A stretch of 64,000 nucleotides of DNA from assembly GCA_038897215.1 (NCBI GenBank), contig JAWAWX010000001.1, positions 320,001-384,000 on the forward strand. The letters are read 5' to 3'. Shown here in pieces: positions 1 to 64,000 of the stretch. Below the pieces are notes generated by a model. The model saw only the letters and a list, made by a program, of their open reading frames with translations, made no database searches and was not told the DNA's origin. Position 1 is the stretch's first letter, and each line of letters starts with the position of its first letter. Position numbers and translations under genes: made by a program. This DNA is from Acidilobaceae archaeon. GTDB taxonomy: Archaea > Thermoproteota > Thermoprotei_A > Sulfolobales > Acidilobaceae.

Positions 1-768
1 ATAGTAGCTTCCGAGTCTTCGGCTATAGACGTTCTTGATGGAGACGTAAAGCGCCACCTAGAGCCTGGCGAGAGCATTCTGGTCTCGAGGAGGCTCGTCA
101 AGAGCTGGAGGACGAGAGCTAGACCAGTCGGGCTATGCCTCTTCGAGCTACTATACATGGCTAGACACGACTCTATAGTCGACGGAGTCAGCGTCTACGA
201 GTTCAGGAAGGCTCTAGGAGCTCGGCTAGCTGATAGAATGCAACAACGTGAGAGAGTAGACGTTGTGGTAGGAGTTCCCGAAAGCGCTACACCCTACGCG
301 ATAGGCTTGGCTAACGCGTTAAGAAAACCCTACGATATCGCGTTCGTTCCCACTAAGCGAGTCAGGTCGATGCTGAAGTCGAGCCCTCTACACAAGCTGA
401 TCGCGATCCACTTGAAGATGAACCCTATCAGGAGCTCTATCGAGGGGAAGCGAGTAGCCATAGTGGATGACAGCATGGTCACGGGAGCGACAGCAAAGAC
501 TGTCTCTCAGTTGCTGAGACTGAGGATTGGAGCAGAGGAGGTCCACTTCCTCGTAGCGAGCCCGCCGATAGTGGAGAAGTGCCCCTACTCGCTGATGAAG
601 TTCGATAAGGATAGCTTAGTCGCGGCAAACCTCACGAGCTCCGACATAGAGGATTATCTGGAAGTCGACTCGCTCACATGGCTCTCCCTAGAGGACGTGA
701 GGCGAGAAGCTGAAGCGAGAGGCATACGAGTCTGCGATAAGTGCTTTGGGAGCGTGAGAGAGAGATGA
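1..768 (+). CDS. purF: Amidophosphoribosyltransferase, 5'-partial (frame open from position 1)
   Basis: Frame reads IVASESSAID...CLFELLYMARHDS; PRPP-binding VAIVDDSMVTGAT, VPES and SPP motifs, C-terminal CxxC; first gene of a pur cluster. Confidence 0.92.
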   Translation: MVASESSAIDVLDGDVKRHLEPGESILVSRRLVKSWRTRARPVGLCLFELLYMARHDSIVDGVSVYEFRKALGARLADRMQQRERVDVVVGVPESATPYAIGLANALRKPYDIAFVPTKRVRSMLKSSPLHKLIAIHLKMNPIRSSIEGKRVAIVDDSMVTGATAKTVSQLLRLRIGAEEVHFLVASPPIVEKCPYSLMKFDKDSLVAANLTSSDIEDYLEVDSLTWLSLEDVRREAEARGIRVCDKCFGSVRER

Positions 769-2282
769 AGGTGCTGGTAGTAGGGTCAGGGGGCAGAGAG
801 CACGCTCTCGTGAAGCTTATTAGAGCGAGTTCTATCGAGCCCAGAGTCTACGTGGTGATGGATTACGCAAACCCCGGGCTGAAGAGAGAAGCTGAGGAGT
901 CTAGAGGCTCTTGGTTCGTAGCGTCTACAACCAAGCCTGGTAATGTGGTCGGAATAGCGGAGCTCGTAAACCCAGACCTCATCGTAGTAGGACCCGAGGA
1001 GCCTCAGTTCGCTGGAGTAACCGATGCTCTGAGAGAGAAGGGGTTCACTGTTTTCGGAGCTGATTCTGATTGCGCTGAGATAGAGAAGAGTAAGGTTTTC
1101 GCTAGAAGCCTAATGTGGAAGTATAACATTCCTGGAAGGCTCTTCTTCAAGGCATTCAAGAGTCTCGATGAGGCCTCTAAATTCATCGAGTTCGCTGGAG
1201 ACGTGGTAGTCAAGCCTGCTAGACAAGCTGGAGGCAAGGGCGTCAAGGTGTTGAGAGACACTAAAGCGTATCTCAGCGTAGACAAGAGCAGAGTTAAGAG
1301 AACGTACATAGACAAGCTCTACGACATGATGCGCTCCTACTCAGACATAGAGTACAAGATCCTCGTAGAGCAGAGAGTAGAGGGAGTGGAGTACACAGCT
1401 CAGGTAATCACAGACGGCGAGACACTACTGCCTCTACCTCTAGCTCAAGACAATCCCCACGCGTACGAGTTCGACATAGGCCCGGAGACTGGAGGCATGG
1501 GTAGCATAATGGGTCCAGGCTATCTGCTACCTATGATAACAGAGAGCGAGTTTAAGAAGACCATAGAGATCGTGGAGAGTAGCCTCAAGGCTCTACAGGC
1601 TGAGAAGAAGAAGCCGTATGTCGGAGCGATCGCGGGTCAGATGATGCTAACAGGGCTCTGGGGGCCTACAGTGATAGAGTTCTATAGCAGATTCGGAGAC
1701 CCCGAGATAGCCAACCTAGTGCCCCTACTGGACTCAGACTTCCTCGAAGTCTTGGAGAGAGCAGCTACGAGGAGACTCGCTGGAGCCAAGATTAGAGTGA
1801 AGGATGGGCTAGTCAGCGTGGTCAAAGCCGTAGCTCCCTCAGGTTACCCTGATGACAGAGAAGCTGCGACAGGCCACGCGGTAGTAGTCGATGAGAGGAG
1901 GATCTCGGAGCTAGGATGCATCACTCTATACGCTAGCGTCGAGGAGATAGATGGGAGAGTCTACACGAAAGGGTCTAGAGTAGTCGAGATCGTGTGTAGT
2001 GGCGAGAGCTATAGAGAAGCGTACACGAAATCGGAGAAAGCGGTGCTCAACGTATCTAGTCTCGATGGGTGGCCGCTATTCCATAGGAGCGACGTAGGGT
2101 CGCCTCGAGTGATAGAAGAGAGAGCTAGGCTAGCAGAGAGAGTCAGGAGAGTCTATCTCTCTCGAGCAGCCCGCGGGCTACTAGGCAGGCAGCTCGTATG
2201 GCTCCCCGGGGAGGGCGTGATAGAGAACCCCCTAGTTACGGGGGTCAAGAGAGATAGAGGAGGTGGAGTCTTTGCGCCGTAG
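765..2282 (+). CDS. purD: Phosphoribosylamine--glycine ligase
   Basis: MKVLVVGSGGREHA, VGPEEP, GGKGV, GPETGGMG, RFGDPE; ATG at 765 overlaps the purF stop (ATGA). Confidence 0.95.
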   Translation: MKVLVVGSGGREHALVKLIRASSIEPRVYVVMDYANPGLKREAEESRGSWFVASTTKPGNVVGIAELVNPDLIVVGPEEPQFAGVTDALREKGFTVFGADSDCAEIEKSKVFARSLMWKYNIPGRLFFKAFKSLDEASKFIEFAGDVVVKPARQAGGKGVKVLRDTKAYLSVDKSRVKRTYIDKLYDMMRSYSDIEYKILVEQRVEGVEYTAQVITDGETLLPLPLAQDNPHAYEFDIGPETGGMGSIMGPGYLLPMITESEFKKTIEIVESSLKALQAEKKKPYVGAIAGQMMLTGLWGPTVIEFYSRFGDPEIANLVPLLDSDFLEVLERAATRRLAGAKIRVKDGLVSVVKAVAPSGYPDDREAATGHAVVVDERRISELGCITLYASVEEIDGRVYTKGSRVVEIVCSGESYREAYTKSEKAVLNVSSLDGWPLFHRSDVGSPRVIEERARLAERVRRVYLSRAARGLLGRQLVWLPGEGVIENPLVTGVKRDRGGGVFAP

Positions 2283-3492
2283 AGAGTTCCTCACGACCCC
2301 CCTCTTCGGAGACTCTTTGAAGATACTGATGTTGGGGGGCGGAGAGCTCGGCAAGGAGGTCGCTATAGAGGCTCAGAGACTTGGAGTCGAGGTAGTGGTC
2401 GTCGATAGATACGATTGGGCGCCAGCTATGCATGTAGCTCATAGGAGATACGTTGTCGACATGATGAACCCCAATGCCGTCAAGGCGATAGTAGAGAGAG
2501 AAAAGCCTGACCTGATAGTCCCAGAGATAGAGGCTATAGCGACAGATGCTCTCCAAGAGCTAGAAGAGAGAGGCTACACGATTGTGCCTAACGCTAGAGC
2601 CGTCGGGATAGCAATGAATAGAATAGAGCTGAGAAGATTCGCCGCTGAGACTCTCCAGCTTCCTACAGCGAGGTACGCTATAGCGGCTAACGAGGAGGAG
2701 GCCTACGAGGCCTGCGAGAAGGTAGGGTACCCGTGTCTCCTGAAGCCGGAGATGAGTAGTAGCGGTTTGGGTCACGTTAAGGTCAGCGAGTCTAGTAGAG
2801 AGAGTGTAGCGAAAGCGTACCAGTACGCGATAGCGCACGCTAGAGGCAAGAGTAGGAGAGTCATAGTCGAGGAGTTCCTAAACCTAGCCACGGAATTCAC
2901 TATACTCACCTACAGATACGTCTCCGAAGACGGAGGCGTAGCCACAGAGACCTGCGAGCCCGTAGAGCACTGGAGATACGGGCAGTACCACTACATCGAG
3001 TCATGGCAACCCTCAGAGAGAGAGCCTAGAGTCTTGGAGGCCGCTAGATCCATCGGCTTGAGGATCGCGGAGAGCCTAGGCGGGCTAGGCATATACGGAG
3101 TCGAGGTCTTCCTGACAGCAGACGGTAGAGTGCTTTTCAGCGAAGTTGCTCCACGACCGCACGATACAGGGATGGTCACCATGGCTAGCCAGGAGCTCAG
3201 CGAGTTCGCTATACACGTGAGAGCAGCTCTAGGACTCCCAGTCCCTAAGCCTAGAGTAGTGTCTCCAGCAGCCAGCATAGCAGTCTACGCTGACAGAGGA
3301 GACGTCTGGGCTCCGAGAATCAGCGGAGTATACGAGGCTCTAAGCATACCGGGAGTCGACCTGAGAGTCTTCGGGAAACCCTACACCTACCCTGGTAGGA
3401 GGGTCGCAGTCGTTCTAGCTAGAGGGTCTAGCGTAGCAGAGGCTCTAGAGAAGGCTAGAAGAGCAGCCTCGAAGCTGAGGGTTGCACAGTGA
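2263..3492 (+). CDS. purT: Formate-dependent GAR transformylase
   Basis: LGGGELGKEVAIEAQRLG, APAMHVAH, VPEIEAI, KPEMSSSG, EVAPRPHDTGMVT. Confidence 0.96.
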   Translation: MESLRRREFLTTPLFGDSLKILMLGGGELGKEVAIEAQRLGVEVVVVDRYDWAPAMHVAHRRYVVDMMNPNAVKAIVEREKPDLIVPEIEAIATDALQELEERGYTIVPNARAVGIAMNRIELRRFAAETLQLPTARYAIAANEEEAYEACEKVGYPCLLKPEMSSSGLGHVKVSESSRESVAKAYQYAIAHARGKSRRVIVEEFLNLATEFTILTYRYVSEDGGVATETCEPVEHWRYGQYHYIESWQPSEREPRVLEAARSIGLRIAESLGGLGIYGVEVFLTADGRVLFSEVAPRPHDTGMVTMASQELSEFAIHVRAALGLPVPKPRVVSPAASIAVYADRGDVWAPRISGVYEALSIPGVDLRVFGKPYTYPGRRVAVVLARGSSVAEALEKARRAASKLRVAQ

Positions 3493-4508
3493 GAGAAAAA
3501 GCCTGGACCTACGAGCGCGCAGGAGTCAGCATACCGAAGCAGAGGAGTCTCCACGAGATAGCTCTAGCGGCAGCTAGAGCTGTCAGCGAGCAGCTCAAGG
3601 TAGAAGTCGAGGGCCTAGGAGGCTATGGTGCATCGATGAAGCTAAATGGGTTAAAGCTAATGCTTCACGTAGACGGAGTTGGGACGAAGACCATAGTGCT
3701 GAGAGAGCTCAACAAGCTATGGGTTGCTGGATGGGATTGCATAGCCATGAATGTGAACGATGTTGCTTGCGATAGAGGCAGACCACTAGCCGTAGTCGAC
3801 TACATATCGATGCCTGAAGCAGACAACGAGGCTTTCGCGCAGATAATGGAGGGTATAGCGAGAGCAGCCTTAGAGTCAAAAATAGTCATCCTCGGAGGAG
3901 AGACAGCCATACTCCCAGATTTAGCGTCAGGAGTAGACGTAGTCTGCTCCGTGCTAGCCCTCAAGGAGGGAGAGGTAGAGTCTCTCGAAGAGGGGGACGT
4001 TCTTGTCGGAGTCGAGAGCCTAGGGCTTCACGCAAACGGCTACACTCTAGTGAGGAGACTCCTTAAGCATAAAGGTCTATCCTTCAGCTCTCGCGTAGAC
4101 GACCTGGATCTAAGCGTGGAGCTCTCGAAGCCTACAGCTATCTACTCGAATCTACTCCTCCAAGCCTACCAGCTAGGGCTAGCTAAGAGAGCGGCTCACA
4201 TAACGGGCGGAGGCTTCACCAAGATAAAGAGGATACTGGGGCCTGCTCTAGATGCTCGCATAGCCGCTCCCAAGCCCCCCAGAGTCTTCGAGGTGATCCA
4301 GGAGCTCGGAAGCGTCTCCTCAGAGGAGATGTATAGAGTCTTCAACATGGGGGTAGGGCTAGTAGTCGCCGCTAAGCCTGAGAACGCTGACGACTTGATC
4401 GAGCTAGCAGAGAGACACGGGTTTAGAGCTAGCGTTATCGGCACCATAGCTAGAGGCTCTGGTAGAGTACTCATCGAGACCTGGAGAGGCGAGAAGCTTG
4501 AGCTATGA
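3489..4508 (+). CDS. purM: AIR synthetase (phosphoribosylformylglycinamidine cyclo-ligase)
   Basis: [44 protein letters not shown]. Confidence 0.95.
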
Positions 4509-5619
4509 GAGGAGAGCACGAATAGACCCCTCTAGTCTACTCGATGGATACGACCTGAGAGCTCTCTCCATAGCCTCTATAGCCAGCCACTCCGCTCTAG
4601 ACGTCTTCGACGGAGCTAAAGACGAGGGCTTCAAGACAGTAGCTGTCTGCCAGAAGGGGAGGGAGAAACCATACCTCAGATTCAGGAGGGTAGTCGATGT
4701 AGCGATCGTGCTAGACAAGTTCGCTGATATCGTGAAACCAGAGAACGTAAGCAAGCTGAGGTCATACAACGCGATACTCGTCCCCAATAGGAGCTTCGCT
4801 GTATACGTGGGCTACGATGCGATAGAGGAGAACCTCCCTCTACCCATATTCGGTAATAGATGGCTTCTGAGATACGAAGAGAGGGTAGGTTTCAAAAACT
4901 ATTACACCATATTGGACAAAGCTGGGATAAGGAGACCTAAGACCTTCACGTCTATAGACGAAGTGGATAGACCAGTCATAGTCAAGGTTCCTCATGCAGT
5001 GAAGAGAGTAGAACGAGGCTTCTTCGTAGCAGTAGATAGAGACGACTTAAGCAAGAAGGCTAGAAGACTAGCGGAGAGGGGAGTCATTAGAGAAGAGGAC
5101 CTCAAACACGCCTCCATAGAGGAGCTCGTGCTCGGAGCTCACTTCAACGTGAACTACTTCGTGAGCATAGCTAGAGGAGACGTGGAGATTCTGAGCGTAG
5201 ATAGAAGGATACAGACTGACATAGACGGGTTTCTGAGACTACCCGCGCCCATCCAGCTAGAGCTCTCCGAGCACGCTGACGTCGAGATGATAGAGGTGGG
5301 TCACGAGCCTGTGACGATTAGAGAGAGCTTGTTGGAGAAGCTGTTCGAGATAGGCGATAGATTTGTTGAAGCCGCTCGAGAGATCGAGCCTCCGGGCGTC
5401 ATAGGCCCCTTCACGCTCCAACTCATGGTGACAAAGGATTTGGACGTAGTGGTCTTCGATGTAGCGTTGAGGATAGGCGGTGGGACGAACGCCTATATGG
5501 GGGTCGGGAGCCAGTACAGCAAGCTCTACTTCGGAAAGCCTATCAGCTTAGGGAGGAGGATCGCTATCGAGATCCGAGAGTGCATCGAGCAGGAGTGCTT
5601 AGAGAAGCTGGTGACATAG
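4498..5619 (+). CDS. purP: FAICAR synthetase, PurP family (ATP-grasp)
   Basis: [38 protein letters not shown]; located in the pur operon. Confidence 0.9.
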
Positions 5620-5620
5620 C

Positions 5621-6988
5621 GTGGACGAGCTTAGGTTCTCATGTGTGTTCGAGTGGAGGTATGGCTCTCGGGAGATGAGAGAGCTCTTCACCGCAGAGTC
5701 TATGGTTAAGAAGCTCTTAGACGTCGAGATAGCCCTTCTGAGAGGGCTAGAGGAGGCTGGCTTCGCAGAGAGAGGTTGCGCTGAGGCTATTAAATCGTGC
5801 GTCGAAGAGATCACTGCTAGAGAGGTCTACGAGCTAGAAGCCAAGATAGGGCACGATATAGCGGCTTTAGCGCAGATAGCTGGAGATAGGTGCGGGCCCT
5901 GCGGTAGATTCTTCCATCTGGGAGCCACGAGCTACGATATAGTCGACACTGCTTGGGCTCTCATACTGAGAGATGCTTTAGCTATAGTTAAAAACAGGTT
6001 GGCGAGAGTCATAGACGTCCTCTCCGAGCTAGCGTTGAGGGAAGCTGAGACCCTGATGGCGGGTAGAACACATGGGCAGCACGCTGTCCCCATAACTCTC
6101 GGCTTCAAGCTAGCGAACTTCGCTTACGAACTCTCCCGCGGTCTAGAGAGGATTCTCGACGCAGAGAGGAGGCTTGTGAGATGCAAGATCTCTGGCGCAG
6201 TGGGGACTATGGCCGCGTGGAAAGATAGGGGGCTAGTGGTAGAGGAGACTGCCTGCTCGAGTCTAGGTCTAGAGCCTCACGCTATAACGACGCAGGTGGC
6301 TCCTCGCGATGGATTTGCTGAGATAGCTACAGCTCTAGCTATACTAGCCAGTCAGCTCGATAGGCTTGCTCTAGAGGTGAGAGAGCTCTCGAGAACAGAG
6401 ATCGGCGAGCTCTCCGAGGGAGAGGAGAGAGTCGGGAGTAGCACTATGCCGCAGAAGAGGAATCCGGTGACAGCAGAGAGGGTATCGGGGCTCGCTAGGA
6501 TAGCCAGGTCTCTCTCTATAGCTGCTCTCGAGAACATAGTCTTGATGCACGAAAGAGACCTAACGAATAGCAGTGCTGAGAGAGTACTCATCCCCCACCT
6601 CTTGCTCACAGTAGACCAGATGCTGATAGACACTGAGAGAATGCTGAAATCTCTCGTGGTCGATAGAGAGGCTATGGCTAGAAACTTGGAGCTCACGAGA
6701 GGAGCGATCATGGCCGAGTCTGTCATGATGAAACTCGTCGAGAAAGGAGTCCCCAGACATAGAGCACACGCGATTATCAGAGAGGTATTGAGGAAGACTG
6801 GGGGAGACGAAAGCTTTGCTAACGCTCTACAGAAAGACCCTGTGATATCATCGCTTCTCACACCAGATGAGATCAGAGAGAGTCTAGATTACAAGTCATA
6901 TCTAGGCTCCTACAGACAGCTCGTAGCTAGAGCTTTAGAGTATGCCAGGAGAGTCGCTGACTTAGCGAAAGCTAGCAGTCATCGCTGA
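5621..6988 (+). CDS. purB: Adenylosuccinate lyase
   Basis: [27 protein letters not shown] signature, HERDLTNS. Confidence 0.96.
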
Positions 6989-7338
6989 GACCGAATCCGG
7001 AGACCTCGGAAGAAGCACGTTTTGTTTCCCGTATGGCAGGCTGGACCTGTAGCTTCTACTAGGTAGAGTATCGCGTCGTTATCGCAGTCAATTCTTATCT
7101 CTACGACTTTCATGATATTCCCTGAAGTCTCTCCCTTCAGCCACAGCCTCTTCCTACTCCTGCTCCAGAAGTGAGCCAAGCCTGTCGCCACTGTTCTCTC
7201 GATGGCTTCGCGATTAGCGTAAGCTAGCATCAATACATCCTTGGTTCTATAGTCTTGAACCACGACGGGCACTATTCCGCCTGCTTTCTCGAAATCTATG
7301 AGGTCTAGTAGCTGATTAATCTCCAAGGGCTCCGTCAT
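6979..7338 (-). CDS. hisI: Phosphoribosyl-AMP cyclohydrolase (no fused HisE domain)
   Basis: [30 protein letters not shown]; only 119 aa. Confidence 0.96.
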
Positions 7339-8090
7339 AGTCTCACAGCTATCCCGTTTTCTCTCATGTATTTCTTCACGTCTCTCACAGTGTAGACTCT
7401 GTAGTGGAATACCGAGGCTGCGAGAACAGCTGAAGCTCCTGCTCTCACAGCGTTCACGAAGTCTTTGAGACTACCTGCTCCCCCGCTAGCTATCACTGGA
7501 GAGTCTACAGCTCTGCTTACGCGAGCTATCAGCTCTAAGTCGTAGCCAGCTCTACGTCCATCAGCATCTATTGATGTCAGCAGGATCTCTCCAGCTCCCA
7601 GCTCGACTCCCCTGATAGCCCACTCTACGGGGTCGAGATTGGTCTCGACTTTGCCGCCGTGAGTGAAGACTCTATACCCTCTCTCCGTCATCTTAGCGTC
7701 TATAGCTAGCACTACTGAGCTCGAGCCTAGCTCTCGCGCTAGCTCTCTAATCAGGAGAGGGTTTTGGACTGCTGCAGTGCTGACTGAGACCTTGGACGCT
7801 CCGGCTTTAACTAGGCTTAGAGCGTCATCGAGTCTCCTGATGCCTCCTCCGGCTGTTACCGGTATCGAGACCTCCGCTGAGATCCTGGCAACGAGTTCTC
7901 TGAGAAAGCTCCTCCCCTCTGGAGTAGCTCCTATATCGAGCACCACGATCTCATCGGCACCCTCACTCTCATAGGTTTTAGCGTACTCCACCGGGTCTCC
8001 GATCGCTGCTATGTTCTCGAATCCAACGCCTTTCACTAAAACCCCTCTGTATGTGTCGAGACACGGGATTACTCTAACGTATCTCAACAC
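7335..8090 (-). CDS. hisF: IGP synthase cyclase subunit
   Basis: [46 protein letters not shown]. Confidence 0.96.
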
Positions 8091-8802
8091 TCTCCACCTC
8101 GAGGAGCCCTCTTGGGTCTACGAGCTTCTCGTAGAAAGCTCTACCTAAGACAACGCCCCCGAAGCCTTCTCTAGCGAGCAACCTTATGTCGCTAAGAGAT
8201 CTAACGCCTCCAGCGTAGATAACACGCTCTCTATAGCTACGAGGGACCCAGGATAGCTCTTCTTCGCTGAGACCCGACATCGTGCCATCTCTGGTAGTGC
8301 TAGTCATTAGGAAGCGCTGAAACCCTATTCTAGAATAATGTTCTATCGCTTCTGCCACAGTGAGAGAGAGCTCTTCTCTCCAGCCGCTTATAACGACTCT
8401 GCCGTCTCTAGCGTCGACAGCCAGGACTACTCTAGAGCCTCCCATCTCTACGACCTCCTCTCCTCTGAGAACGCCCTTGTACACGCTTGACCCCACGACG
8501 GCTCTATCAGCTACCTCTAGAGCTTTCTCCAAGTCTCTCCTAGTCTTGACTCCTCCCGCTATCGTTACGAATGCCCCTAAGCTCTTGAGGTCTGCAGCGA
8601 GTTTGAGCACGTTCTCGCTCACACTCTTAGCCTCTATAGCGGCCTCTAGGTCTACCAGATGGATTCTTCTAAGCCCTGTGTCGAGGATCCTAGTTGCGAA
8701 GCCTAGAGGGTCGCGTGAGTACACTATGAGGTTCTCCACTCTGCCTCTCACCATTCTAACCACGCTCTCTCTGTAGATGTCTAGAGCTACGTGTATCTCC
8801 AC
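8074..8802 (-). CDS. hisA: ProFAR isomerase
   Basis: ALDI...VVRM, IHLVDL, AGGV, RDGTMSG, YAGGV, LGRAFY; position in the his operon. Confidence 0.88.
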   Translation of the reverse strand: MEIHVALDIYRESVVRMVRGRVENLIVYSRDPLGFATRILDTGLRRIHLVDLEAAIEAKSVSENVLKLAADLKSLGAFVTIAGGVKTRRDLEKALEVADRAVVGSSVYKGVLRGEEVVEMGGSRVVLAVDARDGRVVISGWREELSLTVAEAIEHYSRIGFQRFLMTSTTRDGTMSGLSEEELSWVPRSYRERVIYAGGVRSLSDIRLLAREGFGGVVLGRAFYEKLVDPRGLLEVESVEIR

Positions 8803-9383
8803 TACATCTCACCCTTGACGCTAGAAACGCTCTCACCGACTAGGCGGGAGGCTTCTCTGAGAGCTATCCCGAGTCCCTTGAAAGCTGCTTCAGCGACATG
8901 GTGAGGGTCTCTGCCGCTCAGCTTGACTACGTGTAGCGTGAATCTACCCCATAGCGCTAGAGTCTCCAAGAAGTGCTCTACTAGAGTTCCCTCGAGACCC
9001 TCTATTGTGTACCCTCTCAGCTCGAGCTTCACCACGCTATACGGTCTCTTAACGAGGTCTACGGCTACCAGGACTAGAGCGTCATCCATGGGGATGACCG
9101 CGTGCCCGAATCTCCTAATGCCAGCTCTGTCTGTCAGAGCTCTGTCTAGAGCTTCGCCTAGAGCTCTCCCAGTATCCTCCACCACGTGGTGAGCCATGTT
9201 TCCGGAGGCTCTAACTCTCAGCTCTAGACCCCCGTGGTGAGCCATAGTCTCGAGAAGATGGGTTAGGAAGACGCTGGGCGTCTCTACGCTGTAGCCTGCT
9301 CTATCTAGGTCTATCTCGACGACTATATCGACTTCTCTCGTCTTTCTCTCAATACGAGCTCTTCGCTGCCTCAACTCCATCAC
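8802..9383 (-). CDS. hisB: Imidazoleglycerol-phosphate dehydratase
   Basis: HHVVED, PMDDAL, DPHHVAEAAFK, SVKG. Confidence 0.95.
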   Translation of the reverse strand: MMELRQRRARIERKTREVDIVVEIDLDRAGYSVETPSVFLTHLLETMAHHGGLELRVRASGNMAHHVVEDTGRALGEALDRALTDRAGIRRFGHAVIPMDDALVLVAVDLVKRPYSVVKLELRGYTIEGLEGTLVEHFLETLALWGRFTLHVVKLSGRDPHHVAEAAFKGLGIALREASRLVGESVSSVKGEM

Positions 9384-10440
9384 GTATCACGCTCTCAACA
9401 TAGCCTAGTAGATTCTCGGGGGGCAGAGAGATCCTGATGTACGAGTCCCCCCTCCTAAACAGCCCCTCGTATGCTCTGATACACACTCCTCTCATAGAGG
9501 TCTCCTCGCTCAAGCGCTTAGCCGAGACTGCCGCTTTGGCTAGGATGAAGTTAGTCTGAGTGTCGTAGACTCTGAGCTCCGGGACCTCGCTTAAGCGAGC
9601 GACTAGAGCCCTCCTAATCCTTCGAGCTCTCTCCACACACTCCTCGAAGTACTTGGAGAGCGTGAGAGCAAGCAGTCCGGCTCGTAGAGCGATAGAGTTC
9701 ACCTGGTAGGGGAGTCTGAGAGTCTTCAGGAGTCCGGCTAGATGAGGCTCTGCTATGACGTAACCCAGCCTTAAGCCAGCTAGCCCAAACGTCTTAGAGA
9801 ACGACCCGACTACCGCTAGGTTCTCACTGCTGCCAGCAATGCTTCTCGAGTCGTCCGCGAACATGAGGTATGTTTCATCGACAACCACTAAGCCTCCCGC
9901 GTTCTCTACAGCGCTCCTCACGACTTCACTACCCAGCCTGTTGCCTGTAGGATTGTTGGGGTCACACAGTAGAACTACATCAGCTCTAGACGCTTTCTCA
10001 GCCAAGTCTTCTGCCTCGATTCTGAACGTCTCCTCCTCGATATCGACAAACTCTACCCTGAAGCCCTTCACTCTGCTTAGCGATACGTAGACGCTATAGC
10101 TAGGCTTTAGAGATACCGAGAGAGGGCTAGGATTCCGAGAGGCTAGTTTAACAGCGTCTAGCAGAAGGCTTATAGCCTCGTCGGCTCCACTAGTCACTAC
10201 GACCATATCCGGGTCTACCGAGCGCCTCTTAGCTAGAGCCTCCTCTAGCTCAGCCTCCAGCTCTGGAGCCGGGTAGAGTCTAGGGTCGGCTTCAGACACG
10301 GCTCTCGAGACTAGCTCCTCGATGAACTCCTTGGGTACTAGTAGATTCTCGTTCTTGTCTAGAGGGAGAGCGCATCGACCAGAAGGCTTCTCGTACTTCA
10401 GCTCGCTCAATCGAGAGCAAAGCTCTCTCCACAACTGCAC
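9349..10440 (-). CDS. hisC: Histidinol-phosphate aminotransferase
   Basis: LDKNEN, GADEAI, PNNPTG, VDETY, SFSKTFGLAGLRLG. Confidence 0.92.
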   Translation of the reverse strand: MQLWRELCSRLSELKYEKPSGRCALPLDKNENLLVPKEFIEELVSRAVSEADPRLYPAPELEAELEEALAKRRSVDPDMVVVTSGADEAISLLLDAVKLASRNPSPLSVSLKPSYSVYVSLSRVKGFRVEFVDIEEETFRIEAEDLAEKASRADVVLLCDPNNPTGNRLGSEVVRSAVENAGGLVVVDETYLMFADDSRSIAGSSENLAVVGSFSKTFGLAGLRLGYVIAEPHLAGLLKTLRLPYQVNSIALRAGLLALTLSKYFEECVERARRIRRALVARLSEVPELRVYDTQTNFILAKAAVSAKRLSEETSMRGVCIRAYEGLFRRGDSYIRISLPPENLLGYVESVIRDGVEAAKSSY

Positions 10441-11724
10441 TCAGTACCCACCCTTTATCGATAGCAGATGGAGGGGGAAGCCTTCCTCCTCGGCTATCGG
10501 CTCTACTTCTCTAGCTATCTTCTCTAAATCGCTCCTCCCTCCTTTGAATTTAACTCTCCTCCTCACGACTAGGAAATCGAGGACAGAGAGTCCTCCTCTC
10601 CATCTAGCCCATCCCGATGTAGGGAGGATGTGGTTGACTCCTGAGTAGTAGTCGTTTATAGCTGTTGAGACACAGCCGTCTATGAGTACTCCATAGTTTT
10701 CAATCATGTCGACTATCTCGCCTGAATCGCTACAAATCTCGACGTGCTCGGGACTCATGTAGTTGATGAACTCCGCGACTAGAGAGAGGCTGTCTGCCAC
10801 CACGATCTTTGGGGTTGCGAGCTTACCGCGTGTGTAAGCGTAGAGCTTCTCGCTGATATCCTCGTAGACTCTCAAGAGATTAGCTGCCACTTCTCTGTCT
10901 CTGGTTACAGCCACTATAGTCGAGGATTCGCCGTGCTCTGCTTGAGCTGCTAGGTGGAGAGCTATCTCTCGCTCTAGTCCTCTTTTATCCACGTAGACTA
11001 CGAGCTCTGTGGGCCCAGCGAGCATGTCTATCCCGACGTCGCGCGATACCAGGATCTTGGCTGCCGTATAGTACGGCCCGCCGGGCCCCGCTATCTTGGA
11101 GACTCTCTCAACACTCTGAGTCCCGTACGCTAGAGCCGCTACTCCATAGGCTCCACCAGCTAGGTATAGCTTATCGAACCCGGTTATCGCTAGAGCTGCT
11201 AGAAGACTCTTGGATAGAGACCTGGGGGGCGTGAAAGCCACTACTCTCCTGACTCCAGCTATTCTAGCCGTAGCTCCGCACATGACCGCTGTCGATATGT
11301 ATGGCGCCATGGCTCCCGGCACGTAGCAGGCAACGCTATCGATTGGCTTGACCTCCTCTTCAACCACTATGCTCTCATCTACTCTAATAGTCCACGAGGC
11401 TCCAGCGATGCTCGATAGAGGCCGCTCTACGCTCCTCACTCTATCCGCTAGCTTCCTCAAAGAGTCTACGAGAGCCGGCTTCTCGGCTTCCACCTCGCTT
11501 AGAGCAATCTCTAGCTCGTTTTTCTCAACGCTAAGCTTATCTCTAGTGAGCTTCACTCCATCGAGTCTCTCAGCGTAATCTATGAGAGCATCATCGCCCC
11601 GCTTTCTGACATCCGCGACTATAGGCTTAACCGCCTCAATGTATCTATCGTAGTCTAGCTCTAGCCTGATGGCTCTCGCTAGCGTCTCCGCGCTTTCTCT
11701 AGAAGACACCTCGAAGACTCTCAT
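10441..11724 (-). CDS. hisD: Histidinol dehydrogenase
   Basis: YVPG, KIAGPG, IDMLAGPTE, AQAEH, PEHVE, DYYSGVNHILPT. Confidence 0.95.
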   Translation of the reverse strand: MRVFEVSSRESAETLARAIRLELDYDRYIEAVKPIVADVRKRGDDALIDYAERLDGVKLTRDKLSVEKNELEIALSEVEAEKPALVDSLRKLADRVRSVERPLSSIAGASWTIRVDESIVVEEEVKPIDSVACYVPGAMAPYISTAVMCGATARIAGVRRVVAFTPPRSLSKSLLAALAITGFDKLYLAGGAYGVAALAYGTQSVERVSKIAGPGGPYYTAAKILVSRDVGIDMLAGPTELVVYVDKRGLEREIALHLAAQAEHGESSTIVAVTRDREVAANLLRVYEDISEKLYAYTRGKLATPKIVVADSLSLVAEFINYMSPEHVEICSDSGEIVDMIENYGVLIDGCVSTAINDYYSGVNHILPTSGWARWRGGLSVLDFLVVRRRVKFKGGRSDLEKIAREVEPIAEEEGFPLHLLSIKGGY

Positions 11725-12701
11725 CCGACACCACCCTGAGCTAGCTCCTCTAGAGGGATGACGAGCTTAGGCTCGTAGACTACCAGGCCTTGAGCGAGAG
11801 ACCTGAGTGTAGGCATGAGCTTGATGAGGTCGCTCTTATCTATGACTGTGTTTACAGCGACCCAGTCGGGGTCTGCGAGAGGGCTCACAGTTGGGCTCTT
11901 GAGTGCCGGCAAGACTCTGAGTAGCTTCTCTAGATTCTCCTTCCTCACGTTCAGGAATATGTGGTACTTGGCTCTAGCATCAACAGCTCCTCTCATCACA
12001 GCCAGCAGGTCCAGTATCTTCTCTCTCTTCCTTTCACACCTCAAGCTCTCCTTGCTAGCAATTAGCACAGCCTGAGACTCCATCACTACATCTACTATCT
12101 TCAATCCGTTGCTCTCAAGAGTAGTCCCGGTTTCTGAGACGTCTATTATCGCGTCAGCCTCCTCCGGAGGCTTGGCTTCAGTTGCTCCAAAAGACAGCAC
12201 TATCTTAACCATCTCGTTATCACCCCATCTAGCCCACGGAGTGACAATGAGGGGTTTCGATGAGCCGTAGTGCCTCCTATAGCTCTCTCTGCTAGCTATG
12301 TATGTTGACGATATGACTAGGTACTCTGACGAGATTCTCAGAGCTCTCTGCTCTCTTGCAAACCTATCCACTAACTCTTCAGCACTCTCTATAGGCCACT
12401 CTTTCGGAATCGCTACCACGAGCTTGACTTTACCCACGTTTAGCTTCAACAGCTCTTCAACCTTATCCTGGAGCCCGTGCTCTATAACCCAGTCTAAGCC
12501 CGTGACCCCTATGTCGTAGAAGCCCTCGTAGACGTATAGCGGTATCTCTTGAGGTCTAAGTATCTTAACGCAGACCTCGGGGTCTCCTGCTAAGATAGGC
12601 TTGTAGCTTCTCTCGCGACCCACGAGCTGAAGTCCCGCTCTATCGAAGAACTCGAAGACAGACCTCTCGAGAGACCCCTTGGGTATAGCGAGCTTAACCA
12701 A
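11721..12701 (-). CDS. hisG: ATP phosphoribosyltransferase, long form
   Basis: LAIPKGSLE, RPQEIP, DIGVTGLDW, SFGATE, DVSETGTTL, C-terminal regulatory domain (SPTVSPL). Confidence 0.95.
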   Translation of the reverse strand: MVKLAIPKGSLERSVFEFFDRAGLQLVGRERSYKPILAGDPEVCVKILRPQEIPLYVYEGFYDIGVTGLDWVIEHGLQDKVEELLKLNVGKVKLVVAIPKEWPIESAEELVDRFAREQRALRISSEYLVISSTYIASRESYRRHYGSSKPLIVTPWARWGDNEMVKIVLSFGATEAKPPEEADAIIDVSETGTTLESNGLKIVDVVMESQAVLIASKESLRCERKREKILDLLAVMRGAVDARAKYHIFLNVRKENLEKLLRVLPALKSPTVSPLADPDWVAVNTVIDKSDLIKLMPTLRSLAQGLVVYEPKLVIPLEELAQGGVG

Positions 12702-12857
12702 GCATGCAATAAGCCCTCGCCCCCAAGACTTCTCTCGCTTGGACCTCGTCTAGTCGAGAGTCTACTCCTAGAGGAGAGGAGCGTGTCTCGAGCCCGTCTG
12801 GAGAGCTATTAGTGAATACACATCATCTCAGCCGAACCCGCTATAAACCCTCTACAG

Positions 12858-12870
12858 TTTAAATTCTTTT
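12858..12870 (-). promoter_or_regulatory. Putative BRE/TATA promoter of the his operon
   Basis: Minus strand reads AAAAGAA-TTTAAA about 160 nt upstream of hisG; second TTTATA at 12842-12847. Confidence 0.5.
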
Positions 12871-12937
12871 CGCTCTTGACCTGTAGCCCGCCTCTAGCTA
12901 CTCGAGACCCACCATTACTCCCTACTGCGAGCTCGAG

Positions 12938-13606
12938 CTAGCGCTCTAGATGCTGCTGTAGTGATAGGGTTTCCTCGATGTTTCTCCATATCTTCAAAAA
13001 GTCGTCGTATCTAAGCTGGCCTGGAGCCGTGGGCTCCTCGATATAAGTGTAGACTAGCATAGAGCCGAGTAGAGCGAATGCTAGTCTCTCACGGGGGTCT
13101 GAGCTTAGAGGCATGACTGCCACGTTGTCGTACCCTAGGTCTAGAGCGCTCGAGAGTAGCCTTCTGTAGCCTGGAGCTGGCTGGATAGCTATCTTGACGC
13201 AGAACGCTCTATCAGCGTACCTCTCTATGAGCGATTGTAGCTCGCTCTCTGTAGGGAGTCTTCTCAAGTAGTGTGCTGACACTATCTTCCCCTCGTAGGG
13301 CACGCTATTAGATTCTATGAATGACGCTTCTACATCGTAGAGTACTCCTAGCTCGTGGAGTCTCAGCAGGTAACGCGCTTTAGCTCTAGACTCTACGGGC
13401 TTGACTCCCCCCTCGGACTGCTCTCTTATCGTGACTATGACTGAGCGGTCTAGAGTAGCTACGCGCTCGACCGGTATCTCAGCCAAGCTCTCAGCGTAGT
13501 CTAGCCTTAGCTCGACTAGGTCCGGCCCCACCACTCTCCTAGCTTTCTCTATATCGCTTAGAGACCTGACGGGTAGAGATGCGACTATGAGGGGTCTTCT
13601 ATTCAA
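12938..13606 (-). CDS. aroD: 3-dehydroquinate dehydratase, type I
   Basis: DLVELRLDY, IVTIR...EGG, IVSAH, VKIA, PTAPGQ. Confidence 0.9.
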   Translation of the reverse strand: MNRRPLIVASLPVRSLSDIEKARRVVGPDLVELRLDYAESLAEIPVERVATLDRSVIVTIREQSEGGVKPVESRAKARYLLRLHELGVLYDVEASFIESNSVPYEGKIVSAHYLRRLPTESELQSLIERYADRAFCVKIAIQPAPGYRRLLSSALDLGYDNVAVMPLSSDPRERLAFALLGSMLVYTYIEEPTAPGQLRYDDFLKIWRNIEETLSLQQHLER

Positions 13607-14852
13607 GCCTTATTCTGCCCCCGACGCTAGCTAAGTCGCTCCAGAATCTAGGGTTGCTCTTGTTAACGCTATCAGCCTCCTCCACGACCCCTCCTACTCG
13701 AAGAGCTAGAGCTGCTGCCATCATAGCCACTCTATGGTCTTTGAAGCTCTGCACGCTAACCTGTTGCTTTAGCTTCTCCGCGCTCCCGCAAATCCTCAAG
13801 GCTCCCCCAGTGTACTCTACATCGACTCCGAACGACCGAAGCACGTGGGCTACAGCTCTTACTCTATCGCTCTCCTTGATTGCTAGTCTCGAGACGCCTG
13901 AGAGCTCACTGCACCCCCGCGCTAGAGCCGCTAGAGGAGCCACGGAGAGAGGCAGGTCTGGAGCGTCTTCGAAGTCTTCTGCTACAGCCTCATACTCGCT
14001 TCTAGACTCTACTCTCCAGCTTCCACTACTGTACTCGCTCACAGCCCCCATTCTCTCATATATCTTCACGATGGAGTGGTCTCCGAAATAGCTTCTAGGC
14101 TCTGGGAGGTCTAGAATAGTCAGACTCCCTCCTGTCGTGAGCGCTGACACTGCGTAGAACGATGCGAGAGCGTAGTCTCCCCAGACTCTCTCCTTCACTA
14201 TTCTCGGAGAGAAAGTCCTAGCTACCTCGACCTTTGTCTCACTGATTCTAGTCGAGCACCCGAAGAGGCTCAGCACCTCGCTCGTCATGTAGACGTAGCT
14301 TTTCGAGACGAGAGGAGGCACTACGGAGATCTCTCCGTTCCCCAGCATGCAGAAAGCTATCATGAACCCCGTTATGTACTGGCTGCTCTCAGAGCCCCTA
14401 ATCTCTACTCTGCTATCCGCTAGCCTGCCTTCTACTCGCAGAGGGAGCCTCGAGTTGCTGAAGCGCACGCCAGTATCCGCTAGAGCCTCTCGAAGAGCGT
14501 CGAGAGGCCTCCTTCTGAGAGTCTCATCGCCGTCGACTTCAAAGCTTACACCTAGAGTTGCTGCTATCGCTAGAGCGATTCTCAGAGTAGTCGCTGAGCC
14601 CCCCACGTGTACTCTGACTTCTCTCGGTATGCTTTGAGGTGGAGTAACTCTAGCTCTATCGCCGACAAGCTCAACTCTCGCTCCAAAAGCCTCAACTACT
14701 CTCAAAGCTGCCTCCACGTCGCCCGACAGCTGGATACCCTCGATCTCCGTGGGAGCTATGAGGGACGCCATAATCAGCCTTATGGCGTGACTCTTAGACC
14801 TAGGAGCTGTGAGAACACCGCGGACCACCGAGGGCTCTATGAATGCTCTCAA
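13599..14852 (-). CDS. aroA: EPSP synthase
   Basis: SKSHAIR, LRRRPL, SSQYITG, KESDR, DHRVAM, KSNPRF. Confidence 0.95.
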   Translation of the reverse strand: MRAFIEPSVVRGVLTAPRSKSHAIRLIMASLIAPTEIEGIQLSGDVEAALRVVEAFGARVELVGDRARVTPPQSIPREVRVHVGGSATTLRIALAIAATLGVSFEVDGDETLRRRPLDALREALADTGVRFSNSRLPLRVEGRLADSRVEIRGSESSQYITGFMIAFCMLGNGEISVVPPLVSKSYVYMTSEVLSLFGCSTRISETKVEVARTFSPRIVKERVWGDYALASFYAVSALTTGGSLTILDLPEPRSYFGDHSIVKIYERMGAVSEYSSGSWRVESRSEYEAVAEDFEDAPDLPLSVAPLAALARGCSELSGVSRLAIKESDRVRAVAHVLRSFGVDVEYTGGALRICGSAEKLKQQVSVQSFKDHRVAMMAAALALRVGGVVEEADSVNKSNPRFWSDLASVGGRIRLE

Positions 14853-15643
14853 AGTCTCTGCCTCACGACTTCAGCCGGGCGGGTTACGATTACTTCGCCC
14901 TCTCCTTTGGCTATAAACAAATCGAGTAGGGGGCCCTCGTCTCCCTCTCTTGTGATAGCGAAGAGCGAGGGGCCGTTCCCACTCACTCCTGCTGCTAGCG
15001 CTCCTAGAGAGAGAGCTCTCCTAACAGTCTCTATATCGTAGCCCAACGTCTTCGCTATCATCATCCCATTGAGAGTCATGGCTTTAAGTAAGTCGCCTCT
15101 CAAAGCTATAGAGAACACTTCTCCGAAGAACTCTGAGTGCCTTCTGAGAGCGTCGATGTCGAGTGCTCTCCTCCCCCCTATAGCGTTTATGACGACAACT
15201 AGGTCTAGTGGGGGGTCTCGTAGAGCTATTATCTCACGCTTGAGGTTATTTGTGAACGATACTCCTCCATGGTAAGCTGCGACCGCGTCGTCGAAGGCTC
15301 CGGTTACAGAGACTCCAGCTATGAGAGACGTTTCTGCTGAAAGAGCTGGCGGGTAGACTCCCCCTATGCCGAATTTCTCGGCAATAGCCTCTATTAGAGC
15401 CACGGATACAGCGCTACTGCTCTTAAGACCGCCTCCTGGAGGGATAGGGGAGTGTACTCGGATAGCTAGCTCCGGCACTCCGTAGCTCTTCCTGAAGTAA
15501 TCGAGGATAGCTCTCGTTAGCTGAGTGTGTTCCCCGCTCTCTCCCGGTAGGACCTCTACTCTAACCTTGAGGTCTACTGCCATCGTCGAGCCTAAGCCTG
15601 AGGGTATAGCGTTAACTACCGAGATGCCGGCATAGGCCCACAC
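14849..15643 (-). CDS. aroK: Archaeal shikimate kinase (GHMP family)
   Basis: [35 protein letters not shown]. Confidence 0.93.
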
Positions 15644-16788
15644 GCTTCTCTATACCTCCTCCAGTTCTCCTCGACGACCTCCGCTTCTCTCTCGTTGAGC
15701 CTAACGGGGTTTATGACTCCCGCTCTTAGAGCATGGTCTGCGAGAGTTATCGCTACCATAGCCTCTACTACCGCTACCCCTCTCACCGCTATGGCTGGGT
15801 CGTGCCTCCCCTCTACGACTAACTCTGTCTCCTTCATGGTCCTCAAGTCTATAGTCTTCTGCTTTATCCCGATAGAACTCGTAGGCTTGAAAGCACATCT
15901 TAGAACTATATCCTCGCCTGTCGTGAGCCCCCCTAGAATGCCTCCACTGACGTTGCGCCTCCATCTAGGTCTGCCTTCCTCCACGATGATCTCGTCTGCT
16001 GCCTCGCTACCCCACATTCTCGCTAGCTTGAAGCCGAGCCCGTACTCGAACCCCACTACTCCGGGTATTGATAACACTGCTTTAGCGAGGTCTGCCTTCA
16101 CCTTATCGAAGACCGGTTCTCCGAGACCTCTTGGAGGGTTTCTAGCTATGACTTCAACGACTCCACCTAGGCTATCGCGTCTCCTCAAGGCGTCCTCGAT
16201 TAGCTTCAAGAAAGCCTCCTCAACACTCTTCCTGCAGGCTCTGAGAGGGCTTAGTCTAGAGCATAGAATCTCCTCGAATGGAGCCTCGAAGTCGATCTCG
16301 TAAGGGCCTAGAGCTCGCAGATGACCGGCTACGATTGTAGAGGTTAGCATTAGCAGCTTCTTGGCTATCGCTCCCGCGGCTACTCGAGCAACAGTCTCTC
16401 TAGCGCTCGCTCTCCCCCCTCCTCTATAGTCCCAGTTTTCGAGCCCATACTTCATGATGTAGGGGAGGTCGGCGTGCCCTGGTCTAGGCTTGAATCTTAT
16501 CTCCTCGTAGGCGCTCGAGTCAACATCCTTATTGTAAACCAGTATCGTTACCGGAGACCCGGTAGTCCTGCCGTTGAAGACTCCGGAGACTATGTGGGGC
16601 TCGTCCTCCTCCCTACGGGGAGACGTGTAGGGGCCTCCTGGCTTCCTGAAGGAGAGCTCGAAGGCCACATCGCTCTCATCGAGAGGCAGGCCTGCAGGTA
16701 CTCCGTCGACTACCACGCCTACAGCTTTCCCGTGGCTCTCCCCGAATGTGGTTACTCTAAGCACTCTCCCGAAAGTATTTCCAGGCAT
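15616..16788 (-). CDS. aroC: Chorismate synthase
   Basis: [38 protein letters not shown]. Confidence 0.97.
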
Positions 16789-17570
16789 AGATAGTCTCTC
16801 ACCTCTTCCTCGAGATACCCGAGGTCTCTACTCTGCCATATGCTCTGCGCTAAGAGAGCCTGCCTGATCAGGACGTGGAGACCGGTGACTACTCTAGCTC
16901 CTCGCTCTAAAGCACGCGCAATCAGCTTAGTTACAACAGGCCTGTACACTAGGTCTAGTGCGAGCTCTCTCGCTTCACACCCCTGCCTTAAGACCCACTC
17001 GGGGTCTGGAGTAGCGTTCACGAGGACATCGTATACTCGTTCACATCTATCCTCGACAGTAGCGTTGAGAGCGAGAGTGTTGAGTCTAGCCACGAGCTCC
17101 TCTGCTCTCGCTCTCGTCCTATTGAGTACTCTGACTGTGCAGCCTAGCTCTGCTAGAGCGAGAGCCGACGCTTTAGCCGCTCCCCCAGCTCCGGCTACTA
17201 GACACTCTCCTCCAGCTAGTCGGCCGACTGCTTCCCACACGAGCTGCTTTACAGCCATGTAGTCTGTGTTGTAGCCTACGCCTCTATGCACAGTGTTCAC
17301 TGCTCCGACCTTCTCCGCTGATACATCGAGACCTCTGAGATACAGCACGACTTGCTCTTTATAGGGGGTTGTGACGTTGAAGCCTTCTGCTAGAGCCAGT
17401 AGCCCCTCTATCGCTTGCTGAAACCTATCTCTCGGCACGTCGAAGACTAGGTATACAGCGTTGAAGCCCGTCTTGCTGAACACGAGGTTGTGAATAGCTG
17501 GAGATAGAGTGTAGCTTATCCTATCGCCGAGAATGCCGAAAAGCTTGGTTTGAGCGTCTATCTTAAGCAT
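16752..17570 (-). CDS. aroE: Shikimate dehydrogenase
   Basis: [37 protein letters not shown]. Confidence 0.94.
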
Positions 17571-18616
17571 CTCTCTACATGCACCTCTAGCTCTCTCAAG
17601 GAGACCTGCACGCGTTTCCAGCTACCTATATCGGTTGGTAGAGGCATATCTATCGAGTCACCGCGTCTCTTCTTGTCTCTGCCTAGAGCTAAGACGGCTT
17701 TCTCGATATCGAGAAGCACTCCAAGCTCTCTAGCCGAGGAGGGTAGCTTGTAGAGATTGAGCAATCCTTTCACGAAATCAGCCAAACCAGGCTTAGAGAC
17801 TCCCAGCTCTTCGGCTAGCAAGCTCTCGCAGACCATCCCTACCGCTACAGCTCTCCCATGGGGTACTCTGAAATCGCTCCCGGCCTCTATCGCGTGCCCT
17901 ACAGTATGTCCGAAGTTCAAGACGGTCCTTACCCGCTTCTCTTCTCTCTCGTCTTGAGCTACCACTCGCATCTTATTCATAGCCGATCTATATATGACCT
18001 CCTCTAAGACTTCGTGGTCTCTGCTTAGAACTTCTTCGCGCTTCTCAGCGATAAGGTCGCAGAGGTCTCTGTCTAGAGTAACGCAGTACTTGACCACCTC
18101 AGCCATCCCGTTGGAGACCTCGGGCTCGGGTAGAGTCTCCAGGAATCTCGTATCAGACACAACTAGCCTTGGGTGGTAGAAGGTGCCCAGAATGTTCTTG
18201 GCTCCAGCGAAGTTAACACCATTCTTCCCGCCTAGTGCCGCGTCGACCATAGCTAGGAGAGTAGTGGGGACGTTCGCTAGCTTAACCCCCCTCTTGTATA
18301 TCGATGCCGCGAAGCCGACTACGTCTAGAACCGTGCCTCCCCCTACTGCGACTATCCACTGCAGAGCTGGGGGAGCTTTGACCGCTATCTCTCGCAGGAG
18401 CTCGAGAACATTAGATAAGTCTTTCGCCTCCTCGCCATCGCGAATCCTTAGAATCAGAGATGGGTTCTTCAGGTTTTCGAGAACAAGCTCTGGCTCGATG
18501 CTAGCACTGTGCACGACAACCGCTCCCTCCTCTAAGCTCTTCAGCACGCCTAGAGCCCCAAGCCCTACGACTAGCTGTGTCCGCGTGTTACATAAGTCGA
18601 ACTCCGCTGATCTCAA
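17558..18616 (-). CDS. aroB: 3-dehydroquinate synthase
   Basis: GGGTVLD, PTTLLAMVDAALGGKN, AEVVK, LNFGHTVGHAIE, HGRAVAVG. Confidence 0.96.
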   Translation of the reverse strand: MRSAEFDLCNTRTQLVVGLGALGVLKSLEEGAVVVHSASIEPELVLENLKNPSLILRIRDGEEAKDLSNVLELLREIAVKAPPALQWIVAVGGGTVLDVVGFAASIYKRGVKLANVPTTLLAMVDAALGGKNGVNFAGAKNILGTFYHPRLVVSDTRFLETLPEPEVSNGMAEVVKYCVTLDRDLCDLIAEKREEVLSRDHEVLEEVIYRSAMNKMRVVAQDEREEKRVRTVLNFGHTVGHAIEAGSDFRVPHGRAVAVGMVCESLLAEELGVSKPGLADFVKGLLNLYKLPSSARELGVLLDIEKAVLALGRDKKRRGDSIDMPLPTDIGSWKRVQVSLRELEVHVERCLR

Positions 18617-19608
18617 AGCTCTCTACCCAAGGCTTCAGCAACACGCTTGAGCTTCTCGACAAGCTCCGAGAACTCTCGTAGAGTCAATTGCTGAGCCGCA
18701 TCGCTCAGAGCTTTCTCGGGGCTTGGGTGAACCTCTATTAGCAACATGTCTGCTCCAGCTGCTAGAGCTGCTAGAGCTAGAGGCGGCACTAGCTCCCGTC
18801 TTCCAGCAGGGTGGCTTGGGTCAGCGCAAACGGGCAGATGTGAGAGCTTCTTGGCTGCAGGGATGCTACTCACGTCTAGAGTAAAGCGAGTCTCTTTCTC
18901 GAAGCTCCTCACGCCTCTCTCGCAGAGAACCACTGAGCCGTTGCCCTGTAAGAGGATGTACTCTGCTGAGAGTAGCCACTCCTCGATTGTATTCCCGAAG
19001 CCTCTCTTGAGGAGAACGGGCTTCCTGAGCTTGCCTGCCTCGATGAGGAGAGGGAAGTTTTGCGCGTTTCTAGCCCCTATCTGAATCATATCCACATATC
19101 TGCTCACGAGTTCTAAGTGGCGAGGGTCTACGGCTTCGCTAACCACTGGTAGCCCCGTGGTCTCAGACGCTTTCTTGAGGATCTTGAGCCCCTCCTCTCC
19201 GAGACCTTGGAAAGCGTAGGGGCTTGTTCTCGGCTTGAACGCTCCGCCTCTCAGCATAGACGCTCCAGCCTTCTTCAGCTCTCTAGCAACCTCTAGCATC
19301 TGGTCCTCGCTCTCTACAGCACAGGGGCCCGCCGCGACCACTACTTTCTTACCGCCGATCTTGACGCCGCCTACCTCCACGACTGTTCTCTCACTCTTCC
19401 ACTCGCTACTCGCTAGAGGGTATTGCCTCGAGGTTCTGGCTATCAGCTTTAAGGGGAGGCTTCTGATGCCGTCTAGGACATCGTCGGGCCATATGACTAC
19501 AACTGTCTCTCCATAGAGGTCGACTGTTACGTAGCGAGCTCCTCTAGCTCTAACAGCTTCGAGGAGGAGAGAGAGCTCATCTCTGCTCCTAGCGACAGCC
19601 ACGATCAC
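18613..19608 (-). CDS. aroF: DAHP synthase, type I-beta, with N-terminal ACT-like domain
   Basis: AGPCAVE, RGGAFKPRTSPY, QIGARN, LKRG, LCERG, DPSH, IEVHP, SDA.QQ. Confidence 0.95.
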   Translation of the reverse strand: MIVAVARSRDELSLLLEAVRARGARYVTVDLYGETVVVIWPDDVLDGIRSLPLKLIARTSRQYPLASSEWKSERTVVEVGGVKIGGKKVVVAAGPCAVESEDQMLEVARELKKAGASMLRGGAFKPRTSPYAFQGLGEEGLKILKKASETTGLPVVSEAVDPRHLELVSRYVDMIQIGARNAQNFPLLIEAGKLRKPVLLKRGFGNTIEEWLLSAEYILLQGNGSVVLCERGVRSFEKETRFTLDVSSIPAAKKLSHLPVCADPSHPAGRRELVPPLALAALAAGADMLLIEVHPSPEKALSDAAQQLTLREFSELVEKLKRVAEALGREL

Positions 19609-20654
19609 TCCAGAGTCTCACCCCCAATCCTCTCGATCAAGCCTATCAGAGACTTGACTGCCTCCTCTCTAGCTAGGCTAGCGTGGGGGTTGTGCTTCTG
19701 GATCTCCATGATTGTCTTCAAGTTGGCCGTAACCATCTCTAGACTCTCTCTGAGTCTCCTCATGTTTCTCGTCTCGAACCTCTCTATACTCTGCACTTCG
19801 AGCTTCTCAGCTATTCTCGATTGCGTCTCGATAAGCGCTAGCATGAAGAGATGGGGTATGACTTGCATTACAGTCATGGCTTTCTCGTGCTCATCTAGAG
19901 AAGCTATCACCACCTCTAAGCCTAGAGACTCCCAGAAAGCTACCACTTCCGGGAGCGCGTTCAGCCCGCTTGGCGATGGGATCAACACTATCTTCTCACC
20001 GTAGGGGAGCTCGATAGGGTAGAATAGGGGGTGCGTTGATATGTAGCTGAAGCCGTGCTCGAGCGATAGCCTAGAGAGTCTCTCAAAAACGCCGCTCTTC
20101 GCTGAGAGAACATCCATGACGACAGCGTTGCTCACGTGCTCTAGGATAGAGTCGACAAACCCGCTCTCAAAAGCGCTTCTCGAGAGAGCTAGGATTACGT
20201 AGTCGGATTGCTCTACAGACTCTCTCAGCCCCGCGGAGTTGCAGCCCAGCTCTCTAGCCAAGCTTTCCGCCTTGTCTGAGTCTCTGCCGCTAATCGTGAC
20301 TACGTGACCAGCTTCAACCATCAGTCTTCCGAGAGACCTGGCTACACCCCCGTAGCCTATTATCGCGACTCTCCTGGTCTCATGGTATGCCGGTCTTTGA
20401 GCGAGCCTAGAGTATTTGATGAGGAGCTCCGCCACGCTTCTAGCTAGGTCCTCCGGTACGCCTCTAGCTCTAGCTCTCTCCACCCACGCGTCTAGAACCG
20501 CTCGCTCTCTTGCTGGATCGCGGATCTCCAAGCCGAGACTGGCTTTGACTCTGGCTAGCTTCTTGACTATCTCCATCCTCTTCCTGATAAGCTCTAGGAT
20601 CTCGCTATCTACCTTCTCTATCTCGGCTCTAAAATCCTCGACCTCGCTTAGCAC
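19605..20654 (-). CDS. tyrA: Chorismate mutase / prephenate dehydrogenase fusion
   Basis: N-terminal AroQ domain (R.EI..VD..I..L...R...K, DPARE), then Rossmann IIGYGG, DVLSAK, STHPLF, EHEK.M...Q. Confidence 0.85.
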   Translation of the reverse strand: MLSEVEDFRAEIEKVDSEILELIRKRMEIVKKLARVKASLGLEIRDPARERAVLDAWVERARARGVPEDLARSVAELLIKYSRLAQRPAYHETRRVAIIGYGGVARSLGRLMVEAGHVVTISGRDSDKAESLARELGCNSAGLRESVEQSDYVILALSRSAFESGFVDSILEHVSNAVVMDVLSAKSGVFERLSRLSLEHGFSYISTHPLFYPIELPYGEKIVLIPSPSGLNALPEVVAFWESLGLEVVIASLDEHEKAMTVMQVIPHLFMLALIETQSRIAEKLEVQSIERFETRNMRRLRESLEMVTANLKTIMEIQKHNPHASLAREEAVKSLIGLIERIGGETLE

Positions 20655-21594
20655 GCTCCACCACTCTCTCTATAGCTTGAACCAGGCTCCTGACCCCTAG
20701 CCCGTAGTGCTCCAGCAAGTCCTCGGGAGACCTGGCAGACCTCCCGAGAGACCGTGTGCCCACGATCTCCACGGGTGCAGGGTATCTTTCAGCTAGAGTC
20801 TCCGCTATCGCTGAGCCTAGCCCTCCGTGAACACTGTGCTCTTCTACGGTTACAACGGCTCCAGTCTTTCTAGCTAATTTGAGCAAGAGTTCTTCATCGA
20901 GAGGCTTCACTGTATGCATGTTTACTACCGCTACGCTAAGCCCCTTAACTCGCTTGAGCTCCTCTGCTGCTTTTAGCGCGTTCCACAACACTGTCCCGGC
21001 TCCTACTACGACTACGTCCTCTCCGTCTCTGAGAATCTCTGCTCTACCTACTACGAAGTCTTCGCTGTAGTCGCAGGTTATGGGGGGAGAGTAGTCTCTC
21101 CCGACTCTGTAGTACGCTGGCCCCTTAACGCTCTCAACTACCTTAGGCAAGCTTCTCGAGACCTGGCAGGCGTCAGCTGGAACGACTACAGTCATGCCCG
21201 GCAAGACTCTCATGAGAGCTATGTCTTCGAGAGCCTGATGGCTCGAGCCGTCGGTGCTATCACTGAACCCTGCGTGTGTTCCTACGAGTTTAACGCCTAG
21301 ATTCATGCGGACCACAGTGTTCCTGATCTGCTCCCAGGCTCTCATCAAGAACATGGCGAAAGCCACGACTACAGGCTTCATCCCCAGAGCTGCTAGACCT
21401 GCAGCAAAGCTTACTGCATGCTGCTCCGATATCCCTACATTGAAGTATCTCTCAGGGTATCTCTCGAAGAATCTCACTGCTCTCGTCGCCTCCCCCACGT
21501 CCGCCGTGACTACGACAACGTCTCCGTCTATCTCTCCCAAGTCTGCCAGAGCTCTCCCCAGAGCTTCACGCATTGAGTAAAGCCTCTCTGACAA
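20629..21594 (-). CDS. Transketolase, C-terminal subunit
   Basis: NVGISEQ, RAWEQIR, DGSSHQ, KPLD, TVEEH...GGLGS. Confidence 0.93.
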   Translation of the reverse strand: MSERLYSMREALGRALADLGEIDGDVVVVTADVGEATRAVRFFERYPERYFNVGISEQHAVSFAAGLAALGMKPVVVAFAMFLMRAWEQIRNTVVRMNLGVKLVGTHAGFSDSTDGSSHQALEDIALMRVLPGMTVVVPADACQVSRSLPKVVESVKGPAYYRVGRDYSPPITCDYSEDFVVGRAEILRDGEDVVVVGAGTVLWNALKAAEELKRVKGLSVAVVNMHTVKPLDEELLLKLARKTGAVVTVEEHSVHGGLGSAIAETLAERYPAPVEIVGTRSLGRSARSPEDLLEHYGLGVRSLVQAIERVVERAKRGRGF

Positions 21595-22384
21595 CGTCTA
21601 CACCCGGTCTCTGGATACTCTTGCCTTCGAGAAGAGGGACTCCCTTCATTCTAGTCGTGTAAGCGAATATCACTGAAGGCGTTTCCGATTGTAGCGCTCT
21701 ACTCAAAGCTTTATCTATGCTCCTCACATCGTGACCATCGCAGACCAGAACGTTCCAGCCCACAGCTCTCCAGACTAGAGGCATGTAGTGCTTGGGTTTC
21801 ACGCCATCGGTAGGCCCGTCGAGCTGATAGCCGTTATTGTCTATGACTACCACCAGGTTGTCTAGTCTTCTGTAAGCAGCGTGACTCATAGCCTCCCACA
21901 CTTCTCCCTCGTCTTGCTCTCCGTCGCCCATGACCACGAAGACTCTACCTCTTCCACCCCTCATCTTTATGGCTGTTGCCAGACCTACAGCAAAGCTGAA
22001 TCCAGAAGCTAGGCTTCCCGTAGATGCATCAACACCAGGTATCGTGATCTCCGGGTGCCCTTGGAGTACGCCATTGATATCGTGCATCTTGTAGAGCTCT
22101 TCTCGAGGGATTAGCCCCTGCTCGGCTAGCGCTACGTAGAGAGCTGGAGCAGCGTGACCTTTACTGAGTACTAGCCTATCGCGGTCTAGGCTACCCCCGT
22201 CTCTCCTCATGTACTTGAAGATTATCACTGTGAGTATCTCGATAACGCTGAGAGAAGAGCCTAGATGAATCGCCTGGTCTCTAAGGTATAGCTCGAGAAG
22301 CCTTCTCCTGATTCTCTTAGCTACTAGCTCGAGAAGCTTGGGGTCCGCTAGAGAGCTAGATATTGGCGGAATTCCATCCCCCAG
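21566..22384 (-). CDS. Transketolase, N-terminal subunit (start uncertain)
   Basis: DRLVLSKGHAAP, LQGHP, STGSL, GDGEQDEG..WEA; the conserved HLGSSLS lies upstream of the first canonical start (22228), so the feature is extended to an in-frame CTG at 22384. Confidence 0.9.
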   Translation of the reverse strand: MGDGIPPISSSLADPKLLELVAKRIRRRLLELYLRDQAIHLGSSLSVIEILTVIIFKYMRRDGGSLDRDRLVLSKGHAAPALYVALAEQGLIPREELYKMHDINGVLQGHPEITIPGVDASTGSLASGFSFAVGLATAIKMRGGRGRVFVVMGDGEQDEGEVWEAMSHAAYRRLDNLVVVIDNNGYQLDGPTDGVKPKHYMPLVWRAVGWNVLVCDGHDVRSIDKALSRALQSETPSVIFAYTTRMKGVPLLEGKSIQRPGVDVVREALLNA

Positions 22385-22703
22385 ACCCTCTATAGTGGGA
22401 GCACTTCAGCCTGCAGGTTAAATACTTTAATGGTTTCAGCGGACGTGCCGACTCTCTGACTACTCGTTTTCGAGCTTTCCCGGTCTCTCCGAGAGGCTTT
22501 GCTGAAATCGTGATAGAGGAGGGTTTATAGTGCCCTCTGACTCTCGTACAGCTCGCTGGCACACAGTCTATCGTCTCTCATCAAAGCCCTCTTGGGCGAA
22601 GGCTTGCGCGTAGGTCGAGTTCTCGAGAAACCCGTTTGCCGTGAGCTCTTTGCAGAGAAGATGGTCACGCCTTCTCTGAAGCGCGAGCATACTCTTCGGT
22701 CTC

Positions 22704-24119
22704 TCAGCCAGGTGCCTCTACGCCTTCTCTCCTGAGTATGCTCCTAGCCGCTATGACTCCCGTTGCTGCCGCTATATTCATGCCTCTAGAGAGCCCTGTG
22801 CCGTCTCCGGCTGCGAAGACGTTCTCTAGCGTTGTCTCTAGCTCTCTCGTCACCTTTGCTCTGACGCTGTAGAACTTTATCTCGGGAGCGTAGAGCAGAG
22901 TCTGTGGCGAAGCGAGACCGGGGATGATCTCGTCTAGTCTCTCTATAGCCTCCACTATATTGGCGACTACTCTATAGGGGTAGCCCATAGCTATATCGCC
23001 TGGAGTAACGGACTTGAGTGTAGGCTCGACCACGCTCCTCTCTATCCTAGCCCACGTGCTCCTCCTGCCCGCCACCAGGTCGCCGAATCTCTGCACTATT
23101 GGCTTTCCGCCCCCAAGCTTAGTCATTAGTCTCGATAAGCTCTTACCGTAGGCTATAGTGTCTTCGAGGGGGTCCGTGAGCCTTACTGTGACTAGTAGAG
23201 CGAAGTTCGTGTTCCTCGACTTGAGCGTAGCGAACTCCTCTCCGTTCACTCCCACAGTATCGTCTGGATAGCGCTCCTCTACTACGAACCCGTTGGGGTT
23301 AGTGCAGAAAGTCCTGACCTTGTCGTCGTAAGACCTGGTGTAGAGAACTATCTTGGGGTCTCTGAAGATCTTGGTTATAGGCTCCATCACGTACGATGGA
23401 ACCTCTACTCTAACCCCTATGTCTAGAGGGCCCGGCTCGACAGCTATCCCTCTTCTCCTGGCCAGCTCGGAGAACCACTCTGCTCCCACACGTCCGGGAG
23501 CGAGTATAACGTACCTAGCCTGGACCTCTCCTCTACTCGTCTTGATTCTATATGCTCCATTAAGCTTCTCGATGTCGACTGCTTGAGTGTACTCGTAGAT
23601 AGTGACTCCTCTGGCTTTGACGAACTCGAGCATATTAGCTACTACCTTCGGCATGATGTCAGAGCCTATGTGTCTCTGAGGAGTGGGGATGAACTTAGCG
23701 CCCGCTTTTGCTGCTAGTCTCTCGAGCTCTAGAGAGGCCTCCTTGGAGGGCGATATTATGTTGTTTGGAGCTCCGAAGAATGCCAGGACTTCATCTACAT
23801 ACCTAACTAACCCCTCGGCCTCCTCCCAGCTACCGACTAGCTTGTCTAGGTCTCCGCCCACGTCGGGTCTTAGGTTTAGAGCCCCACTACTCAGAGTCGC
23901 CGCGCCGCCTACTCCAGCCATTATGTTGCACGGCTTGCAGTTAGCGCACTCTCTATCTCTCGATAGCTTTCTCGGATTAAACATAGGGCAGAATCTGAGA
24001 GGGTTACCGCTACCCATCTCTATGACTGCTACTCTAAGCCTCCCATTAGACCATCTCGCTATCTCGTAGGATGCGAAGAGTCCGGCTATGCCTCCCCCGA
24101 TTACTGCAACATCGTACAC
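22704..24119 (-). CDS. Uncharacterised FAD-dependent oxidoreductase (COG2509-like)
   Basis: GGGIAG Rossmann motif, CP...CxxCxPC, RHIGSD, DIGVRVE, VRTFCTNP, YAPEIKFYS, AAGDG. Confidence 0.85.
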   Translation of the reverse strand: MYDVAVIGGGIAGLFASYEIARWSNGRLRVAVIEMGSGNPLRFCPMFNPRKLSRDRECANCKPCNIMAGVGGAATLSSGALNLRPDVGGDLDKLVGSWEEAEGLVRYVDEVLAFFGAPNNIISPSKEASLELERLAAKAGAKFIPTPQRHIGSDIMPKVVANMLEFVKARGVTIYEYTQAVDIEKLNGAYRIKTSRGEVQARYVILAPGRVGAEWFSELARRRGIAVEPGPLDIGVRVEVPSYVMEPITKIFRDPKIVLYTRSYDDKVRTFCTNPNGFVVEERYPDDTVGVNGEEFATLKSRNTNFALLVTVRLTDPLEDTIAYGKSLSRLMTKLGGGKPIVQRFGDLVAGRRSTWARIERSVVEPTLKSVTPGDIAMGYPYRVVANIVEAIERLDEIIPGLASPQTLLYAPEIKFYSVRAKVTRELETTLENVFAAGDGTGLSRGMNIAAATGVIAARSILRREGVEAPG

Positions 24120-24125
24120 ATCGAG

Positions 24126-25169
24126 TCACCCGAGGAGCCCCGTGTCTCTCCTCCGGTCTACTACGCACTCCACACTCTCCCCAGTCCCTAGTAGAGTAAC
24201 GGGGGTCCTCAAGGCGTTCTCTATGCTCTCAACCCACTCTCTAGCTCCTCTAGGCAGAGACTCCCACCTCCTAGCGCATCTAGCATCGGGGAATAGCGCG
24301 TCCAGCTTGGTGATAGCGATCTGTGTGGGAGAGTTTAGCATTACTGCTCTCTGCGCTAGCTTCAGGTTGAATAAGGCGACTCTCCTCCTCCTTCCAGTCA
24401 CAGAGCCGTACTCTACTAGACCGAGCTTCTCCGCGTCTTCTGGAGAGAGCTCTCCCTCTAAAGGACCGCCTCCTACTCGAGTCACGTACGACTTGAATAC
24501 CAGAATGACGTCTGTGACTCTAGTAGGCCCTACCCCCACTTCTGATAGCACTGCTGAGGCAGTAGTGTCTCTGCTCGTGACGTACGGGTATGTTCCGTGA
24601 TATAGGCTCAGGAAAGCTCCCTGAGTCCCCTCGACTAGAACGAGTTCTCCACGGTCTAGAGCTTCGTTAACAAGTAGAGGCACATCGCTCACATATGGAG
24701 AGAGCTCTGGGAAGTCTTTAGCCAGTCTAAGCCTTCGCAGAACCCTATCAGACATAGCGTACCCTACTCCCTGAAGAGTCGACCCTATAGCTCCAGCTAG
24801 CTCAGAGTCTCTCTTCTCGAGCTCGACATGCTTCTCCTCTATAACGCCTGTATTCATATCAACAAACATCCTATCCCTAACGCCAGTCTCTTCGACCTCC
24901 TTCAAGAACACATCGAGCCTGATCAGAGCACCGGGGGCCACAGCTAGAACCACCTTCTTGTTGATGAAGCTCGAGGGAACTACACGAAGTCTCCAAGTCC
25001 TCCCCTCGAAGACGACAGTATGGCCGGCGTTAACGGCTCCTGTTCTCACAGCTATAGCCGGGTTGTCTACGAGCCCTAGATACGCTGCTATCTTACCCTT
25101 ACCTTCGTCTCCGAAAAAGCCCCCGACGACTACTACTAGAGCCGTGCCTCCATCACCTCCAGGAAGCAC
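24126..25169 (-). CDS. purA: Adenylosuccinate synthetase (short archaeal type)
   Basis: GGFFGDEGKGK, NAGHT, EGTQG, GTYPYVTS, RVGGGP, VTGRRRR, ITKLD; true start may be ACG at 25145. Confidence 0.96.
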   Translation of the reverse strand: MLPGGDGGTALVVVVGGFFGDEGKGKIAAYLGLVDNPAIAVRTGAVNAGHTVVFEGRTWRLRVVPSSFINKKVVLAVAPGALIRLDVFLKEVEETGVRDRMFVDMNTGVIEEKHVELEKRDSELAGAIGSTLQGVGYAMSDRVLRRLRLAKDFPELSPYVSDVPLLVNEALDRGELVLVEGTQGAFLSLYHGTYPYVTSRDTTASAVLSEVGVGPTRVTDVILVFKSYVTRVGGGPLEGELSPEDAEKLGLVEYGSVTGRRRRVALFNLKLAQRAVMLNSPTQIAITKLDALFPDARCARRWESLPRGAREWVESIENALRTPVTLLGTGESVECVVDRRRDTGLLG

Positions 25170-25396
25170 TGCGTTAGAGCGCTAGAGAGACCATGCTTCT
25201 CGAGAATACTCGGTGTCAAGTAGGTTCCTTGAGTTGACTATAGCGCTTCTAGAGTTAATATGTACTCGGCAGAGCCTAGTTATCGTGGTCAAGCAGAGAT
25301 AGCGTCTATACCCGTAGCACTCTTGCGGTAACTCCGAGATATCTCGAGGAGCTTTAGACTACTGTGTAAAGACGTTTTGCGCTAATTTTTTAAATT

Positions 25397-25414
25397 TCTT
25401 TATAACTATAAAGA
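25397..25414. promoter_or_regulatory. Perfect 8-2-8 palindrome in the purA/nuo divergent region, candidate operator
   Basis: TCTTTATA-AC-TATAAAGA, directly after TTTTTAAA. Confidence 0.4.
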
Positions 25415-25554
25415 TTATCCGATAACGATATGGAGACACAACGACTATAGCATACTTGTAGTTATTGCCTGGCTCTCGGCAATAGTCTAAGCCTACATTC
25501 GGCTAGAATTTTTTAAGTGGGTCTTTAGTGGTATCCCTTTCTCGGAGACTGCTT

Positions 25555-25941
25555 GTGACGAGTTTTCTAGAGTTGCTATCGAGAGACGTGGTCTCTCTCG
25601 TAGTAGCCCCCCTCATGCTCACAGCCTTCTTGGGAGCTCTCGTGCTCGCGTTAGCGCTCCTCTCGAGGAGGCCGGGGAGCTCTCTAGTCTCAGCTGAGAG
25701 GTACGAGGCAGGTAATCCTCCATGGGGCTCTGCTAGAAGGCCTCTCGAGATGCAGTACGTAGCCTACCTGGTGCTCTTCGCTACCATCGAGCCGGTCTTG
25801 GTCGTAACGGGCTTTCTAGCGCTTGCTGGACTCATTGCCGCTCCTCTCTTCATCGCCTTCCTACTCCTTCTCTCGATACCAGTCTTAGTGTATGGAGCCT
25901 ACGAGGCTAGAAGAGTCTCTGTGGAGGTTGCTCAGCAGTGA
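25555..25941 (+). CDS. nuoA: Complex I-like subunit A
   Basis: Three TM helices, RYEAGNPP loop, LFATIE; TATA at ~25510 favours GTG 25555 over 25528. Confidence 0.85.
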   Translation: MTSFLELLSRDVVSLVVAPLMLTAFLGALVLALALLSRRPGSSLVSAERYEAGNPPWGSARRPLEMQYVAYLVLFATIEPVLVVTGFLALAGLIAAPLFIAFLLLLSIPVLVYGAYEARRVSVEVAQQ

Positions 25942-26489
25942 TCTACGTTGGAGTTCTTGAAGCAGCTTATCGGAGAGCTCTCGAGATCCTCTCCGGCAAG
26001 CTGAGAATCGGCCAGGTAGCCGACTGGTTCACAGCCTACAGTCTCTGGCCAGTGCACCTGGTTACGGGCTGTTGTGGAGCCGAGTTCGCTGCAGCCTACG
26101 GCCCTCTGGTTGACTGCGAGCAGTACGGCTCCCTGCCCTGGGTGTCCCCCAGGCAGACTAACTTGATAGTGATAGAGGGGACTGTCACCAGGAAGATGGC
26201 GTGCGCACTCAAGATCACATACGAGCAGATGCCCCCGCCTAAGTACGTGATAGCCATGGGGGCGTGCGCTATAGACTACGGGGTCTTCAGAGGCAGCTAC
26301 AACATGGTGAAGCCCTGGGAGGTAGTCCCCGTAGACATCTTCGTGCCAGGATGCCCGCCTACGCCCGAAGCTCTCGCTAGAGCCATAGTGGAGCTACAGA
26401 GGAAGATAAAGAGGGGGGAGGTCGCGGCGAAGACGGGAGCGCTACTGAGTGAAGCTAAGGCAGACCCGTGCAGATGGTGGTCTCCCTGA
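25938..26489 (+). CDS. nuoB: Complex I-like subunit B
   Basis: TGCCGAE, SPRQ, MGACA, VPGCPP (N2 cluster ligands). Confidence 0.95.
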   Translation: MIYVGVLEAAYRRALEILSGKLRIGQVADWFTAYSLWPVHLVTGCCGAEFAAAYGPLVDCEQYGSLPWVSPRQTNLIVIEGTVTRKMACALKITYEQMPPPKYVIAMGACAIDYGVFRGSYNMVKPWEVVPVDIFVPGCPPTPEALARAIVELQRKIKRGEVAAKTGALLSEAKADPCRWWSP

Positions 26490-26929
26490 GCGAGCGCGCG
26501 AGGATAGTCGAGGAAGCTCTGAAGAGAGCCGGGCTTAGAGTAGCGAGGCACGTAGGCGTGCTGGAGGTCGAGGTCGACAAGAGCAGGATCGTCGAGGCGG
26601 CTCTCGCGCTCAGAGAGCTAGGGTTCGACCACGTTAAGGCAGTAGTGGCTGTCGACGAGCCTGAGAACGAGAGGATCAGAGTCTCCTACGTGGTCTCCAG
26701 CTTCGACGAGAGCGAGACGCTCGTGGCTCTAACCGTAGACGTCTCTCGCAGCGACCCCCGCCTCGAGAGCCTTACTCGAGTCTGGCCGAGCACGGAGCTC
26801 CAGGAGAGAGAGGTTTACGAGCTCTTCGGAGTCGTCTTCGAGAACCACCCAGACCTCAGGCCTGTACTCCTAGACCCCGAGCTGGCTGAGAAGAAGGTGA
26901 TGAGGAGGGACTTCAGGATTGAGTGGTGA
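26468..26929 (+). CDS. nuoC: Complex I-like subunit C
   Basis: EREVYELFGVVFENHPDLR. Confidence 0.92.
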   Translation: MQMVVSLSERARIVEEALKRAGLRVARHVGVLEVEVDKSRIVEAALALRELGFDHVKAVVAVDEPENERIRVSYVVSSFDESETLVALTVDVSRSDPRLESLTRVWPSTELQEREVYELFGVVFENHPDLRPVLLDPELAEKKVMRRDFRIEW

Positions 26930-28136
26930 GCAAGCAAGCGCTGGAGTGTTTAGAGCTAGGAGGGTTAGCGGAGACCTCTACGATATATTCGTGGGGCCCC
27001 AGCACCCCGGCTCTGGCCACATGAGGCTCAGAGTGAGGCTCGATGGAGACGTGATAGCTGAGGTAGACCCGGATGCTGGCTACGTCCACAGAGGGGTAGA
27101 GAAGCTAGCGGAGACCAGAGAGTGGCTGAAGAACATTCCTCTCTTCGAGCGCGTGAACATAATAGATGCTTGCAACATAACGCTACCCTACGTGAGAGCG
27201 ATAGAGGCTCTATCGGGGCTAACGGTGACCACTAAGGCTAGCGTTCTCAGAACAGCTCTCTGCGAGATAAACAGGATCGCTTCTCACCTCTACGGCTTCA
27301 GCATACTCGGAGTCTTCATAGGCCACTCGACCATGTACATGTGGTGCATGGCTGATAGAGAGGTCTTCGTCAAGCTAGCCGAGATCCTAACGGGCGCCAG
27401 GCTAACGCACACCTACGCTATCCCAGGAGGCGTTAGGAGAGACGCTCCGAGAAGCTTCTCCGAACTCCTGAGGAAGGCAGCGCGCTTCATGAGGAGGAGG
27501 CTTAGAGAGTACGACTCGTTCTTCTTGAAGAACCCCGTGGTTAGAAGCAGGCTTGAGAACGTTGGAGCAATATCGAGGAAGACCGCTGTAGAGCTAGGGC
27601 TCACAGGCCCCAATCTGAGAGGTAGCGGGGTAGCCTACGACGTCAGGCAACGCGAGCCCTACGAGGCGTACGGAGACCTAGACTTCGAGATCCCGGTGGC
27701 GAACGAGGGAGACGCTCTAGCCAGGACGTATGTGAGAGTGCACGAAATAGAGCAGAGTCTACTCATCCTCGAGCAGATAGCCTCAATGCTGGAGAAGCTC
27801 GACAAAGAGCCGGTGATCCCCGAGAAGACGCTGGAGAAGCTACCGAAGCTCTACAGAGAGGTCTACGAGCAGAAGGGCGTAGTCAAGCTTCTCCCGACGA
27901 TGGTCACCATGCGAGTCCCCCCGGGGAGAGCTGTGTCGAGAGCTGAGGCTGCTAGAGGAGAAGTCCTCTACTATGTGGAGAGCAGAGGCGGAGACAAGCC
28001 CTACAGGGTTAGGCTCGTGACCCCCTCCTTCAGGAACCTGGCCGCATTGAAGTATGCCGCGCCCGGGCACAAGCTGATGGACCTTCCAGCGATCTACGCG
28101 AGTCTAGACTACTTCCCGCCTGAGGCTGATAGGTGA
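26919..28136 (+). CDS. nuoD: Complex I-like subunit D (quinone-binding, no NiFe Cys motifs)
   Basis: GPQHPG..GH, GYVHRGVEK, GPNLRGSG, C-terminal DYFPPEADR. Confidence 0.95.
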   Translation: MSGEQASAGVFRARRVSGDLYDIFVGPQHPGSGHMRLRVRLDGDVIAEVDPDAGYVHRGVEKLAETREWLKNIPLFERVNIIDACNITLPYVRAIEALSGLTVTTKASVLRTALCEINRIASHLYGFSILGVFIGHSTMYMWCMADREVFVKLAEILTGARLTHTYAIPGGVRRDAPRSFSELLRKAARFMRRRLREYDSFFLKNPVVRSRLENVGAISRKTAVELGLTGPNLRGSGVAYDVRQREPYEAYGDLDFEIPVANEGDALARTYVRVHEIEQSLLILEQIASMLEKLDKEPVIPEKTLEKLPKLYREVYEQKGVVKLLPTMVTMRVPPGRAVSRAEAARGEVLYYVESRGGDKPYRVRLVTPSFRNLAALKYAAPGHKLMDLPAIYASLDYFPPEADR

Positions 28137-29152
28137 TGAGCGAGCTAGCTGGAGCTCTCTGGAACGTCGTCGTGGTGGGCTTGCTCGGCTCAGCCGTCTT
28201 CTCAGCTATAGCAGTGTGGTTCGAGAGGAAGGCGACTGCTAGAGTGCAGAGGAGGATAGGGCCTCTGTGGGTGAGCGCTCGAGCTGGAGGCATTCTCCAG
28301 CCGCTCGCCGACCTAATCAGGCTGGCTAGGCAGCCCCCCGTGCTCCCCCGGGAGGCTCACAAGCCGGTTCTCGTCATGCTCACTGTCCTGGCTTTCGTGG
28401 CTTCTCTAGCGCCCGTCTTCGTATTGCCTATGACGAGCGTTGAGAGGTACGCTCCTCTGAGTAGCACTAGCTACACTCTCTTCCTGGCTCTCGCGATAGC
28501 CGTTCTCGCCTCTCTACCGATAGTGTTCATGGGGTGGGCTAGCGGGAACAAGTTCGCTGTGATCGGTAGCCTGAGAGAGTCCTACATACTCATAACGTAC
28601 GAGGTCGTGATGCTAGCCTCTATAGTCTCCGCTGTAGTGCTAGCCGGTACTCTCGACGTAGTGGAGATCGTCGAGTTCCAGAAGCAGCATCTCTGGATAG
28701 CTCTAATGAATCCGCTGAGCCTAGCGGCTCTAGTGCTCGCCATGTTTTTAGCCTCGTCCTCTTTCCCCTTCGAGATCGCTGAATCCGAGACAGACGTGGT
28801 CGCAGGACCCTACACTGAGCTCAGCGGCGTCCTCTACGCTCTATCCATGGCTAGCGTCTACGTGAAGCGCTACGCTTACTCCGTGATAGCGTCGATAGTC
28901 TTTCTGGGAGGCTGGGACCCCATTGAGCCGAGCGGAGGTCTAGCCATGTCTCTAGCCGCTCCAACTCTAGTCGTTCTATTCAAGGCCCTTCTCGTGATGC
29001 TATTCGCTAGCACCACTAGAGCAGTATACGGGAGACTGAGGCTAGACCAGGCTCTAGACGTGGCTTGGAGAGTCGGAGTCCCTCTAGCGGTAGCCGCGAT
29101 AGCCTGGTCCGCTGTTCTCAGAGCTCTCTTGATGGTGACAGGCTATGGCTAG
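28133..29152 (+). CDS. nuoH: Complex I-like subunit H
   Basis: ERK..ARVQRRIGP, QPLAD, YEV, PFEIAESET...GPYTE. Confidence 0.94.
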   Translation: MMSELAGALWNVVVVGLLGSAVFSAIAVWFERKATARVQRRIGPLWVSARAGGILQPLADLIRLARQPPVLPREAHKPVLVMLTVLAFVASLAPVFVLPMTSVERYAPLSSTSYTLFLALAIAVLASLPIVFMGWASGNKFAVIGSLRESYILITYEVVMLASIVSAVVLAGTLDVVEIVEFQKQHLWIALMNPLSLAALVLAMFLASSSFPFEIAESETDVVAGPYTELSGVLYALSMASVYVKRYAYSVIASIVFLGGWDPIEPSGGLAMSLAAPTLVVLFKALLVMLFASTTRAVYGRLRLDQALDVAWRVGVPLAVAAIAWSAVLRALLMVTGYG

Positions 29153-29651
29153 AACTAGATTGGTAGAAGCGGGTAGGCAGAGCTACTGGAGTAGCCTAGT
29201 CTACTCGCTGAGAGTCCTAGCTGAGGGAGTCAAGTACATGATCCGCCCCCGGAGGAGGTTCACGATCCTCTATCCCAGAGAGCGAGTCGCTCACGAAGAG
29301 GGTTTCAGAGGGTACATAGAGCTGAGCCTACCCAAATGCATCGGGTGCAGGAGCTGCGAGAGAGTGTGCCCGGCTAGAGCGATTGAGATGGTAGCAGTGG
29401 CTTCTCAAGAGGCTCGGTCTAAGCTAGCTCCTCGCTTCAACTATCAGAGGTGCATATTCTGCGGCTTCTGCGTCGACGTGTGTCCCACCAACGCTCTCTC
29501 CCACATAGAGAGCCTAGACCAGGTGTACGAGAGACTCGAAGACATGGCCGTCGAGCCGGGAGAGCCCCCGACCCGCTTGCCCGAGGAGGGAGAGCCCCGC
29601 GCTCACGTGATCGATGAGGAAGAGGGTCTGGTCAAGGTGAGGGAGAGATGA
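29145..29651 (+). CDS. nuoI: Complex I-like subunit I (2x[4Fe-4S])
   Basis: YP.E...FRG, CIGCRSCERVCP, CIFCGFCVDVCP. Confidence 0.95.
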   Translation: MARTRLVEAGRQSYWSSLVYSLRVLAEGVKYMIRPRRRFTILYPRERVAHEEGFRGYIELSLPKCIGCRSCERVCPARAIEMVAVASQEARSKLAPRFNYQRCIFCGFCVDVCPTNALSHIESLDQVYERLEDMAVEPGEPPTRLPEEGEPRAHVIDEEEGLVKVRER

Positions 29652-30130
29652 GTCTGCTCTTGGTCGCTGTGATTGCCGCGATAGCTCTAGGGGTAGCTGC
29701 TGTAGCTCTGAGAGACCTAGTGTACTCGAGCCTCTCCCTAGCCGTCTTGGGGATAGCTACAGCCTCTCTTCTCGCTCTCTCGGGCTACTTGCTGCCAGCG
29801 ATCCTAGTCATCCTGGTCTACGTGGGGTCAGCAGTGATGCTCCTAGTGGTCTCAGTCTCCATGATCGGAGGGGTCGAGAGCGAGCCCAAGAGTAGCGCTC
29901 GGGGAGCTATAGCCGGCGTTGCAGCGTTCTCGCTCGCGCTACTACTCTACGTGGAGTCGAGAGGGTATATTGCTGAGAAAGCGCTCGAGCACCCATACGT
30001 CAGCATAGAGGCCGTGGCCAGCACTCTAGTCGAAGAATACCCTCTAGCGCTGGCCCTGATAGTGCTGTCTCTGCTAGCGACAGCCATCGAGGGCCTCTTG
30101 CTCCTGAGAGTCTGGGGTGCTAGAAGGTGA
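29648..30130 (+). CDS. nuoJ: Complex I-like subunit J
   Basis: Five TM helices, ILVYVGS motif, operon position. Confidence 0.85.
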   Translation: MSLLLVAVIAAIALGVAAVALRDLVYSSLSLAVLGIATASLLALSGYLLPAILVILVYVGSAVMLLVVSVSMIGGVESEPKSSARGAIAGVAAFSLALLLYVESRGYIAEKALEHPYVSIEAVASTLVEEYPLALALIVLSLLATAIEGLLLLRVWGARR

Positions 30131-30414
30131 TCAGCGACGTCTTGGCGGTAGCGGGTTGCGCTCTACTAGGCTTAGGGGTATACGGTCTCGTGAGCTCGAG
30201 TAATCTAGTCAAGCAACTGATCTCCATCGAGGTAGCGTTCAACGGAGCCATAGTCATGGTCGCCGCTCTGCTAGTAGCTAGCCCCGAATTCGCCACACTA
30301 CTGTTAGTCTTGCTGGCGGCTATCGCTACTAACGAGACGATAATGCTCATAGTGTTGATCCTAGCCTACTACAGGAGAGAACGTAGTCTAGCTTCGAGGG
30401 GTGTGGAGGCGTGA
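30127..30414 (+). CDS. nuoK: Complex I-like subunit K
   Basis: Three TM helices, LISIEV..N, AA..E. Confidence 0.85.
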   Translation: MISDVLAVAGCALLGLGVYGLVSSSNLVKQLISIEVAFNGAIVMVAALLVASPEFATLLLVLLAAIATNETIMLIVLILAYYRRERSLASRGVEA

Positions 30415-31979
30415 GCGAGGAGGTAGTCCTGGGGGCTCCCATACTCTGGCTCTCTATACTAACGCCACCACTACTAGCCGCCTTAGCCGGAGCTCTGGGC
30501 TTCAGGAGCGTCTGGCACGTGAGGCTGGTAGCCTACGCGTCGGCCGCTCTCTTCTCTCTCCCAGCCGCCGCTACTCTCTGGTATCTCTACGTGAGCGGGC
30601 ACAGAGCTCTAAGAGACCCTCTCTACGTAGACCTGAGGAGCCAGGGCTTCGGAGCCCTCGGGCTCGCTGTAGACCACTTCTCTGCTCCCGTGGTCATAGG
30701 AGTCTCTCTAGTCACGTCTCTCGTCTCGATATACAGCATCAAGTACATGGAGCACAGGATCGCCGAGATGGAGAAAGAGGGCGTTCACGCTCCGTCGCTC
30801 ACCGCTTACTACATCATGTACCTGTTGTTCTCCTCATCCATGCTCGGTGTAGCGATGTCGACGAACATGATCGAACTCTACGTATTCCTAGAGCTCTCCC
30901 TGATCTCGTCTTTCCTGCTAATAGCCTTATACGGCTACGGCGACAGGTTCTTCGTAGCGCTACTCTACTTCGTCTGGACTCACGTGAGTAGCATGCTGAT
31001 ACTACTCGGGGTCCTCTACTTCGGCTTGAAGGCGGGCTCCTTCGATATACTTGATATCTCGAGTCTCTCCTACGTAGCCGCCTACTCCAGCGTAGAACTC
31101 AAGGGTCTATCTACTCTCATCCCAATCCTCATGACTCTCGGCTTGCTCATAAAGCTTGCCGCCTTCGGCGTCCACGTGTGGCTCCCCTACGCTCACGCAG
31201 AGGCCCCCACGCCCGTCTCAGCGCTACTCTCACCGAACATGGTCGGGCTCGCTGGCTATCTCATAGCTAGACTTGGCTTCGTTCTCTTCGGTAACATCAT
31301 GACTCTCTTGAGCACTCCTCTCATAGTCCTTGCTCTCGTCAGCATAGTCTTCGGCGGTCTCCTAGCCGTGAGAGAGAATGATATAAAGAGGCTTCTAGCC
31401 TACTCTAGCGTGAGCCAGATGGGCTACATACTCTTAGGCATAGCCGCGCTCTCTAGCTACGGCTTGGCTGGAGCGATGCTACACTATCTCGCTCACGCTG
31501 TGGGCAAAGCGATACTATTCATGGTAGCAGGAGTCTTCATAATGGAGCTAGAGGGGCTGAGGAGTGTAGAGAAAGCCGGAGGGCTAGCGAAAGTCTACCC
31601 AGTGACTTCGGGATTAGCTGTCTACGGGTTCATGCATCTCATGGGAATGCCTCCCGCTATGGGTCTTTGGAGCAAGATCTTGATATTCTTCGGTCTCGTC
31701 GAGACATACCTAGCTACTCCACTAGCGCTCGCAGCGATAGCCGTCGCAGCAACCTTCTGCTTCCTAGCCACAGTCTTTTACGTGACGACGGCGCTTTCGA
31801 AGATATTCTTCGGTGAGACTCGAGGGGAGTGGAGCGTTAAAGAGGAGTTCGACGAGCCTAAGGCTACTATACTCGTTCTAGGGGTGACGGGGCTACTGTT
31901 GTTCATGTTGACTGTAGCGATCGCAGGACCTCTTCTCGAAGCCTCTGCTGAGCTCCTAAAAGCCGGGGGTGCTCCGTGA
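30411..31979 (+). CDS. nuoM: Complex I-like antiporter subunit M
   Basis: YVFLE, IKLAAFGVHVWLPYAHAEAPTPVSALL, KRLLAYSSVSQMG. Confidence 0.93.
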   Translation: MSEEVVLGAPILWLSILTPPLLAALAGALGFRSVWHVRLVAYASAALFSLPAAATLWYLYVSGHRALRDPLYVDLRSQGFGALGLAVDHFSAPVVIGVSLVTSLVSIYSIKYMEHRIAEMEKEGVHAPSLTAYYIMYLLFSSSMLGVAMSTNMIELYVFLELSLISSFLLIALYGYGDRFFVALLYFVWTHVSSMLILLGVLYFGLKAGSFDILDISSLSYVAAYSSVELKGLSTLIPILMTLGLLIKLAAFGVHVWLPYAHAEAPTPVSALLSPNMVGLAGYLIARLGFVLFGNIMTLLSTPLIVLALVSIVFGGLLAVRENDIKRLLAYSSVSQMGYILLGIAALSSYGLAGAMLHYLAHAVGKAILFMVAGVFIMELEGLRSVEKAGGLAKVYPVTSGLAVYGFMHLMGMPPAMGLWSKILIFFGLVETYLATPLALAAIAVAATFCFLATVFYVTTALSKIFFGETRGEWSVKEEFDEPKATILVLGVTGLLLFMLTVAIAGPLLEASAELLKAGGAP

Positions 31980-34204
31980 TAGAGGCCGCGTTAGCAACAC
32001 ACGTAGCGTGGGCAGCGCCTCTAGCGGGCTCGCTGCTAGCCTTCCTCGGAATGCTCTTGAGGGTGAGGAGCGAGCTCTACTACTCGCTCGTCGCTTCTCT
32101 CAGCATCCTAGTGTCAGCTATCGCCACCTCGTGGCTAGCCTGGCTGGTGCTAGCTGAGGAGGCGCCCCTCCTCGTGCCCGGACCTTTGATCCTCGAGAGC
32201 CCCAGAGTCTCTCTAGACGTGAGAGCAGACGGGGTCTCCGTAGTCGTGGCTCTTGTAGCTTCCTGGATAGGCTTCATCATATCGGTCTACAGCAGAGAGT
32301 ACATGAGGGGAGACGAGGGCTACGGGAGATTCTTCGCTCTGCTATCTCTCTTCGTTGGCGGCATGATGCTCCTAGCCTTGGCCGACAGCCTTGTAGTCAT
32401 GTTCGCTGGCTGGGAGGCCACGGGTCTCTGTAGCTATGCTCTGATAAGCCACTGGTACGAGAACCCTCCCGATAAGTGGGTCGGGAGGCCGGGCAGGTAC
32501 AGGCTCGGCTTCCCTATGTTCTTCCCGCCGACCGAGAGCGGGACTAGGGCTCTCGCGTTCACCATGATTGGAGACGCGTGGCTCCTAGCGGGGATAGCTA
32601 CTCTGATTCGCTACACGGGGACGAGTAGCTTGACGGAGCTAGCGGCCAGCGCTGGGGTCTGGATGCTTGAGCTCTCGGGGAGCGGAGCGCTAGCCGTCAT
32701 AGCGGCATCCATGACTATAGGAGCTCTGGCTAAGAGTGCTCAGATACCATTCCACGAGTGGCTCCTCACAGCTATGACTGCCCCGACTCCAGTCTCTGCT
32801 CTGATACACGCTGCCACAATGGTTAACGCTGGAGTCTACCTGTTCCTCAGGATAGCTGGCTTCACTCTCGAGGCTGTGGCGGCGAGCGCTGAGCCTCCAG
32901 CTCTCCTAGCTAGCGTTCTAGTCCCCGTGTACGCTGGCGTGCTCGCAGTAGGCCTAGCCACGTCTCTCCTCACCTCTCTCATCGCTCTCAACTCTGACGA
33001 GCTGAAGGTGGTTCTGGCAGCATCTACCTCGAGCCAGCTGGGGCTCATGTTCGCCTCCGCTAGCGCTAGCGGGCTGCTAGCTCTGTGGGGCCGCAGCGGG
33101 GAAGCGCTAGTGGCTTTCTACGCTACCCTACTCCATCTGCTGAGCCATGCTGTCTTCAAGGCAGCGCTCTTCCTAGCCGCTGGCTGGGTCATACACGCCT
33201 CTCACACTAGATTCATCGAGGGGATGAGGGGAGCTCTGCGCGAGGCTAGAGCAGCAGCGTTGGCGATGACGCTGGGGAGCCTGAGCCTAGCCGGGATCCC
33301 CCCGACTCTGGGGTTCTTCAGTAAAGACCTCGTGCTCCACTCTCTAGCCTGGAGTAGCCCAGCTCTAGCCCCCGTGGGGCTCGCTCTAGCCGTCCTCACT
33401 GCTCTCTACGCTGGGAAGACTCTGGGCGCGCTTCTCGGAAGCCGGGAGAGAGAGGCGCTAGAGGAGAACGGCCACAGCGGAGAGCCTCCAGCTATGAGCA
33501 CAGCCTACCTGTCTCTAGCGCTGGCATCGCTAGCTCTGGGGCTCTCGTGGCCCGCGTCAAGCAAGCTTGTAGCGAGAGCTGTCGAAGCCTCTCTCTCAGC
33601 CCCTCTGCCGGAGATCCACCTGAGCCTAGGCGCCGCCGCTCTAGCGAGCGTTGCGAGCCTCTCTGCTCTCGCCATCGCCATTGTCTACGGCTATCGGGGG
33701 GCTAGAGTGACCAGCTGGCTGGCCTCATCGAGTGTTTTCAAGGCTCTAAGCGAGATAGCCTATGATAGGTTCTTGATGAGCCCAGTTCTCTACGCTCTAG
33801 CTAGAGCCATGGGAACTCTTGGAGAGTTTGTTGCGAGGACTGTGCATAACTTTGCAGAATGCGCGACCATAGCGTTTATCGATGGTTTCGCGAGCGATAT
33901 CAGAGCGAGACCGTCTACCCGCGAGCTAGAGCATAGAGCTTGGCTGTCTGCTTATTGCTCGATAGATAGGCTCACCTGCAATCTCTGCTCTAGAGTCATA
34001 TCGTATTTAGCGAATTCAACTGTAGACACTGATCAAGCACTAGACAACCTATATCATAGAAGAGTAACGTCCACTGTCAGAACTCTCGGCAATAGAGTAA
34101 GACTCGTTCTTCGAGGAAGCGGCTCTCAGTACTTTGTTTTAGCATACATACTGTCAGTGCTCGCTGTAGCAATAGTCTTGCTAGCCATACTTTTAGGTAT
34201 GTAG
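31976..34204 (+). CDS. nuoL: Complex I-like antiporter subunit L with extended C-terminal helix
   Basis: YSREYM, GWE, KSAQIPFHEWL..AMTAPTPVSALIHAATMVNAG, HAVFKA, terminal TM helix. Confidence 0.93.
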   Translation: MIEAALATHVAWAAPLAGSLLAFLGMLLRVRSELYYSLVASLSILVSAIATSWLAWLVLAEEAPLLVPGPLILESPRVSLDVRADGVSVVVALVASWIGFIISVYSREYMRGDEGYGRFFALLSLFVGGMMLLALADSLVVMFAGWEATGLCSYALISHWYENPPDKWVGRPGRYRLGFPMFFPPTESGTRALAFTMIGDAWLLAGIATLIRYTGTSSLTELAASAGVWMLELSGSGALAVIAASMTIGALAKSAQIPFHEWLLTAMTAPTPVSALIHAATMVNAGVYLFLRIAGFTLEAVAASAEPPALLASVLVPVYAGVLAVGLATSLLTSLIALNSDELKVVLAASTSSQLGLMFASASASGLLALWGRSGEALVAFYATLLHLLSHAVFKAALFLAAGWVIHASHTRFIEGMRGALREARAAALAMTLGSLSLAGIPPTLGFFSKDLVLHSLAWSSPALAPVGLALAVLTALYAGKTLGALLGSREREALEENGHSGEPPAMSTAYLSLALASLALGLSWPASSKLVARAVEASLSAPLPEIHLSLGAAALASVASLSALAIAIVYGYRGARVTSWLASSSVFKALSEIAYDRFLMSPVLYALARAMGTLGEFVARTVHNFAECATIAFIDGFASDIRARPSTRELEHRAWLSAYCSIDRLTCNLCSRVISYLANSTVDTDQALDNLYHRRVTSTVRTLGNRVRLVLRGSGSQYFVLAYILSVLAVAIVLLAILLGM

Positions 34205-34214
34205 AGGGAGCTCT

Positions 34215-35561
34215 ATGAACACTGCTTTAACGGCAATAGTCTTTTTAGCATTATACTCTAATGCTGTAGCCTCTCTAGCGATACCTCTCTTGAGCCTAGC
34301 CAATAGCAGGTCTAAAGCTATCTGGCTCTCATCGCTAGCACCTCAAGTAGCAACACTGACCGCTCTAGCCGTAGTGCTGGCTACAGGAGCTAATCCCGCT
34401 TCGGGCTTCCTCAGCTCGGAGAAAGCCTCTTGGATACTAGCTGCATCTGCTACTCTAGGCTGTCTGCTGTCATCTCTAGCTATAGGTGTGTCTGCATACG
34501 ATTGGCTCACGCACCCTGGTGTTTACAGCTTAGTGCCTCTCGCTCTGCTAGGGCTCGTCCACTTATCTCTAAGCGGCGACCTCCTCGTAGCGTTAGCCGC
34601 GTGGCTTTTGGTAGCCATATCAAGTTACGCTCTGGTAGCTCTAGCCGGAGACAGGTCTAGCGTGAGAGCAGCTGTCATCTACGGAGTCGTCGGCATGATC
34701 TCGACGCTACTCCTGATCCTGGGCGTGGCTCTAGGCTCGGCTGCTCTTGAAGCCGGGAGAGAGCTCTTATCGCTCTCAGCGTCCACTATGATCTTAGCAT
34801 CTCTAGGGCTCAAGCTGGGGCTCTTTCCGTTCCACTGGTGGATTCCGGCTGTCTACGGGGGAGCCAACGGGAGGCTCGTGGCTGTTCTCGACGGCTCCTA
34901 CAAGCCTGCTTTCGCCGCTGCTCTGCTCTACCTCCTCTCCGAGGTAGCCGGGCCCGTCGCGCAACAGGTCTCTCTGGCTCTCCTCCTGCTAGGCTTGGCT
35001 AGCATGACCTACGGTAACGTCGCAGCTATGGTGACCGGTAGACTTCAAGAACTCCTAGCTTATAGTAGTATAGCTCACGCCGGCTTCATAGGAATCGCTA
35101 TAAGCATAGCTCTAGCTCCAGAGACCACTAGAAGCTACGAACTCGCCATAGCGGGCTTGCTTCTAGTAGCTCTAACTGTGGCTTCAGCAAAGCCCCCTCT
35201 CTTCGCTCTATCCTCTCTAGTCAGAGATGTTGGCGACCTGGAGAAGATCTCCTGGGATAGAGCTTCGAGCACGTCTATAGCAGTGCTTTCTCTAAGCCTG
35301 CTAGGCGTGCCTCCACTCTTGGGATTCTGGGGTAAGCTAGTGATAGCAATAGCCGTAGCTGAAGTGTCACCTCTAGTAGCGGCGATAGTTCTAGTCAACG
35401 TTACCGCTAGCTCTGTCTACTATCTGAGAGTAGTCGTCTCAGCTCTTAGGAGGAGCGGTGAGCGCCTAGAGCTAGACAGAGCTGTGAGAGCCACGCTCAT
35501 TGCCTCAACAGCGATCAACTCGTTGGGATTGATAGTAGCCGCTACTATTTACAGTCTCTAA
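34215..35561 (+). CDS. nuoN: Complex I-like antiporter subunit N
   Basis: LKLGLFPFHWWIP.VY, LLAYSSIAHAG, SLLGVPPLLGFWGK. Confidence 0.9.
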   Translation: MNTALTAIVFLALYSNAVASLAIPLLSLANSRSKAIWLSSLAPQVATLTALAVVLATGANPASGFLSSEKASWILAASATLGCLLSSLAIGVSAYDWLTHPGVYSLVPLALLGLVHLSLSGDLLVALAAWLLVAISSYALVALAGDRSSVRAAVIYGVVGMISTLLLILGVALGSAALEAGRELLSLSASTMILASLGLKLGLFPFHWWIPAVYGGANGRLVAVLDGSYKPAFAAALLYLLSEVAGPVAQQVSLALLLLGLASMTYGNVAAMVTGRLQELLAYSSIAHAGFIGIAISIALAPETTRSYELAIAGLLLVALTVASAKPPLFALSSLVRDVGDLEKISWDRASSTSIAVLSLSLLGVPPLLGFWGKLVIAIAVAEVSPLVAAIVLVNVTASSVYYLRVVVSALRRSGERLELDRAVRATLIASTAINSLGLIVAATIYSL

Positions 35562-35570
35562 GGTCTCTAT

Positions 35571-36203
35571 CTAGGCCGAAGAGAGACCTCTTCTGCGAGA
35601 CGACCAGGCTAGGATGGCTGGCGCTAGGGAGACTACCATCATAACCGCCGAGAGAGCAACCGCTTCAGCCGGCTCGAGCCTCTGGTAGTCTAGGATCCTG
35701 TGGCTGACAACGACCTCGTAGGTTCCGGCCACTGGCGAGGCGACAGCGATTATGAGTGTAGCCCACGTCTCGAGCACTCTAGAGTAAGCACGCTCCCCTT
35801 CTGCCTCGATGGGCGAGAGCTCCACAATGTAGGGCCCGAGCATCTGCAGGAGCTCTTGTAGCTTCGCTCCCCTCACTACCACCCACGTGTACGAGATGCC
35901 TGTAGCCAAGTTGACTGCAGTGCCGGCCTCTCTAGCCTCTAGCCGTCTGAGCACCTCAGACAATAGCCAGGGGTCCATTCTAGCCACTGCCGCTACCGCC
36001 ACGCCGGCTCCTCTAGTCTCTACTCTGGCTTCTATCTTGGTAGATGTGGGGGTCGCGAAGATTATAGCGACCTCGCTCTCTGCTAGCCTGAAGTCGAATG
36101 AGCGCTCGCCCTCCGGCTTTATTCCTAGGAGGTGAGCTACTATGGCTGATACCAGGATGGCTACAGCCATGACTGTCAGGATCCTGAAGAGGAGGCGCGT
36201 CAT
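35571..36203 (-). CDS. Hypothetical protein with N- and C-terminal TM helices, co-transcribed with an ABC exporter
   Basis: 210-aa ORF overlapping the permease stop; hydrophobic termini. Confidence 0.65.
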   Translation of the reverse strand: MTRLLFRILTVMAVAILVSAIVAHLLGIKPEGERSFDFRLAESEVAIIFATPTSTKIEARVETRGAGVAVAAVARMDPWLLSEVLRRLEAREAGTAVNLATGISYTWVVVRGAKLQELLQMLGPYIVELSPIEAEGERAYSRVLETWATLIIAVASPVAGTYEVVVSHRILDYQRLEPAEAVALSAVMMVVSLAPAILAWSSRRRGLSSA

Positions 36204-36916
36204 CTCGGCTCAAACCTCCTAGTGAAGTAGATGAGAGCTATGAGGATTGCGAGGACAGCGAGAGACGGTATTAGCGCGAACTGCCACACCTCGATCTCCC
36301 TCGTGCCTCTGTACTCGTAGTAGACCAGGTCCTGGAGGCTTAGAGAGTGCCCTATCTTCTCCAAGAGCTCTACCTCTCTGATCCTCCCTATGATGGGGAG
36401 GATGGTGTTCATCACGATCACGATGAAGTAGACTACTACTCCGCCCACGCCGCTGAGCGCTTGACTCCTAGTAGTCACAGCTATCAGCGAGAAGAGAGAC
36501 CCGTAGAACAGCGCTTGAGTCAAGAACGCTAGGTAGAAGAGAGCAATCCACGAGATCTCGTCGAGTAGCGAGAACTTGAGGACTATGAGTGATGTGACGA
36601 GAGGGACTAGGAGGATTAAGGCGGAGGGGGCCACGACTCTGCTAGCCAGGATGGATAGAAAGACCCCGGCTCTGGGGAGAGGGTATGAGAGGTAGAGGCT
36701 CATGAGCCCAGACTCTGTAAGCGAAGCTATCCCAGCCGCGCTCCTCACAGCCAGGAACAAGACTAGAGCCAGCATAGTGGGGTCTAGGACTCCTCTAGAG
36801 AAGGTGGCTGGGTCCGCTACAGGCTGGACTACGACTATTATTGCTCCCAGAGAGGCTACGAAGACTAGCAGGAGGTCTATCACGGGCGGTCTCATGACCT
36901 CGTTGGAGTCGATCAA
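36200..36916 (-). CDS. ABC-2 type permease
   Basis: Six TM helices, ESG...LYLSYPL.R motif; follows the ABC ATPase. Confidence 0.85.
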   Translation of the reverse strand: MIDSNEVMRPPVIDLLLVFVASLGAIIVVVQPVADPATFSRGVLDPTMLALVLFLAVRSAAGIASLTESGLMSLYLSYPLPRAGVFLSILASRVVAPSALILLVPLVTSLIVLKFSLLDEISWIALFYLAFLTQALFYGSLFSLIAVTTRSQALSGVGGVVVYFIVIVMNTILPIIGRIREVELLEKIGHSLSLQDLVYYEYRGTREIEVWQFALIPSLAVLAILIALIYFTRRFEPR

Positions 36917-36950
36917 GAAGACCTCCAGAAGCCCTCTTAGAGTCCTCGAG

Positions 36951-37844
36951 CTAGCCAGACTTGATCACCTCCTCTATAGAGACCCCGGCTACGTCAACGC
37001 TAAGTATGACTGCTCCCAGCCTGGCTGCTACGGCTAGGCGCTCGAGTAGCCTGGGGTACTCCTGGTAGTCGCTCAGCCTGACTATGAGCGTGAACCCCTC
37101 TTTCTCGACATCGAAGCCCTCGTCTCTCAGAGCTGACTCGAGGCCCTCCGGATTCTCCGCTCTGACTCTGGCTAGGAGAGCCTTCCTCAGGATCTCGCTG
37201 GGAGTGCCGGAGGCTACAGTCCTCCCTCTAGATATCGCTACTATCTTGCTCACTACGCTCACTATCTCTGCTATTATGTGGCTGGATATCAGGAAGGATA
37301 TCCCCCTGTCTTTGTTGAGTTCCGCTATGAGTTCTAGTATCCTCCTCCTCTCTACTGGGTCTAGGTTGCTCGTCGGCTCGTCTGCCACTATGAAGCTAGG
37401 CTCCGCTATGAGAGCGTGAGCTATAGCCGCTCTCTGCTTCAAGCCCGCGCTGAGCTCCCTGAAGCTCTTCCACTCGTGCCCCTCGAGCCCCGCTAGCTTC
37501 ACAGCGTCTCTGACAGCGCTCCTGGAGGCTCCGTGGATTCTAGCCGCTCTCTCCAGGAAGTCCGAGACTCTGAAGGACTCGGGGAGAACGGGTCTCTCGA
37601 AGATAACACCGACCCCTCTTCTAGCCTCGTAGTCCACTAAGGGGTCGCGGCCGTTGAGCAACACTCTGCCAGCGTCTCTCCTCAAGAGCCCTAGGGATAC
37701 TTTTATCAGCGTCGTCTTGCCAGCTCCGTTCGGGCCTACTAGCCCCACTATCTCTCCTTTGTCTACGCTGATGTCAGCCCCCCTCAGGGCCTTCACGAGC
37801 CCGTAGCTCTTCTCTACCTTCTCAGCTACCAGGATGCCAGCCAA
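36951..37844 (-). CDS. ABC exporter ATP-binding protein
   Basis: GPNGAGKTT, LSAGLKQR, ADEPT, SSH. Confidence 0.93.
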   Translation of the reverse strand: MAGILVAEKVEKSYGLVKALRGADISVDKGEIVGLVGPNGAGKTTLIKVSLGLLRRDAGRVLLNGRDPLVDYEARRGVGVIFERPVLPESFRVSDFLERAARIHGASRSAVRDAVKLAGLEGHEWKSFRELSAGLKQRAAIAHALIAEPSFIVADEPTSNLDPVERRRILELIAELNKDRGISFLISSHIIAEIVSVVSKIVAISRGRTVASGTPSEILRKALLARVRAENPEGLESALRDEGFDVEKEGFTLIVRLSDYQEYPRLLERLAVAARLGAVILSVDVAGVSIEEVIKSG

Positions 37845-37950
37845 TAGTAGAGCCCCGGGAGGGTTTGAGAACTCTCCGACCCTTATCAGTACTAAGTAAA
37901 AACTATTAGGAGGCGGGTCTCGTAGCTGGGAGCGAGGAGGTTCTCGCGTC

Positions 37951-38799
37951 TTGCCTCGAAGACTCTACGTGTCTATAGACGCTGAGGGGCTACCCGGGGT
38001 CTTTCACCCAGCTCAGCTCAGCCCAGATGGTAAGCTCTTCAGGGAGCTACAGCTAGTGATGGGGAGATTCGTTGAGACCGTCGCTGATGAGGCGGAGAGA
38101 CTGGGCTACGATGAGGTGTGGGTTGCTGATAGCCACGGGTTCATGGGGAACGTGGAGTATCCGAGCGTCCCGGATAACGTGGTTCTAGTGAGAGGGTCTC
38201 CTAGACCTGTCTCCATGGTCTACGGGATAGAGAGAGGGTTCGAGGCCGCTGTATTCATAGGGTACCATCCTAGAGCCGGGACTGTGAGCGGGGTTCTTGA
38301 CCACACCTACAGCGGGAAGATATTCTGGGACGTTAGGATCAACGGAGTGTCAGTGAGCGAGTTCTACTTGAACGCTATAGTAGCAGGCTACTACGGAGTC
38401 CCGGTGATACTCGTAGCTGGAGACGACAAGCTGAGAGCCGACGTGGAGAAAGCCGCTCCCTGGGTCGTGTACGTGGTGCTGAAAGAGAGCGCGTCCAGGT
38501 ACTCTACTGTCTCCAGGAGTCTCAAGAAAGTCCTGGAGGATACGAGAGCAGGGCTGAGAGAGGCTGAGAGAAGGCTGAGAGAGGGAGAAGCTCGGCCTCT
38601 GAGAGCTCAGGAGCCTCTCGTGCTGGAGATGGTATTCAGGAGGCCCGACTACGCTGAGGTGGCAGAGCTCCTCCCCGGAGCTAGGAGGCTAGACGGATAC
38701 ACTGTAGTGGTGAAAGTCGAGAACCCCGTGGAAGCCTACAGAGTCCTCGATATAGTGGTTCTAGGAGCGTTCGGCCTAGAGTCTCTCCTAAGAGCCTAG
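37951..38799 (+). CDS. dppA: D-aminopeptidase, M55 family
   Basis: YVSIDAEG, VADSHG, IGYH, LDHTYS, AGDD. Confidence 0.9.
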   Translation: MPRRLYVSIDAEGLPGVFHPAQLSPDGKLFRELQLVMGRFVETVADEAERLGYDEVWVADSHGFMGNVEYPSVPDNVVLVRGSPRPVSMVYGIERGFEAAVFIGYHPRAGTVSGVLDHTYSGKIFWDVRINGVSVSEFYLNAIVAGYYGVPVILVAGDDKLRADVEKAAPWVVYVVLKESASRYSTVSRSLKKVLEDTRAGLREAERRLREGEARPLRAQEPLVLEMVFRRPDYAEVAELLPGARRLDGYTVVVKVENPVEAYRVLDIVVLGAFGLESLLRA

Positions 38800-39482
38800 C
38801 AGAGAGGCCCTGTGTGTGACTTGATCGATAAAAGCCCATATGACATGGCTACCGCTGAGACTAGCTTAAGCGCGGAGACGAAGAGGGGCTCAGCGAGACC
38901 AAAGTCTTCGGCTAGAACTGCTAAAGCTAGAACCAGGACTCCTAGAGCTACCGCTAAGTAGGCTACGGTTTTCTCGCGTCTCAAGTAGGCGTAGAGGTAG
39001 AGAGCTGTAGCGAAGACTACGCCAGCTACTAGGAGAGCTACTGCCAGAGCTTGCGGGAGAGGCTCAGCGATCGCGCTATTAAAGCTGCTGAAAGCTACCT
39101 CTCCTAAGTCTACTCTAGCTCTAGCTATGGTGACTGCTAGTAGGAAAGAAGCTATGGTTAAGACTGCTGTCGCTATAAGAGATTGAATCGCGTAGCTTAA
39201 GTGCATGAGGACAACTATCGCCAACAATCCGGGGACAAGGTGCTGGAGGAAGTACGCTGTCTTAAACGTAGCTGACGCCATCGAGAAATCGCCATCGAGC
39301 CCCCAGCCTCTAAAGTAGCCGTAAGCTAGCAAGGCTAGAGCTATCGCGTAGAAGCCCATAGCTACACCCGCTACACCCTTGCAGGCTAATTGTCTTGCTC
39401 TAGCTTTCAGGTACGACCTGATGAGCATTTCTGATGACACGATCGAGATGAGAGAAGCCGCTATGAGAAGCAAGCTCTCCAA
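38796..39482 (-). CDS. Hypothetical polytopic membrane protein (~7 TM)
   Basis: Alternating hydrophobic segments; AT-rich promoter-like region upstream. Confidence 0.65.
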   Translation of the reverse strand: MESLLLIAASLISIVSSEMLIRSYLKARARQLACKGVAGVAMGFYAIALALLAYGYFRGWGLDGDFSMASATFKTAYFLQHLVPGLLAIVVLMHLSYAIQSLIATAVLTIASFLLAVTIARARVDLGEVAFSSFNSAIAEPLPQALAVALLVAGVVFATALYLYAYLRREKTVAYLAVALGVLVLALAVLAEDFGLAEPLFVSALKLVSAVAMSYGLLSIKSHTGPLC

Positions 39483-39610
39483 AGTCTCTAACCCAAAAAC
39501 AATGCCTTAGCTAAAAAGCTTAATAACATTTATATCCGCGAAGAAGCGCTATGTCAGCCAGGCTACTCCTAAAGAGGACACCTCCTGGGGGAGACTCGGG
39601 GAGAGCACGA

Positions 39611-40636
39611 TTACCACGTGAGCCTGACTAGAGTCAGGTATATGCTGATAAGAGTTAGGAGAGCGGAGAGCCAGGCTAGAGCTGATGTGACTACTACCAT
39701 TTCAGGCTCTGTGAGAGGAGTTCTGGAGAGCACCAGTGTGAAGAGGCTCTCCGCTCTAGCGCTCCTCCTAACCTTCAAGAGCCACCCGTCTAGCTCCACG
39801 GGCTTCTCGAAGCTCCTCCTCTCTCTGAACCCCACGCTGGCTATCTTGAGGAACCCGTTGAGGCCCACGGGGAGAGCGGCGATGACCGCTGCGGCCTCGA
39901 GCCTCCCCGTTACCGCTATCGAGGCGTAGGCTGCTCCTAGAGCGAAGCTACCAGCGTCTCCGTTGAATGCTCTCGAGGGGTAGAGGTTGAGAGGGAGTAG
40001 AGCGGCTATGGATGCGAGAGCCGCTATAGATGCTACCAGCCCGAAGCTCGACTCCTCTATGCCGGCAGCTGTCTGCATTGCCGCCGCGAAGGCTAGAGCT
40101 GTTAGAGCGATCAAGGCGGTCGAGAGCATGACCCCATTGTAGGCGTCGTACATGTTGAAGCCGTTCGTGGCGACAGTGTAGGCTAGGAGGGCTAGGAGAG
40201 GGTAGAGTAACGTGAGTCTAGCGAAGCCGTCTAGCGGGATTAGGGGCCTCGGGTTGTAGGCTTCTAGCAAGAGCACTGGGAGCGCTGGGAGAGCTCCGAG
40301 AGCTATCTTGGCGTATGCTGGGAGAGGCTTGAAGTCGTCAGCGAGCCCTATGGCGGACGCTAGAGCGACGCTAAGCGAGGCGGCTAGAGCTCTGGAATCG
40401 CCGCTTGCCAAGTACACTAGAGCCATGGAGCTCGAGAACCCCGCGGCTAGAGCTAGGCCCACGCTCTCCGGGACGACGACTCTACAGGGCTTGTGGACAT
40501 CCACTCCGACGTGCTCCATCTTCTTGAACAAAGCGTAGAAGAAGATGGAGGAAGCTAGAGTGATCGCTAGAGAAGAGAGCCCTGCTAGCGCCAGCAATCC
40601 CGGATCCGCGAGAGCCAGGAGGTCTTCTAGCACCAC
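39611..40636 (-). CDS. Polyprenyl-phosphate GlcNAc-1-P transferase (AglH/GPT/MraY family)
   Basis: DVHK...VPE, GLADD, NGFNMYDAYNG, FNGDAGS. Confidence 0.85.
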   Translation of the reverse strand: MVLEDLLALADPGLLALAGLSSLAITLASSIFFYALFKKMEHVGVDVHKPCRVVVPESVGLALAAGFSSSMALVYLASGDSRALAASLSVALASAIGLADDFKPLPAYAKIALGALPALPVLLLEAYNPRPLIPLDGFARLTLLYPLLALLAYTVATNGFNMYDAYNGVMLSTALIALTALAFAAAMQTAAGIEESSFGLVASIAALASIAALLPLNLYPSRAFNGDAGSFALGAAYASIAVTGRLEAAAVIAALPVGLNGFLKIASVGFRERRSFEKPVELDGWLLKVRRSARAESLFTLVLSRTPLTEPEMVVVTSALAWLSALLTLISIYLTLVRLTW

Positions 40637-41058
40637 TCGCAGTACACCCTCACTCTAACCACGTCGCCGTCTCTCAAGCCTAGAGCTTCTCTCAGGTAGG
40701 TGTTTGAGATGAGTTCTATCACGTCGTCGCCGTGCTTAGATGCTAAAGGCTTAACCAGGTAGACTCGAGCTCGAGGCTCTCCCACGAGCTCCGCTCGGTA
40801 GACTAGAACAGGCTTGAGTCCGCGGCTCCCCACGGGGGGCTCTACGAGAACGTGCCCCCCGGAGTCTAGACAGTCTCTGAGGCTACTCGATGCTCCGTAT
40901 ACTCTAGCGTTGAGAGTCCCCGGGTACGGCTTGAAGCCGAGAGCTCTCTCAAAGCTAGGAGAGTAGATGCTCACGTAGTAAGCCCCCTCTCCGAGCCCCC
41001 GTTCTACCAGAGCCTCTACCTCCACATAGCGGCACTCCTCGGCCAACAGCCGCACCAA
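40627..41058 (-). CDS. ribK: CTP-dependent riboflavin kinase
   Basis: GLGEGAYYV, GF.PYPGTLN, IELIS...LR..LGL.DGD. Confidence 0.9.
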   Translation of the reverse strand: MVRLLAEECRYVEVEALVERGLGEGAYYVSIYSPSFERALGFKPYPGTLNARVYGASSSLRDCLDSGGHVLVEPPVGSRGLKPVLVYRAELVGEPRARVYLVKPLASKHGDDVIELISNTYLREALGLRDGDVVRVRVYCEWC

Positions 41059-41125
41059 ATATTAGGACTCCCTGGCGAGCTGTAGAAGTAAAATATGCTC
41101 AGCGCTCCGCAGGGCTGGTCTAGCG

Positions 41126-42301
41126 ATGAGCGTGATCGAGGCAGACGTAGCCATAGTCTACGGGAGCGTGATCGAGAACGCGCGGATCCCCGCGCCCGTC
41201 AGCGGCTACTACGACCTAGTCGTAGTCCCCGGATTCGTGGACGCTCACGCTCACCCCCAGGTCGTAGACGGGGGGCTCGAGCCCGGGAGGGTCTGGAGAG
41301 ACTCCTACGAGTGGTTCGAGAAGAGGAGGCTGTCCGTGGACGAGGTCGGAGTGAGGAGAGACCTGGAGCTCTCGGAGAAGCTCGCTAGGCTCACCTTCGC
41401 GAGAGCTCTCCTCGAGGGGGTCACGCTTATAGCTGTAACGGGAAGACTCCTCGCTAATGTCAGAGCCTGGCTCGGGATGAGGTCGAAGCCTAGAGCTGTC
41501 TTCCTGCCCTCGGTGATGGATAAGCCTGGGTGGACTGTGGGAGAGCTCTCTCTAGACTACGAGAAGGTCTCGATGATGGTGGAGGACGGCACAGCAAAGC
41601 TAGGGGTATTCGTTCACAGCTTGGGGACATCGAGCCCCGAGACTGTAGCTATGGCGGCTAGGATAGCGTCGAGAGAAGGCAGAATACTGGGGCTCCACTT
41701 CAGCGAGGGAGTGGATGAATCTAGGAGATTCGAGGAGGTCATGGGGCTCCCGCCGTACCCCGTGAGGATAGTCACAGTGCACTGCATAGACAGCGACTTG
41801 AGGCATAGAAACATACCCTGCGTAGCGTGCCCCGCTACCAACATGGCTCTCTACGGGAGGACTAGGAGGCATCTTGAAGCGTTCTCCGGGATCGGGAGCG
41901 ACTGGCCTCTCCTCCTGGGCTCCTCGCCCAGGCACATGCCTCTAGCCATTAGACTGTACAGGTCTTCGCTCCAGAGACTCGTGTCCATCTACACTATCGA
42001 GGGGTATAGAGCGTACTCTATGCCTCACGATGGAGACATCGTTGCTTACGATGGGGGAGTAGACGATCTCCTAGAGGGGAGAGCTCTCCCCAGCCTGGTC
42101 ACGGTAGCCGGGAAGGTGGCCGTACTCGAGAAGAGGCTCGCGGAAAGCGGGCTATCGCTGCCAGACGTAGAGAAGATGATAGAGGAAGCTATAAGAGAAG
42201 CCTACGATAAGCACAGGCTAGACGACTCTCTAAGACCACCGAGGCCTCTCACTCTCGACGAGCTTCTCTCGATAACGCTCCGCGAGCCTTCTTCAAGATA
42301 G
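41126..42301 (+). CDS. Amidohydrolase superfamily protein
   Basis: VVPGFVDAHAH, LHFSEG, VHC, CPATN, GIGSD. Confidence 0.85.
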   Translation: MSVIEADVAIVYGSVIENARIPAPVSGYYDLVVVPGFVDAHAHPQVVDGGLEPGRVWRDSYEWFEKRRLSVDEVGVRRDLELSEKLARLTFARALLEGVTLIAVTGRLLANVRAWLGMRSKPRAVFLPSVMDKPGWTVGELSLDYEKVSMMVEDGTAKLGVFVHSLGTSSPETVAMAARIASREGRILGLHFSEGVDESRRFEEVMGLPPYPVRIVTVHCIDSDLRHRNIPCVACPATNMALYGRTRRHLEAFSGIGSDWPLLLGSSPRHMPLAIRLYRSSLQRLVSIYTIEGYRAYSMPHDGDIVAYDGGVDDLLEGRALPSLVTVAGKVAVLEKRLAESGLSLPDVEKMIEEAIREAYDKHRLDDSLRPPRPLTLDELLSITLREPSSR

Positions 42302-42464
42302 CTCCAGCAAGCATCAGCAAGACGTAGAGAGCCACTAGAGCCGCTAGAGCCAAGCCGAGCCGAGGATTCACTACAGCGACTCTCGCGGCTAGGAGGAGGA
42401 ATAGGAGGAGGACTATCAGAGTGAACGTGGACAAGAGTTCTCTGAGAAACCTCCTAAAGCCCAC
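42249..42464 (-). CDS. Small two-TM membrane protein
   Basis: GTG start with G-rich SD; two hydrophobic helices. Confidence 0.5.
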   Translation of the reverse strand: MGFRRFLRELLSTFTLIVLLLFLLLAARVAVVNPRLGLALAALVALYVLLMLAGAILKKARGALSREARRE

Positions 42465-42587
42465 GAGTAGCCCCCAGAGGAGCCCTCCGAGAGCCCGGCT
42501 CTAAGCCTTACCGCGCGCTCTCCTGCTCTCATCGCTCCAGCTTAGAGCTAACGCTAATAGCTACCGAGGGTCTCGGGTAGCTAGAGT

Positions 42588-42657
42588 GGAGGGCGGGGTG
42601 AAGAATCGCAAACCGGGGCTCGCCACGTGGCCTAGAGCTCTCGCGTGACCGCCCTCC
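42588..42657 (+). ncRNA. Candidate kink-turn / C/D-like small RNA
   Basis: 9-bp terminal stem GGAGGGCGG/CCGCCCTCC enclosing GTGAAGA (C-like) and GTGA (D-like); intergenic. Confidence 0.35.
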
Positions 42658-42702
42658 CGATAAGCTTAATACGCGGCTTGCTAGTCATTCACGAGCGTAG
42701 AG

Positions 42703-43923
42703 GTGCGCGTATTGGCTAGAGTGCTCGCTACTGCTCTGCTAGCAGTTGTAGCATTGACTCTGCTAGCCTCCCTCTCTCTCGTAGCCTCGGCTGGGTCGAG
42801 GGTTTCTCTCTTGTACTCTATCGAGGGCAACGTGCTGAGAGTCTCTAACCCCTTCTACTCTCTGGAGCTCAACCTGGAGAACGGGCTCTCTCCAGTCTCC
42901 TGGATAGCGCTCGACGCTAGAGCAGAGTGGGGTAGCGTGGCGGGCTTCACTCTAGACGTTTGCTCGGATAAGGGGCTCGAGAGCGGAGCTCCAGCTCTCG
43001 GTAGCGTGGCGTGGACTCACAGCGTTCTCTCCGCTACCAGAGACGTTCTCGTAGTCTCTCTAAGACCCGCCGCAGCGGATACCTGTGCTTCTCCTCTCTC
43101 GGTGACACTGGTAGCTAGCTTCTACTCCTGGCTCCCCTACGTAGACGTGCTTCTAGTAGTCTCGAATGAAGGCAATGAGACTGTCAGACTTGCAGGTTCT
43201 CAGGGAGCTCCAGCTGTGGCAGTGAGCCTGCCCGTGGCTCCCGGCTACAGAGCTGTAGCCGTCTCTCTAGACCGCGTTGGCCTAGCTGTCCACGAGGAGC
43301 CCGGAGATTACCTGAAGATAGCTCCGAAAACAGCCGCCATAGCTTTACTCGCTGACGGCTCTCTGAGAGCCGTCTACGGCGTCTCCGACGCGAGCCTAGG
43401 AGTATACGCTGTTCTCTCCTTCAGCCTAGAGGAGGGCCGGGCTTTGCTCAAAGCAAGCCTGCCGGCTCGCTCTATCGCCTCAGGGGAGCACGCTGTCTTC
43501 AGCTTCAAGCTCGCTCTAGCTTCTAGCGATGCTATCGCCGCATCTCTAGCAGGCTTCGCTCCAGCCTACGCTACTCTAGAATCCGGGGGCTTCGAGACGC
43601 TCCTGAGCATACTCCCTCTGAAGAGGTATCTTGAAGAGAGCTCTCGCCTAGTGGAAGAGCTGAGAGGGGAGATTAGAGAACTCGAGGCCAAGGTGGGAGA
43701 ACTCGAGGCTAAGATAGAGGAGCTCGGGGAGCAGGCCGCGTTCTGGGAGAGCGAGGTGAAGATAAGAGAGGCTACGATAAGCGAGCTGAGAGCCAGGATA
43801 GACGAGCAGAACCTGATAGTCCTAGCTACTATGGCTCTAGGGCTGGCTCTAGGGCTAGCTGGGGGAGTCGTAGCCTACAAGGCTAGAGTAGAGCGCGCTA
43901 GAGGAGTCCCGAGGAGGAGGTGA
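42703..43923 (+). CDS. Surface protein: signal peptide, beta-rich ectodomain, coiled coil, C-terminal TM anchor
   Basis: N-terminal hydrophobic signal, ~65-aa heptad segment (LVEELRGEIRELEAKVGELEAKIEEL), TM helix and basic tail. Confidence 0.75.
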   Translation: MRVLARVLATALLAVVALTLLASLSLVASAGSRVSLLYSIEGNVLRVSNPFYSLELNLENGLSPVSWIALDARAEWGSVAGFTLDVCSDKGLESGAPALGSVAWTHSVLSATRDVLVVSLRPAAADTCASPLSVTLVASFYSWLPYVDVLLVVSNEGNETVRLAGSQGAPAVAVSLPVAPGYRAVAVSLDRVGLAVHEEPGDYLKIAPKTAAIALLADGSLRAVYGVSDASLGVYAVLSFSLEEGRALLKASLPARSIASGEHAVFSFKLALASSDAIAASLAGFAPAYATLESGGFETLLSILPLKRYLEESSRLVEELRGEIRELEAKVGELEAKIEELGEQAAFWESEVKIREATISELRARIDEQNLIVLATMALGLALGLAGGVVAYKARVERARGVPRRR

Positions 43924-44953
43924 TGGCTTTCGAGCCTGAAGAGATACCCCTTTCCTAGCCGACCCTGAGAGGTATGCTTCAGCGAGGCTCTCATCGGCTA
44001 GAGCCTTCGAGGAGCTAGTGTGCTCAGACGAGGTCCTCCTCTCTAAGAGCGTGGAGAGAATCAGAGCCGCTAGAGAGGGCTGGCTCCAGAGCTTCGTCGA
44101 GAAGCTCGACTTAGACTCTCAAGTCTACACGTTCTGGATAGCTCTCCTAGCTCTGAGAGAAGCGGGGAGCGTTAGGCTCCTGGATGAGTTCATCGAGAGA
44201 GAGCTGGAGCTAGCTAGGAGGCACCTAGACTCGGAGGAAGACCGGGACGTATTGAGGATAGCTGAGAGCCTAGGGCTTAGAGTAAAGCCCGCTGAGCTAA
44301 GAGTAGCAGTCTCGAGGAGAGAGAGGGGGGAGCTTCTCTACAAGGTCTTCGGCTACGCCATCCCACTCAGAGACTTTCTGAGAGTCTCCTCCAAGTCGAG
44401 AGCTGGAGAGCTGAGACTCGTGAACAACCCTGTGAGAGACGGGGTAGTCTACCTAGACGGAGAGACTCTGAGACTACTCGTCTCCGAGGCTTTCCGAGCC
44501 CGGCTAGCTGAGAAGCTGAGAGAGATAGAGGCTCCCGAGAGCCCCGCTTTCAGAGAGCTAGCTGAGAAGCTGAGAGAGATAGAGGCGCTGGCGCTCAGCG
44601 GTCTCGATGAGCTCTCCCTGCCTCAGTGTATCAGAGAACTCGCTACCAAGGCGTCGAAAGAGAGCTTGAGCGACCTGGAGGCTCACACGATAGTGTCATT
44701 CCTGAAGGCTTCCGGAGCTCCGAGAGACGCTGTAGCGGTCATGCTGAAGAAGCTAGGCTTAGCTGACGAGCGTGTAGCCGAGACGATAGCGAGAGCTCTC
44801 GAGGAGATAGAGGCTCCAGGGCCTCTGAGATGCGAAGAGCTCAGAAAGCGTGGTGTCTGCGACTGCGATAGAGACCTCACTCTAGAGTATCGAGAGCGCA
44901 GAAGCCGGGGTTCTGGGAGAGCTCGCGAGCCAGAGCATCGAGCCTCCTCCTAG
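43923..44953 (+). CDS. priL: DNA primase large subunit (5' end frame-disrupted; intact frame from ~43940, first canonical start 44018)
   Basis: PFLAD N-terminus, LVNNPVRDGVVYL, LPQCI, C..L...G.C.C Fe-S motif. Confidence 0.82.
44503..44586 (+). repeat. 30-bp exact direct repeat inside priL
   Basis: GCTAGCTGAGAAGCTGAGAGAGATAGAGGC at 44503-44532 and 44557-44586, encoding LAEKLREIEA twice. Confidence 0.9.
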
Positions 44954-45500
44954 ACTTCTCTAGTAGAGCGTTCGACTCCGAGACCAAGAGCTCTAGAGCC
45001 TCCTCGCTGACGAGGTCTACTCCTCTAAGCCTCAGGGGGGCTATCATCTGAACACTACTCATCACCTCGAAGGCGTAGCCTAGCCTAGGGTGCTTGGAGA
45101 CGACTCCGCTGTGCTTGAACCCGTGTCTTCTAGCCGCGCTGAGAGCGTAGAAAGCGCAGGAGAGCCTAAGTGTCCTGAAGTGGACTATGGGGCCGCTGAC
45201 TTTGAGCCAGAGGCTCTCGAAGCCTCTCCTCAGGACTCTAGAGACCTCCTCCACAGTGATCGGGTCGTGGGTCTTGTAGACTACTCTGGCTCTCCTCCTG
45301 CTCCAGTGCTCCTCCCCCTCGACCACTGTTATCCTGCCGATACAGCTACTAGTAGTGAGGAGTAGAGGCGGCTTGTTGAGCGCCTCTATCAACGCCTCTG
45401 CTCCCGGGTCTAGGTACCCTACGATCCTCTCGTCTAGAAGCTCTCCGAGCACTCTCCTCTTGTACTCCAGCCACTCCTCAACTCCTAGCTTCTGCTTCAG
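44877..45500 (-). CDS. taw3: tRNA wyosine-derivative methyltransferase Taw3/Tyw3
   Basis: GYLD, TTSSCIGRI, K.H, PIVH, GFKHSG; start extended to in-frame CTG 45500 (canonical GTG is at 45452). Confidence 0.9.
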   Translation of the reverse strand: MKQKLGVEEWLEYKRRVLGELLDERIVGYLDPGAEALIEALNKPPLLLTTSSCIGRITVVEGEEHWSRRRARVVYKTHDPITVEEVSRVLRRGFESLWLKVSGPIVHFRTLRLSCAFYALSAARRHGFKHSGVVSKHPRLGYAFEVMSSVQMIAPLRLRGVDLVSEEALELLVSESNALLEKSRRRLDALARELSQNPGFCALDTLE

Positions 45501-46311
45501 TGTCTACCACCACCTGAGCCAGCCTGGGCCCGACCTTCCTGACTGTTCTAGAGCGCAGAAGCCTAGCTCTCCAGCCGAGCTCCTCGAGCCTGGCTGAGAC
45601 GAGCTTCTCTGCTTCAGCCAAGTGCTCCCCCCTCTTCCCCATAGGCACGTGGAGGTAGAAGTGCACCCAGCCTCTGTCTCCTCTTAGAGCTTTGAGAGCG
45701 TAGGGAGCATACTCTAGAGCTAGGTCTGGGAGCGGCATCAGGACTCTGTCAGCTACCCCTACCAGCTTCTCCTCGACTACTCTAGCCGCGTCTCCTAGGT
45801 GTGCTACCACTCTATCGGAGACCTTGTTGAGTTCTATGTTCTCGAGCATGAGCTTGTAGGCGTGCTCGTTTATGTCTATACTGTGGACTAGCCTGGCTTG
45901 AGCTCTCTTGGCTATTATTATGGAGAACGTCCCTACTCCAGCGAACATGTTGACAACGACCTCCCCGGGCTCTACCAGAGAGGCTACTCGAGCGTGCTCG
46001 AATGAGAGCCTCGGGGTTATGAAGACTCTGGCTATGTCTACCTTGAATATGCAGCCGTGCTCTCTGTACGTTGTGACTGTTCTCTCCTCCCCAGCTAGGT
46101 GGACGAGCCTCCTGGTCTTGAAGGGGGGCTCAGTGGGGCTTACTGCTAGCCAGACCGACTTGATGTAGGGGAGGCTCTTCATCAGCTCTAAAGCTAGAGC
46201 TCTGTAGTCTTCTATCGATAGGCTCGAGGAGAAAGGCTTCTTGAGTACCGCTATGTCCCCTACTACTTCTAGAGTGCTCCAGACCTCTCCCGCCTTGTCT
46301 GCTCCGAGCAC
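45478..46311 (-). CDS. Trm5/Taw2 (Met-10+) family tRNA methyltransferase
   Basis: VVGDIA, YREHGC.FKVD...VF.TPRL..E, MFAGVG.F, DIN..A, DRVLMPLP. Confidence 0.9.
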   Translation of the reverse strand: MLGADKAGEVWSTLEVVGDIAVLKKPFSSSLSIEDYRALALELMKSLPYIKSVWLAVSPTEPPFKTRRLVHLAGEERTVTTYREHGCIFKVDIARVFITPRLSFEHARVASLVEPGEVVVNMFAGVGTFSIIIAKRAQARLVHSIDINEHAYKLMLENIELNKVSDRVVAHLGDAARVVEEKLVGVADRVLMPLPDLALEYAPYALKALRGDRGWVHFYLHVPMGKRGEHLAEAEKLVSARLEELGWRARLLRSRTVRKVGPRLAQVVVDTEAEARS

Positions 46312-46355
46312 TCTCTCAGCTATAGCCTTGACGATCCGGGCCGCTCTCGAGCACC

Positions 46356-46412
46356 CCCGTCAGCTGGGATGGATTGCATCACCGCTCATTATTGGAGTCA
46401 CTCATCACCACT
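46356..46412 (-). ncRNA. Box C/D methylation-guide sRNA
   Basis: Minus strand: C GTGATGA, 12-nt guide GTGACTCCAATA, D' ATGA, C' GTGATGC, 12-nt guide AATCCATCCCAG, D CTGA; canonical archaeal spacing, intergenic. Confidence 0.85.
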
Positions 46413-46449
46413 GTCTGGTAGCCTGCTCGGAGGCTTTTCTGCTGTATCT

Positions 46450-47550
46450 CTAGCTCTCAACATCTCCGGGCTCTAGCTTCTCGTGTATAGCTGAGGCTAT
46501 GGCTGTAAGAGCTGATGATGCTGCGAGCTCTGTCGAGAGAACGATCCCGGGAGCAAGGTCTACGACGTAGTCAGCGAATCTGAACAAGCCCGTGGGGACT
46601 CCGCTCCTCGCTCCCACCATGAGGTTCACTCTCCTCCCGGACCTGAAGGCTCTGAGTAGGAGCTCAGCCAGCTCTCCTGAGACTCTCGAGAAGGGCTCCC
46701 CCTCGGGCTCGAAGATCACTAGAGGCTCTCCCACTCTGCTCCTAACGAACTGGTGCATATCCTGGACTCTCACCGAAACCCTCCTCACCTGCCTCCCATA
46801 GCTCCTCTTCTGGACCTCGAACCTGGACTCAACCCCCTCTAGCACTCCTGATATGAAGTAGGCTAGAGGCTCAGCGTCCACTGCCCCCACTGGGGCTACT
46901 ACGAGCTCCCCGACTTCGAAAGACTGGACTGCTCTCCCGACCCTGGCTCCCATCAATTTAGCCGCGTCGAGAGGACCCAGGTAGGGCTCGTGGGCTAGAC
47001 TGAGTCTCCAGAAGAACTTGTAGAGAGGCTTCTTCCCCCTACCGGTCTTCTTGTAGAACTCTGAGCCTTTCAGAACTGAGAGGTAGGCTCTGCCGCCTAT
47101 TATGTTGACGAAGAAGACTTTGTCGGGCTCCTCCAAGTCGACCTCTGCTCCAGTAGCCTCCTTGACTGCTGCTCCAGCAGCCACGTTCACGTCTATGCTG
47201 GTGAAGCTGTGAGACCCCCTTCTCACAGTCCTCACAGCAAAGCTCTCTCCAGGCTTGAGAAAGCTCCTAGAGAGTTCTGCTACCGCTCCCGCTATAGACT
47301 CGAGGTCTGCGTCGACCTCCTTCTCTACGACGAACACCTTCTCGACTTCGGGCACACTCTTCCTGATAGCCTCCGCTGCCTCAGCCTTACTCCCAGCTCT
47401 GCAGACCACGACTAGCCCCTTGAAGCCAAGAGGAGACGCTACAACCACAGCTCCCGGAAGCACTTCTGAGACATAGCTCGCAGCGACTCTCTCCAAGTCT
47501 AGGCTAGTAGTGAGAATGATGTCCACAGGCTCGCAGACCTCTACCCCCAA
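46450..47550 (-). CDS. THUMP domain + SPOUT-class RNA methyltransferase
   Basis: THUMP (SFAVRTVRRGSH.F.S.DVN..AG..V......VDLEEPD) followed by a knot motif (VGARSGVP.G....AD..VDLAPG..LSTE). Confidence 0.85.
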   Translation of the reverse strand: MGVEVCEPVDIILTTSLDLERVAASYVSEVLPGAVVVASPLGFKGLVVVCRAGSKAEAAEAIRKSVPEVEKVFVVEKEVDADLESIAGAVAELSRSFLKPGESFAVRTVRRGSHSFTSIDVNVAAGAAVKEATGAEVDLEEPDKVFFVNIIGGRAYLSVLKGSEFYKKTGRGKKPLYKFFWRLSLAHEPYLGPLDAAKLMGARVGRAVQSFEVGELVVAPVGAVDAEPLAYFISGVLEGVESRFEVQKRSYGRQVRRVSVRVQDMHQFVRSRVGEPLVIFEPEGEPFSRVSGELAELLLRAFRSGRRVNLMVGARSGVPTGLFRFADYVVDLAPGIVLSTELAASSALTAIASAIHEKLEPGDVES

Positions 47551-47816
47551 CCTCCCCCCAGACTCTAGAAGCTAGAAGCCCGGAGCTGTTCTCTCTTCTC
47601 GCTCTCAACACTCGCTGTAGACGCTCCTACAACCTTTCGAGAACTCCGCCAGTACACCAAGACCCCCTCTGCTGGAAGTCGTGCAGGCGACCCTGCGCTC
47701 AGAGCAGTGCTGGAGTCTTTGAGCACGTCCATCCCGACTTCTAGAGCTCCCCCAAGAAGCCTCCTAGAGCCTTGGGGGGTCTACGCTAGCGCTCGTGGCG
47801 CGCTAGTTGCTCACGT

Positions 47817-49103
47817 CTAGGCCTCCTGCTCGCTGAGAGGAGAGCTCTTGAGGAGGCTGACGGCTCTCCTCAAGACTTCCTCGAGGCTGACGTTCATGGC
47901 TCTAGAGAGCTCCTGTAGCTCCTCCGCTAGGTCAGCGGAGACCTCTATGAGGGCTCGCGCGCGCCCCGTCTTCGACGCTCTCCTGGCTAGCTCTCCGGCT
48001 ACCTCCTCGAGTCTTCGCGCATCGAACGAGACCCCGTCGGCTACCATGACTCCCTCTGACTCGAGTTCTCTCCTGAGCTCCTGAGGCAGAGCTACTCTAG
48101 AGACTAGGATCATGAGGTCGGGCTTGTACGTGGACTTGTATAGGAGGAGGAGCTTCGGCTCCTTGACTCTGAGAGCTCTCCCCTCTTCAGCTCTCCTCCT
48201 AGCCTCCGCTCTACCCACTCCGAGAGCCTCTGCTAGGCCCTCCCAGAGGCCCTCGAGCCACATAGATGCCCACTCCTCAGCGCTGATCGGTCTGCCGAAG
48301 TAGCCCTTGAGGTCTCTCGCTCTCTCCCACCACTCCTCTAGCTCCTTGAACTCTATGATCACGCTGGGCCTCCTCACCGGAGGGCTTCTCGAGAAGTCAA
48401 CCATGTCCAGGGTCCAGCCCTCGTAGACCATGGCGTCGGGCCGTAGAGCAGTGTAAAGCCCCCATATCCTCCTCAAGTCTCTCGAGTCCTCCCAGCTCAG
48501 CGGCCTGGGGGCTTCGTGGAAGAGGCTCAAGCAGCCTCTCGTTATCTCGCAGAGGACAGCGTTCGGTGGTATCGAGCCGAGCCTCTGCTTCCCGCTTCTA
48601 TCGAAGCTCAGGTAGCCGTGCTCTGGGTAGGCTAGCCTGAAGCCTCTCTCGGCTAGGAGAGCTAGGATCGATGAGAGGCCCCAGACTTGGTAGAGGCTCC
48701 TCATATTTGCTCTTAGAGAAGTCGTGACAGCCGCTCTAGCCTTAGAGACGTACTCCTCGAGAGGAGTCAAGCCTCTGAGAAGGTCTAGAGTGTAAGTGAA
48801 CAGCTTCTTCCTCAAATGGGCTCTAGGCTCCTCCACGAAGGACTTGAGCTCCTTCGGTAGAGTCACTCCTCTGAGCGCTAGCTTGTGCTCGAGAGCCTCT
48901 ACTGCCGCGAGAGCCTCTACTATCCAATGCTCTGCCTCGATGATCTCGGAGCTCGCGACGCTATCCACAACACAGTTCTTGAATCTCTCTGCTAGAACTA
49001 GAGCCTCGCTACTAGCGTACCTAGGGACTCTGCCTCTCTCCTCGACTAAGACGAGCCCTCTGGCTTCTTCTAAGACCTCGAGACAAGCCCTCACGCTCTC
49101 CAT
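47817..49103 (-). CDS. Putative PD-(D/E)xK nuclease-fold protein with C-terminal ribbon-helix-helix
   Basis: LYQVW, LRPD...IIEFKE; C-terminal ALIEVSADLAEELQELSRAMNVSLEEVLRRAV. Confidence 0.6.
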   Translation of the reverse strand: MESVRACLEVLEEARGLVLVEERGRVPRYASSEALVLAERFKNCVVDSVASSEIIEAEHWIVEALAAVEALEHKLALRGVTLPKELKSFVEEPRAHLRKKLFTYTLDLLRGLTPLEEYVSKARAAVTTSLRANMRSLYQVWGLSSILALLAERGFRLAYPEHGYLSFDRSGKQRLGSIPPNAVLCEITRGCLSLFHEAPRPLSWEDSRDLRRIWGLYTALRPDAMVYEGWTLDMVDFSRSPPVRRPSVIIEFKELEEWWERARDLKGYFGRPISAEEWASMWLEGLWEGLAEALGVGRAEARRRAEEGRALRVKEPKLLLLYKSTYKPDLMILVSRVALPQELRRELESEGVMVADGVSFDARRLEEVAGELARRASKTGRARALIEVSADLAEELQELSRAMNVSLEEVLRRAVSLLKSSPLSEQEA

Positions 49104-49152
49104 CCCGTCTAGCTATCTAGCTCCCCGCTGGGAGCGCTCTAGCTCAGCGCTA

Positions 49153-49878
49153 TTACTTCTTGCGCCTCCTAGACAGATACTCTAGAGCCTCCTCGTCGCT
49201 TACATCATGCCACTCTCTGTAAGCGTCTGCTACAGCGTAATACGGTCCAGCTCTCAGATTGAGCACGAACGTCTCATCGGCTCTCTCAGATGCGATTATG
49301 GCTCCCTCTAGGCTTGCTGTGGGAGCTGCTAGCGTGACACTAGAGGCTCCATGCCTCCTGAGGAAGGCTGCAGCTACTCTCGCCGTGTACCCTGTAGCTA
49401 TGCCGTCGTCTACCAGTATGACTCTCCTATCTCTGACCCCGGAGTAGTCGAGGCTCCCCCTTAGCTTCAGCGTTCTCTCTCTGACGTGCGCGACCAGCCT
49501 CCTAATCTTCTCCTCTAATTCTCTCGGAGTGTACCCGGCTAGCGGGAGAGCTCTCTCCTCCAGCTCCACCGACCCGTCTAGATCTACTGCTCCAAAGCCA
49601 GCTTCCGTGGTCCACGGGAACGTTATCTTCTTGACCACGACTACGTCCAAGTCTAAGCCCAGCTCTTCTGCCACATAGAACGCTACCGGAACTCCTCCAG
49701 CAGCGAGAGCCACGACTAGAGAGTCCTCGAAGTAGCCCGACGCCTGCTTCAGGAAGCCCGCTAGAGCCCTCCCGGCCTCCGCTCTGTCAGCAAAGACCTC
49801 TACTCTCCAGCTGTAGTCCTCGCAGTAGACAACTCCTCTCCTCAGCTCGGATACCTTGGAGCAAGCCAGAGCCTCCAC
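49153..49878 (-). CDS. Type I phosphoribosyltransferase (COG1926-like)
   Basis: F.DR.EAG..LA, GGVPVA, VILVDDGIATG.T, Y..W.DVSDEE. Confidence 0.88.
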   Translation of the reverse strand: MEALACSKVSELRRGVVYCEDYSWRVEVFADRAEAGRALAGFLKQASGYFEDSLVVALAAGGVPVAFYVAEELGLDLDVVVVKKITFPWTTEAGFGAVDLDGSVELEERALPLAGYTPRELEEKIRRLVAHVRERTLKLRGSLDYSGVRDRRVILVDDGIATGYTARVAAAFLRRHGASSVTLAAPTASLEGAIIASERADETFVLNLRAGPYYAVADAYREWHDVSDEEALEYLSRRRKK

Positions 49879-49960
49879 CAGGCTCTAGGCTAGCTCGAGC
49901 GAGAGCGCTTCTCTCTTTCCACGGAGATAGAGAGGAGTAGAGAAGACTCGCTAGCCTCAT

Positions 49961-50737
49961 CTAGGAGCTGGACTCGCGCCAGCTCACGGGGATCACTGCT
50001 CTGAGTTGTCTCAAGACCATGGCCTTGACTCCATACACTTTCTCCACCAGCTCCGAGGTCAGAACGCTCTCAGGCCTCCCCTCGGCTACTACTTCGCCAC
50101 TATTGAGGACGTAGACTCTATCAGACATTCTCATCGCTTGAGTCAAGTCGTGGAGAGAGACCACGACGGTTATGCCCTCGCTTCTAGCCAGCTTCTCTAC
50201 GACCTCCTGGACTTCTATCTGGTGTCTTAAGTCGAGGTGAGTCGTGGGCTCGTCTAGCAGAAGCACTCTAGGCTCTACTGCTAGAGCTCTGGCTATAGAG
50301 GCTAGCTGTAGCTCCCCCCCGCTGACTCTCGACACGTCTCTCTCGGCTAGGTGCTCCGCGCCTACCGTCTTGAGGGCTCTCAGCGAGACCTCGTAGTCTA
50401 TACTAGTTGGAGCCAGCTTTATCCAGGGCTTTCTACCGGTGAGCACGTACTCGAGAACAGTGAGACCCTCGGGCACCTGAACTCTCTGGGGGACATAGCC
50501 GACAAGCTTGGCGACCACGCCTCTAGGGGCTCTCGCCACGTCCACTCCCTCTACTAACACTCTCCCCCTCCTAGGCTTCACTATACCGCATATAGTCTTG
50601 AGCAACGTAGTCTTCCCGGCCCCGTTGGGCCCGATTACCGCGACAACCTCCCCCTCTTCTGCTCTCAGCGCGACCCCCTTGAGCACGTCTCGAGAGCCGT
50701 AGGATACATAGAGGTCTGAAACCTCGACTCTAGCCAT
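49961..50737 (-). CDS. Metal-chelate ABC importer ATPase (FecE/BtuD-like)
   Basis: GPNGAGKTT, YVPQ, VSGGE, LLDEPTTHLD..HQ, LHDL. Confidence 0.92.
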   Translation of the reverse strand: MARVEVSDLYVSYGSRDVLKGVALRAEEGEVVAVIGPNGAGKTTLLKTICGIVKPRRGRVLVEGVDVARAPRGVVAKLVGYVPQRVQVPEGLTVLEYVLTGRKPWIKLAPTSIDYEVSLRALKTVGAEHLAERDVSRVSGGELQLASIARALAVEPRVLLLDEPTTHLDLRHQIEVQEVVEKLARSEGITVVVSLHDLTQAMRMSDRVYVLNSGEVVAEGRPESVLTSELVEKVYGVKAMVLRQLRAVIPVSWRESSS

Positions 50738-51785
50738 GGCGTCTCAAAGCCTCCCTGCCTAGGAGGAGAGCTAGAAGCAGAGGGGCTCCTAGAAGAGACC
50801 CGACGACCCCGACGGGTAGCACAGCCGGGGCTATCACCGACCTCCCGATCGAGTCGGCTAGAGTGACGAGTAGCGCTCCGGCTAGAGCGGAAGCCGGGGT
50901 CACAAACCTGTAGCTATGCCCTACGAGTAGCCTCACTATGTGAGGAGCTATCAGACATATGAATGCGAGAACCCCCATGAACGCAGTGACTAGAGCAGCG
51001 GCTACCGTAGCTGCTACCGCTAGCTCTAGCCGGGCTCTTCGAGGATTCAAGCCAGAGGAGGCTGCTATCTCGTCTCCTAGGCTCAGCAAGTCTAGGTCTA
51101 GCGAGAGAGACCTAGCAACAAGGTAGGCTAGGATCAAGAATATGGGTATCGAGATGAATCTAAGCTCTAGCCACGAGGGCCTCCCCACGTCGCCGAAGAG
51201 CCAGAACGTGAGCATAGCTACTCTGAGCTCGTTGAATCTAACGTACTGGATGAGGTTGACTAGAGCTCCGTAGAAGAAGCTCATTGCTATAGCGGCTAGG
51301 ATGAGAGCTCTCTCAGTGAGCCCGGCTACGTACGCTAAAGCAAGAATTATCGCTAGCTGGACTAGAGCAGAGACTAGAGCAGCAGCCGCCAAGACGTAGG
51401 GGTTCTCGACTCTCAAGAACCACTGGGTAACCCCGCCTCCCAGCTCGAAGACAATCAGCGCCACGGCCACACCTAGGGCAGCCGCGTGAGATATGCCTAG
51501 AGTGAAGGGGGAAGCTAGAGGGTTCCTCAAGACTCCCTGCATGACTGCTCCAGCAGCCCCTAGAGCCATCCCGGCTACTATAGACGCTACGAGCCTCCTG
51601 ACTCTGAGATTAGCGACCACCGAGGCCATGGGGTCGCTAGTCTCGAGCCCTAGAGCCCCCCGGACCAGGTCTCCTAGAGAGACCCCGTAGGCTCCTATAG
51701 ATAAGTGGATCGGGATGACTGCTAGCAGAGCTAGGAGGAGAGCGAGGACAGCAATGTGCCTCCTATCAGCCAACGCTACGGACAC
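50730..51785 (-). CDS. Metal-chelate ABC permease (FecCD/BtuC family)
   Basis: QGVLRNPLASPFTLG, LGDE.A...G, LIAPHIVR, LPVG...GAP. Confidence 0.92.
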   Translation of the reverse strand: MSVALADRRHIAVLALLLALLAVIPIHLSIGAYGVSLGDLVRGALGLETSDPMASVVANLRVRRLVASIVAGMALGAAGAVMQGVLRNPLASPFTLGISHAAALGVAVALIVFELGGGVTQWFLRVENPYVLAAAALVSALVQLAIILALAYVAGLTERALILAAIAMSFFYGALVNLIQYVRFNELRVAMLTFWLFGDVGRPSWLELRFISIPIFLILAYLVARSLSLDLDLLSLGDEIAASSGLNPRRARLELAVAATVAAALVTAFMGVLAFICLIAPHIVRLLVGHSYRFVTPASALAGALLVTLADSIGRSVIAPAVLPVGVVGSLLGAPLLLALLLGREALRRHG

Positions 51786-52960
51786 CTAAAGAGGTCCGAT
51801 AGGCTGGCGAAGCCGGGGAACCCGTTTTTCACGAACTCCTCGTAGAGCTCTCTGCCCAAGAAGACTCTGTATATCTCGTTGGCTTTCGCTACTGGGTCTA
51901 TGTCGGAGAAGGCGCTGGGGTAGAGGATGTAGCCGACCCAGTAGGCGTTAGCTAGCGCTGTAGCAACGTTAGTGTGGTAGTGGTTGTAGGGCAGTATCCC
52001 GTAGACTCTCCCCTCTCTGAACGCTACGAGGCTACAGTAGGGCTGAGGGTTCTTCCTGAAGTCTCCCAGGACTACTCCTAGATTGTTCTCGTCTATGAAC
52101 ACCACCTCAGGCTGCCTCTTGATGATATACTCGAAGTCTAGGCTCACAAAGCCTCCTCTGCCGAGCTCGTCTACTATAGAGGGGGTGTTGATGAGCTTGA
52201 ATGGGACGAAGTCGCCCTGAGTAGAGGTGAATGGCTGGGGTCCTCTATACGATACTGCTCCAACATAGACCACAGGCCTCTTCTCTATAGCCCCCGTTCT
52301 AGCCCTCAAGTCTAGGACTAGTTGCTCCACGTATCTCACCAACTCTAGAGCTCTCTCCTCTCTCCCTAGAACCTTCCCCAGCATCATCAAGGCTCTCTTG
52401 AAGTCCTCGAGTCTCAGGTAGCCAGGCTCTCCGTAGTCTACGACTACGACCTTAGCTCCCGTTTCAGCCTCGAGCCTATCGGGGTCTATGAATTGCATGT
52501 AGAGCCTGCTCATCACTATGAGCTGAGGCCTAACTGCTGCGATTAGCTCGGGGTTGGGAGGCCTCCCAGGGCCTCCGGGGCCTATTGTCGGCAGGTCTTT
52601 GAGTCTACTGTAGTGAGCTAGCAGGTAATCCATCCCAGTGGGAGTCCCGGGAGTCCACCTCTTCTCCATCTCCTCCACTCCAACCACGAGGTCTAGAGCC
52701 TGCAGGTAGGCGATGAGCCTGAGAGCGCCGGGGCCTATGGCTACTACTCTAGTCACGTTTCTCGGGACTACGACCTTCCTCCCAGCGAAGTCCACGACCT
52801 CAACGTACTCAGTCTCGTCCCCCAGCTCCGGAGACTCTCCTCGAGGCTGCTCGCGCGCCGCTTCTCGAGAGTCATGGATGTACGGGAAGAGGAAGCCCAG
52901 CAGGACCACTATGGCCAGAGCTAGAGCGAGGCCCGCTGCGAGAGGAGTCTTCCAGCTCAC
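51776..52960 (-). CDS. Metal-chelate ABC substrate-binding protein (BtuF/FepB-like), N-terminal anchor
   Basis: D..GR.V.VP..V.RVV, PNPELI....PQ, LG.VLGREERA, AFREGRVY. Confidence 0.9.
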   Translation of the reverse strand: MSWKTPLAAGLALALAIVVLLGFLFPYIHDSREAAREQPRGESPELGDETEYVEVVDFAGRKVVVPRNVTRVVAIGPGALRLIAYLQALDLVVGVEEMEKRWTPGTPTGMDYLLAHYSRLKDLPTIGPGGPGRPPNPELIAAVRPQLIVMSRLYMQFIDPDRLEAETGAKVVVVDYGEPGYLRLEDFKRALMMLGKVLGREERALELVRYVEQLVLDLRARTGAIEKRPVVYVGAVSYRGPQPFTSTQGDFVPFKLINTPSIVDELGRGGFVSLDFEYIIKRQPEVVFIDENNLGVVLGDFRKNPQPYCSLVAFREGRVYGILPYNHYHTNVATALANAYWVGYILYPSAFSDIDPVAKANEIYRVFLGRELYEEFVKNGFPGFASLSDLFRCP

Positions 52961-53643
52961 GGTCTCACCTCGAAGAGCTCTCGGGGCTCTACCTCTAACA
53001 GTATTCCTCTACCGGCGAGCACGGGGACTCTCGCTCCAGCGCAGTAGAGGCAGAGCCTGCCTCCGCCTCTCTCGACTGTCTTCGTGGTCATCACGAGCTC
53101 CCCGCAGACTCTGCACTTAACGCTCTCAACTATGGGGGACCTCTCGGGTAGCTTCAGCACTCTAACTCTAGACACCTTGAAGTAGCTCTCCGGCAGGTCT
53201 ACGAGGGATAGTGCCGCTTTTCTCCAGAGTTCGTGGAATCTCTCGACCTCCTCTCTTGAAGCCGTTCTCTCGACTAGCACTTTGCGCCTCAGCTCTCTAG
53301 CCTCGCTCGGTACTAGCTCCCCGATCTTCTCAGAGTCGAAGTATACCCTCACGCCCTCGCTTGAGCCGCGGAGAGCTAGGGTTACAGCGTTCTTCCCGAG
53401 ATCCACGTAGACTAGAGAGTTGTTCCCTAGAGTGCAACCCGTCTTGACCTGGACGCCGTCAGAGAAGCAGTTATTGACCTCTACTATGGCTACTACCTCC
53501 TCGTGTATAGACTCGTAGACTCCCAGCTTCTCTACTCCGAGCTTCTCCATGGCTATCTCTGCTGCTCTCATGCCGATGACGAGAAAGGGGCATAGATGGC
53601 CGTGAAGCTCCTCGGCTCTCCTCAAGTCTTCAGGCGTAACCAA
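52957..53643 (-). CDS. FmdE-family protein with C-terminal zinc finger
   Basis: HGHLCPFLVIGMR, CFSDGVQ..TGCTLGN, C..CGE, C..C. Confidence 0.9.
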   Translation of the reverse strand: MVTPEDLRRAEELHGHLCPFLVIGMRAAEIAMEKLGVEKLGVYESIHEEVVAIVEVNNCFSDGVQVKTGCTLGNNSLVYVDLGKNAVTLALRGSSEGVRVYFDSEKIGELVPSEARELRRKVLVERTASREEVERFHELWRKAALSLVDLPESYFKVSRVRVLKLPERSPIVESVKCRVCGELVMTTKTVERGGGRLCLYCAGARVPVLAGRGILLEVEPRELFEVRP

Positions 53644-53648
53644 GAATA

Positions 53649-53675
53649 GTGCACCGTTTCTTTATACAGGTGCAC
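53649..53675. promoter_or_regulatory. Dyad operator GTGCACC-N13-GGTGCAC between the TATA box and the fmdE start
   Basis: Perfect 7-bp inverted repeat; minus-strand CTTAAAT at 53682-53688. Confidence 0.6.
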
Positions 53676-53736
53676 CAACAGATTTAAGCATTACGGTAGC
53701 GAGTCGCGCAACGTTCTAGCGCCTCATCAGCGCGTT

Positions 53737-54738
53737 CTAGCTAAGCCCCCTCCTTCGCGTAGAGCTACGAGCAAGCCTCTCTCTACCCCTCCTTCTGACC
53801 TCTAGCAGGATCTCTCCGGTCAGCTCTCGGGGGCTCATGTTCAGCCTCGCTAGGTCTTCCTCTAGGTCTAGCTCAGTGTATATCCCGTGTTCGTTCAGAA
53901 CTCTTCTAGCCTCGTCTAGGCTCCTAGTCTCCGAGAGCTCTGCCACCAGCGGGTTGGATTCAGCCACTTTTCTAGCATCTAGGAGGAATGTGGCTGTAGA
54001 GAAGAGACTCACCTCTACTACTCTAGACCCTCTTCTAGCCGAGAGCTCTCCTCGAAGCCCTCTAAACGCTAGCAGAGGTATTCTCGAAGCCTCTGTCTCA
54101 ACTACCTCGACTAGTTTCTCGAGTAGCTCCGCGTCATCAGGCTCCATGAATCTGCCTCCTAGCAGAGCTCCTCTTCGAGAGAGCTCATCGACTCTGCTTA
54201 GCACATAGCTCTGCGAGAGCTCTCCATCGCTCCCCGGAGAGTGGACTGCTAGAACCCCTCCTACTCTAGCGAGAGCAGCCAGCCCCACTAGGTCAGCGAG
54301 AGGACTCCAGAGAGTCTCCTCGAAGCCTAGAGCTAGGCTGTCACCACCCACGTCTACGCCCACTACTCTCGACGCTCCGACCTTCTCAGAGACCTCGAGG
54401 AGAGCTTCAGCGAGACCTACAGCCCCGCTCCAGATGTCTAGAACGTAGACTGGCTCCTCTAGAGCTCTCGCTACTCTCGCTGCAGCGAAGACGACCCTAG
54501 ACCCTCCTCTCTCAGCGTAAGAAGACCCCGAGACCAGGACGTAGCCTCTGCCTCTCTCCAAGTAGTCTCTGATCTCATCTAGCCTCACGGGCCCCGGCAC
54601 GGGGTCTACGTGAAACCTCTCCCACGCGATAGACGCCACTACTGCTCTAACACAACACCTCCTCATAGCTCGAGCTAGCATAGCAGCTGAGACCACGTCG
54701 CCGCCCCCGCCGATAGCAACTACTAGAGTAGAAGCCAT
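53737..54738 (-). CDS. DUF1152-family protein
   Basis: AIGGGGDV, GVDVGGD.L..G.E..L.SPL.D, GSDGEL, TEAS. Confidence 0.82.
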   Translation of the reverse strand: MASTLVVAIGGGGDVVSAAMLARAMRRCCVRAVVASIAWERFHVDPVPGPVRLDEIRDYLERGRGYVLVSGSSYAERGGSRVVFAAARVARALEEPVYVLDIWSGAVGLAEALLEVSEKVGASRVVGVDVGGDSLALGFEETLWSPLADLVGLAALARVGGVLAVHSPGSDGELSQSYVLSRVDELSRRGALLGGRFMEPDDAELLEKLVEVVETEASRIPLLAFRGLRGELSARRGSRVVEVSLFSTATFLLDARKVAESNPLVAELSETRSLDEARRVLNEHGIYTELDLEEDLARLNMSPRELTGEILLEVRRRGRERLARSSTRRRGLS

Positions 54739-54860
54739 CTCGGAGCCCTAGGAGAGCGCTGAGTCTATAGAGCTAATCAAGAACTCGCTAGGAGCGCTCC
54801 AGCAAGCCTCTCTTCGTATTTGAGGAGGTTTTGCGAATCTATATCAATAAACAGATAGAC

Positions 54861-54896
54861 TATTAAATAGTATTTAATAAATGGAAAATTTTAAAA
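54861..54896 (+). promoter_or_regulatory. 9-1-9 palindrome immediately upstream of the BRE/TATA of the psr-like operon
   Basis: TATTAAATA-G-TATTTAATA (54861-54879), then GAAAA-TTTTAAAA (54884-54896). Confidence 0.55.
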
Positions 54897-54937
54897 GAGT
54901 GGTCCTAGAATCTAGTTATGGCTGTGGGTGACGAGCC

Positions 54938-57484
54938 ATTGCTGTAAAACTCTCGAGAAGAGATTTCGTTAAGCTTTCTGCTCTCGCTGCCGCGCTAATG
55001 TCTATACCTCTTGGCTACAAGACCGTCAGGAAGACCGATGAGGCGTCGCTAGCCGGAGCCGGTATCGGTGGCATAAAGTTCGTTAAGACATACTGTAATA
55101 TGTGTGGAGCTCTCTGCGGCATACAGGTAGCCGTGAAAGACGGGAAACCTCTATTCGTGCTCCCCATAGATGACCACCCGCAGCGGGGTCTCTGCGGCAG
55201 GTCTGCTACCACTCCATGGCTCTGGAATCACCCGCTTAGAGTCAGGAAGCCTCTGAAGAGAGTCGGGGAGAGGGGCGAGGGCAGATTCCAGGAGATCTCC
55301 TGGGAGCAGGCTCTAGACGAGATAGCCGCCAAGCTTAGAGAGATAGCTGAGAAGTACGGCCCCCGAGCCATAGCCTTCACCTGGCACGATGTATGGAGCT
55401 GGCACGTCGGCCTATTCCAATACGGTCTCGGCACCCCTAGCTTCACGAACCACGTCGGAACCTGCCATACGAGCGGGACTGTGGCTAGAGGGGCTGTACT
55501 AGCAGCTGGAGGGCCTGCAAGCGTCGACCCGGATCTGACCAACGCTAGCTACGTCCTCCTGGTTGGCAGAGCCTACTCTACTGCTAACATGGGCCATGTT
55601 AACTGGCTCAGGTCTAGTGACAAGGTTAGGATTGTCTACGTCGGGCCCAGGATGGCTGAGATTGCTTTCGGGGAGGTCGAGTGGGTTCCTATCAAGCCTG
55701 CTACCGAAGTCGTCTTCGTGCTGAGTCTTATCAATGTGATCATAGAGGAGGGTCTTTACGACGCTGAGTTCCTGAAGAGGTATACTAACGCTCCGTTCCT
55801 CATCAAGCCCGACGGCAGGCCTCTCGTTGAGGCGGATGTAGTCGCGGGCGGTAGAACAGGAGTATATCTAGTATTCGATGCTAGAACAGGGAGACTCGAA
55901 GACCACACGAGAGCAGCAGACCCACACCTAACGTACACAGGTAGAGTAACACTAGCAGACGGAAGAGAGATAGAGGTAACAACAGCATTCAACCTACTTA
56001 GAGAAAGAGCAGCCAAATACCCGCCAGAAGAAGCGGAGAAGATAACAGGAGCACCGGCAACAACCATAAGAAGAATAGCGAGAGAATTCGCGCTATACAG
56101 AGGAGTAGCAGACGACACCTGGTACGTTACGTGGAACGGAGAACCGGACTTCTACGCTGTGATGGCTATACTGATACTCAACACTATCGTGGGGAGCTTA
56201 GAGAGGCCAGGCGGGCTAGGCTGGATGGAGACTAGGAGATTCCCAGCCATAGGGTCTGTTGTAACCGTGGGCGGGAAGAGGTACTGGAGACCTGTATGGG
56301 CTGAGACGATCCCAGAGGCTCACCCAGGCCTGCCTGAAGAGCTGTGGGGCAGCGCTGGCGAGACGAGGATCGATGTGAGGAAGTATAGGAGGACTGCTGC
56401 TACTTTCGACGCGATACTAGACGCTATAATCAAAGACGACCCCTACCCTGTCAGAGCCCTGATAGCGATCGGAAGCGACCCGCTCATGAGAGACATGGAT
56501 ACAGAGAAGGTTAAGGAGGCTTACAGGAAGCTCGAGCTACTAGTAGTTGTGGACGTTCTTCTCAAAGACTCGGGAATGTATGCGGACTACGTGCTTCCAG
56601 ACACCACGTTCCTAGAGAGAGACGAGATAGCGTCCAACAAATGGACTCTAGCCCCGGTAGTCCAGAAGCAGACGAAGGCCGTAGACCCGCCGCCTGGCTG
56701 CGAGGCTAGAGACTGGATCTGGGCGTTCATGGAGATAGTGAGGAGAGCCTGGCCGGAGAAGGCTAGAGCTCTAGGCTGGAAGGAGGAGTACAGAGACTAC
56801 GAGACCTACAAGAGAGACTTCGACGAGAAGCTGAAGGAGGCCATGGTGATAGCCCTAGCTAGAAGCTGGGCTCCGGTGCTCAGAGTCCCCGAGGCGGAGC
56901 TGAGAGAGCGGATCAAGAGAGAGCTCGACGAGAAAGGCTACATAGTGTTCCAGCCCAAGGTATACAACCCGGCCAGGCTCACTGCTCTAGGGACTCCTAG
57001 CAGGAAGGCTGAGATATACTCGCTGAGGAATCTAGCCGACGGGCTAGACCCGCTCCCCGACTTGAAGCCCCCGGCTTACACTGTGCCCAGAGGCGGTGAC
57101 GAGTTCTACCTAGTCAACGGCAAGAATGCGCTCGTAAGCGTCCACGCTACGCTAATGCTGCCGATGAGATGGCTTCATGACCCGAGAGTATGGATGAACC
57201 CGAAGGATGCCAAGAGACTAGGGATAAGAGACGGGGACTTGATAGAGCTCGAGGCGATAGACACTGGCAGGAAGGCTAGAGCGAGAGTCAGAGTGACTGA
57301 TAGAGTGATGCCGGGAGTCTTGTTCGTCTTCAGCCAGTCATTCGGTAGAATCATAAAGCACATAGAAGGCTATGAGCATCTCGCAGAGGGCATCAACCCG
57401 CACACATTAATCAGAGCGTACGCGATGCCGATAGTGGGAGGAGGGGCGACGAACTGCAGCGTCAGAGTCAGGAAGGTGAGCTGA
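54938..57484 (+). CDS. Mo/W-bisPGD oxidoreductase catalytic subunit, polysulfide/thiosulfate reductase (PsrA/PhsA/SreA) type, with Tat signal
   Basis: SRRDFVK Tat motif upstream of ATG 54998; CNMC...C...C FS0 cluster; HVGTC metal-ligand loop; ADYVLPD..FLER; MNP.DA...G. Confidence 0.88.
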   Translation: MAVKLSRRDFVKLSALAAALMSIPLGYKTVRKTDEASLAGAGIGGIKFVKTYCNMCGALCGIQVAVKDGKPLFVLPIDDHPQRGLCGRSATTPWLWNHPLRVRKPLKRVGERGEGRFQEISWEQALDEIAAKLREIAEKYGPRAIAFTWHDVWSWHVGLFQYGLGTPSFTNHVGTCHTSGTVARGAVLAAGGPASVDPDLTNASYVLLVGRAYSTANMGHVNWLRSSDKVRIVYVGPRMAEIAFGEVEWVPIKPATEVVFVLSLINVIIEEGLYDAEFLKRYTNAPFLIKPDGRPLVEADVVAGGRTGVYLVFDARTGRLEDHTRAADPHLTYTGRVTLADGREIEVTTAFNLLRERAAKYPPEEAEKITGAPATTIRRIAREFALYRGVADDTWYVTWNGEPDFYAVMAILILNTIVGSLERPGGLGWMETRRFPAIGSVVTVGGKRYWRPVWAETIPEAHPGLPEELWGSAGETRIDVRKYRRTAATFDAILDAIIKDDPYPVRALIAIGSDPLMRDMDTEKVKEAYRKLELLVVVDVLLKDSGMYADYVLPDTTFLERDEIASNKWTLAPVVQKQTKAVDPPPGCEARDWIWAFMEIVRRAWPEKARALGWKEEYRDYETYKRDFDEKLKEAMVIALARSWAPVLRVPEAELRERIKRELDEKGYIVFQPKVYNPARLTALGTPSRKAEIYSLRNLADGLDPLPDLKPPAYTVPRGGDEFYLVNGKNALVSVHATLMLPMRWLHDPRVWMNPKDAKRLGIRDGDLIELEAIDTGRKARARVRVTDRVMPGVLFVFSQSFGRIIKHIEGYEHLAEGINPHTLIRAYAMPIVGGGATNCSVRVRKVS

Positions 57485-57499
57485 GAGAGGTGAGCCCCC

Positions 57500-58069
57500 G
57501 TGGCGAGGCTCGCGTACTTATGGGATGAGAGGCTCTGCATCGCCTGCATGGCATGCGTGGTAGCGTGCACAGCGAACTACCCGGAGCTGAGAGAAGACCC
57601 CAACCCGAACCCGTACTGGAGGTGGATGGCGAGCAACATAAGAGTGGAGATCAGGGAGTTCGGGAGGCCGAGACTGAGACTCGTCTCATGCCAGCACTGC
57701 GAGAACCCGCCTTGCGTCACTGTGTGTCCCACTTTCGCTAGCTATATCGATAAGAAGACCGGGCTAGTTAAGTTCGATAAGAGCAAGTGTCTCGGATGCA
57801 AACACTGCGTGATAGCGTGTCCCTACGGAGCCAGGTGGGTTGGCAAAGACCTCCTGCCGCACAAGTGTATGGGTGAGCTCTGCGAAAGCAGAGTAGAAGC
57901 AGGGCTACAGCCTCTCTGCGTCAGCGTCTGCCCAGCCAACGCTAGAGACTTCGGCGACATAGACGACCCAGAGAGCAGCATATCTAAGAAGCTGAGAGCT
58001 CTGAGAACAGAGAGAATGCTGGAGGAGTACAGGACCGAGCCTAAGTACTTCGTGGTGACTGGTGGGTAG
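57500..58069 (+). CDS. 4Fe-4S electron-transfer subunit (PsrB/NrfC-like)
   Basis: CIACMACVVAC, CQHCENPPCVTVCP, CLGCKHCVIACPY, KC...C...P.CVSVCP. Confidence 0.93.
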   Translation: MARLAYLWDERLCIACMACVVACTANYPELREDPNPNPYWRWMASNIRVEIREFGRPRLRLVSCQHCENPPCVTVCPTFASYIDKKTGLVKFDKSKCLGCKHCVIACPYGARWVGKDLLPHKCMGELCESRVEAGLQPLCVSVCPANARDFGDIDDPESSISKKLRALRTERMLEEYRTEPKYFVVTGG

Positions 58070-58071
58070 AG

Positions 58072-59211
58072 ATGGTTGGCGCGAGAGTGACTGTAGCTGT
58101 ATCGGTAGCTCTCATCGTGGTAGGAGGCCTGCTAGCTCTCTACGGCTTCTTGACTAAGCAGGTGCCAAGCATAACCTGGGCTCTTCTAGTCCCTGCATAC
58201 GTGTTCTTCGGGCTCATGGCTGGAGGCTCTAGCATAGTCAACAGCCTCTACACAGTCTTCGGCTACAAGGGGCCCAGAGAGGAGCTGGAGAGGATAATAG
58301 TCTACGGCGTCGTGTTCTCGCTAGCCTCGCTGATAGCGTCGTTCCTAGCTATCGCGCTTGAGGTTTCACAGCCTTGGAACACTATCTACATCCTGCTATC
58401 TCTCAACCCGGAGTCTAGGATAGCCTGGATGGTGATCATCTACTCGATATACCTCGTCTTCCTGGTGGTAGAGCTAGCATACTTCCTGCTACACTCCGTC
58501 TCCCCGTCTAGAGTCAAGGTGTCTAAGGCTGTAGAGTTCGCTTTAGGAGTCTTAGTGCTGGTCGTCACGATAGCTGCCTACACGAACCTAGCGGGGATCT
58601 TCGGTAGTACCGCCACGATCCACATGTGGCACGGAGCCCACCTAGCAGCACTATTCATCCTGTGGGCTATAGCACTTGGAGCAGCCGGTCAGGGACTCTA
58701 CGTGCTGATCCTGAAGCGCGCTGACAGAGAGCTTCAGAGCTTTGCCGCAAGCTTCTACGGGAGGATCATGACTCTAGGCCTTCTAGCCACTGCCGCTGTA
58801 GTGTTCTGGATGGCTCTCCTAGCCGGCTACGGGCCTGCTGCTAGAGAGTGGGAAGTCATGCTTAATGGAGCCTACTCAGCTCACTTCTGGATAGGCTTCG
58901 TCATAGCAGGCCTAGCCGCCCCCATAGTGCTATCTATAGCCTCGACCACGACTAGAAACATCTTGTACCAGGCAGCCGCCTCGATCCTAGCCCTTCTCGG
59001 AGGCTTCATCGGCATGTACACCATAGTCGTAGCTCCTCAGACAGCGCGCCTCACAGTCTTCAGAGACTACGAGGTGATAGAGTTCGCACCACACGCCGAC
59101 GAGTACTTCGTCCTAGCTGGAACCATCCTGATCTGGATAGGGATACTGAGTCTGGGAGCTATCGTAGTCAAGAGCACATACGAGCGAGCACACCAACAAG
59201 CCCACAGCTAG
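58072..59211 (+). CDS. NrfD/PsrC family membrane anchor
   Basis: W..LV..Y.FF, SRIAW, about 10 TM helices; third gene of the CISM triad. Confidence 0.88.
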   Translation: MVGARVTVAVSVALIVVGGLLALYGFLTKQVPSITWALLVPAYVFFGLMAGGSSIVNSLYTVFGYKGPREELERIIVYGVVFSLASLIASFLAIALEVSQPWNTIYILLSLNPESRIAWMVIIYSIYLVFLVVELAYFLLHSVSPSRVKVSKAVEFALGVLVLVVTIAAYTNLAGIFGSTATIHMWHGAHLAALFILWAIALGAAGQGLYVLILKRADRELQSFAASFYGRIMTLGLLATAAVVFWMALLAGYGPAAREWEVMLNGAYSAHFWIGFVIAGLAAPIVLSIASTTTRNILYQAAASILALLGGFIGMYTIVVAPQTARLTVFRDYEVIEFAPHADEYFVLAGTILIWIGILSLGAIVVKSTYERAHQQAHS

Positions 59212-59229
59212 AACTTTCCCGCTTCTATC

Positions 59230-59250
59230 CCTCCTTCTTTTTCCCCTCCC
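59230..59250 (+). terminator. Pyrimidine/oligo-T tract, putative archaeal terminator
   Basis: CCTCCTTCTTTTTCCCCTCCC about 20 nt after the psrC-like stop. Confidence 0.5.
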
Positions 59251-59337
59251 CTCCTCGCTTCTCTCGCGCTGAGCTCTCTAGAGGCTCCTCATTTAAGCTC
59301 TCGCGCTTCAAGGATGCTCTCCGGGTGCTTTCAGCCA

Positions 59338-60090
59338 GTGAGGGTCCTCTTGATCTCTGACGTGCACGGTAACTATGACGCTCTGAGAGCTGTTCTCGAA
59401 GCCTCTCCGCCTCACGACGACGTCTGGATCTTGGGAGACCTAGTCGACTACGGGCCTGAGCCCGATGCTGTAGTCGACGAGGTGAGAAGCCTAAAGCCAG
59501 GCGTCGCCGTCAGAGGGAATCACGACCACGCTGCTGCCTACGGTGTCGACTGTGGGTGTGGAGACGAGGTGCGGTGGCTCAGCGTCTACACTAGAGAGGC
59601 TGTGACCGCGAGGCTCTTAGACGAGGGGCACAGAGCGTGGCTTAGGTCTCTCAGGATCGTGGAGAAGCGTGAAGCTGGGAGATTCCAGGTCACGGTGGTC
59701 CACGGGAGCCCGAGCAACCCTCTATACGGCTACCTGAAGCCGGGGATGAGCTTAGAGGAGCTCAGAGCGTCTCTAGCTCAGAGACCCGGGCTGAGGCTCA
59801 GAGGGGGCTCGGTGGAGCCCGTCTCCGGGCTCTTCGCGGTCGGTCACGCTCACGTAGCGTACGAGCTTAGAGTCGACGAGGCCAGAGTCTTGAACCCGGG
59901 TAGTGTAGGGCAGCCTAGAGACGGAGACCCGAGAGCCTCCTTCGGAGTCCTCGACTTGGAGACCGGGAGGTTCGAGATTCGCAGAGTCGAGTACGACGTG
60001 GCTAGAGTAGTCTCTAAGCTGAGAGCTCTAGGCTTGAGGGAGGACGCGTTGGAGAAGCTGGCTTCAATCCTGCTCACTGGGAGAGCGTAG
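59338..60090 (+). CDS. Calcineurin-like metallophosphoesterase
   Basis: ISDVHGN, LGDLVDYG, RGNHD, VHGSP, GHAH, NPGSVGQPRDG; alternative start ATG 59314. Confidence 0.92.
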   Translation: MRVLLISDVHGNYDALRAVLEASPPHDDVWILGDLVDYGPEPDAVVDEVRSLKPGVAVRGNHDHAAAYGVDCGCGDEVRWLSVYTREAVTARLLDEGHRAWLRSLRIVEKREAGRFQVTVVHGSPSNPLYGYLKPGMSLEELRASLAQRPGLRLRGGSVEPVSGLFAVGHAHVAYELRVDEARVLNPGSVGQPRDGDPRASFGVLDLETGRFEIRRVEYDVARVVSKLRALGLREDALEKLASILLTGRA

Positions 60091-60108
60091 CTCTGGGGAG
60101 CTCTGTGG

Positions 60109-61137
60109 CTAGAGCTCGAGAATGCTGACCTCCGAGACCCCGGCTTCGACTAGCTCGGGGCTAGCGCTAACAGGCGCGAGCACTACCGCCTTCCCCTTCC
60201 TCTCGTCAACTCTAACTAAGAGGCCCGGGTGGGGAGACTTCTTCACGTAAACTGCCGCTATGAGCCCTGCTCCTGGCCTGGGCCTCTGGTCTCCTAGGAA
60301 TACCACGGAGTCCAGAGGCACGGAGTAGCGCCTAGCGCCCGCCAGCTTACTGGCTATTAGCCTCTCTCTATGCAGCCTCCTCTCCTCGCTCGTCTTAGCC
60401 GAGCGAGCTAGAGGCTTGAGGCTCGCTACCTCGAGCCCTCTGCTCTCGAAGACCGCGAGCTTCTCTCTATCGAGCCCGAGAGCCACCACTAGCTCTACTC
60501 CGGCCTCGACCGCTATCTCCGCCTTAGCCTGAAGCCCTCTCTCCTCGACCCACCCGTCGGTGTCTATCACTAGAGGGGGCGGGCTCTGGGAGAGCTCTAG
60601 AGAGCATCGCTTGTACCTCTCTAGCATAGCGCTAGGAGTGAAGGAGCCGACGAAGCAGGAGCGCTCTACAGTAAACGAGGCCGTGGACCCGGGTACAACC
60701 GGGGGGTTAACGGAGGCTAGCGAGGCGAACCCCGGGCAGTAGACCTCATTCTGCCCGACGTCTATAGTGAGGAGCTCGGGTCTCGCTCCTGAAGCTGCCG
60801 CCAGCCCGGCTACTAGAGACGCTAGAGTGCTCTTACCGGAGTCCACGGGGCCCACTATCATCGACTTCCTTCTAGCAGCCTCTCTAGCCACAGAGTAAGC
60901 CTCCTCTATCTCCCCCGAGGAGAGCTCTACTAGAGCGGAGCCGGGCGAGCCGGACACCTGGATCCTTGCGTTCTCTCCCCTCAAGAGGACTGCTCTAGCT
61001 CTAGGGACCACTAGCCTGAAGCCTGCTCCCACGGGGAACCCCATTGCTTCAACTAGTCCTCCAGCGACCACCACTACCGCTGGGCCTCTGACTGCCAGGA
61101 AGCCGTCTAGGCTGATCTCTCTAGTGTATAGCTCCAC
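60109..61137 (-). CDS. Clp1/Grc3 family polynucleotide 5'-kinase
   Basis: VGPVDSGKSTL, IDVGQ, FVGS.TP, VIDTDGWV, EERR..RE lid. Confidence 0.85.
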   Translation of the reverse strand: MELYTREISLDGFLAVRGPAVVVVAGGLVEAMGFPVGAGFRLVVPRARAVLLRGENARIQVSGSPGSALVELSSGEIEEAYSVAREAARRKSMIVGPVDSGKSTLASLVAGLAAASGARPELLTIDVGQNEVYCPGFASLASVNPPVVPGSTASFTVERSCFVGSFTPSAMLERYKRCSLELSQSPPPLVIDTDGWVEERGLQAKAEIAVEAGVELVVALGLDREKLAVFESRGLEVASLKPLARSAKTSEERRLHRERLIASKLAGARRYSVPLDSVVFLGDQRPRPGAGLIAAVYVKKSPHPGLLVRVDERKGKAVVLAPVSASPELVEAGVSEVSILEL

Positions 61138-61200
61138 CTCCCCGGCCCTCCGCCGCTCTAGGGGAGAGAGCTCTCCTTAAAGAGAGCTCTCGCTGCGGCC

Positions 61201-61686
61201 CTAGACTAGGATCACGTTGAGCTCCGGCATCGCTCTCTTCAGCTCTCTAGCCACAGCCTCCGAGTCTTCGTAGACAGCCTGGATCTCGTACTTGCGCGCC
61301 AGCCTCCTGATAGCCTCCAGCTTGACTACCCACTCGCTCCTACGGTCTCCACTCCTCCTAAAAACAACCTCAGCTACAGCGCTCAGCAAGCCGGCTTCCT
61401 CTAGCTGCTTTAGCGTGATGCTCCTCATAGACTCCGGCCTGCCTGTGACCACGACTACAGCGTAGCCTCGCGAAGCGTAGTCGAGAGCTAGCCTCACGTA
61501 CTCGAGTCTAGGCTCGTCGAGGTAGGCGAACCTCTCGCTCAGAAAGCACTCCCAGAACCTGGCTCTAGGAGCTCCCCGGAGAGACTCGATGCTAGCACCG
61601 CCAACCTCGCTCAAGCACGCCTCAAGTCTTCTCCTCGAGTCCACCAAGACACCATCGACGTCGAAGACTACCGCTCTAGCTCTCAG
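61201..61686 (-). CDS. HAD-superfamily phosphatase resembling the T4 Pnkp phosphatase domain
   Basis: AVVFDVDGVL (upstream of TTG 61647, hence CTG 61686 proposed), VVVTGR, RR.GD.R....VK, YED. Confidence 0.8.
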   Translation of the reverse strand: MRARAVVFDVDGVLVDSRRRLEACLSEVGGASIESLRGAPRARFWECFLSERFAYLDEPRLEYVRLALDYASRGYAVVVVTGRPESMRSITLKQLEEAGLLSAVAEVVFRRSGDRRSEWVVKLEAIRRLARKYEIQAVYEDSEAVARELKRAMPELNVILV

Positions 61687-61762
61687 AAGCGTGTCCCCGC
61701 GGAGCGAGAGATGCTGACGCTTATTAGCCTGGAGCAGGGGAGACTGGGGAACAAGTGGAGAA

Positions 61763-61839
61763 GGGCCCGTCGTCTAGCCTGGCAGGACGCCGCCCTTACA
61801 CGGCGGAGGTCCGGGGTTCGAGTCCCCGCGGGCCCACCA
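61763..61839 (+). tRNA. tRNA-Val(TAC), intronless, CCA encoded
   Basis: Acceptor stem GGGCCCG/CGGGCCC-A-CCA; anticodon arm CCGCC-CTTACAC-GGCGG; T arm GGTTCGAGTCC. Confidence 0.97.
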
Positions 61840-61995
61840 GGAGCTCTCCACATGCCTCAGCTCAGCTATTCTGCTAGGAGGAATTAGTTTCATCTAGAAG
61901 CAGGGATTATATAGAGTCTATCAAGACTCGTTGAGGAGACCCTCTATTAAAACACACATAGCTCGGTCTAGATCCTCGCTATCGGATGATGGGAG

Positions 61996-62142
61996 ATGCA
62001 GCGGAAGAAGCGTGAAGCCAAGAGTAGGTCTAGAAGGGAGAGAGCGCGCGAGGAAGAAGAGCTATTCAGAATCTTGATGGAGTTGCTCGAACAGCGGCGA
62101 GAAGAGATAAGTCGGTACCTCTCAGCCTATGCTGACTTCTAG
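61996..62142 (+). CDS. Small basic/helical protein, 48 aa (MQRKKREAKSRSRRERAREEEELFRILMELLEQRREEISRYLSAYADF)
   Basis: Not in the ORF track; TATTAAAA about 45 nt upstream; purine-rich coding-like composition. Confidence 0.45.
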   Translation: MQRKKREAKSRSRRERAREEEELFRILMELLEQRREEISRYLSAYADF

Positions 62143-62244
62143 CTATCGCTTAGAGGCTCTCGCGAGACTCTCTTCTACCGACACACTCTGGAGACTCCGC
62201 TAGACTCGCGTATTGTTCCTCATCGACTTACCGGAGCTCTACGC

Positions 62245-62610
62245 TTAAGAGGTCGGAGAGGGCTTCTCCTTGAGCTCTTCTATCTTCCTGTAGAGCCTTG
62301 CCTCGACCTCTTCTCCCACCAGGTCCGTTACTATCTTCAGGAATACCGTGAACCCGCCCAGTAGTATTATCAAGTAGCCTATGATTATCAGCAAGACTCC
62401 CAGAGGAGCTAGGAGGAGCGGCCGCGCCGCCATCATGGCGAAGCCTAGACCTGCCATCGTGGAGCCTGCTAGCAAGACCACCGCGTATGCTAGAGCTAGG
62501 ACTACTGCTGCTGTGAAGGCTCTACTCCACGACACCAATGTGATCGACCTCGATCCAGCCTGAAGGAGCTGGGGGCTATTTAGTCTTCCTCTCGTCATCT
62601 TCGAGGCCAC
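62245..62610 (-). CDS. Hypothetical two-TM membrane protein
   Basis: Hydrophobic hairpin with charged tail; overlaps the MMPL stop. Confidence 0.6.
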   Translation of the reverse strand: MASKMTRGRLNSPQLLQAGSRSITLVSWSRAFTAAVVLALAYAVVLLAGSTMAGLGFAMMAARPLLLAPLGVLLIIIGYLIILLGGFTVFLKIVTDLVGEEVEARLYRKIEELKEKPSPTS

Positions 62611-64000
62611 CAGTTGAGCCTGCCTAGCGTGCTCACGTAGGCCGGGACTACTAGGAGCCTGGTGGCGAAAGCGTCTACGATGAAGAACGCTGCTATAGCG
62701 AAGCCTATCATCTTGAGCAAGGGTATGGCTGACACCATGAGGGAAGCGAAGGCAATCACGTAGATCGCTGCGAGCACGCTTATGACGACCCCCGTCTTCT
62801 CCACAGCCTCGAGCGCTGAAGTGCTCGCCTCACCGAGCTTCTCATACTCTTCTCGTATCCTAGCTGTGAGGAACGCCTCGAAGTCTACTCCCGTGGATAC
62901 AGCGAACCCCCAAAGGATTATCGGGATGACCCAGTAAAAGAGACTATCGAAAGTGGTGAACGCTGGGAGTTTGAGGTAGTGCTCGAAGAAGAGGCTGGTA
63001 GCCATCAAGCTGACGAGGAGAGCTAGGATTGCTGTAATGAGTATTCTAACCGGTTGGAGAACACTTCCTAGCAGGATGCCCATGACCAGAGCTACGAGGA
63101 GTAGTGCTATGGGTAGTGTTCTCGTGTAGAAGACGTCTACGAGGTCGCTTATAGTATCAGAGAGTAGTGGCGAGACTCCTGTGACATACGCTCTGACACC
63201 GTAGCTTGAGAGAACACTCCTCACCTCGTTGACTACACGTCTGGCTCCATCGCCCAAGGGGTCTTCTCTAATGCCCAGCTCTAAGACCACGTAGGGCTCC
63301 ACTGCTATCACTCTATGCCAGACTACTACTCCCCGCGACTCGAGTTCAGCCACAGCTTCCTCGAGAGCTTCGAGCGAGTCCTCGGAGACGACTGTTAGAG
63401 TCGAGAATCTCGATATATCGAATCGAGTGAAGAGAATCTCACTAGCCTTAACGAAGTCGGAGTCTAGAGGGAAGCTCAGATAAACGTTCTGAGTTACTGG
63501 AGTGTGCACTATGAAGTATAACCCTACTGCTAGAATCGCGAGAGAAGCCACTATAACCAGCACTCGATGCTCCACAGCTCTAGACGCGACCGCTCTAAGC
63601 CTAGGGCCCAGGCTTCTAGCCGGTATCCTCAGCTCTCTCCTAGGCCAGGCTAGTAGCCTCTCTCCCGCTAGCATTAGTATTGCCGGAGTTAGAGTGAGGC
63701 TGGCGATGAATGCCACCCCCACGCTGATGAGTAGAGCCACGCCTATGCTACGCAAGAGCTCGTGCCCACTGAAGATGAAGGCGGAGAAGCCGGCTAGCCC
63801 CGTAAGGCCTCCTAGAGCTAGAGCTATCGAGACTCTACGCCAAGCCTCTACAACAGCATCGCTCCAGCTCCTCCCCTTCTCTCTCTCCTCCACGACTCTG
63901 AAGAGGTAGTATATCGAGTAGTCTGCTGATATGCTGAAGACGAGCGGCACTATGAATAGCCTAGCGAGGTAGTAGATGTCTGTGTAGAGCGCGGCCACGC
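62595..64000 (-). CDS. MMPL/RND-family transporter, 5'-partial
   Basis: SADYSIY..FR..EE, LTLTPAIL, GVDFE.FL.ARIREEY, A.EKTG.VI, VDAF..R..VVPA, WWP. Confidence 0.9.
   Translation of the reverse strand, partial: VAALYTDIYYLARLFIVPLVFSISADYSIYYLFRVVEEREKGRSWSDAVVEAWRRVSIALALGGLTGLAGFSAFIFSGHELLRSIGVALLISVGVAFIASLTLTPAILMLAGERLLAWPRRELRIPARSLGPRLRAVASRAVEHRVLVIVASLAILAVGLYFIVHTPVTQNVYLSFPLDSDFVKASEILFTRFDISRFSTLTVVSEDSLEALEEAVAELESRGVVVWHRVIAVEPYVVLELGIREDPLGDGARRVVNEVRSVLSSYGVRAYVTGVSPLLSDTISDLVDVFYTRTLPIALLLVALVMGILLGSVLQPVRILITAILALLVSLMATSLFFEHYLKLPAFTTFDSLFYWVIPIILWGFAVSTGVDFEAFLTARIREEYEKLGEASTSALEAVEKTGVVISVLAAIYVIAFASLMVSAIPLLKMIGFAIAAFFIVDAFATRLLVVPAYVSTLGRLNWWPRR

Follow-up and report, generated by a model that had tools for sequence, protein, structure and literature searches.

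Initiation at near-cognate codons placed just behind an SD, used throughout a genus, is in our judgment the best explanation, and a probable one, for a group of genes in an Acidilobaceae archaeon whose conserved N termini lie upstream of any canonical start codon (ATG, GTG, or TTG). Most of these genes very probably start at such near-cognate codons, and the genus appears to use CUG, ACG, AUU, and AUA starts regularly, as judged from sequence anatomy and from comparison of the analysed genome (G000) with that of a congeneric sister species (G001). The window, that is, the whole stretch of DNA that was analysed (64,000 nucleotides), supplied the first cases, and the comparison was then made across both genomes.

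Start sites in the window and in the sister species

G000 is a small hot-spring archaeon with a genome of 1.16 Mb (completeness estimate, 89.7%), and its genus is represented by two genomes only, the other being a fragmented MAG. The two species differ in GC content (54% and 45%) and have a median protein identity of ~70%. The 16S 3' end reads ...GGAUCACCUCC, from which the SD GGAGGTGATCC was derived, and GGTG, part of its complement, peaks 6 to 8 nt upstream of the start at 534 conserved canonical starts, among which ATG is the rarest codon (GTG, 198; TTG, 181; ATG, 155). Against this norm, the following genes of the window stand out:

21566..22405, minus strand: transketolase N-terminal subunit (tkt-N), stop-to-stop frame; first canonical GTG at 22228 (residue 60).
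24126..25160, minus strand: purA; SD GGAGGTGA at 25160-25153, ACG at 25145, alternative in-frame GTG at 25169.
44877..45514, minus strand: taw3 (TYW3); GGTGGTGG at 45514-45507, CTG at 45500, first canonical GTG at 45452.
54927..57484, plus strand: psrA-like molybdopterin oxidoreductase; GGTG at 54927-54930, ATT at 54938.
61201..61698, minus strand: HAD-family phosphatase; SD-like GGGGA at 61698-61694, CTG at 61686.

The original prediction, which saw conserved N termini ahead of the canonical starts, was borne out in tkt-N, the HAD gene, psrA, and taw3, as well as in priL, which is taken up below. In psrA, 7 nt separate GGTG from ATT 54938, and the twin-arginine (Tat) motif SRRDFVK lies downstream of this ATT and upstream of ATG 54998; the sister gene begins ATG TCC ATT AAG TTA AGC AGA AGA (MSIKLSRRDF), and its ATG, four codons before LSRR, occupies the exact position of the predicted ATT. 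The catalytic DVDG of the HAD gene lies, as had been claimed, upstream of TTG 61647 (residue 43, with the Pfam Hydrolase profile matching from residue 33), and CTG 61686 follows GCGGGGA by 7 nt; GGGGA is a weaker SD than GGTG. In G001 the CTG is retained in place, with AGGGGA 6 nt ahead of it, and substitutions between the two species upstream of the canonical start number 3/2/8 by codon position. The in-frame CTG 45500 noticed in taw3 is likewise SD spaced and conserved: it lies 7 nt past the second GGTG of GGTGGTGG, the Pfam TYW3 profile matches from residue 15 while the GTG is residue 18, and the G001 counterpart reads ATG-CTG, its CTG also at GGTG+7. We propose that translation would begin at AUU 54938 in psrA, at CUG 61686 in the HAD gene, and at CUG 45500 in taw3.

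For purA, the predicted succession of SD, 7 nt, ACG, and a PurA-type N terminus held up, but the lack of a canonical start did not, since an in-frame GTG (25169) lies 8 codons upstream of the ACG and a canonical start is therefore not strictly absent; the gene could do without a special codon. ACG 25145 begins 7 nt past GGAGGTGA (GGTG spacer, 8 nt; 7 nt in G001), and its position is taken by ATG in G001 and by ATG or TTG in four other relatives, whose N termini read MPLT/MPLN/MTLS...VVGG. The most likely start is ACG 25145, with GUG 25169 as a fallback. In tkt-N, both the HLGSSLS segment upstream of GTG 22228 and the in-frame CTG 22384 were confirmed; the open frame upstream of this GTG is free of ATG, GTG, and TTG, Pfam matches begin at residue 43 (Transketolase_N) and residue 23 (DXP_synthase_N) of the stop-to-stop frame, and the 48 codons aligned between the two species ahead of the first canonical codon carry 10/7/24 substitutions by codon position.

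It could be argued that the downstream ATG, GTG, or TTG codons are used after all, or that genome reduction has left these genes as decaying pseudogenes, with the upstream conservation untranslated. The genome is indeed small, and apparent frame breaks occur in about 7 to 12 genes each in G000 and G001. However, downstream starts would cost HAD its DxD nucleophile, tkt its HLGSSLS segment, and psrA its Tat signal, and elsewhere in the genome would also cut the MHE N terminus of HypA and two thirds of RidA; moreover, third-position changes dominate in the upstream segments, as in coding sequence, and the SD adjoins the near-cognate codon rather than the downstream canonical one. We consider this account quite unlikely.

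Indel-prone assembly, the mundane alternative, was rejected because the anatomy recurs in G001, with substitutions that follow a coding-type pattern. Each genome is a metagenome-type assembly, and G000 has a frame break at a T7 run (genome position 730214), but the same sites recur in both species (tkt, priL, HAD, rSAM, RidA, and others), in some cases with different near-cognate codons (CTG/ACG, TCG/ATC, ATC/ATA), and the sites differ by substitutions rather than by homopolymer indels. Comparison with G001 revealed no frame break in the gene bodies of the window, as had been stated originally, and the excess described in the next section is specific to near-cognate codons. That sequencing or assembly errors, whether start substitutions or 5'-end indels, created the pattern is extremely improbable.

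The near-cognate class across two genomes

The layout common to the G000 genes is GGTG, about 7 nt, and then CTG, ACG, ATT, ATA, TTA, or TCG. A genome-wide count, which the original prediction had put forward as a check, found GGTG followed by a near-cognate codon in 33 G000 genes, compared with 10.7±2.9 for random 10-codon sets, so that about one-third of the listed genes is chance expectation; 31 G001 genes fit the same layout (6.5±2.3 for random codon sets), and in both genomes the observed count was reached by 0/2000 random codon sets. Counted without orthologs, the excess persists, with 16 genes versus 6.1 expected in G000 (p=3.5e-4) and 16 versus 4.7 in G001 (p=1e-5). No such enrichment was found by this ortholog-free count in the 400 kb scanned in each of two controls from the same order (5 versus 2.4 in G016 and 6 versus 8.6 in G013). 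Relaxed start-codon selection, one of the two mechanisms suggested at the outset, is supported because the near-cognate class is enriched in G000 and G001 but not in these controls, and also by the SD spacing and by alignment with the ATG or TTG of relatives or conservation.

Coding-type conservation between the two species extends upstream of all ATG, GTG, and TTG codons in 16 G000 genes, including tkt, priL, and HAD (27 with a looser cut). The GGTG+7 codon in the upstream-conserved genes is CTG, ACG, ATA, ATC, TTA, or TCG, and the same position in G001 holds either the conserved near-cognate codon or a canonical one instead. For example, the start position is CTG versus ACG in AKR and CTG versus TTG in HypA, while RidA has CTG in both species and its first canonical codon only 76 codons downstream. 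Some of the accepted codons (UUA, UCG, GCG, and CUA) mismatch AUG at two positions, which counts against the near-cognate explanation, and to our knowledge their efficient use is known from no tested system. Also against it stands a LeuA-like gene (genome position 780765), which fits neither rule.

Alternatively, RNA editing might restore the starts, either by C-to-U changes (ACG, UCG, GCG, and CUG to AUG, UUG, GUG, and UUG, respectively) or by A-to-I changes (AUA decoded as AUG, UUA as UUG). Almost every class observed (CTG, ACG, TCG, GCG, ATA, and TTA) is within reach of deamination, and in plant organelles the editing of ACG to AUG is an established process. It would not rescue the ATT and ATC starts, however (psrA and the genes at genome positions 908191 and 1140844), no editing-site motif was seen apart from the SD, and we know of no archaeal mRNA editing of this kind, all of which makes editing very unlikely here.

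Under SD-led near-cognate initiation, a 30S subunit docked on the SD would start about 7 nt downstream even at a near match to AUG, GUG, or UUG, the CAU-anticodon initiator tRNA would pair with the near-cognate codon, and full-length proteins would be made. The initiation factors had been named as a place to look for altered fidelity; aIF1 was inspected in G000 and is present and ordinary, as is the initiator tRNA (CAU anticodon, A1:U72, three G:C pairs), and nothing explaining lowered fidelity was found in either, a point against this explanation.

Leader ORFs and the reading frame of priL

The features that bear on frame changes in the window are as follows:

22348..22377, minus strand: tkt leader mini-ORF, ATG GAA TTC ... 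TAG, encoding MEFRQYLAL; 9 codons, +1 frame of tkt.
43916..43968, plus strand: 5' part of priL; SD GGAGGTGA at 43916-43923, near-cognate TCG at 43930, TGA at 43966.
43940..44950, plus strand: main frame of priL, DNA primase large subunit (Pfam DNA_primase_lrg).

The second mechanism suggested at the outset was that ribosomes first translate a short +1-frame ATG ORF and then gain the main frame through a -1 event or re-initiation. The predicted mini-ORFs of 5 to 11 codons do exist in all four genes (tkt, 9 codons; purA, 5; psrA, 9; priL, 11 from 43923, differing in G001), that of tkt is SD led and widely conserved, and, genome-wide, each UUA or AUA start candidate sits at a 4-nt stop/start overlap, the upstream ORF being a real one of 40 to 511 codons. 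Systematic recoding is nevertheless not supported, because G001 lacks the mini-ORFs of purA and psrA and has a plain ATG instead, and because the mini-ORF ATGs of purA and priL are the tail of the extended SD (GGAGGTGAT-G), 1 nt after GGTG and not behind the SD. Furthermore, the psrA mini-ORF ATG has no SD, the overlaps of tkt (22377-22348), purA, psrA, and priL, read base by base, contain no slippery X_XXY_YYZ heptamer, and most CTG and ACG cases have no overlapping upstream ORF; a +1-frame stop overlapping a main-frame NTA or NTG codon is a geometric necessity and uninformative. As a general mechanism, leader coupling or -1 recoding seems quite unlikely to us.

Across the genomes compared, the tkt mini-ORF is the only one of the four that is both conserved and SD led. 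Its SD is GAGG at 22390-22387, its stop overlaps the main-frame CTA 22351 (CTAG), and it recurs in G001 and, within the order, at 23 loci from four further families, with GGTG 5 to 9 nt upstream in 22 of the 23. M-E-F is kept in the loci of other families through synonymous GAA/GAG and TTC/TTT changes; in family f5 the leader TGA overlaps the main ATG GTG A, and in family f3 no canonical start stands in the main frame within the region viewed. No main-frame near-cognate codon of tkt-N stands at good SD spacing, and the SD-positioned codon would be the out-of-frame AUG that opens the leader. The main frame may be entered at the near-cognate candidates AUA 22393, AUU 22372, or AUA 22363, or alternatively through re-initiation at CUA 22351, a codon overlapping the leader stop.

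An affected N terminus was correctly predicted for priL, but the shift that it needs is not the -1 event proposed: its direction is +1, and it departs from another frame. The main frame opens directly after a TGA and has its first canonical codon at residue 27, while residue 24 already aligns with chain residue 28 of PDB 5OF3_B and 1ZT2_B. TCG 43930 stands at SD+7 (7 nt from GGTG), with ATC at the same position in G001, and opens a short frame reading M S L K R Y P F and on to TGA 43966. The five codons after the start differ only synonymously between the two species (AGC/AGT, AAG/AAA), and the downstream segment ahead of the canonical start carries 3/6/13 substitutions by codon position. All 10 relatives and all 6 metagenome loci viewed have an uninterrupted priL with ...(K/R)YP(F/Y)(L/I)... 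in one frame, and MSLKRYPF joined to LADPERY... corresponds to MSLRKYPFLVDP... in G007 and at 15 further loci. Compared with these relatives, G000 and G001 have the same single additional base, and ATACCCCTTTCC at the shift site (CCC TTT C, 43948-43954) is identical in both.

Read against these alignments, priL in both species requires a +1 shift, conserved between them, at CCC_TTT_C. Initiation would take place at UCG 43930, in the frame encoding MSLKRYPF, and ribosomes would slip +1 at CCC_UUU_C into the main frame; tRNAPro(GGG) and tRNAPhe(GAA) genes are present, and CCC could re-pair as CCU and UUU as UUC. Of possible stimulators, no SD lies within 3 to 6 nt, the A-site codon (UUU or CCU) is neither a stop nor demonstrably rare, and no conserved downstream structure was found in the 76 nt folded (z = -1.5 in G000 and +0.3 in G001).

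We speculate, tentatively, that the genus combines a heritable, selected relaxation of start reading with an obligatory +1 shift in priL and a tkt leader conserved across families, which as a whole is possible but short of probable. SD-led ribosomes would then accept any first base together with an A-C mismatch at codon position 2 (NCG) or 3 (NUA). If this is true, a few per cent of all genes, some of them essential, start at codons of no known archaeal use, and the priL shift would be the first +1 event in a cellular archaeal gene.

Comparison with known systems

The E. coli genes infC and pcnB start at AUU behind an SD. Deinococcus starts dnaA at AUC and rpsL at CUG, with two more such genes, according to N-terminal proteomics (PMC2830850). 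Our cases resemble these in that SD-led CUG, AUU, AUC, or AUA codons occur in conserved housekeeping genes, are missed by gene finders, and are kept in close relatives. In the bacteria, two to four genes are known per genome, and autoregulation is often the rationale, whereas the excess here is about 20 to 25 genes in each genome, roughly 1 in 10 SD-led starts; the organism is an archaeon, which has aIF1/aIF2 in place of IF3, and the codons include NCG and NUA, two positions off AUG. Archaeal start rules admit only AUG, GUG, and UUG, S. solfataricus aIF1 discriminates against AUU, and reviews of archaeal initiation list no CUG, ACG, AUU, or AUA starts in archaea (PMC4705826, PMC7531240). The machinery to which these rules apply (SD-led and leaderless mRNAs, aIF1, initiator tRNA) is all present and ordinary here.

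Termination-reinitiation coupling at ATGA and TGATG overlaps is known in archaea and bacteria (Huber et al. 2019, PMC6728339), and the stop/start overlaps of 4 nt with an SD inside the upstream ORF (UUAG, AUAG, AUAA, and possibly the tkt CUAG) are similar. Known coupling restarts at AUG, GUG, or UUG after a full-length gene, whereas the restart here would be at NUA and the upstream cistron of tkt is a leader of 9 to 11 codons.

Bacterial precedents for the priL shift are prfB (CUU_UGA_C), the Listeria phage CCC_UGA site, and shift-prone tRNAPro at CCC_N (PMC5009743), while in archaea the one frameshift on record for a cellular gene is the -1 event in S. solfataricus fucA1 (PMC8211752). Like programmed +1 frameshifts, priL would have one protein in two frames, a P-site codon able to re-pair, and a conserved site; unlike the known cases, it has neither a stop nor a demonstrably rare codon in the A site, no SD 3 nt upstream, and no conserved structure found downstream. 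Lying 8 codons into an essential replication gene, the shift looks like a fixed "corrective" event rather than a regulatory one.

Noncanonical codons at Shine-Dalgarno spacing

The genome that carries the window (G000; a single contig of 1.16 Mb, with an estimated completeness of 89.7%) was compared with 1.08 Mb of that of a sister species of the same genus (G001). Their median protein identity is ~70%, their GC content is 54% versus 45%, and their gene bodies differ at rates of 0.23, 0.15, and 0.57 at the three codon positions. Stop-codon usage parallels the difference in GC, with TAG at 55%, TGA at 32%, and TAA at 13% across the whole G000 genome and the three in about equal use in G001. Reciprocal best hits gave 1073 pairs of stop-to-stop ORFs, of which 1051 had a coding-type substitution pattern and were tested. 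The raw count of alignments extending 5' of the first canonical start codon (ATG, GTG, or TTG; 191 of 1073) was discarded because it was mostly noise from untranslated regions or antisense alignments, with differences spread evenly over the codon positions, and we therefore used a per-gene likelihood test of whether the aligned segment 5' of the first canonical codon evolves like coding sequence. This segment was coding-like in 16 G000 genes at a log-likelihood ratio of >3 and in 27 at 1.5. Those passing include tkt, priL, and HAD in the window, and further clear cases include the genes for a radical-SAM enzyme, an endonuclease-IV-like protein, RidA, HypA, and tgtA, in which 43-76 codons of the conserved protein precede the first canonical codon.

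Window features
21566-22405, minus strand: transketolase-N gene (tkt-N)
25145, minus strand: ACG, candidate start of purA
43930, plus strand: TCG at the 5' end of priL
45500, minus strand: CTG, candidate start of taw3
45478-46359, minus strand: trm5/TYW2-like methyltransferase gene
~46360-46415, minus strand: C/D box-shaped element
54932-57481, plus strand: psrA
61647, minus strand: TTG, first canonical codon of HAD

The central observation of the original prediction, that conserved N-termini lie 5' of canonical starts, is confirmed, and all of its coordinates agree with the sequence. Indel-prone assembly, its mundane alternative, is contradicted by G001, which has the same anatomy in tkt, priL, HAD, and many genes outside the window; the differences between the two genomes are substitutions, and several sites hold different noncanonical codons in the two. 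Frame changes relative to the other genome occur in ~7 G000 genes and ~12 G001 genes, and none of them falls in the window, where gene bodies had been described as free of frameshifts. One G000-specific frame break, at genome ~730195-730225 (plus strand, outside the window), lies at a T7 run (CTTTTTTTAC) in a gene whose G001 copy is unbroken, and it is the only homopolymer-type break inspected. On G001 contig C1, at ~194200, psrA and a paralogous molybdopterin oxidoreductase gene both switch frame at the same residue (~181); their G000 orthologues (psrA and G000_426) are intact, and the switch could be a recurrent error, pseudogenization, or recoding.

The 16S rRNA 3' end reads ...GGATCACCTCC(A), and the Shine-Dalgarno (SD) sequence is therefore GGAGGTGATCC. 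At 534 starts where the canonical codons of the two species are aligned, the SD core GGTG peaks 6-8 nt upstream, and ATG is the rarest start (155, versus 198 for GTG and 181 for TTG). Genes that lack a canonical start have CTG, ACG, ATA, ATC, TTA, or TCG at GGTG+7, and the matching G001 position holds the same codon, another near-cognate codon, or a canonical one.

Codon at GGTG+7 in individual genes (gene or genome position; G000; G001)
Radical-SAM enzyme; CTG; CTG
RidA; CTG; CTG
626351; ACG; ACG
858033; TTA; TTA
Rpp30; ATA; ATA
HypA; CTG; TTG
92002; CTG; TTG
498079; ACG; TTG
754931; TCG; TTG
Aldo-keto reductase; CTG; ACG
974214; ATC; ATA

A systematic genome-wide listing contains 33 G000 genes with a near-cognate codon at SD spacing (CTG 11, TTA 4, ACG 4, TCG 3, ATA 2, ATT 2, GCG 2, CTA 2, ATC 2, and GTA 1), and of the corresponding G001 positions, 15 keep the codon, 6 are canonical, and 6 carry a different near-cognate codon. 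Sets of ten other codons drawn at random gave 10.7±2.9 genes in G000 (maximum of 20 in 2000 sets), and in G001 the 31 genes observed compare with 6.5±2.3 for random codon sets. The excess was also found in a count that uses no orthologs, and the predicted relaxation of start-codon selection is supported by its presence in G000 and G001 and not in 400 kb of either of two genomes from other families (G013 and G016). It amounts to roughly one in ten SD-led starts, or 20-25 genes per genome.

Ortholog-free count of near-cognate codons (RGGTG + 6-8 nt, first 25 codons of long ORFs)
G000: observed 16, expected 6.1, p=3.5e-4
G001: observed 16, expected 4.7, p=1e-5
G016 (400 kb, other family): observed 5, expected 2.4, not significant
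G013 (400 kb, other family): observed 6, expected 8.6, not significant

Every UUA or AUA candidate forms a 4-nt overlap (UUAG, AUAG, or AUAA) with the stop codon of a preceding ORF that is 40-511 codons long, so that re-initiation after termination may help this subclass, and most CUG and ACG cases are without a stop overlap to an upstream ORF.

Start sites of HAD, taw3, psrA, and purA

In HAD, the match to the Hydrolase profile starts at residue 33, and TTG 61647, at residue 43, falls inside the DVDGVL motif, which places the conserved N-terminus 5' of the canonical start as proposed; CTT CTG A is common to both species, 6-7 nt after (A/C)GGGGA. The same holds for taw3, where the match to the TYW3 profile starts at residue 15 (profile position 3) and a GTG is found only at residue 18. 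Here a second GGTG leads over 7 nt to CTG 45500, and G001 has an ATG directly before its own CTG. The twin-arginine motif of psrA (SRRDFVK) does lie upstream of ATG 54998. G001 reads ATG TCC ATT AAG TTA AGC AGA AGA, with ATG four codons before LSRR, and the position of this ATG is that of ATT 54938 in G000, each being 7 nt behind (G/A)GTGA. Stop reassignment (TGA/TAG as sense) was rejected for psrA, as it would give a 27-residue n-region that the G001 ATG does not support.

The purA gene is only suggestive and not compelling alone: ACG 25145 does stand behind GGAGGTGA, but an in-frame GTG is also present at 25169. The ACG aligns with an ATG in G001 (MPLTVVVGG), and the equivalent N-terminal position is ATG or TTG in four other relatives. 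We regard ACG 25145 as a fairly likely start and GTG 25169 as an unlikely one.

The trm5/TYW2-like methyltransferase gene has, in both species, GCG at GGTG+7 and conserved coding-like sequence (R I V K/R ...) 5' of the position of the first G000 GTG, and it may start at GCG or at ATC/ATA. Just 5' of this gene, both species have a near-identical C/D box-shaped element (GTGATGA, 12 nt, a TGAG-like D' box, GGTGATG(C/A), ~12 nt, CTGA), whose end is the stop preceding the SD of the methyltransferase gene and whose ATG accounts for a spurious 20-codon ORF. The element had no Rfam match at the gathering threshold, and an Rfam search of window 20000-64000 returned tRNA-Val only.

Short overlapping ORFs, the tkt leader, and priL

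The four short +1-frame ATG ORFs that overlap the 5' ends of tkt, purA, priL, and psrA exist as described. Systematic uORF-coupled or -1 recoded initiation, which had been offered to explain them, is unsupported because the purA and priL ATGs, starting 1 nt after GGTG, are the final bases of the extended SD (GGAGGTGAT-G), the psrA ATG has no SD, the purA and psrA ORFs are absent from G001, and a search of the four overlaps for a -1 slippery site found no X_XXY_YYZ heptamer. Moreover, the stop of any +1-frame ORF must fall on a main-frame NTA or NTG, and the shared -1 shift therefore adds no information; the overlap of a uORF stop with NTA was likewise rejected as evidence of coupling, being geometrically automatic. 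The idea fails as a rule, yet it points to two real oddities, the tkt leader ORF and the priL +1 shift.

The tkt-N frame is open from 22405, and its first canonical codon is indeed GTG 22228 (residue 60), while profile matches begin at residue 43 (Pfam Transketolase_N) and residue 23 (DXP_synthase_N). Upstream of the first canonical start, the two species differ at 11/7/26 sites by codon position over 50 codons, G001 is without a canonical start over 53 codons, and the two sequences are identical over a 22-nt block containing the out-of-frame ATG. No near-cognate codon stands at good SD spacing in the main frame; GAGG followed by 9-10 nt (equal to GGTG+7/8) leads in both species to the out-of-frame ATG 22377. 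The proposed start at CTG 22384 lacks conservation in G001 and follows the SD by only 2 nt.

An order-wide search found the leader ATG arrangement also in 23 tkt loci of four other families, with GGTG 5-9 nt before ATG GAA TT(C/T) in 22 of the 23. These leader ORFs have 5-12 codons (MEFQW, MEFQYQ, MEFRSQW, MSFQNQK, and others, each ending at a stop), and M-E-F is kept through synonymous GAA/GAG and TTC/TTT changes. In family f5, the G016 main frame has a stop just upstream, and the seven loci have the leader TGA overlapping the main-frame ATG GTG A or GTG A; the f3 region that was viewed holds no canonical start in the main frame; and in f13, an upstream ATG stays in frame in 8 of 8 loci (MEKGGSDGIPIS...). 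The G000 main frame reads ATA GAG GGT CTG GGG GAT GGA..., or (M)EGLGDGIPP, a homologue of the f13 extension in which ATA 22393 replaces ATG, and the equivalent ATA in G001 lies one base out of frame. The start may be AUA 22393, AUU 22372, or AUA 22363; a further option is re-initiation at CUA 22351, overlapped by the leader TAG in both species. Stop reassignment was rejected here as well, as TAA occurs four codons further up with no start after it. The tkt leader ORF may be a conserved element of translational control in the Sulfolobales-type order.

The closest homologues of the window's transketolase-N (64-66% identity; loci L120-L125) belong to another family, f7. None of 13 genomes of the window's own family in the order-wide sample matches at E <= 1e-40, and in an earlier set of relatives the own-family members except G001 match weakly (<=44% identity), which suggests lateral acquisition, or loss in the window's family.

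In priL, a segment encoding MSLKRYPF lies one base behind the frame of the main ORF and starts exactly at GGTG+7, with TCG in G000 (43930) and ATC in G001. The next five codons differ only synonymously (AGC/AGT, AAG/AAA), at an overall PriL identity of just 58%. The main frame opens directly after a TGA, and its coding pattern runs from the Asp codon (GAC/GAT) of a shared DPE motif. G000 and G001 share an extra base (TAC CCC TTT C CTA, versus TAT CCT TTC CTA in G007, a relative of another genus), and the N-terminus is in one frame in ten relatives of other genera and six metagenome loci (for example, ATG AGC CTT AGG AAA TAT CCT TTC CTA GTA GAT CCT, or MSLRKYPFLVDP). In S. solfataricus PriL, 27 residues precede the point that is preceded by 23 in the G000 main frame. 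A +1 slip at CCC_UUU_C (43948-43954), from CCC to CCU or from UUU to UUC, would yield MSLKRYPF-LADPERY..., and a tRNAPro(GGG) gene is present. No stimulator was found at the shift site, and downstream RNA structure is not conserved between the two species. Two metagenome scans via priL for further members of the genus gave, respectively, nothing and six distant loci, all unshifted. On balance, we lean toward an obligatory +1 frameshift, and a truncated PriL arising from some form of re-initiation is the possible alternative. Reviews list the fucA1 -1 event as the sole frameshift in a cellular archaeal gene (PMC8211752; PMC5009743), and a conserved priL +1 frameshift would add a cellular +1 case beside this single documented one.

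Start-codon selection and known systems

Judging from these sequence comparisons, relaxed start-codon selection is probably the best explanation. The initiator tRNA is ordinary (CAU anticodon, A1:U72, and three G:C pairs). Inspection of aIF1, suggested as a check for fidelity-altering changes, showed that the factor is present and that all positions invariant among 14 relatives are retained; its two unusual residues (LAVGG and GDQR) are both also found in the genus of G007. The accepted start codons may nevertheless follow a common logic, in which any first base would be tolerated, as is already so for GUG and UUG, an A-C mismatch would also be accepted at position 2 (NCG) or 3 (NUA), and AUU and AUC would be accepted too. 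A LeuA/CimA-like gene (genome 780765-782324, plus strand, outside the window) fits neither near-cognate initiation nor simple coupling: 39-50 codons are without a canonical start, the GGTG+6 codon is AAA, and in both species an in-frame GTG GTG GTN TAG directly precedes the conserved N-terminus (K S ... V E V L D T T L R D G).

Gene finders that accept only ATG, GTG, and TTG will cut short or overlook a few per cent of this lineage's proteins, including enzymes that lose catalytic residues, and metabolic reconstructions of such metagenome-assembled genomes are therefore biased.

Reviews of archaeal initiation name only AUG, GUG, and UUG, and Sulfolobus aIF1 rejects AUU (PMC4705826, PMC7531240). 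In the literature searched, we found no report of archaeal near-cognate starts at this scale; the nearest precedent for such "unwonted" starts is Deinococcus, with four genes (PMC2830850), and termination-reinitiation coupling is established for canonical overlaps (PMC6728339). If our reading is true, this lineage would offer a natural archaeal system in which aIF1 and aIF2 control start selection with markedly less stringency than they do in Sulfolobus or Haloferax, and the determinants of start-codon fidelity common to archaea and eukaryotes would become testable by comparing near relatives.

Follow-up and report, generated by a model that had tools for sequence, protein, structure and literature searches.

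The length of the lateral helix of NuoL (HL, hereafter the strap) serves in the literature as a signature of complex I enzymes with extra pumps, and hence of a higher H+/e- ratio. In canonical NuoL/Nqo12/ND5 (E. coli 3rko and 7z7r; T. thermophilus 4he8) the strap measures 55–56 residues between two invariant anchors. For 2M complex I, the account of Chadwick et al. (2018, ISME J 12:2668), as relayed in PMC9040806, proposes that the strap is lengthened to fit extra pumps, and the lengthening described there comes in multiples of ~26–27 residues; PMC9040806 itself records the 26-aa insertion also in clusters without an additional NuoM. The sole published five-pump proposal concerns Complex_I_3 of Candidatus Manganitrophaceae, whose cluster itself encodes the additional pumps (PMC9040806). 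The closest relatives in strap length are certain Thermofilaceae NuoLs (P0075, P0085 and that of genome G324), whose +2-unit straps of 109–110 residues are obvious tandem repeats that keep a D..YH motif.

We analysed nuoL in a window of 64,000 nucleotides (the whole stretch of DNA, to which all coordinates below refer, every feature being on the + strand) from a hot-spring Acidilobaceae archaeon with a single-contig genome of 1.16 Mb. The initial annotation had proposed a strap extended by about two ~27-aa units although only one nuoM is encoded, and had suggested that such a strap could span up to two extra antiporter modules. Literature searches returned no account of this insert from Thermoproteota.

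The nuo operon and the core of NuoL

The complex I operon has 11 genes in the order A-B-C-D-H-I-J-K-M-L-N (25528–35561; ORF map and Pfam). Its upstream part consists of nuoA, B, C, D, H, I, J and K (25528–30414), each assigned from the ORF map by its own Pfam match, and is followed by nuoM (30411–31979, 522 aa), nuoL (31976–34204, 742 aa) and, as the final gene, nuoN (34215–35561, 448 aa). Relative to canonical complex I the operon differs in the order K-M-L-N and in the absence of nuoE, nuoF and nuoG; PF01512 (NuoF) and PF01257 (NuoE) give zero matches across the whole 1.16 Mb genome. M, L and N are the only pump genes of the operon, and the ORF map and Pfam agree with the initial annotation that nuoM is single. 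The same is true of a congener: the second nuoM that would mark a 2M-type operon is absent from both, and neither nuo operon contains an extra gene. Host NuoM is ordinary in length and domains (PF00361, 200 bits, plus PF00662), with TIGR01972 (NDH_I_M) as its top NCBIfam match, and NuoN carries PF00361 with the NuoN model NF004445 on top.

NuoL itself passes the thresholds for PF00662 (45.4 bits, cut-off 24.5) and PF00361 (152.1 bits, cut-off 21.5), and its gene lies in the operon together with those for NuoH, J, K, M and N. NF005141 and TIGR01974 are still its top NCBIfam matches, at scores under the bacterial cut-offs (319.1 versus 556 for the NF005141 equivalog, 294.1 versus 407.5 for TIGR01974), and it is a divergent archaeal form of the protein. 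The AlphaFold2 model shares the canonical fold over residues 4–622 (VIA-align against E. coli NuoL, 3rko_B: Z 45.9, r.m.s.d. 2.3 Å over 551 residues), as well as the TM15-strap-TM16 layout and the channel residues TM5 Glu (E147), TM7 Lys (K253), TM8 His (H278) and TM12 Lys (K395), which are invariant or nearly so in 86 homologues. The core differs from canonical NuoL in an extra conserved loop at residues 160–187.

A strap of about twice the normal length, confined to one genus

At the C terminus, TM15 (residues 552–574, 33629–33697; pLDDT ~90, hydropathy segment 547–573) leads into a helical linker (577–711) that ends in the membrane anchor TM16 (717–741, 34124–34198). The whole TM15–TM16 linker, the HL region, spans residues 576–719 (33701–34132), and both hydropathy and AlphaFold2 bear out the ~140 residues first noticed between the last two TM helices; the corresponding linker in other Acidilobaceae NuoLs has 75–80 residues. 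Measured between the two invariant anchors, here R598 and G714, the host strap has 116 residues, roughly double the normal length, and that of the congener 125. Among the matches listed, the same distance is 54–56 in 165 of 198 other NuoLs, 80–84 in 27 and 110 in two. Close homologues (54–56 in 102 of 120, 80–84 in 14) and diverse NuoLs (54–56 in 63 of 78 among the matches listed, 80–84 in 13), the latter a mostly bacterial baseline, give the same picture. This quantisation of strap lengths across bacteria and archaea suggests that each unit matches something pump-wide, which speaks against a 1:1:1 L:M:N enzyme.

By alignment the host strap is ~62 residues longer than that of its family and of canonical NuoL. 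The excess, 71 residues in the congener, is larger than the 25–28 residues of one-unit, 2M-type lengthening and close to two units. The recurrent (I/L)D motif of the initial annotation is present as FIDG, SIDR and ALDN (Asp 636, 664 and 690, at spacings of 28 and 26), and these hydrophobic-Asp (hD) marks, at offsets 38/66/92, are in register with offsets 32/59/86 in the clean +2-unit Thermofilaceae straps P0075 and P0085; the description "about two extra units" is therefore a fair one. A chain of three [IL]D motifs at 25–29 spacing occurs in 0.06% of 20,000 shuffles, a figure that is inflated because the motif was picked after the fact, and the congener strap does not contain such a chain. The strap belongs to the +2-unit length class, with 6 residues more in the host and 15 more in the congener.

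Host and Thermofilaceae straps share the length class, the hD register and the A-B-C-D-H-I-J-K-M-L-N layout with three pumps, but host units 1 and 2 have lost D..YH, and the host strap, at a length of 116 and with three hD marks, contains no recognisable tandem D..YH copies. A strap unit HMM gave only 4-residue matches on the insert, with scores that 331 of 500 shuffles also attained, and none on the congener. Neither tblastn of the insert against the host genome nor blastp of strap pieces against NuoL returned a donor sequence or an internal repeat. The host thus differs from 2M complex I in the absence of a second nuoM, in an excess of ~62–71 rather than 26 residues, and in added sequence that lacks unit homology. 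The strap probably arose by duplication of units followed by rapid divergence.

In MAFFT alignments the stretch without counterpart in other Acidilobaceae, ~62 aa extra, falls at about residues 613–683 (33812–34024), its exact gap position inside the strap being arbitrary. Identity to the 71-aa counterpart in the congener is 21%, against 61% in the core; with such divergence, and lengths of 62 and 71 aa in two congeners, the insert is weakly constrained, and it is fast-evolving compared with the Thermofilaceae straps. A search with residues 585–742 alone found only the query protein. In 17 of 17 other Acidilobaceae genomes the NuoL match to the host protein ends at the start of the strap, all other Acidilobaceae NuoLs aligned lack the insert, and G001, of the same genus, is the one genome of 31 whose match to host NuoL continues through the strap. 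Host and congener alone, among the NuoLs compared, have the expansion, and this distribution indicates a derived state confined to one genus. Acidilobaceae join Thermofilaceae as archaea whose strap exceeds by about two units what the pump genes of the operon call for. In the sister species, five 747-aa variants differ at only 4 sites, too few to judge selection.

Predicted structure of the strap

Both the host and the congener AlphaFold2 models resolve the strap into three helices, amphipathic in the host, with breaks at 644–651 and ~680–686 and pLDDT 39–65. Helix A (residues 598–643, 33767–33904; 595–643 in the congener) begins at the conserved YDRF motif, includes H624 and the first hD mark (I635-D636), and has a hydrophobic moment of 0.42 (z 2.9 versus shuffles); its pLDDT falls from ~90 to ~55. 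A first break, assigned by DSSP on the model to RPSTRE (644–649, 33905–33922), has its match at 644–651 in the congener. Helix B (650–679, 33923–34012; pLDDT 44–56) contains the second hD mark (I663-D664) and C661, C668 and C671, with a moment of 0.42 (z 2.1). Helix C (684–711, 34025–34108) is the family-conserved last strap unit and carries the LDNLYH motif (D690, Y693, H694) and R709, each of these four residues being conserved to 90% or more in 86 homologues. TM16, which follows, is 59% identical to that of the congener. Breaks of this kind distinguish the predicted host strap from the Thermofilaceae straps.

The host model superposes on E. coli NuoL up to residue 622 (r.m.s.d. 2.3 Å), and with the cores aligned (VIA-align) its TM16 never superposes on TM16 of any solved NuoL. 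Modelled helix A and part of B follow the canonical strap path with TM16 away from its canonical site (pLDDT 41–61), an arrangement that runs counter to a 1:1:1 enzyme. Laid out colinearly, the 104 helical residues of the strap would extend ~156 Å rather than the normal ~82 Å, an excess of about two pump widths, which likewise tells against 1:1:1. If the helices instead fold back on one another (A − B + C, 46 − 30 + 28), the net travel would be 44 residues, near the canonical 55. Since the insert is weakly constrained and both models are broken into three helices at low pLDDT, folding back is no less feasible than extending straight on.

Strap length, pump genes and the membrane arm

Other genomes lend no support to the initial annotation's inference of pump number from strap length. 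G324, 90% complete, has a strap of 109 and G293, 97% complete, one of 84; each genome holds exactly three PF00361 genes, so that long straps coexist with an ordinary set of pump genes. Clear 2M operons account for 3 of 13 sampled +1-unit NuoLs (L133, L060 and L058), and in nine to ten of the 13 the stretch fetched holds only L, M and N. Strap length does not track the number of pump genes, and because equally long straps occur in other archaea with only three pump genes per genome, added length by itself is no evidence of a bigger pump. In Thermofilum, a pump pair 5' of nuoA was considered as a source of extra complex I subunits and rejected, as it belongs to a second cluster of NuoB/CD/I/H/K type.

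We therefore favour, with moderate confidence, an enzyme that is most likely still 1:1:1 L:M:N and carries a surplus strap; the expansion of NuoL itself is real and genus-confined. The complex would keep single copies of NuoL, NuoM and NuoN, and the strap, predicted as three amphipathic helices on the surface (46, 30 and 28 residues) separated by two short breaks, would either fold back at those breaks or rest on the membrane surface with no pump below. The same may apply to other archaea in which straps one or two units longer occur in genomes with three pump genes.

The strongest competitor starts from two pump-like genes elsewhere in the genome. The initial annotation had raised the possibility of paralogues outside the operon, and such genes do exist: an orphan pair encoding proteins of 546 and 461 aa (G000:C1:848443–851469, outside the window) has the same distribution as the strap insert, occurring in the host and G001 only among 31 genomes. 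Pair and insert each have just one close relative in a set of 5.8 billion proteins, and the synteny of the pair is kept in G001, where an apparent split of the second gene, considered as a sign of a pseudogene, proved to be a run of 10 N. The nearest relatives of the pair lie in hydrogenase-type clusters and not in nuo operons: one set is in a Hyc-type cluster of G020 (40% identity), the other heads an Mbx-like cluster of G025 (34%).

That two pump-like genes without a strap share the genus-only distribution of the insert weighs against a 1:1:1 enzyme. So does the position of the pair with respect to redox modules: the genome has just two NuoD-type and two NuoH-type modules, which leaves the pair without one of its own.

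In a five-pump arm the pair would sit beneath the two added strap units, placed between NuoL and NuoN, giving a ferredoxin-fed complex I that recruited two Hyf-type subunits left from a lost hydrogenase-type complex. We consider this unlikely, though it has more in its favour than the readings that follow. It would account for the co-distribution, the conserved synteny and the pair's lack of a NuoD/NuoH-type module; neither orphan has its own lateral helix, the extra strap is about two pump widths long, and Manganitrophaceae provide a precedent (PMC9040806). The 546-aa orphan keeps four channel residues (E146, K228, H253 and K358) and the 461-aa orphan keeps K202 and K321, but in the latter Ala stands at the position of the TM5 Glu. 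The co-distribution, moreover, amounts to one evolutionary event in two species. The pair matches HyfB and HyfD best rather than NuoM, lacks PF00662, and lies ~500 kb from the nuo operon beside a flavodiiron gene, unlike the extra pumps of Manganitrophaceae Complex_I_3; G020 and G025, which hold its relatives, have no NuoL match at the threshold used, and the long straps of G324 and G293 occur with zero spare pump genes. If correct, such an arm would raise the H+/e- ratio of a ferredoxin-fed enzyme and would be the first five-pump arm in archaea and the first with extra pumps encoded outside the operon. If it is wrong, the locus is a warning against reading pump stoichiometry from NuoL length. 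The strap-less orphan pair is a concrete candidate for what may lie under the surplus strap, which makes the genus a useful test case.

It is less probable still that NuoM, though encoded once, enters the complex in two or three copies, with one further copy for each extra strap unit, up to an L:M:N of 1:3:1. Repeated use would explain both the quantised strap lengths and the long straps of G324 and G293 with their three pump genes. Against it, the second M of known 2M enzymes is a separate gene (PMC9040806), and host NuoM is ordinary in length and domains. Nor, to our knowledge, does any solved structure of complex I, Mrp, MBH or MBS place the same pump polypeptide in more than one non-equivalent position.

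A globular or metal-binding Cys domain looped out on the cytoplasmic side is, in our view, very improbable. The four Cys reported for this segment are indeed there (629, 661, 668 and 671), making up 4 of the 5 in NuoL, and C668 and C671 form a CxxC. None of the four is kept in the congener, which has no CxxC at that place, and this lack of conservation makes a Cys-metal domain unlikely. Both models also consist of helices only, with no compact domain, and AlphaFold2 and the hydrophobic moments point to helices that are amphipathic in the manner of a normal strap.

The segment was also thought to be AT-richer than the rest of nuoL, and it is (GC3 0.47 in the insert, 0.68 in the core). The low GC3 is not specific to the insert: it extends over the conserved last unit and TM16 (0.31–0.41) and the first 100 codons of nuoN (0.41) and, covering ancestral sequence and the start of nuoN, does not mark the inserted piece. 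An assembly error, frameshift, mistranslation or foreign DNA, which the low GC3 and the lack of matches beyond the congener might suggest, can practically be dismissed, since the frame is open, the protein closes with the conserved last unit and TM16, the low GC3 spans ancestral sequence and reaches into nuoN, and independent sister-species assemblies yield the five 747-aa variants with the same architecture.

The NuoL subunit and its lateral helix

The complex I operon (window 25528-35561) comprises 11 genes in the order nuoA-B-C-D-H-I-J-K-M-L-N. Neither the NuoF nor the NuoE family has a match anywhere in the genome, a single contig of 1.16 Mb on which the window occupies G000:C1:320001-384000; the electron-input module is therefore absent, and we infer that ferredoxin is the electron donor of this complex I. 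The 742-aa open reading frame at 31976-34204, with PF00662 and PF00361 domains, is NuoL. Its top NCBIfam matches are NuoL models, both scores falling under the bacterial cut-offs. The AlphaFold2 model, with a mean pLDDT of 85, can be fitted to E. coli NuoL over 551 residues at a Z of 45.9 and an r.m.s.d. of 2.3 Å. The order nuoK-M-L-N (30127-35561), as against the bacterial K-L-M-N, is common to all Thermoproteota operons examined. A loop of ~20 residues between the two Pfam domains (residues ~160-187, window 32450-32540) is not present in Thermus or E. coli NuoL and is near-invariant across Thermoproteota (consensus W.VG.PGR..LG.PM.F.PS.SG); residues 151-200, where short strands are predicted, are 92% identical between the congeners.

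Re-examination of the segment between TM15 (residues 552-574) and TM16 (717-741), given in the initial annotation as 33701-34132 (residues 576-719), confirms what had been observed there on the lateral helix, or strap. The linker runs to ~140 residues, compared with 75-80 in other Acidilobaceae NuoLs, Asp marks recur at D636, D664 and D690 (spacings of 28 and 26 residues), four Cys are present (629, 661, 668 and 671), and the DNA is AT-richer, with a GC3 of 0.47 in the insert versus 0.68 in the nuoL core. Low GC3 extends beyond the insert, over the conserved last unit and TM16 and into nuoN for 100 codons, and is therefore no mark of foreign origin on the insert. Within window 33700-34500, GC3 drops from ~0.68 to 0.31-0.47 over the last 170 nuoL codons and the first 100 nuoN codons, and this stretch includes family-conserved sequence.

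Length, unit structure and predicted path of the strap

Strap length was measured as the number of residues between the invariant R598 (YDR motif, strap start) and G714 (just before TM16) in 78 diverse bacterial and archaeal NuoLs and in the 120 closest homologues. This distance is 54-56 in 63/78 and 102/120, and 80-84 in 13/78 and 14/120, respectively; two of the diverse proteins have no anchor residues. A value of 110 occurs in two of the closest homologues (P0075 and P0085, from Thermofilaceae), 116 in this NuoL alone and 125 in its congener P0002 alone (one each of the 120), and none of the three values occurs among the 78. Straps therefore come in discrete lengths that differ by ~27 residues, and the longest straps in both samples are those of this genus. 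Only the same-genus genome G001, among 31 related genomes, gives a match through the strap; in all 17 other genomes of the family the NuoL match ends at the strap start, and all their aligned NuoLs have the base length of 54, so the expansion is a derived trait of the genus.

The initial annotation described the insert as about two extra units, and length and mark register agree with this. Relative to the Arg anchor, hydrophobic-Asp dipeptides of the unit motif hD..YH are offset by 32, 59 and 86 residues in clean straps lengthened by one or two units and by 38, 66 and 92 here, the same register with six additional residues before the first mark; a chain of this kind arises in 0.06% of shuffles, for a motif chosen after the fact. 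Sequence similarity does not follow suit, which tells against taking unit duplication as firm. Outside the dipeptide a conserved-unit HMM gives just 4-residue matches, at scores reached by 331/500 shuffles, no internal repeat or donor sequence for the insert is detectable, and the congener strap has neither hydrophobic-Asp marks nor a unit-HMM match. The two congeners share 21% identity over the insert (62 residues here, 71 in the congener), versus 61% for the core. "About two extra units" describes the insert fairly, and it may plausibly have arisen when the unit was duplicated twice and the copies then diverged rapidly.

AlphaFold2 predicts helices at 598-643, 650-679 and 684-711 here and at 595-643, 652-683 (with one short break) and 687-717 in the congener; the two models agree on the position of the first helix break, with a strap pLDDT of just 39-65. 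The strap helices are amphipathic (hydrophobic moment ~0.42, z of 2-3 versus shuffles), at least as strongly as ordinary straps. With the cores superposed, the model tracks the E. coli strap to residue 622 at 2.3 Å and loosely to ~650-664, and its TM16 never coincides with the solved TM16. A colinear strap of 104 helical residues would span ~156 Å, versus ~82 Å normally, an excess of roughly two pump widths, whereas a Z-shaped fold-back (46 - 30 + 28 residues) would place TM16 near its usual site; at its low confidence the model favours neither path.

Strap length and pump number

Strap length does not reliably predict the number of antiporter-like pumps, and the step from a long strap to extra pumps suggested in the initial annotation finds no support in the comparisons, although extra pumps keep some probability. 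G324, a 90% complete Thermofilaceae genome with a strap of 109, encodes NuoL, NuoM and NuoN as its only PF00361 proteins (the NuoM gene is split in the assembly), and G293, which is 97% complete and has a strap of 84, also carries three PF00361 genes. Clear operons with a second NuoM accompany just 3/13 sampled NuoLs with one extra unit, and a 26-residue insertion is also reported in clusters without an extra NuoM, with the proposal that they are either ready to accept additional pumps or in evolutionary transition (PMC9040806).

The straps of the Thermofilaceae NuoLs of G324 (L162:9248-11338), P0075 and P0085 are longer by exactly two clean 27-residue D..YH units (anchor distance 109-110), and the nuo operon of G324 is ordinary in layout. 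A Thermofilum pump pair just upstream of nuoA was rejected as a source of extra pumps, being part of a second NuoB/CD/I/H/K-type cluster. This complex I-like cluster, immediately upstream of main-operon nuoA in the Thermofilum pendens-like G174 (L157:2681-10082) and in G114 (L158), encodes NuoB, a fused NuoCD, NuoI, NuoH, NuoK, an L-like protein of 556 aa and an M-like protein of 430 aa.

Candidates for the space beneath the strap

The reading we favour, with about an even chance of being correct, is an enzyme of 1:1:1 stoichiometry whose surplus strap is under weak constraint. The long-strap puzzle in general has been hinted at previously (PMC9040806), and this genus has a specific candidate, open to testing, for a possible occupant of the space beneath the surplus length. 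The genome holds eight PF00361 genes: NuoL, NuoM and NuoN, one within an Mbx/Mbh-like cluster, two within an Mrp-like cluster and, as the pump paralogues envisaged elsewhere in the genome, a pair of orphan genes encoding proteins of 546 and 461 aa (G000:C1:848443-851469). A-ATPase genes and then a flavodiiron gene precede the pair, and its neighbourhood contains no other Nuo or Mrp gene and no hydrogenase partner gene.

That this pair supplies the extra pumps of a five-pump arm seems to us rather unlikely. In its favour, G001 alone of the 30 relatives examined has the pair, in the same synteny, and the single close relative of the 546-aa protein among 5.8 billion proteins is its congener counterpart (bacterial HyfB follows at ~32% identity). 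The four channel residues are all retained in the 546-aa protein, both orphans lack a strap, and with no more than two NuoD-type and two NuoH-type genes in the genome the pair is left without its own redox module. However, the nearest relatives of the 461-aa protein belong to a Hyc-type cluster of G020 (40% identity) and, in G025 (34%), head an Mbx-like cluster orthologous to that of the present genome, G020 and G025 both lack a NuoL match at the applied threshold, the family scores of the pair place HyfB and HyfD above NuoM, and the co-distribution of pair and insert amounts to one evolutionary event.

Repeated NuoM copies under the strap are an improbable alternative to the 1:1:1 enzyme. We give very little credence to a Cys-metal domain in the insert, whose four Cys are not conserved in the congener, and an artefact is barely conceivable.

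The flavodiiron-protein gene is directly followed by the Hyf-type pair (L010:6126-10473, equivalent to G000:C1:847125-851472, outside the window), with gaps of 115 bp and 3 bp, an arrangement kept in the sister species; an apparent split of an orphan gene in G001 is merely a run of N. The Mbx-like cluster of G025 (L055:3288-15354) has three antiporter-like subunits, and the two at its head (490 and 513 aa, 34% identical to the 461-aa orphan) adjoin a ferredoxin-like gene and a NuoH-like gene.
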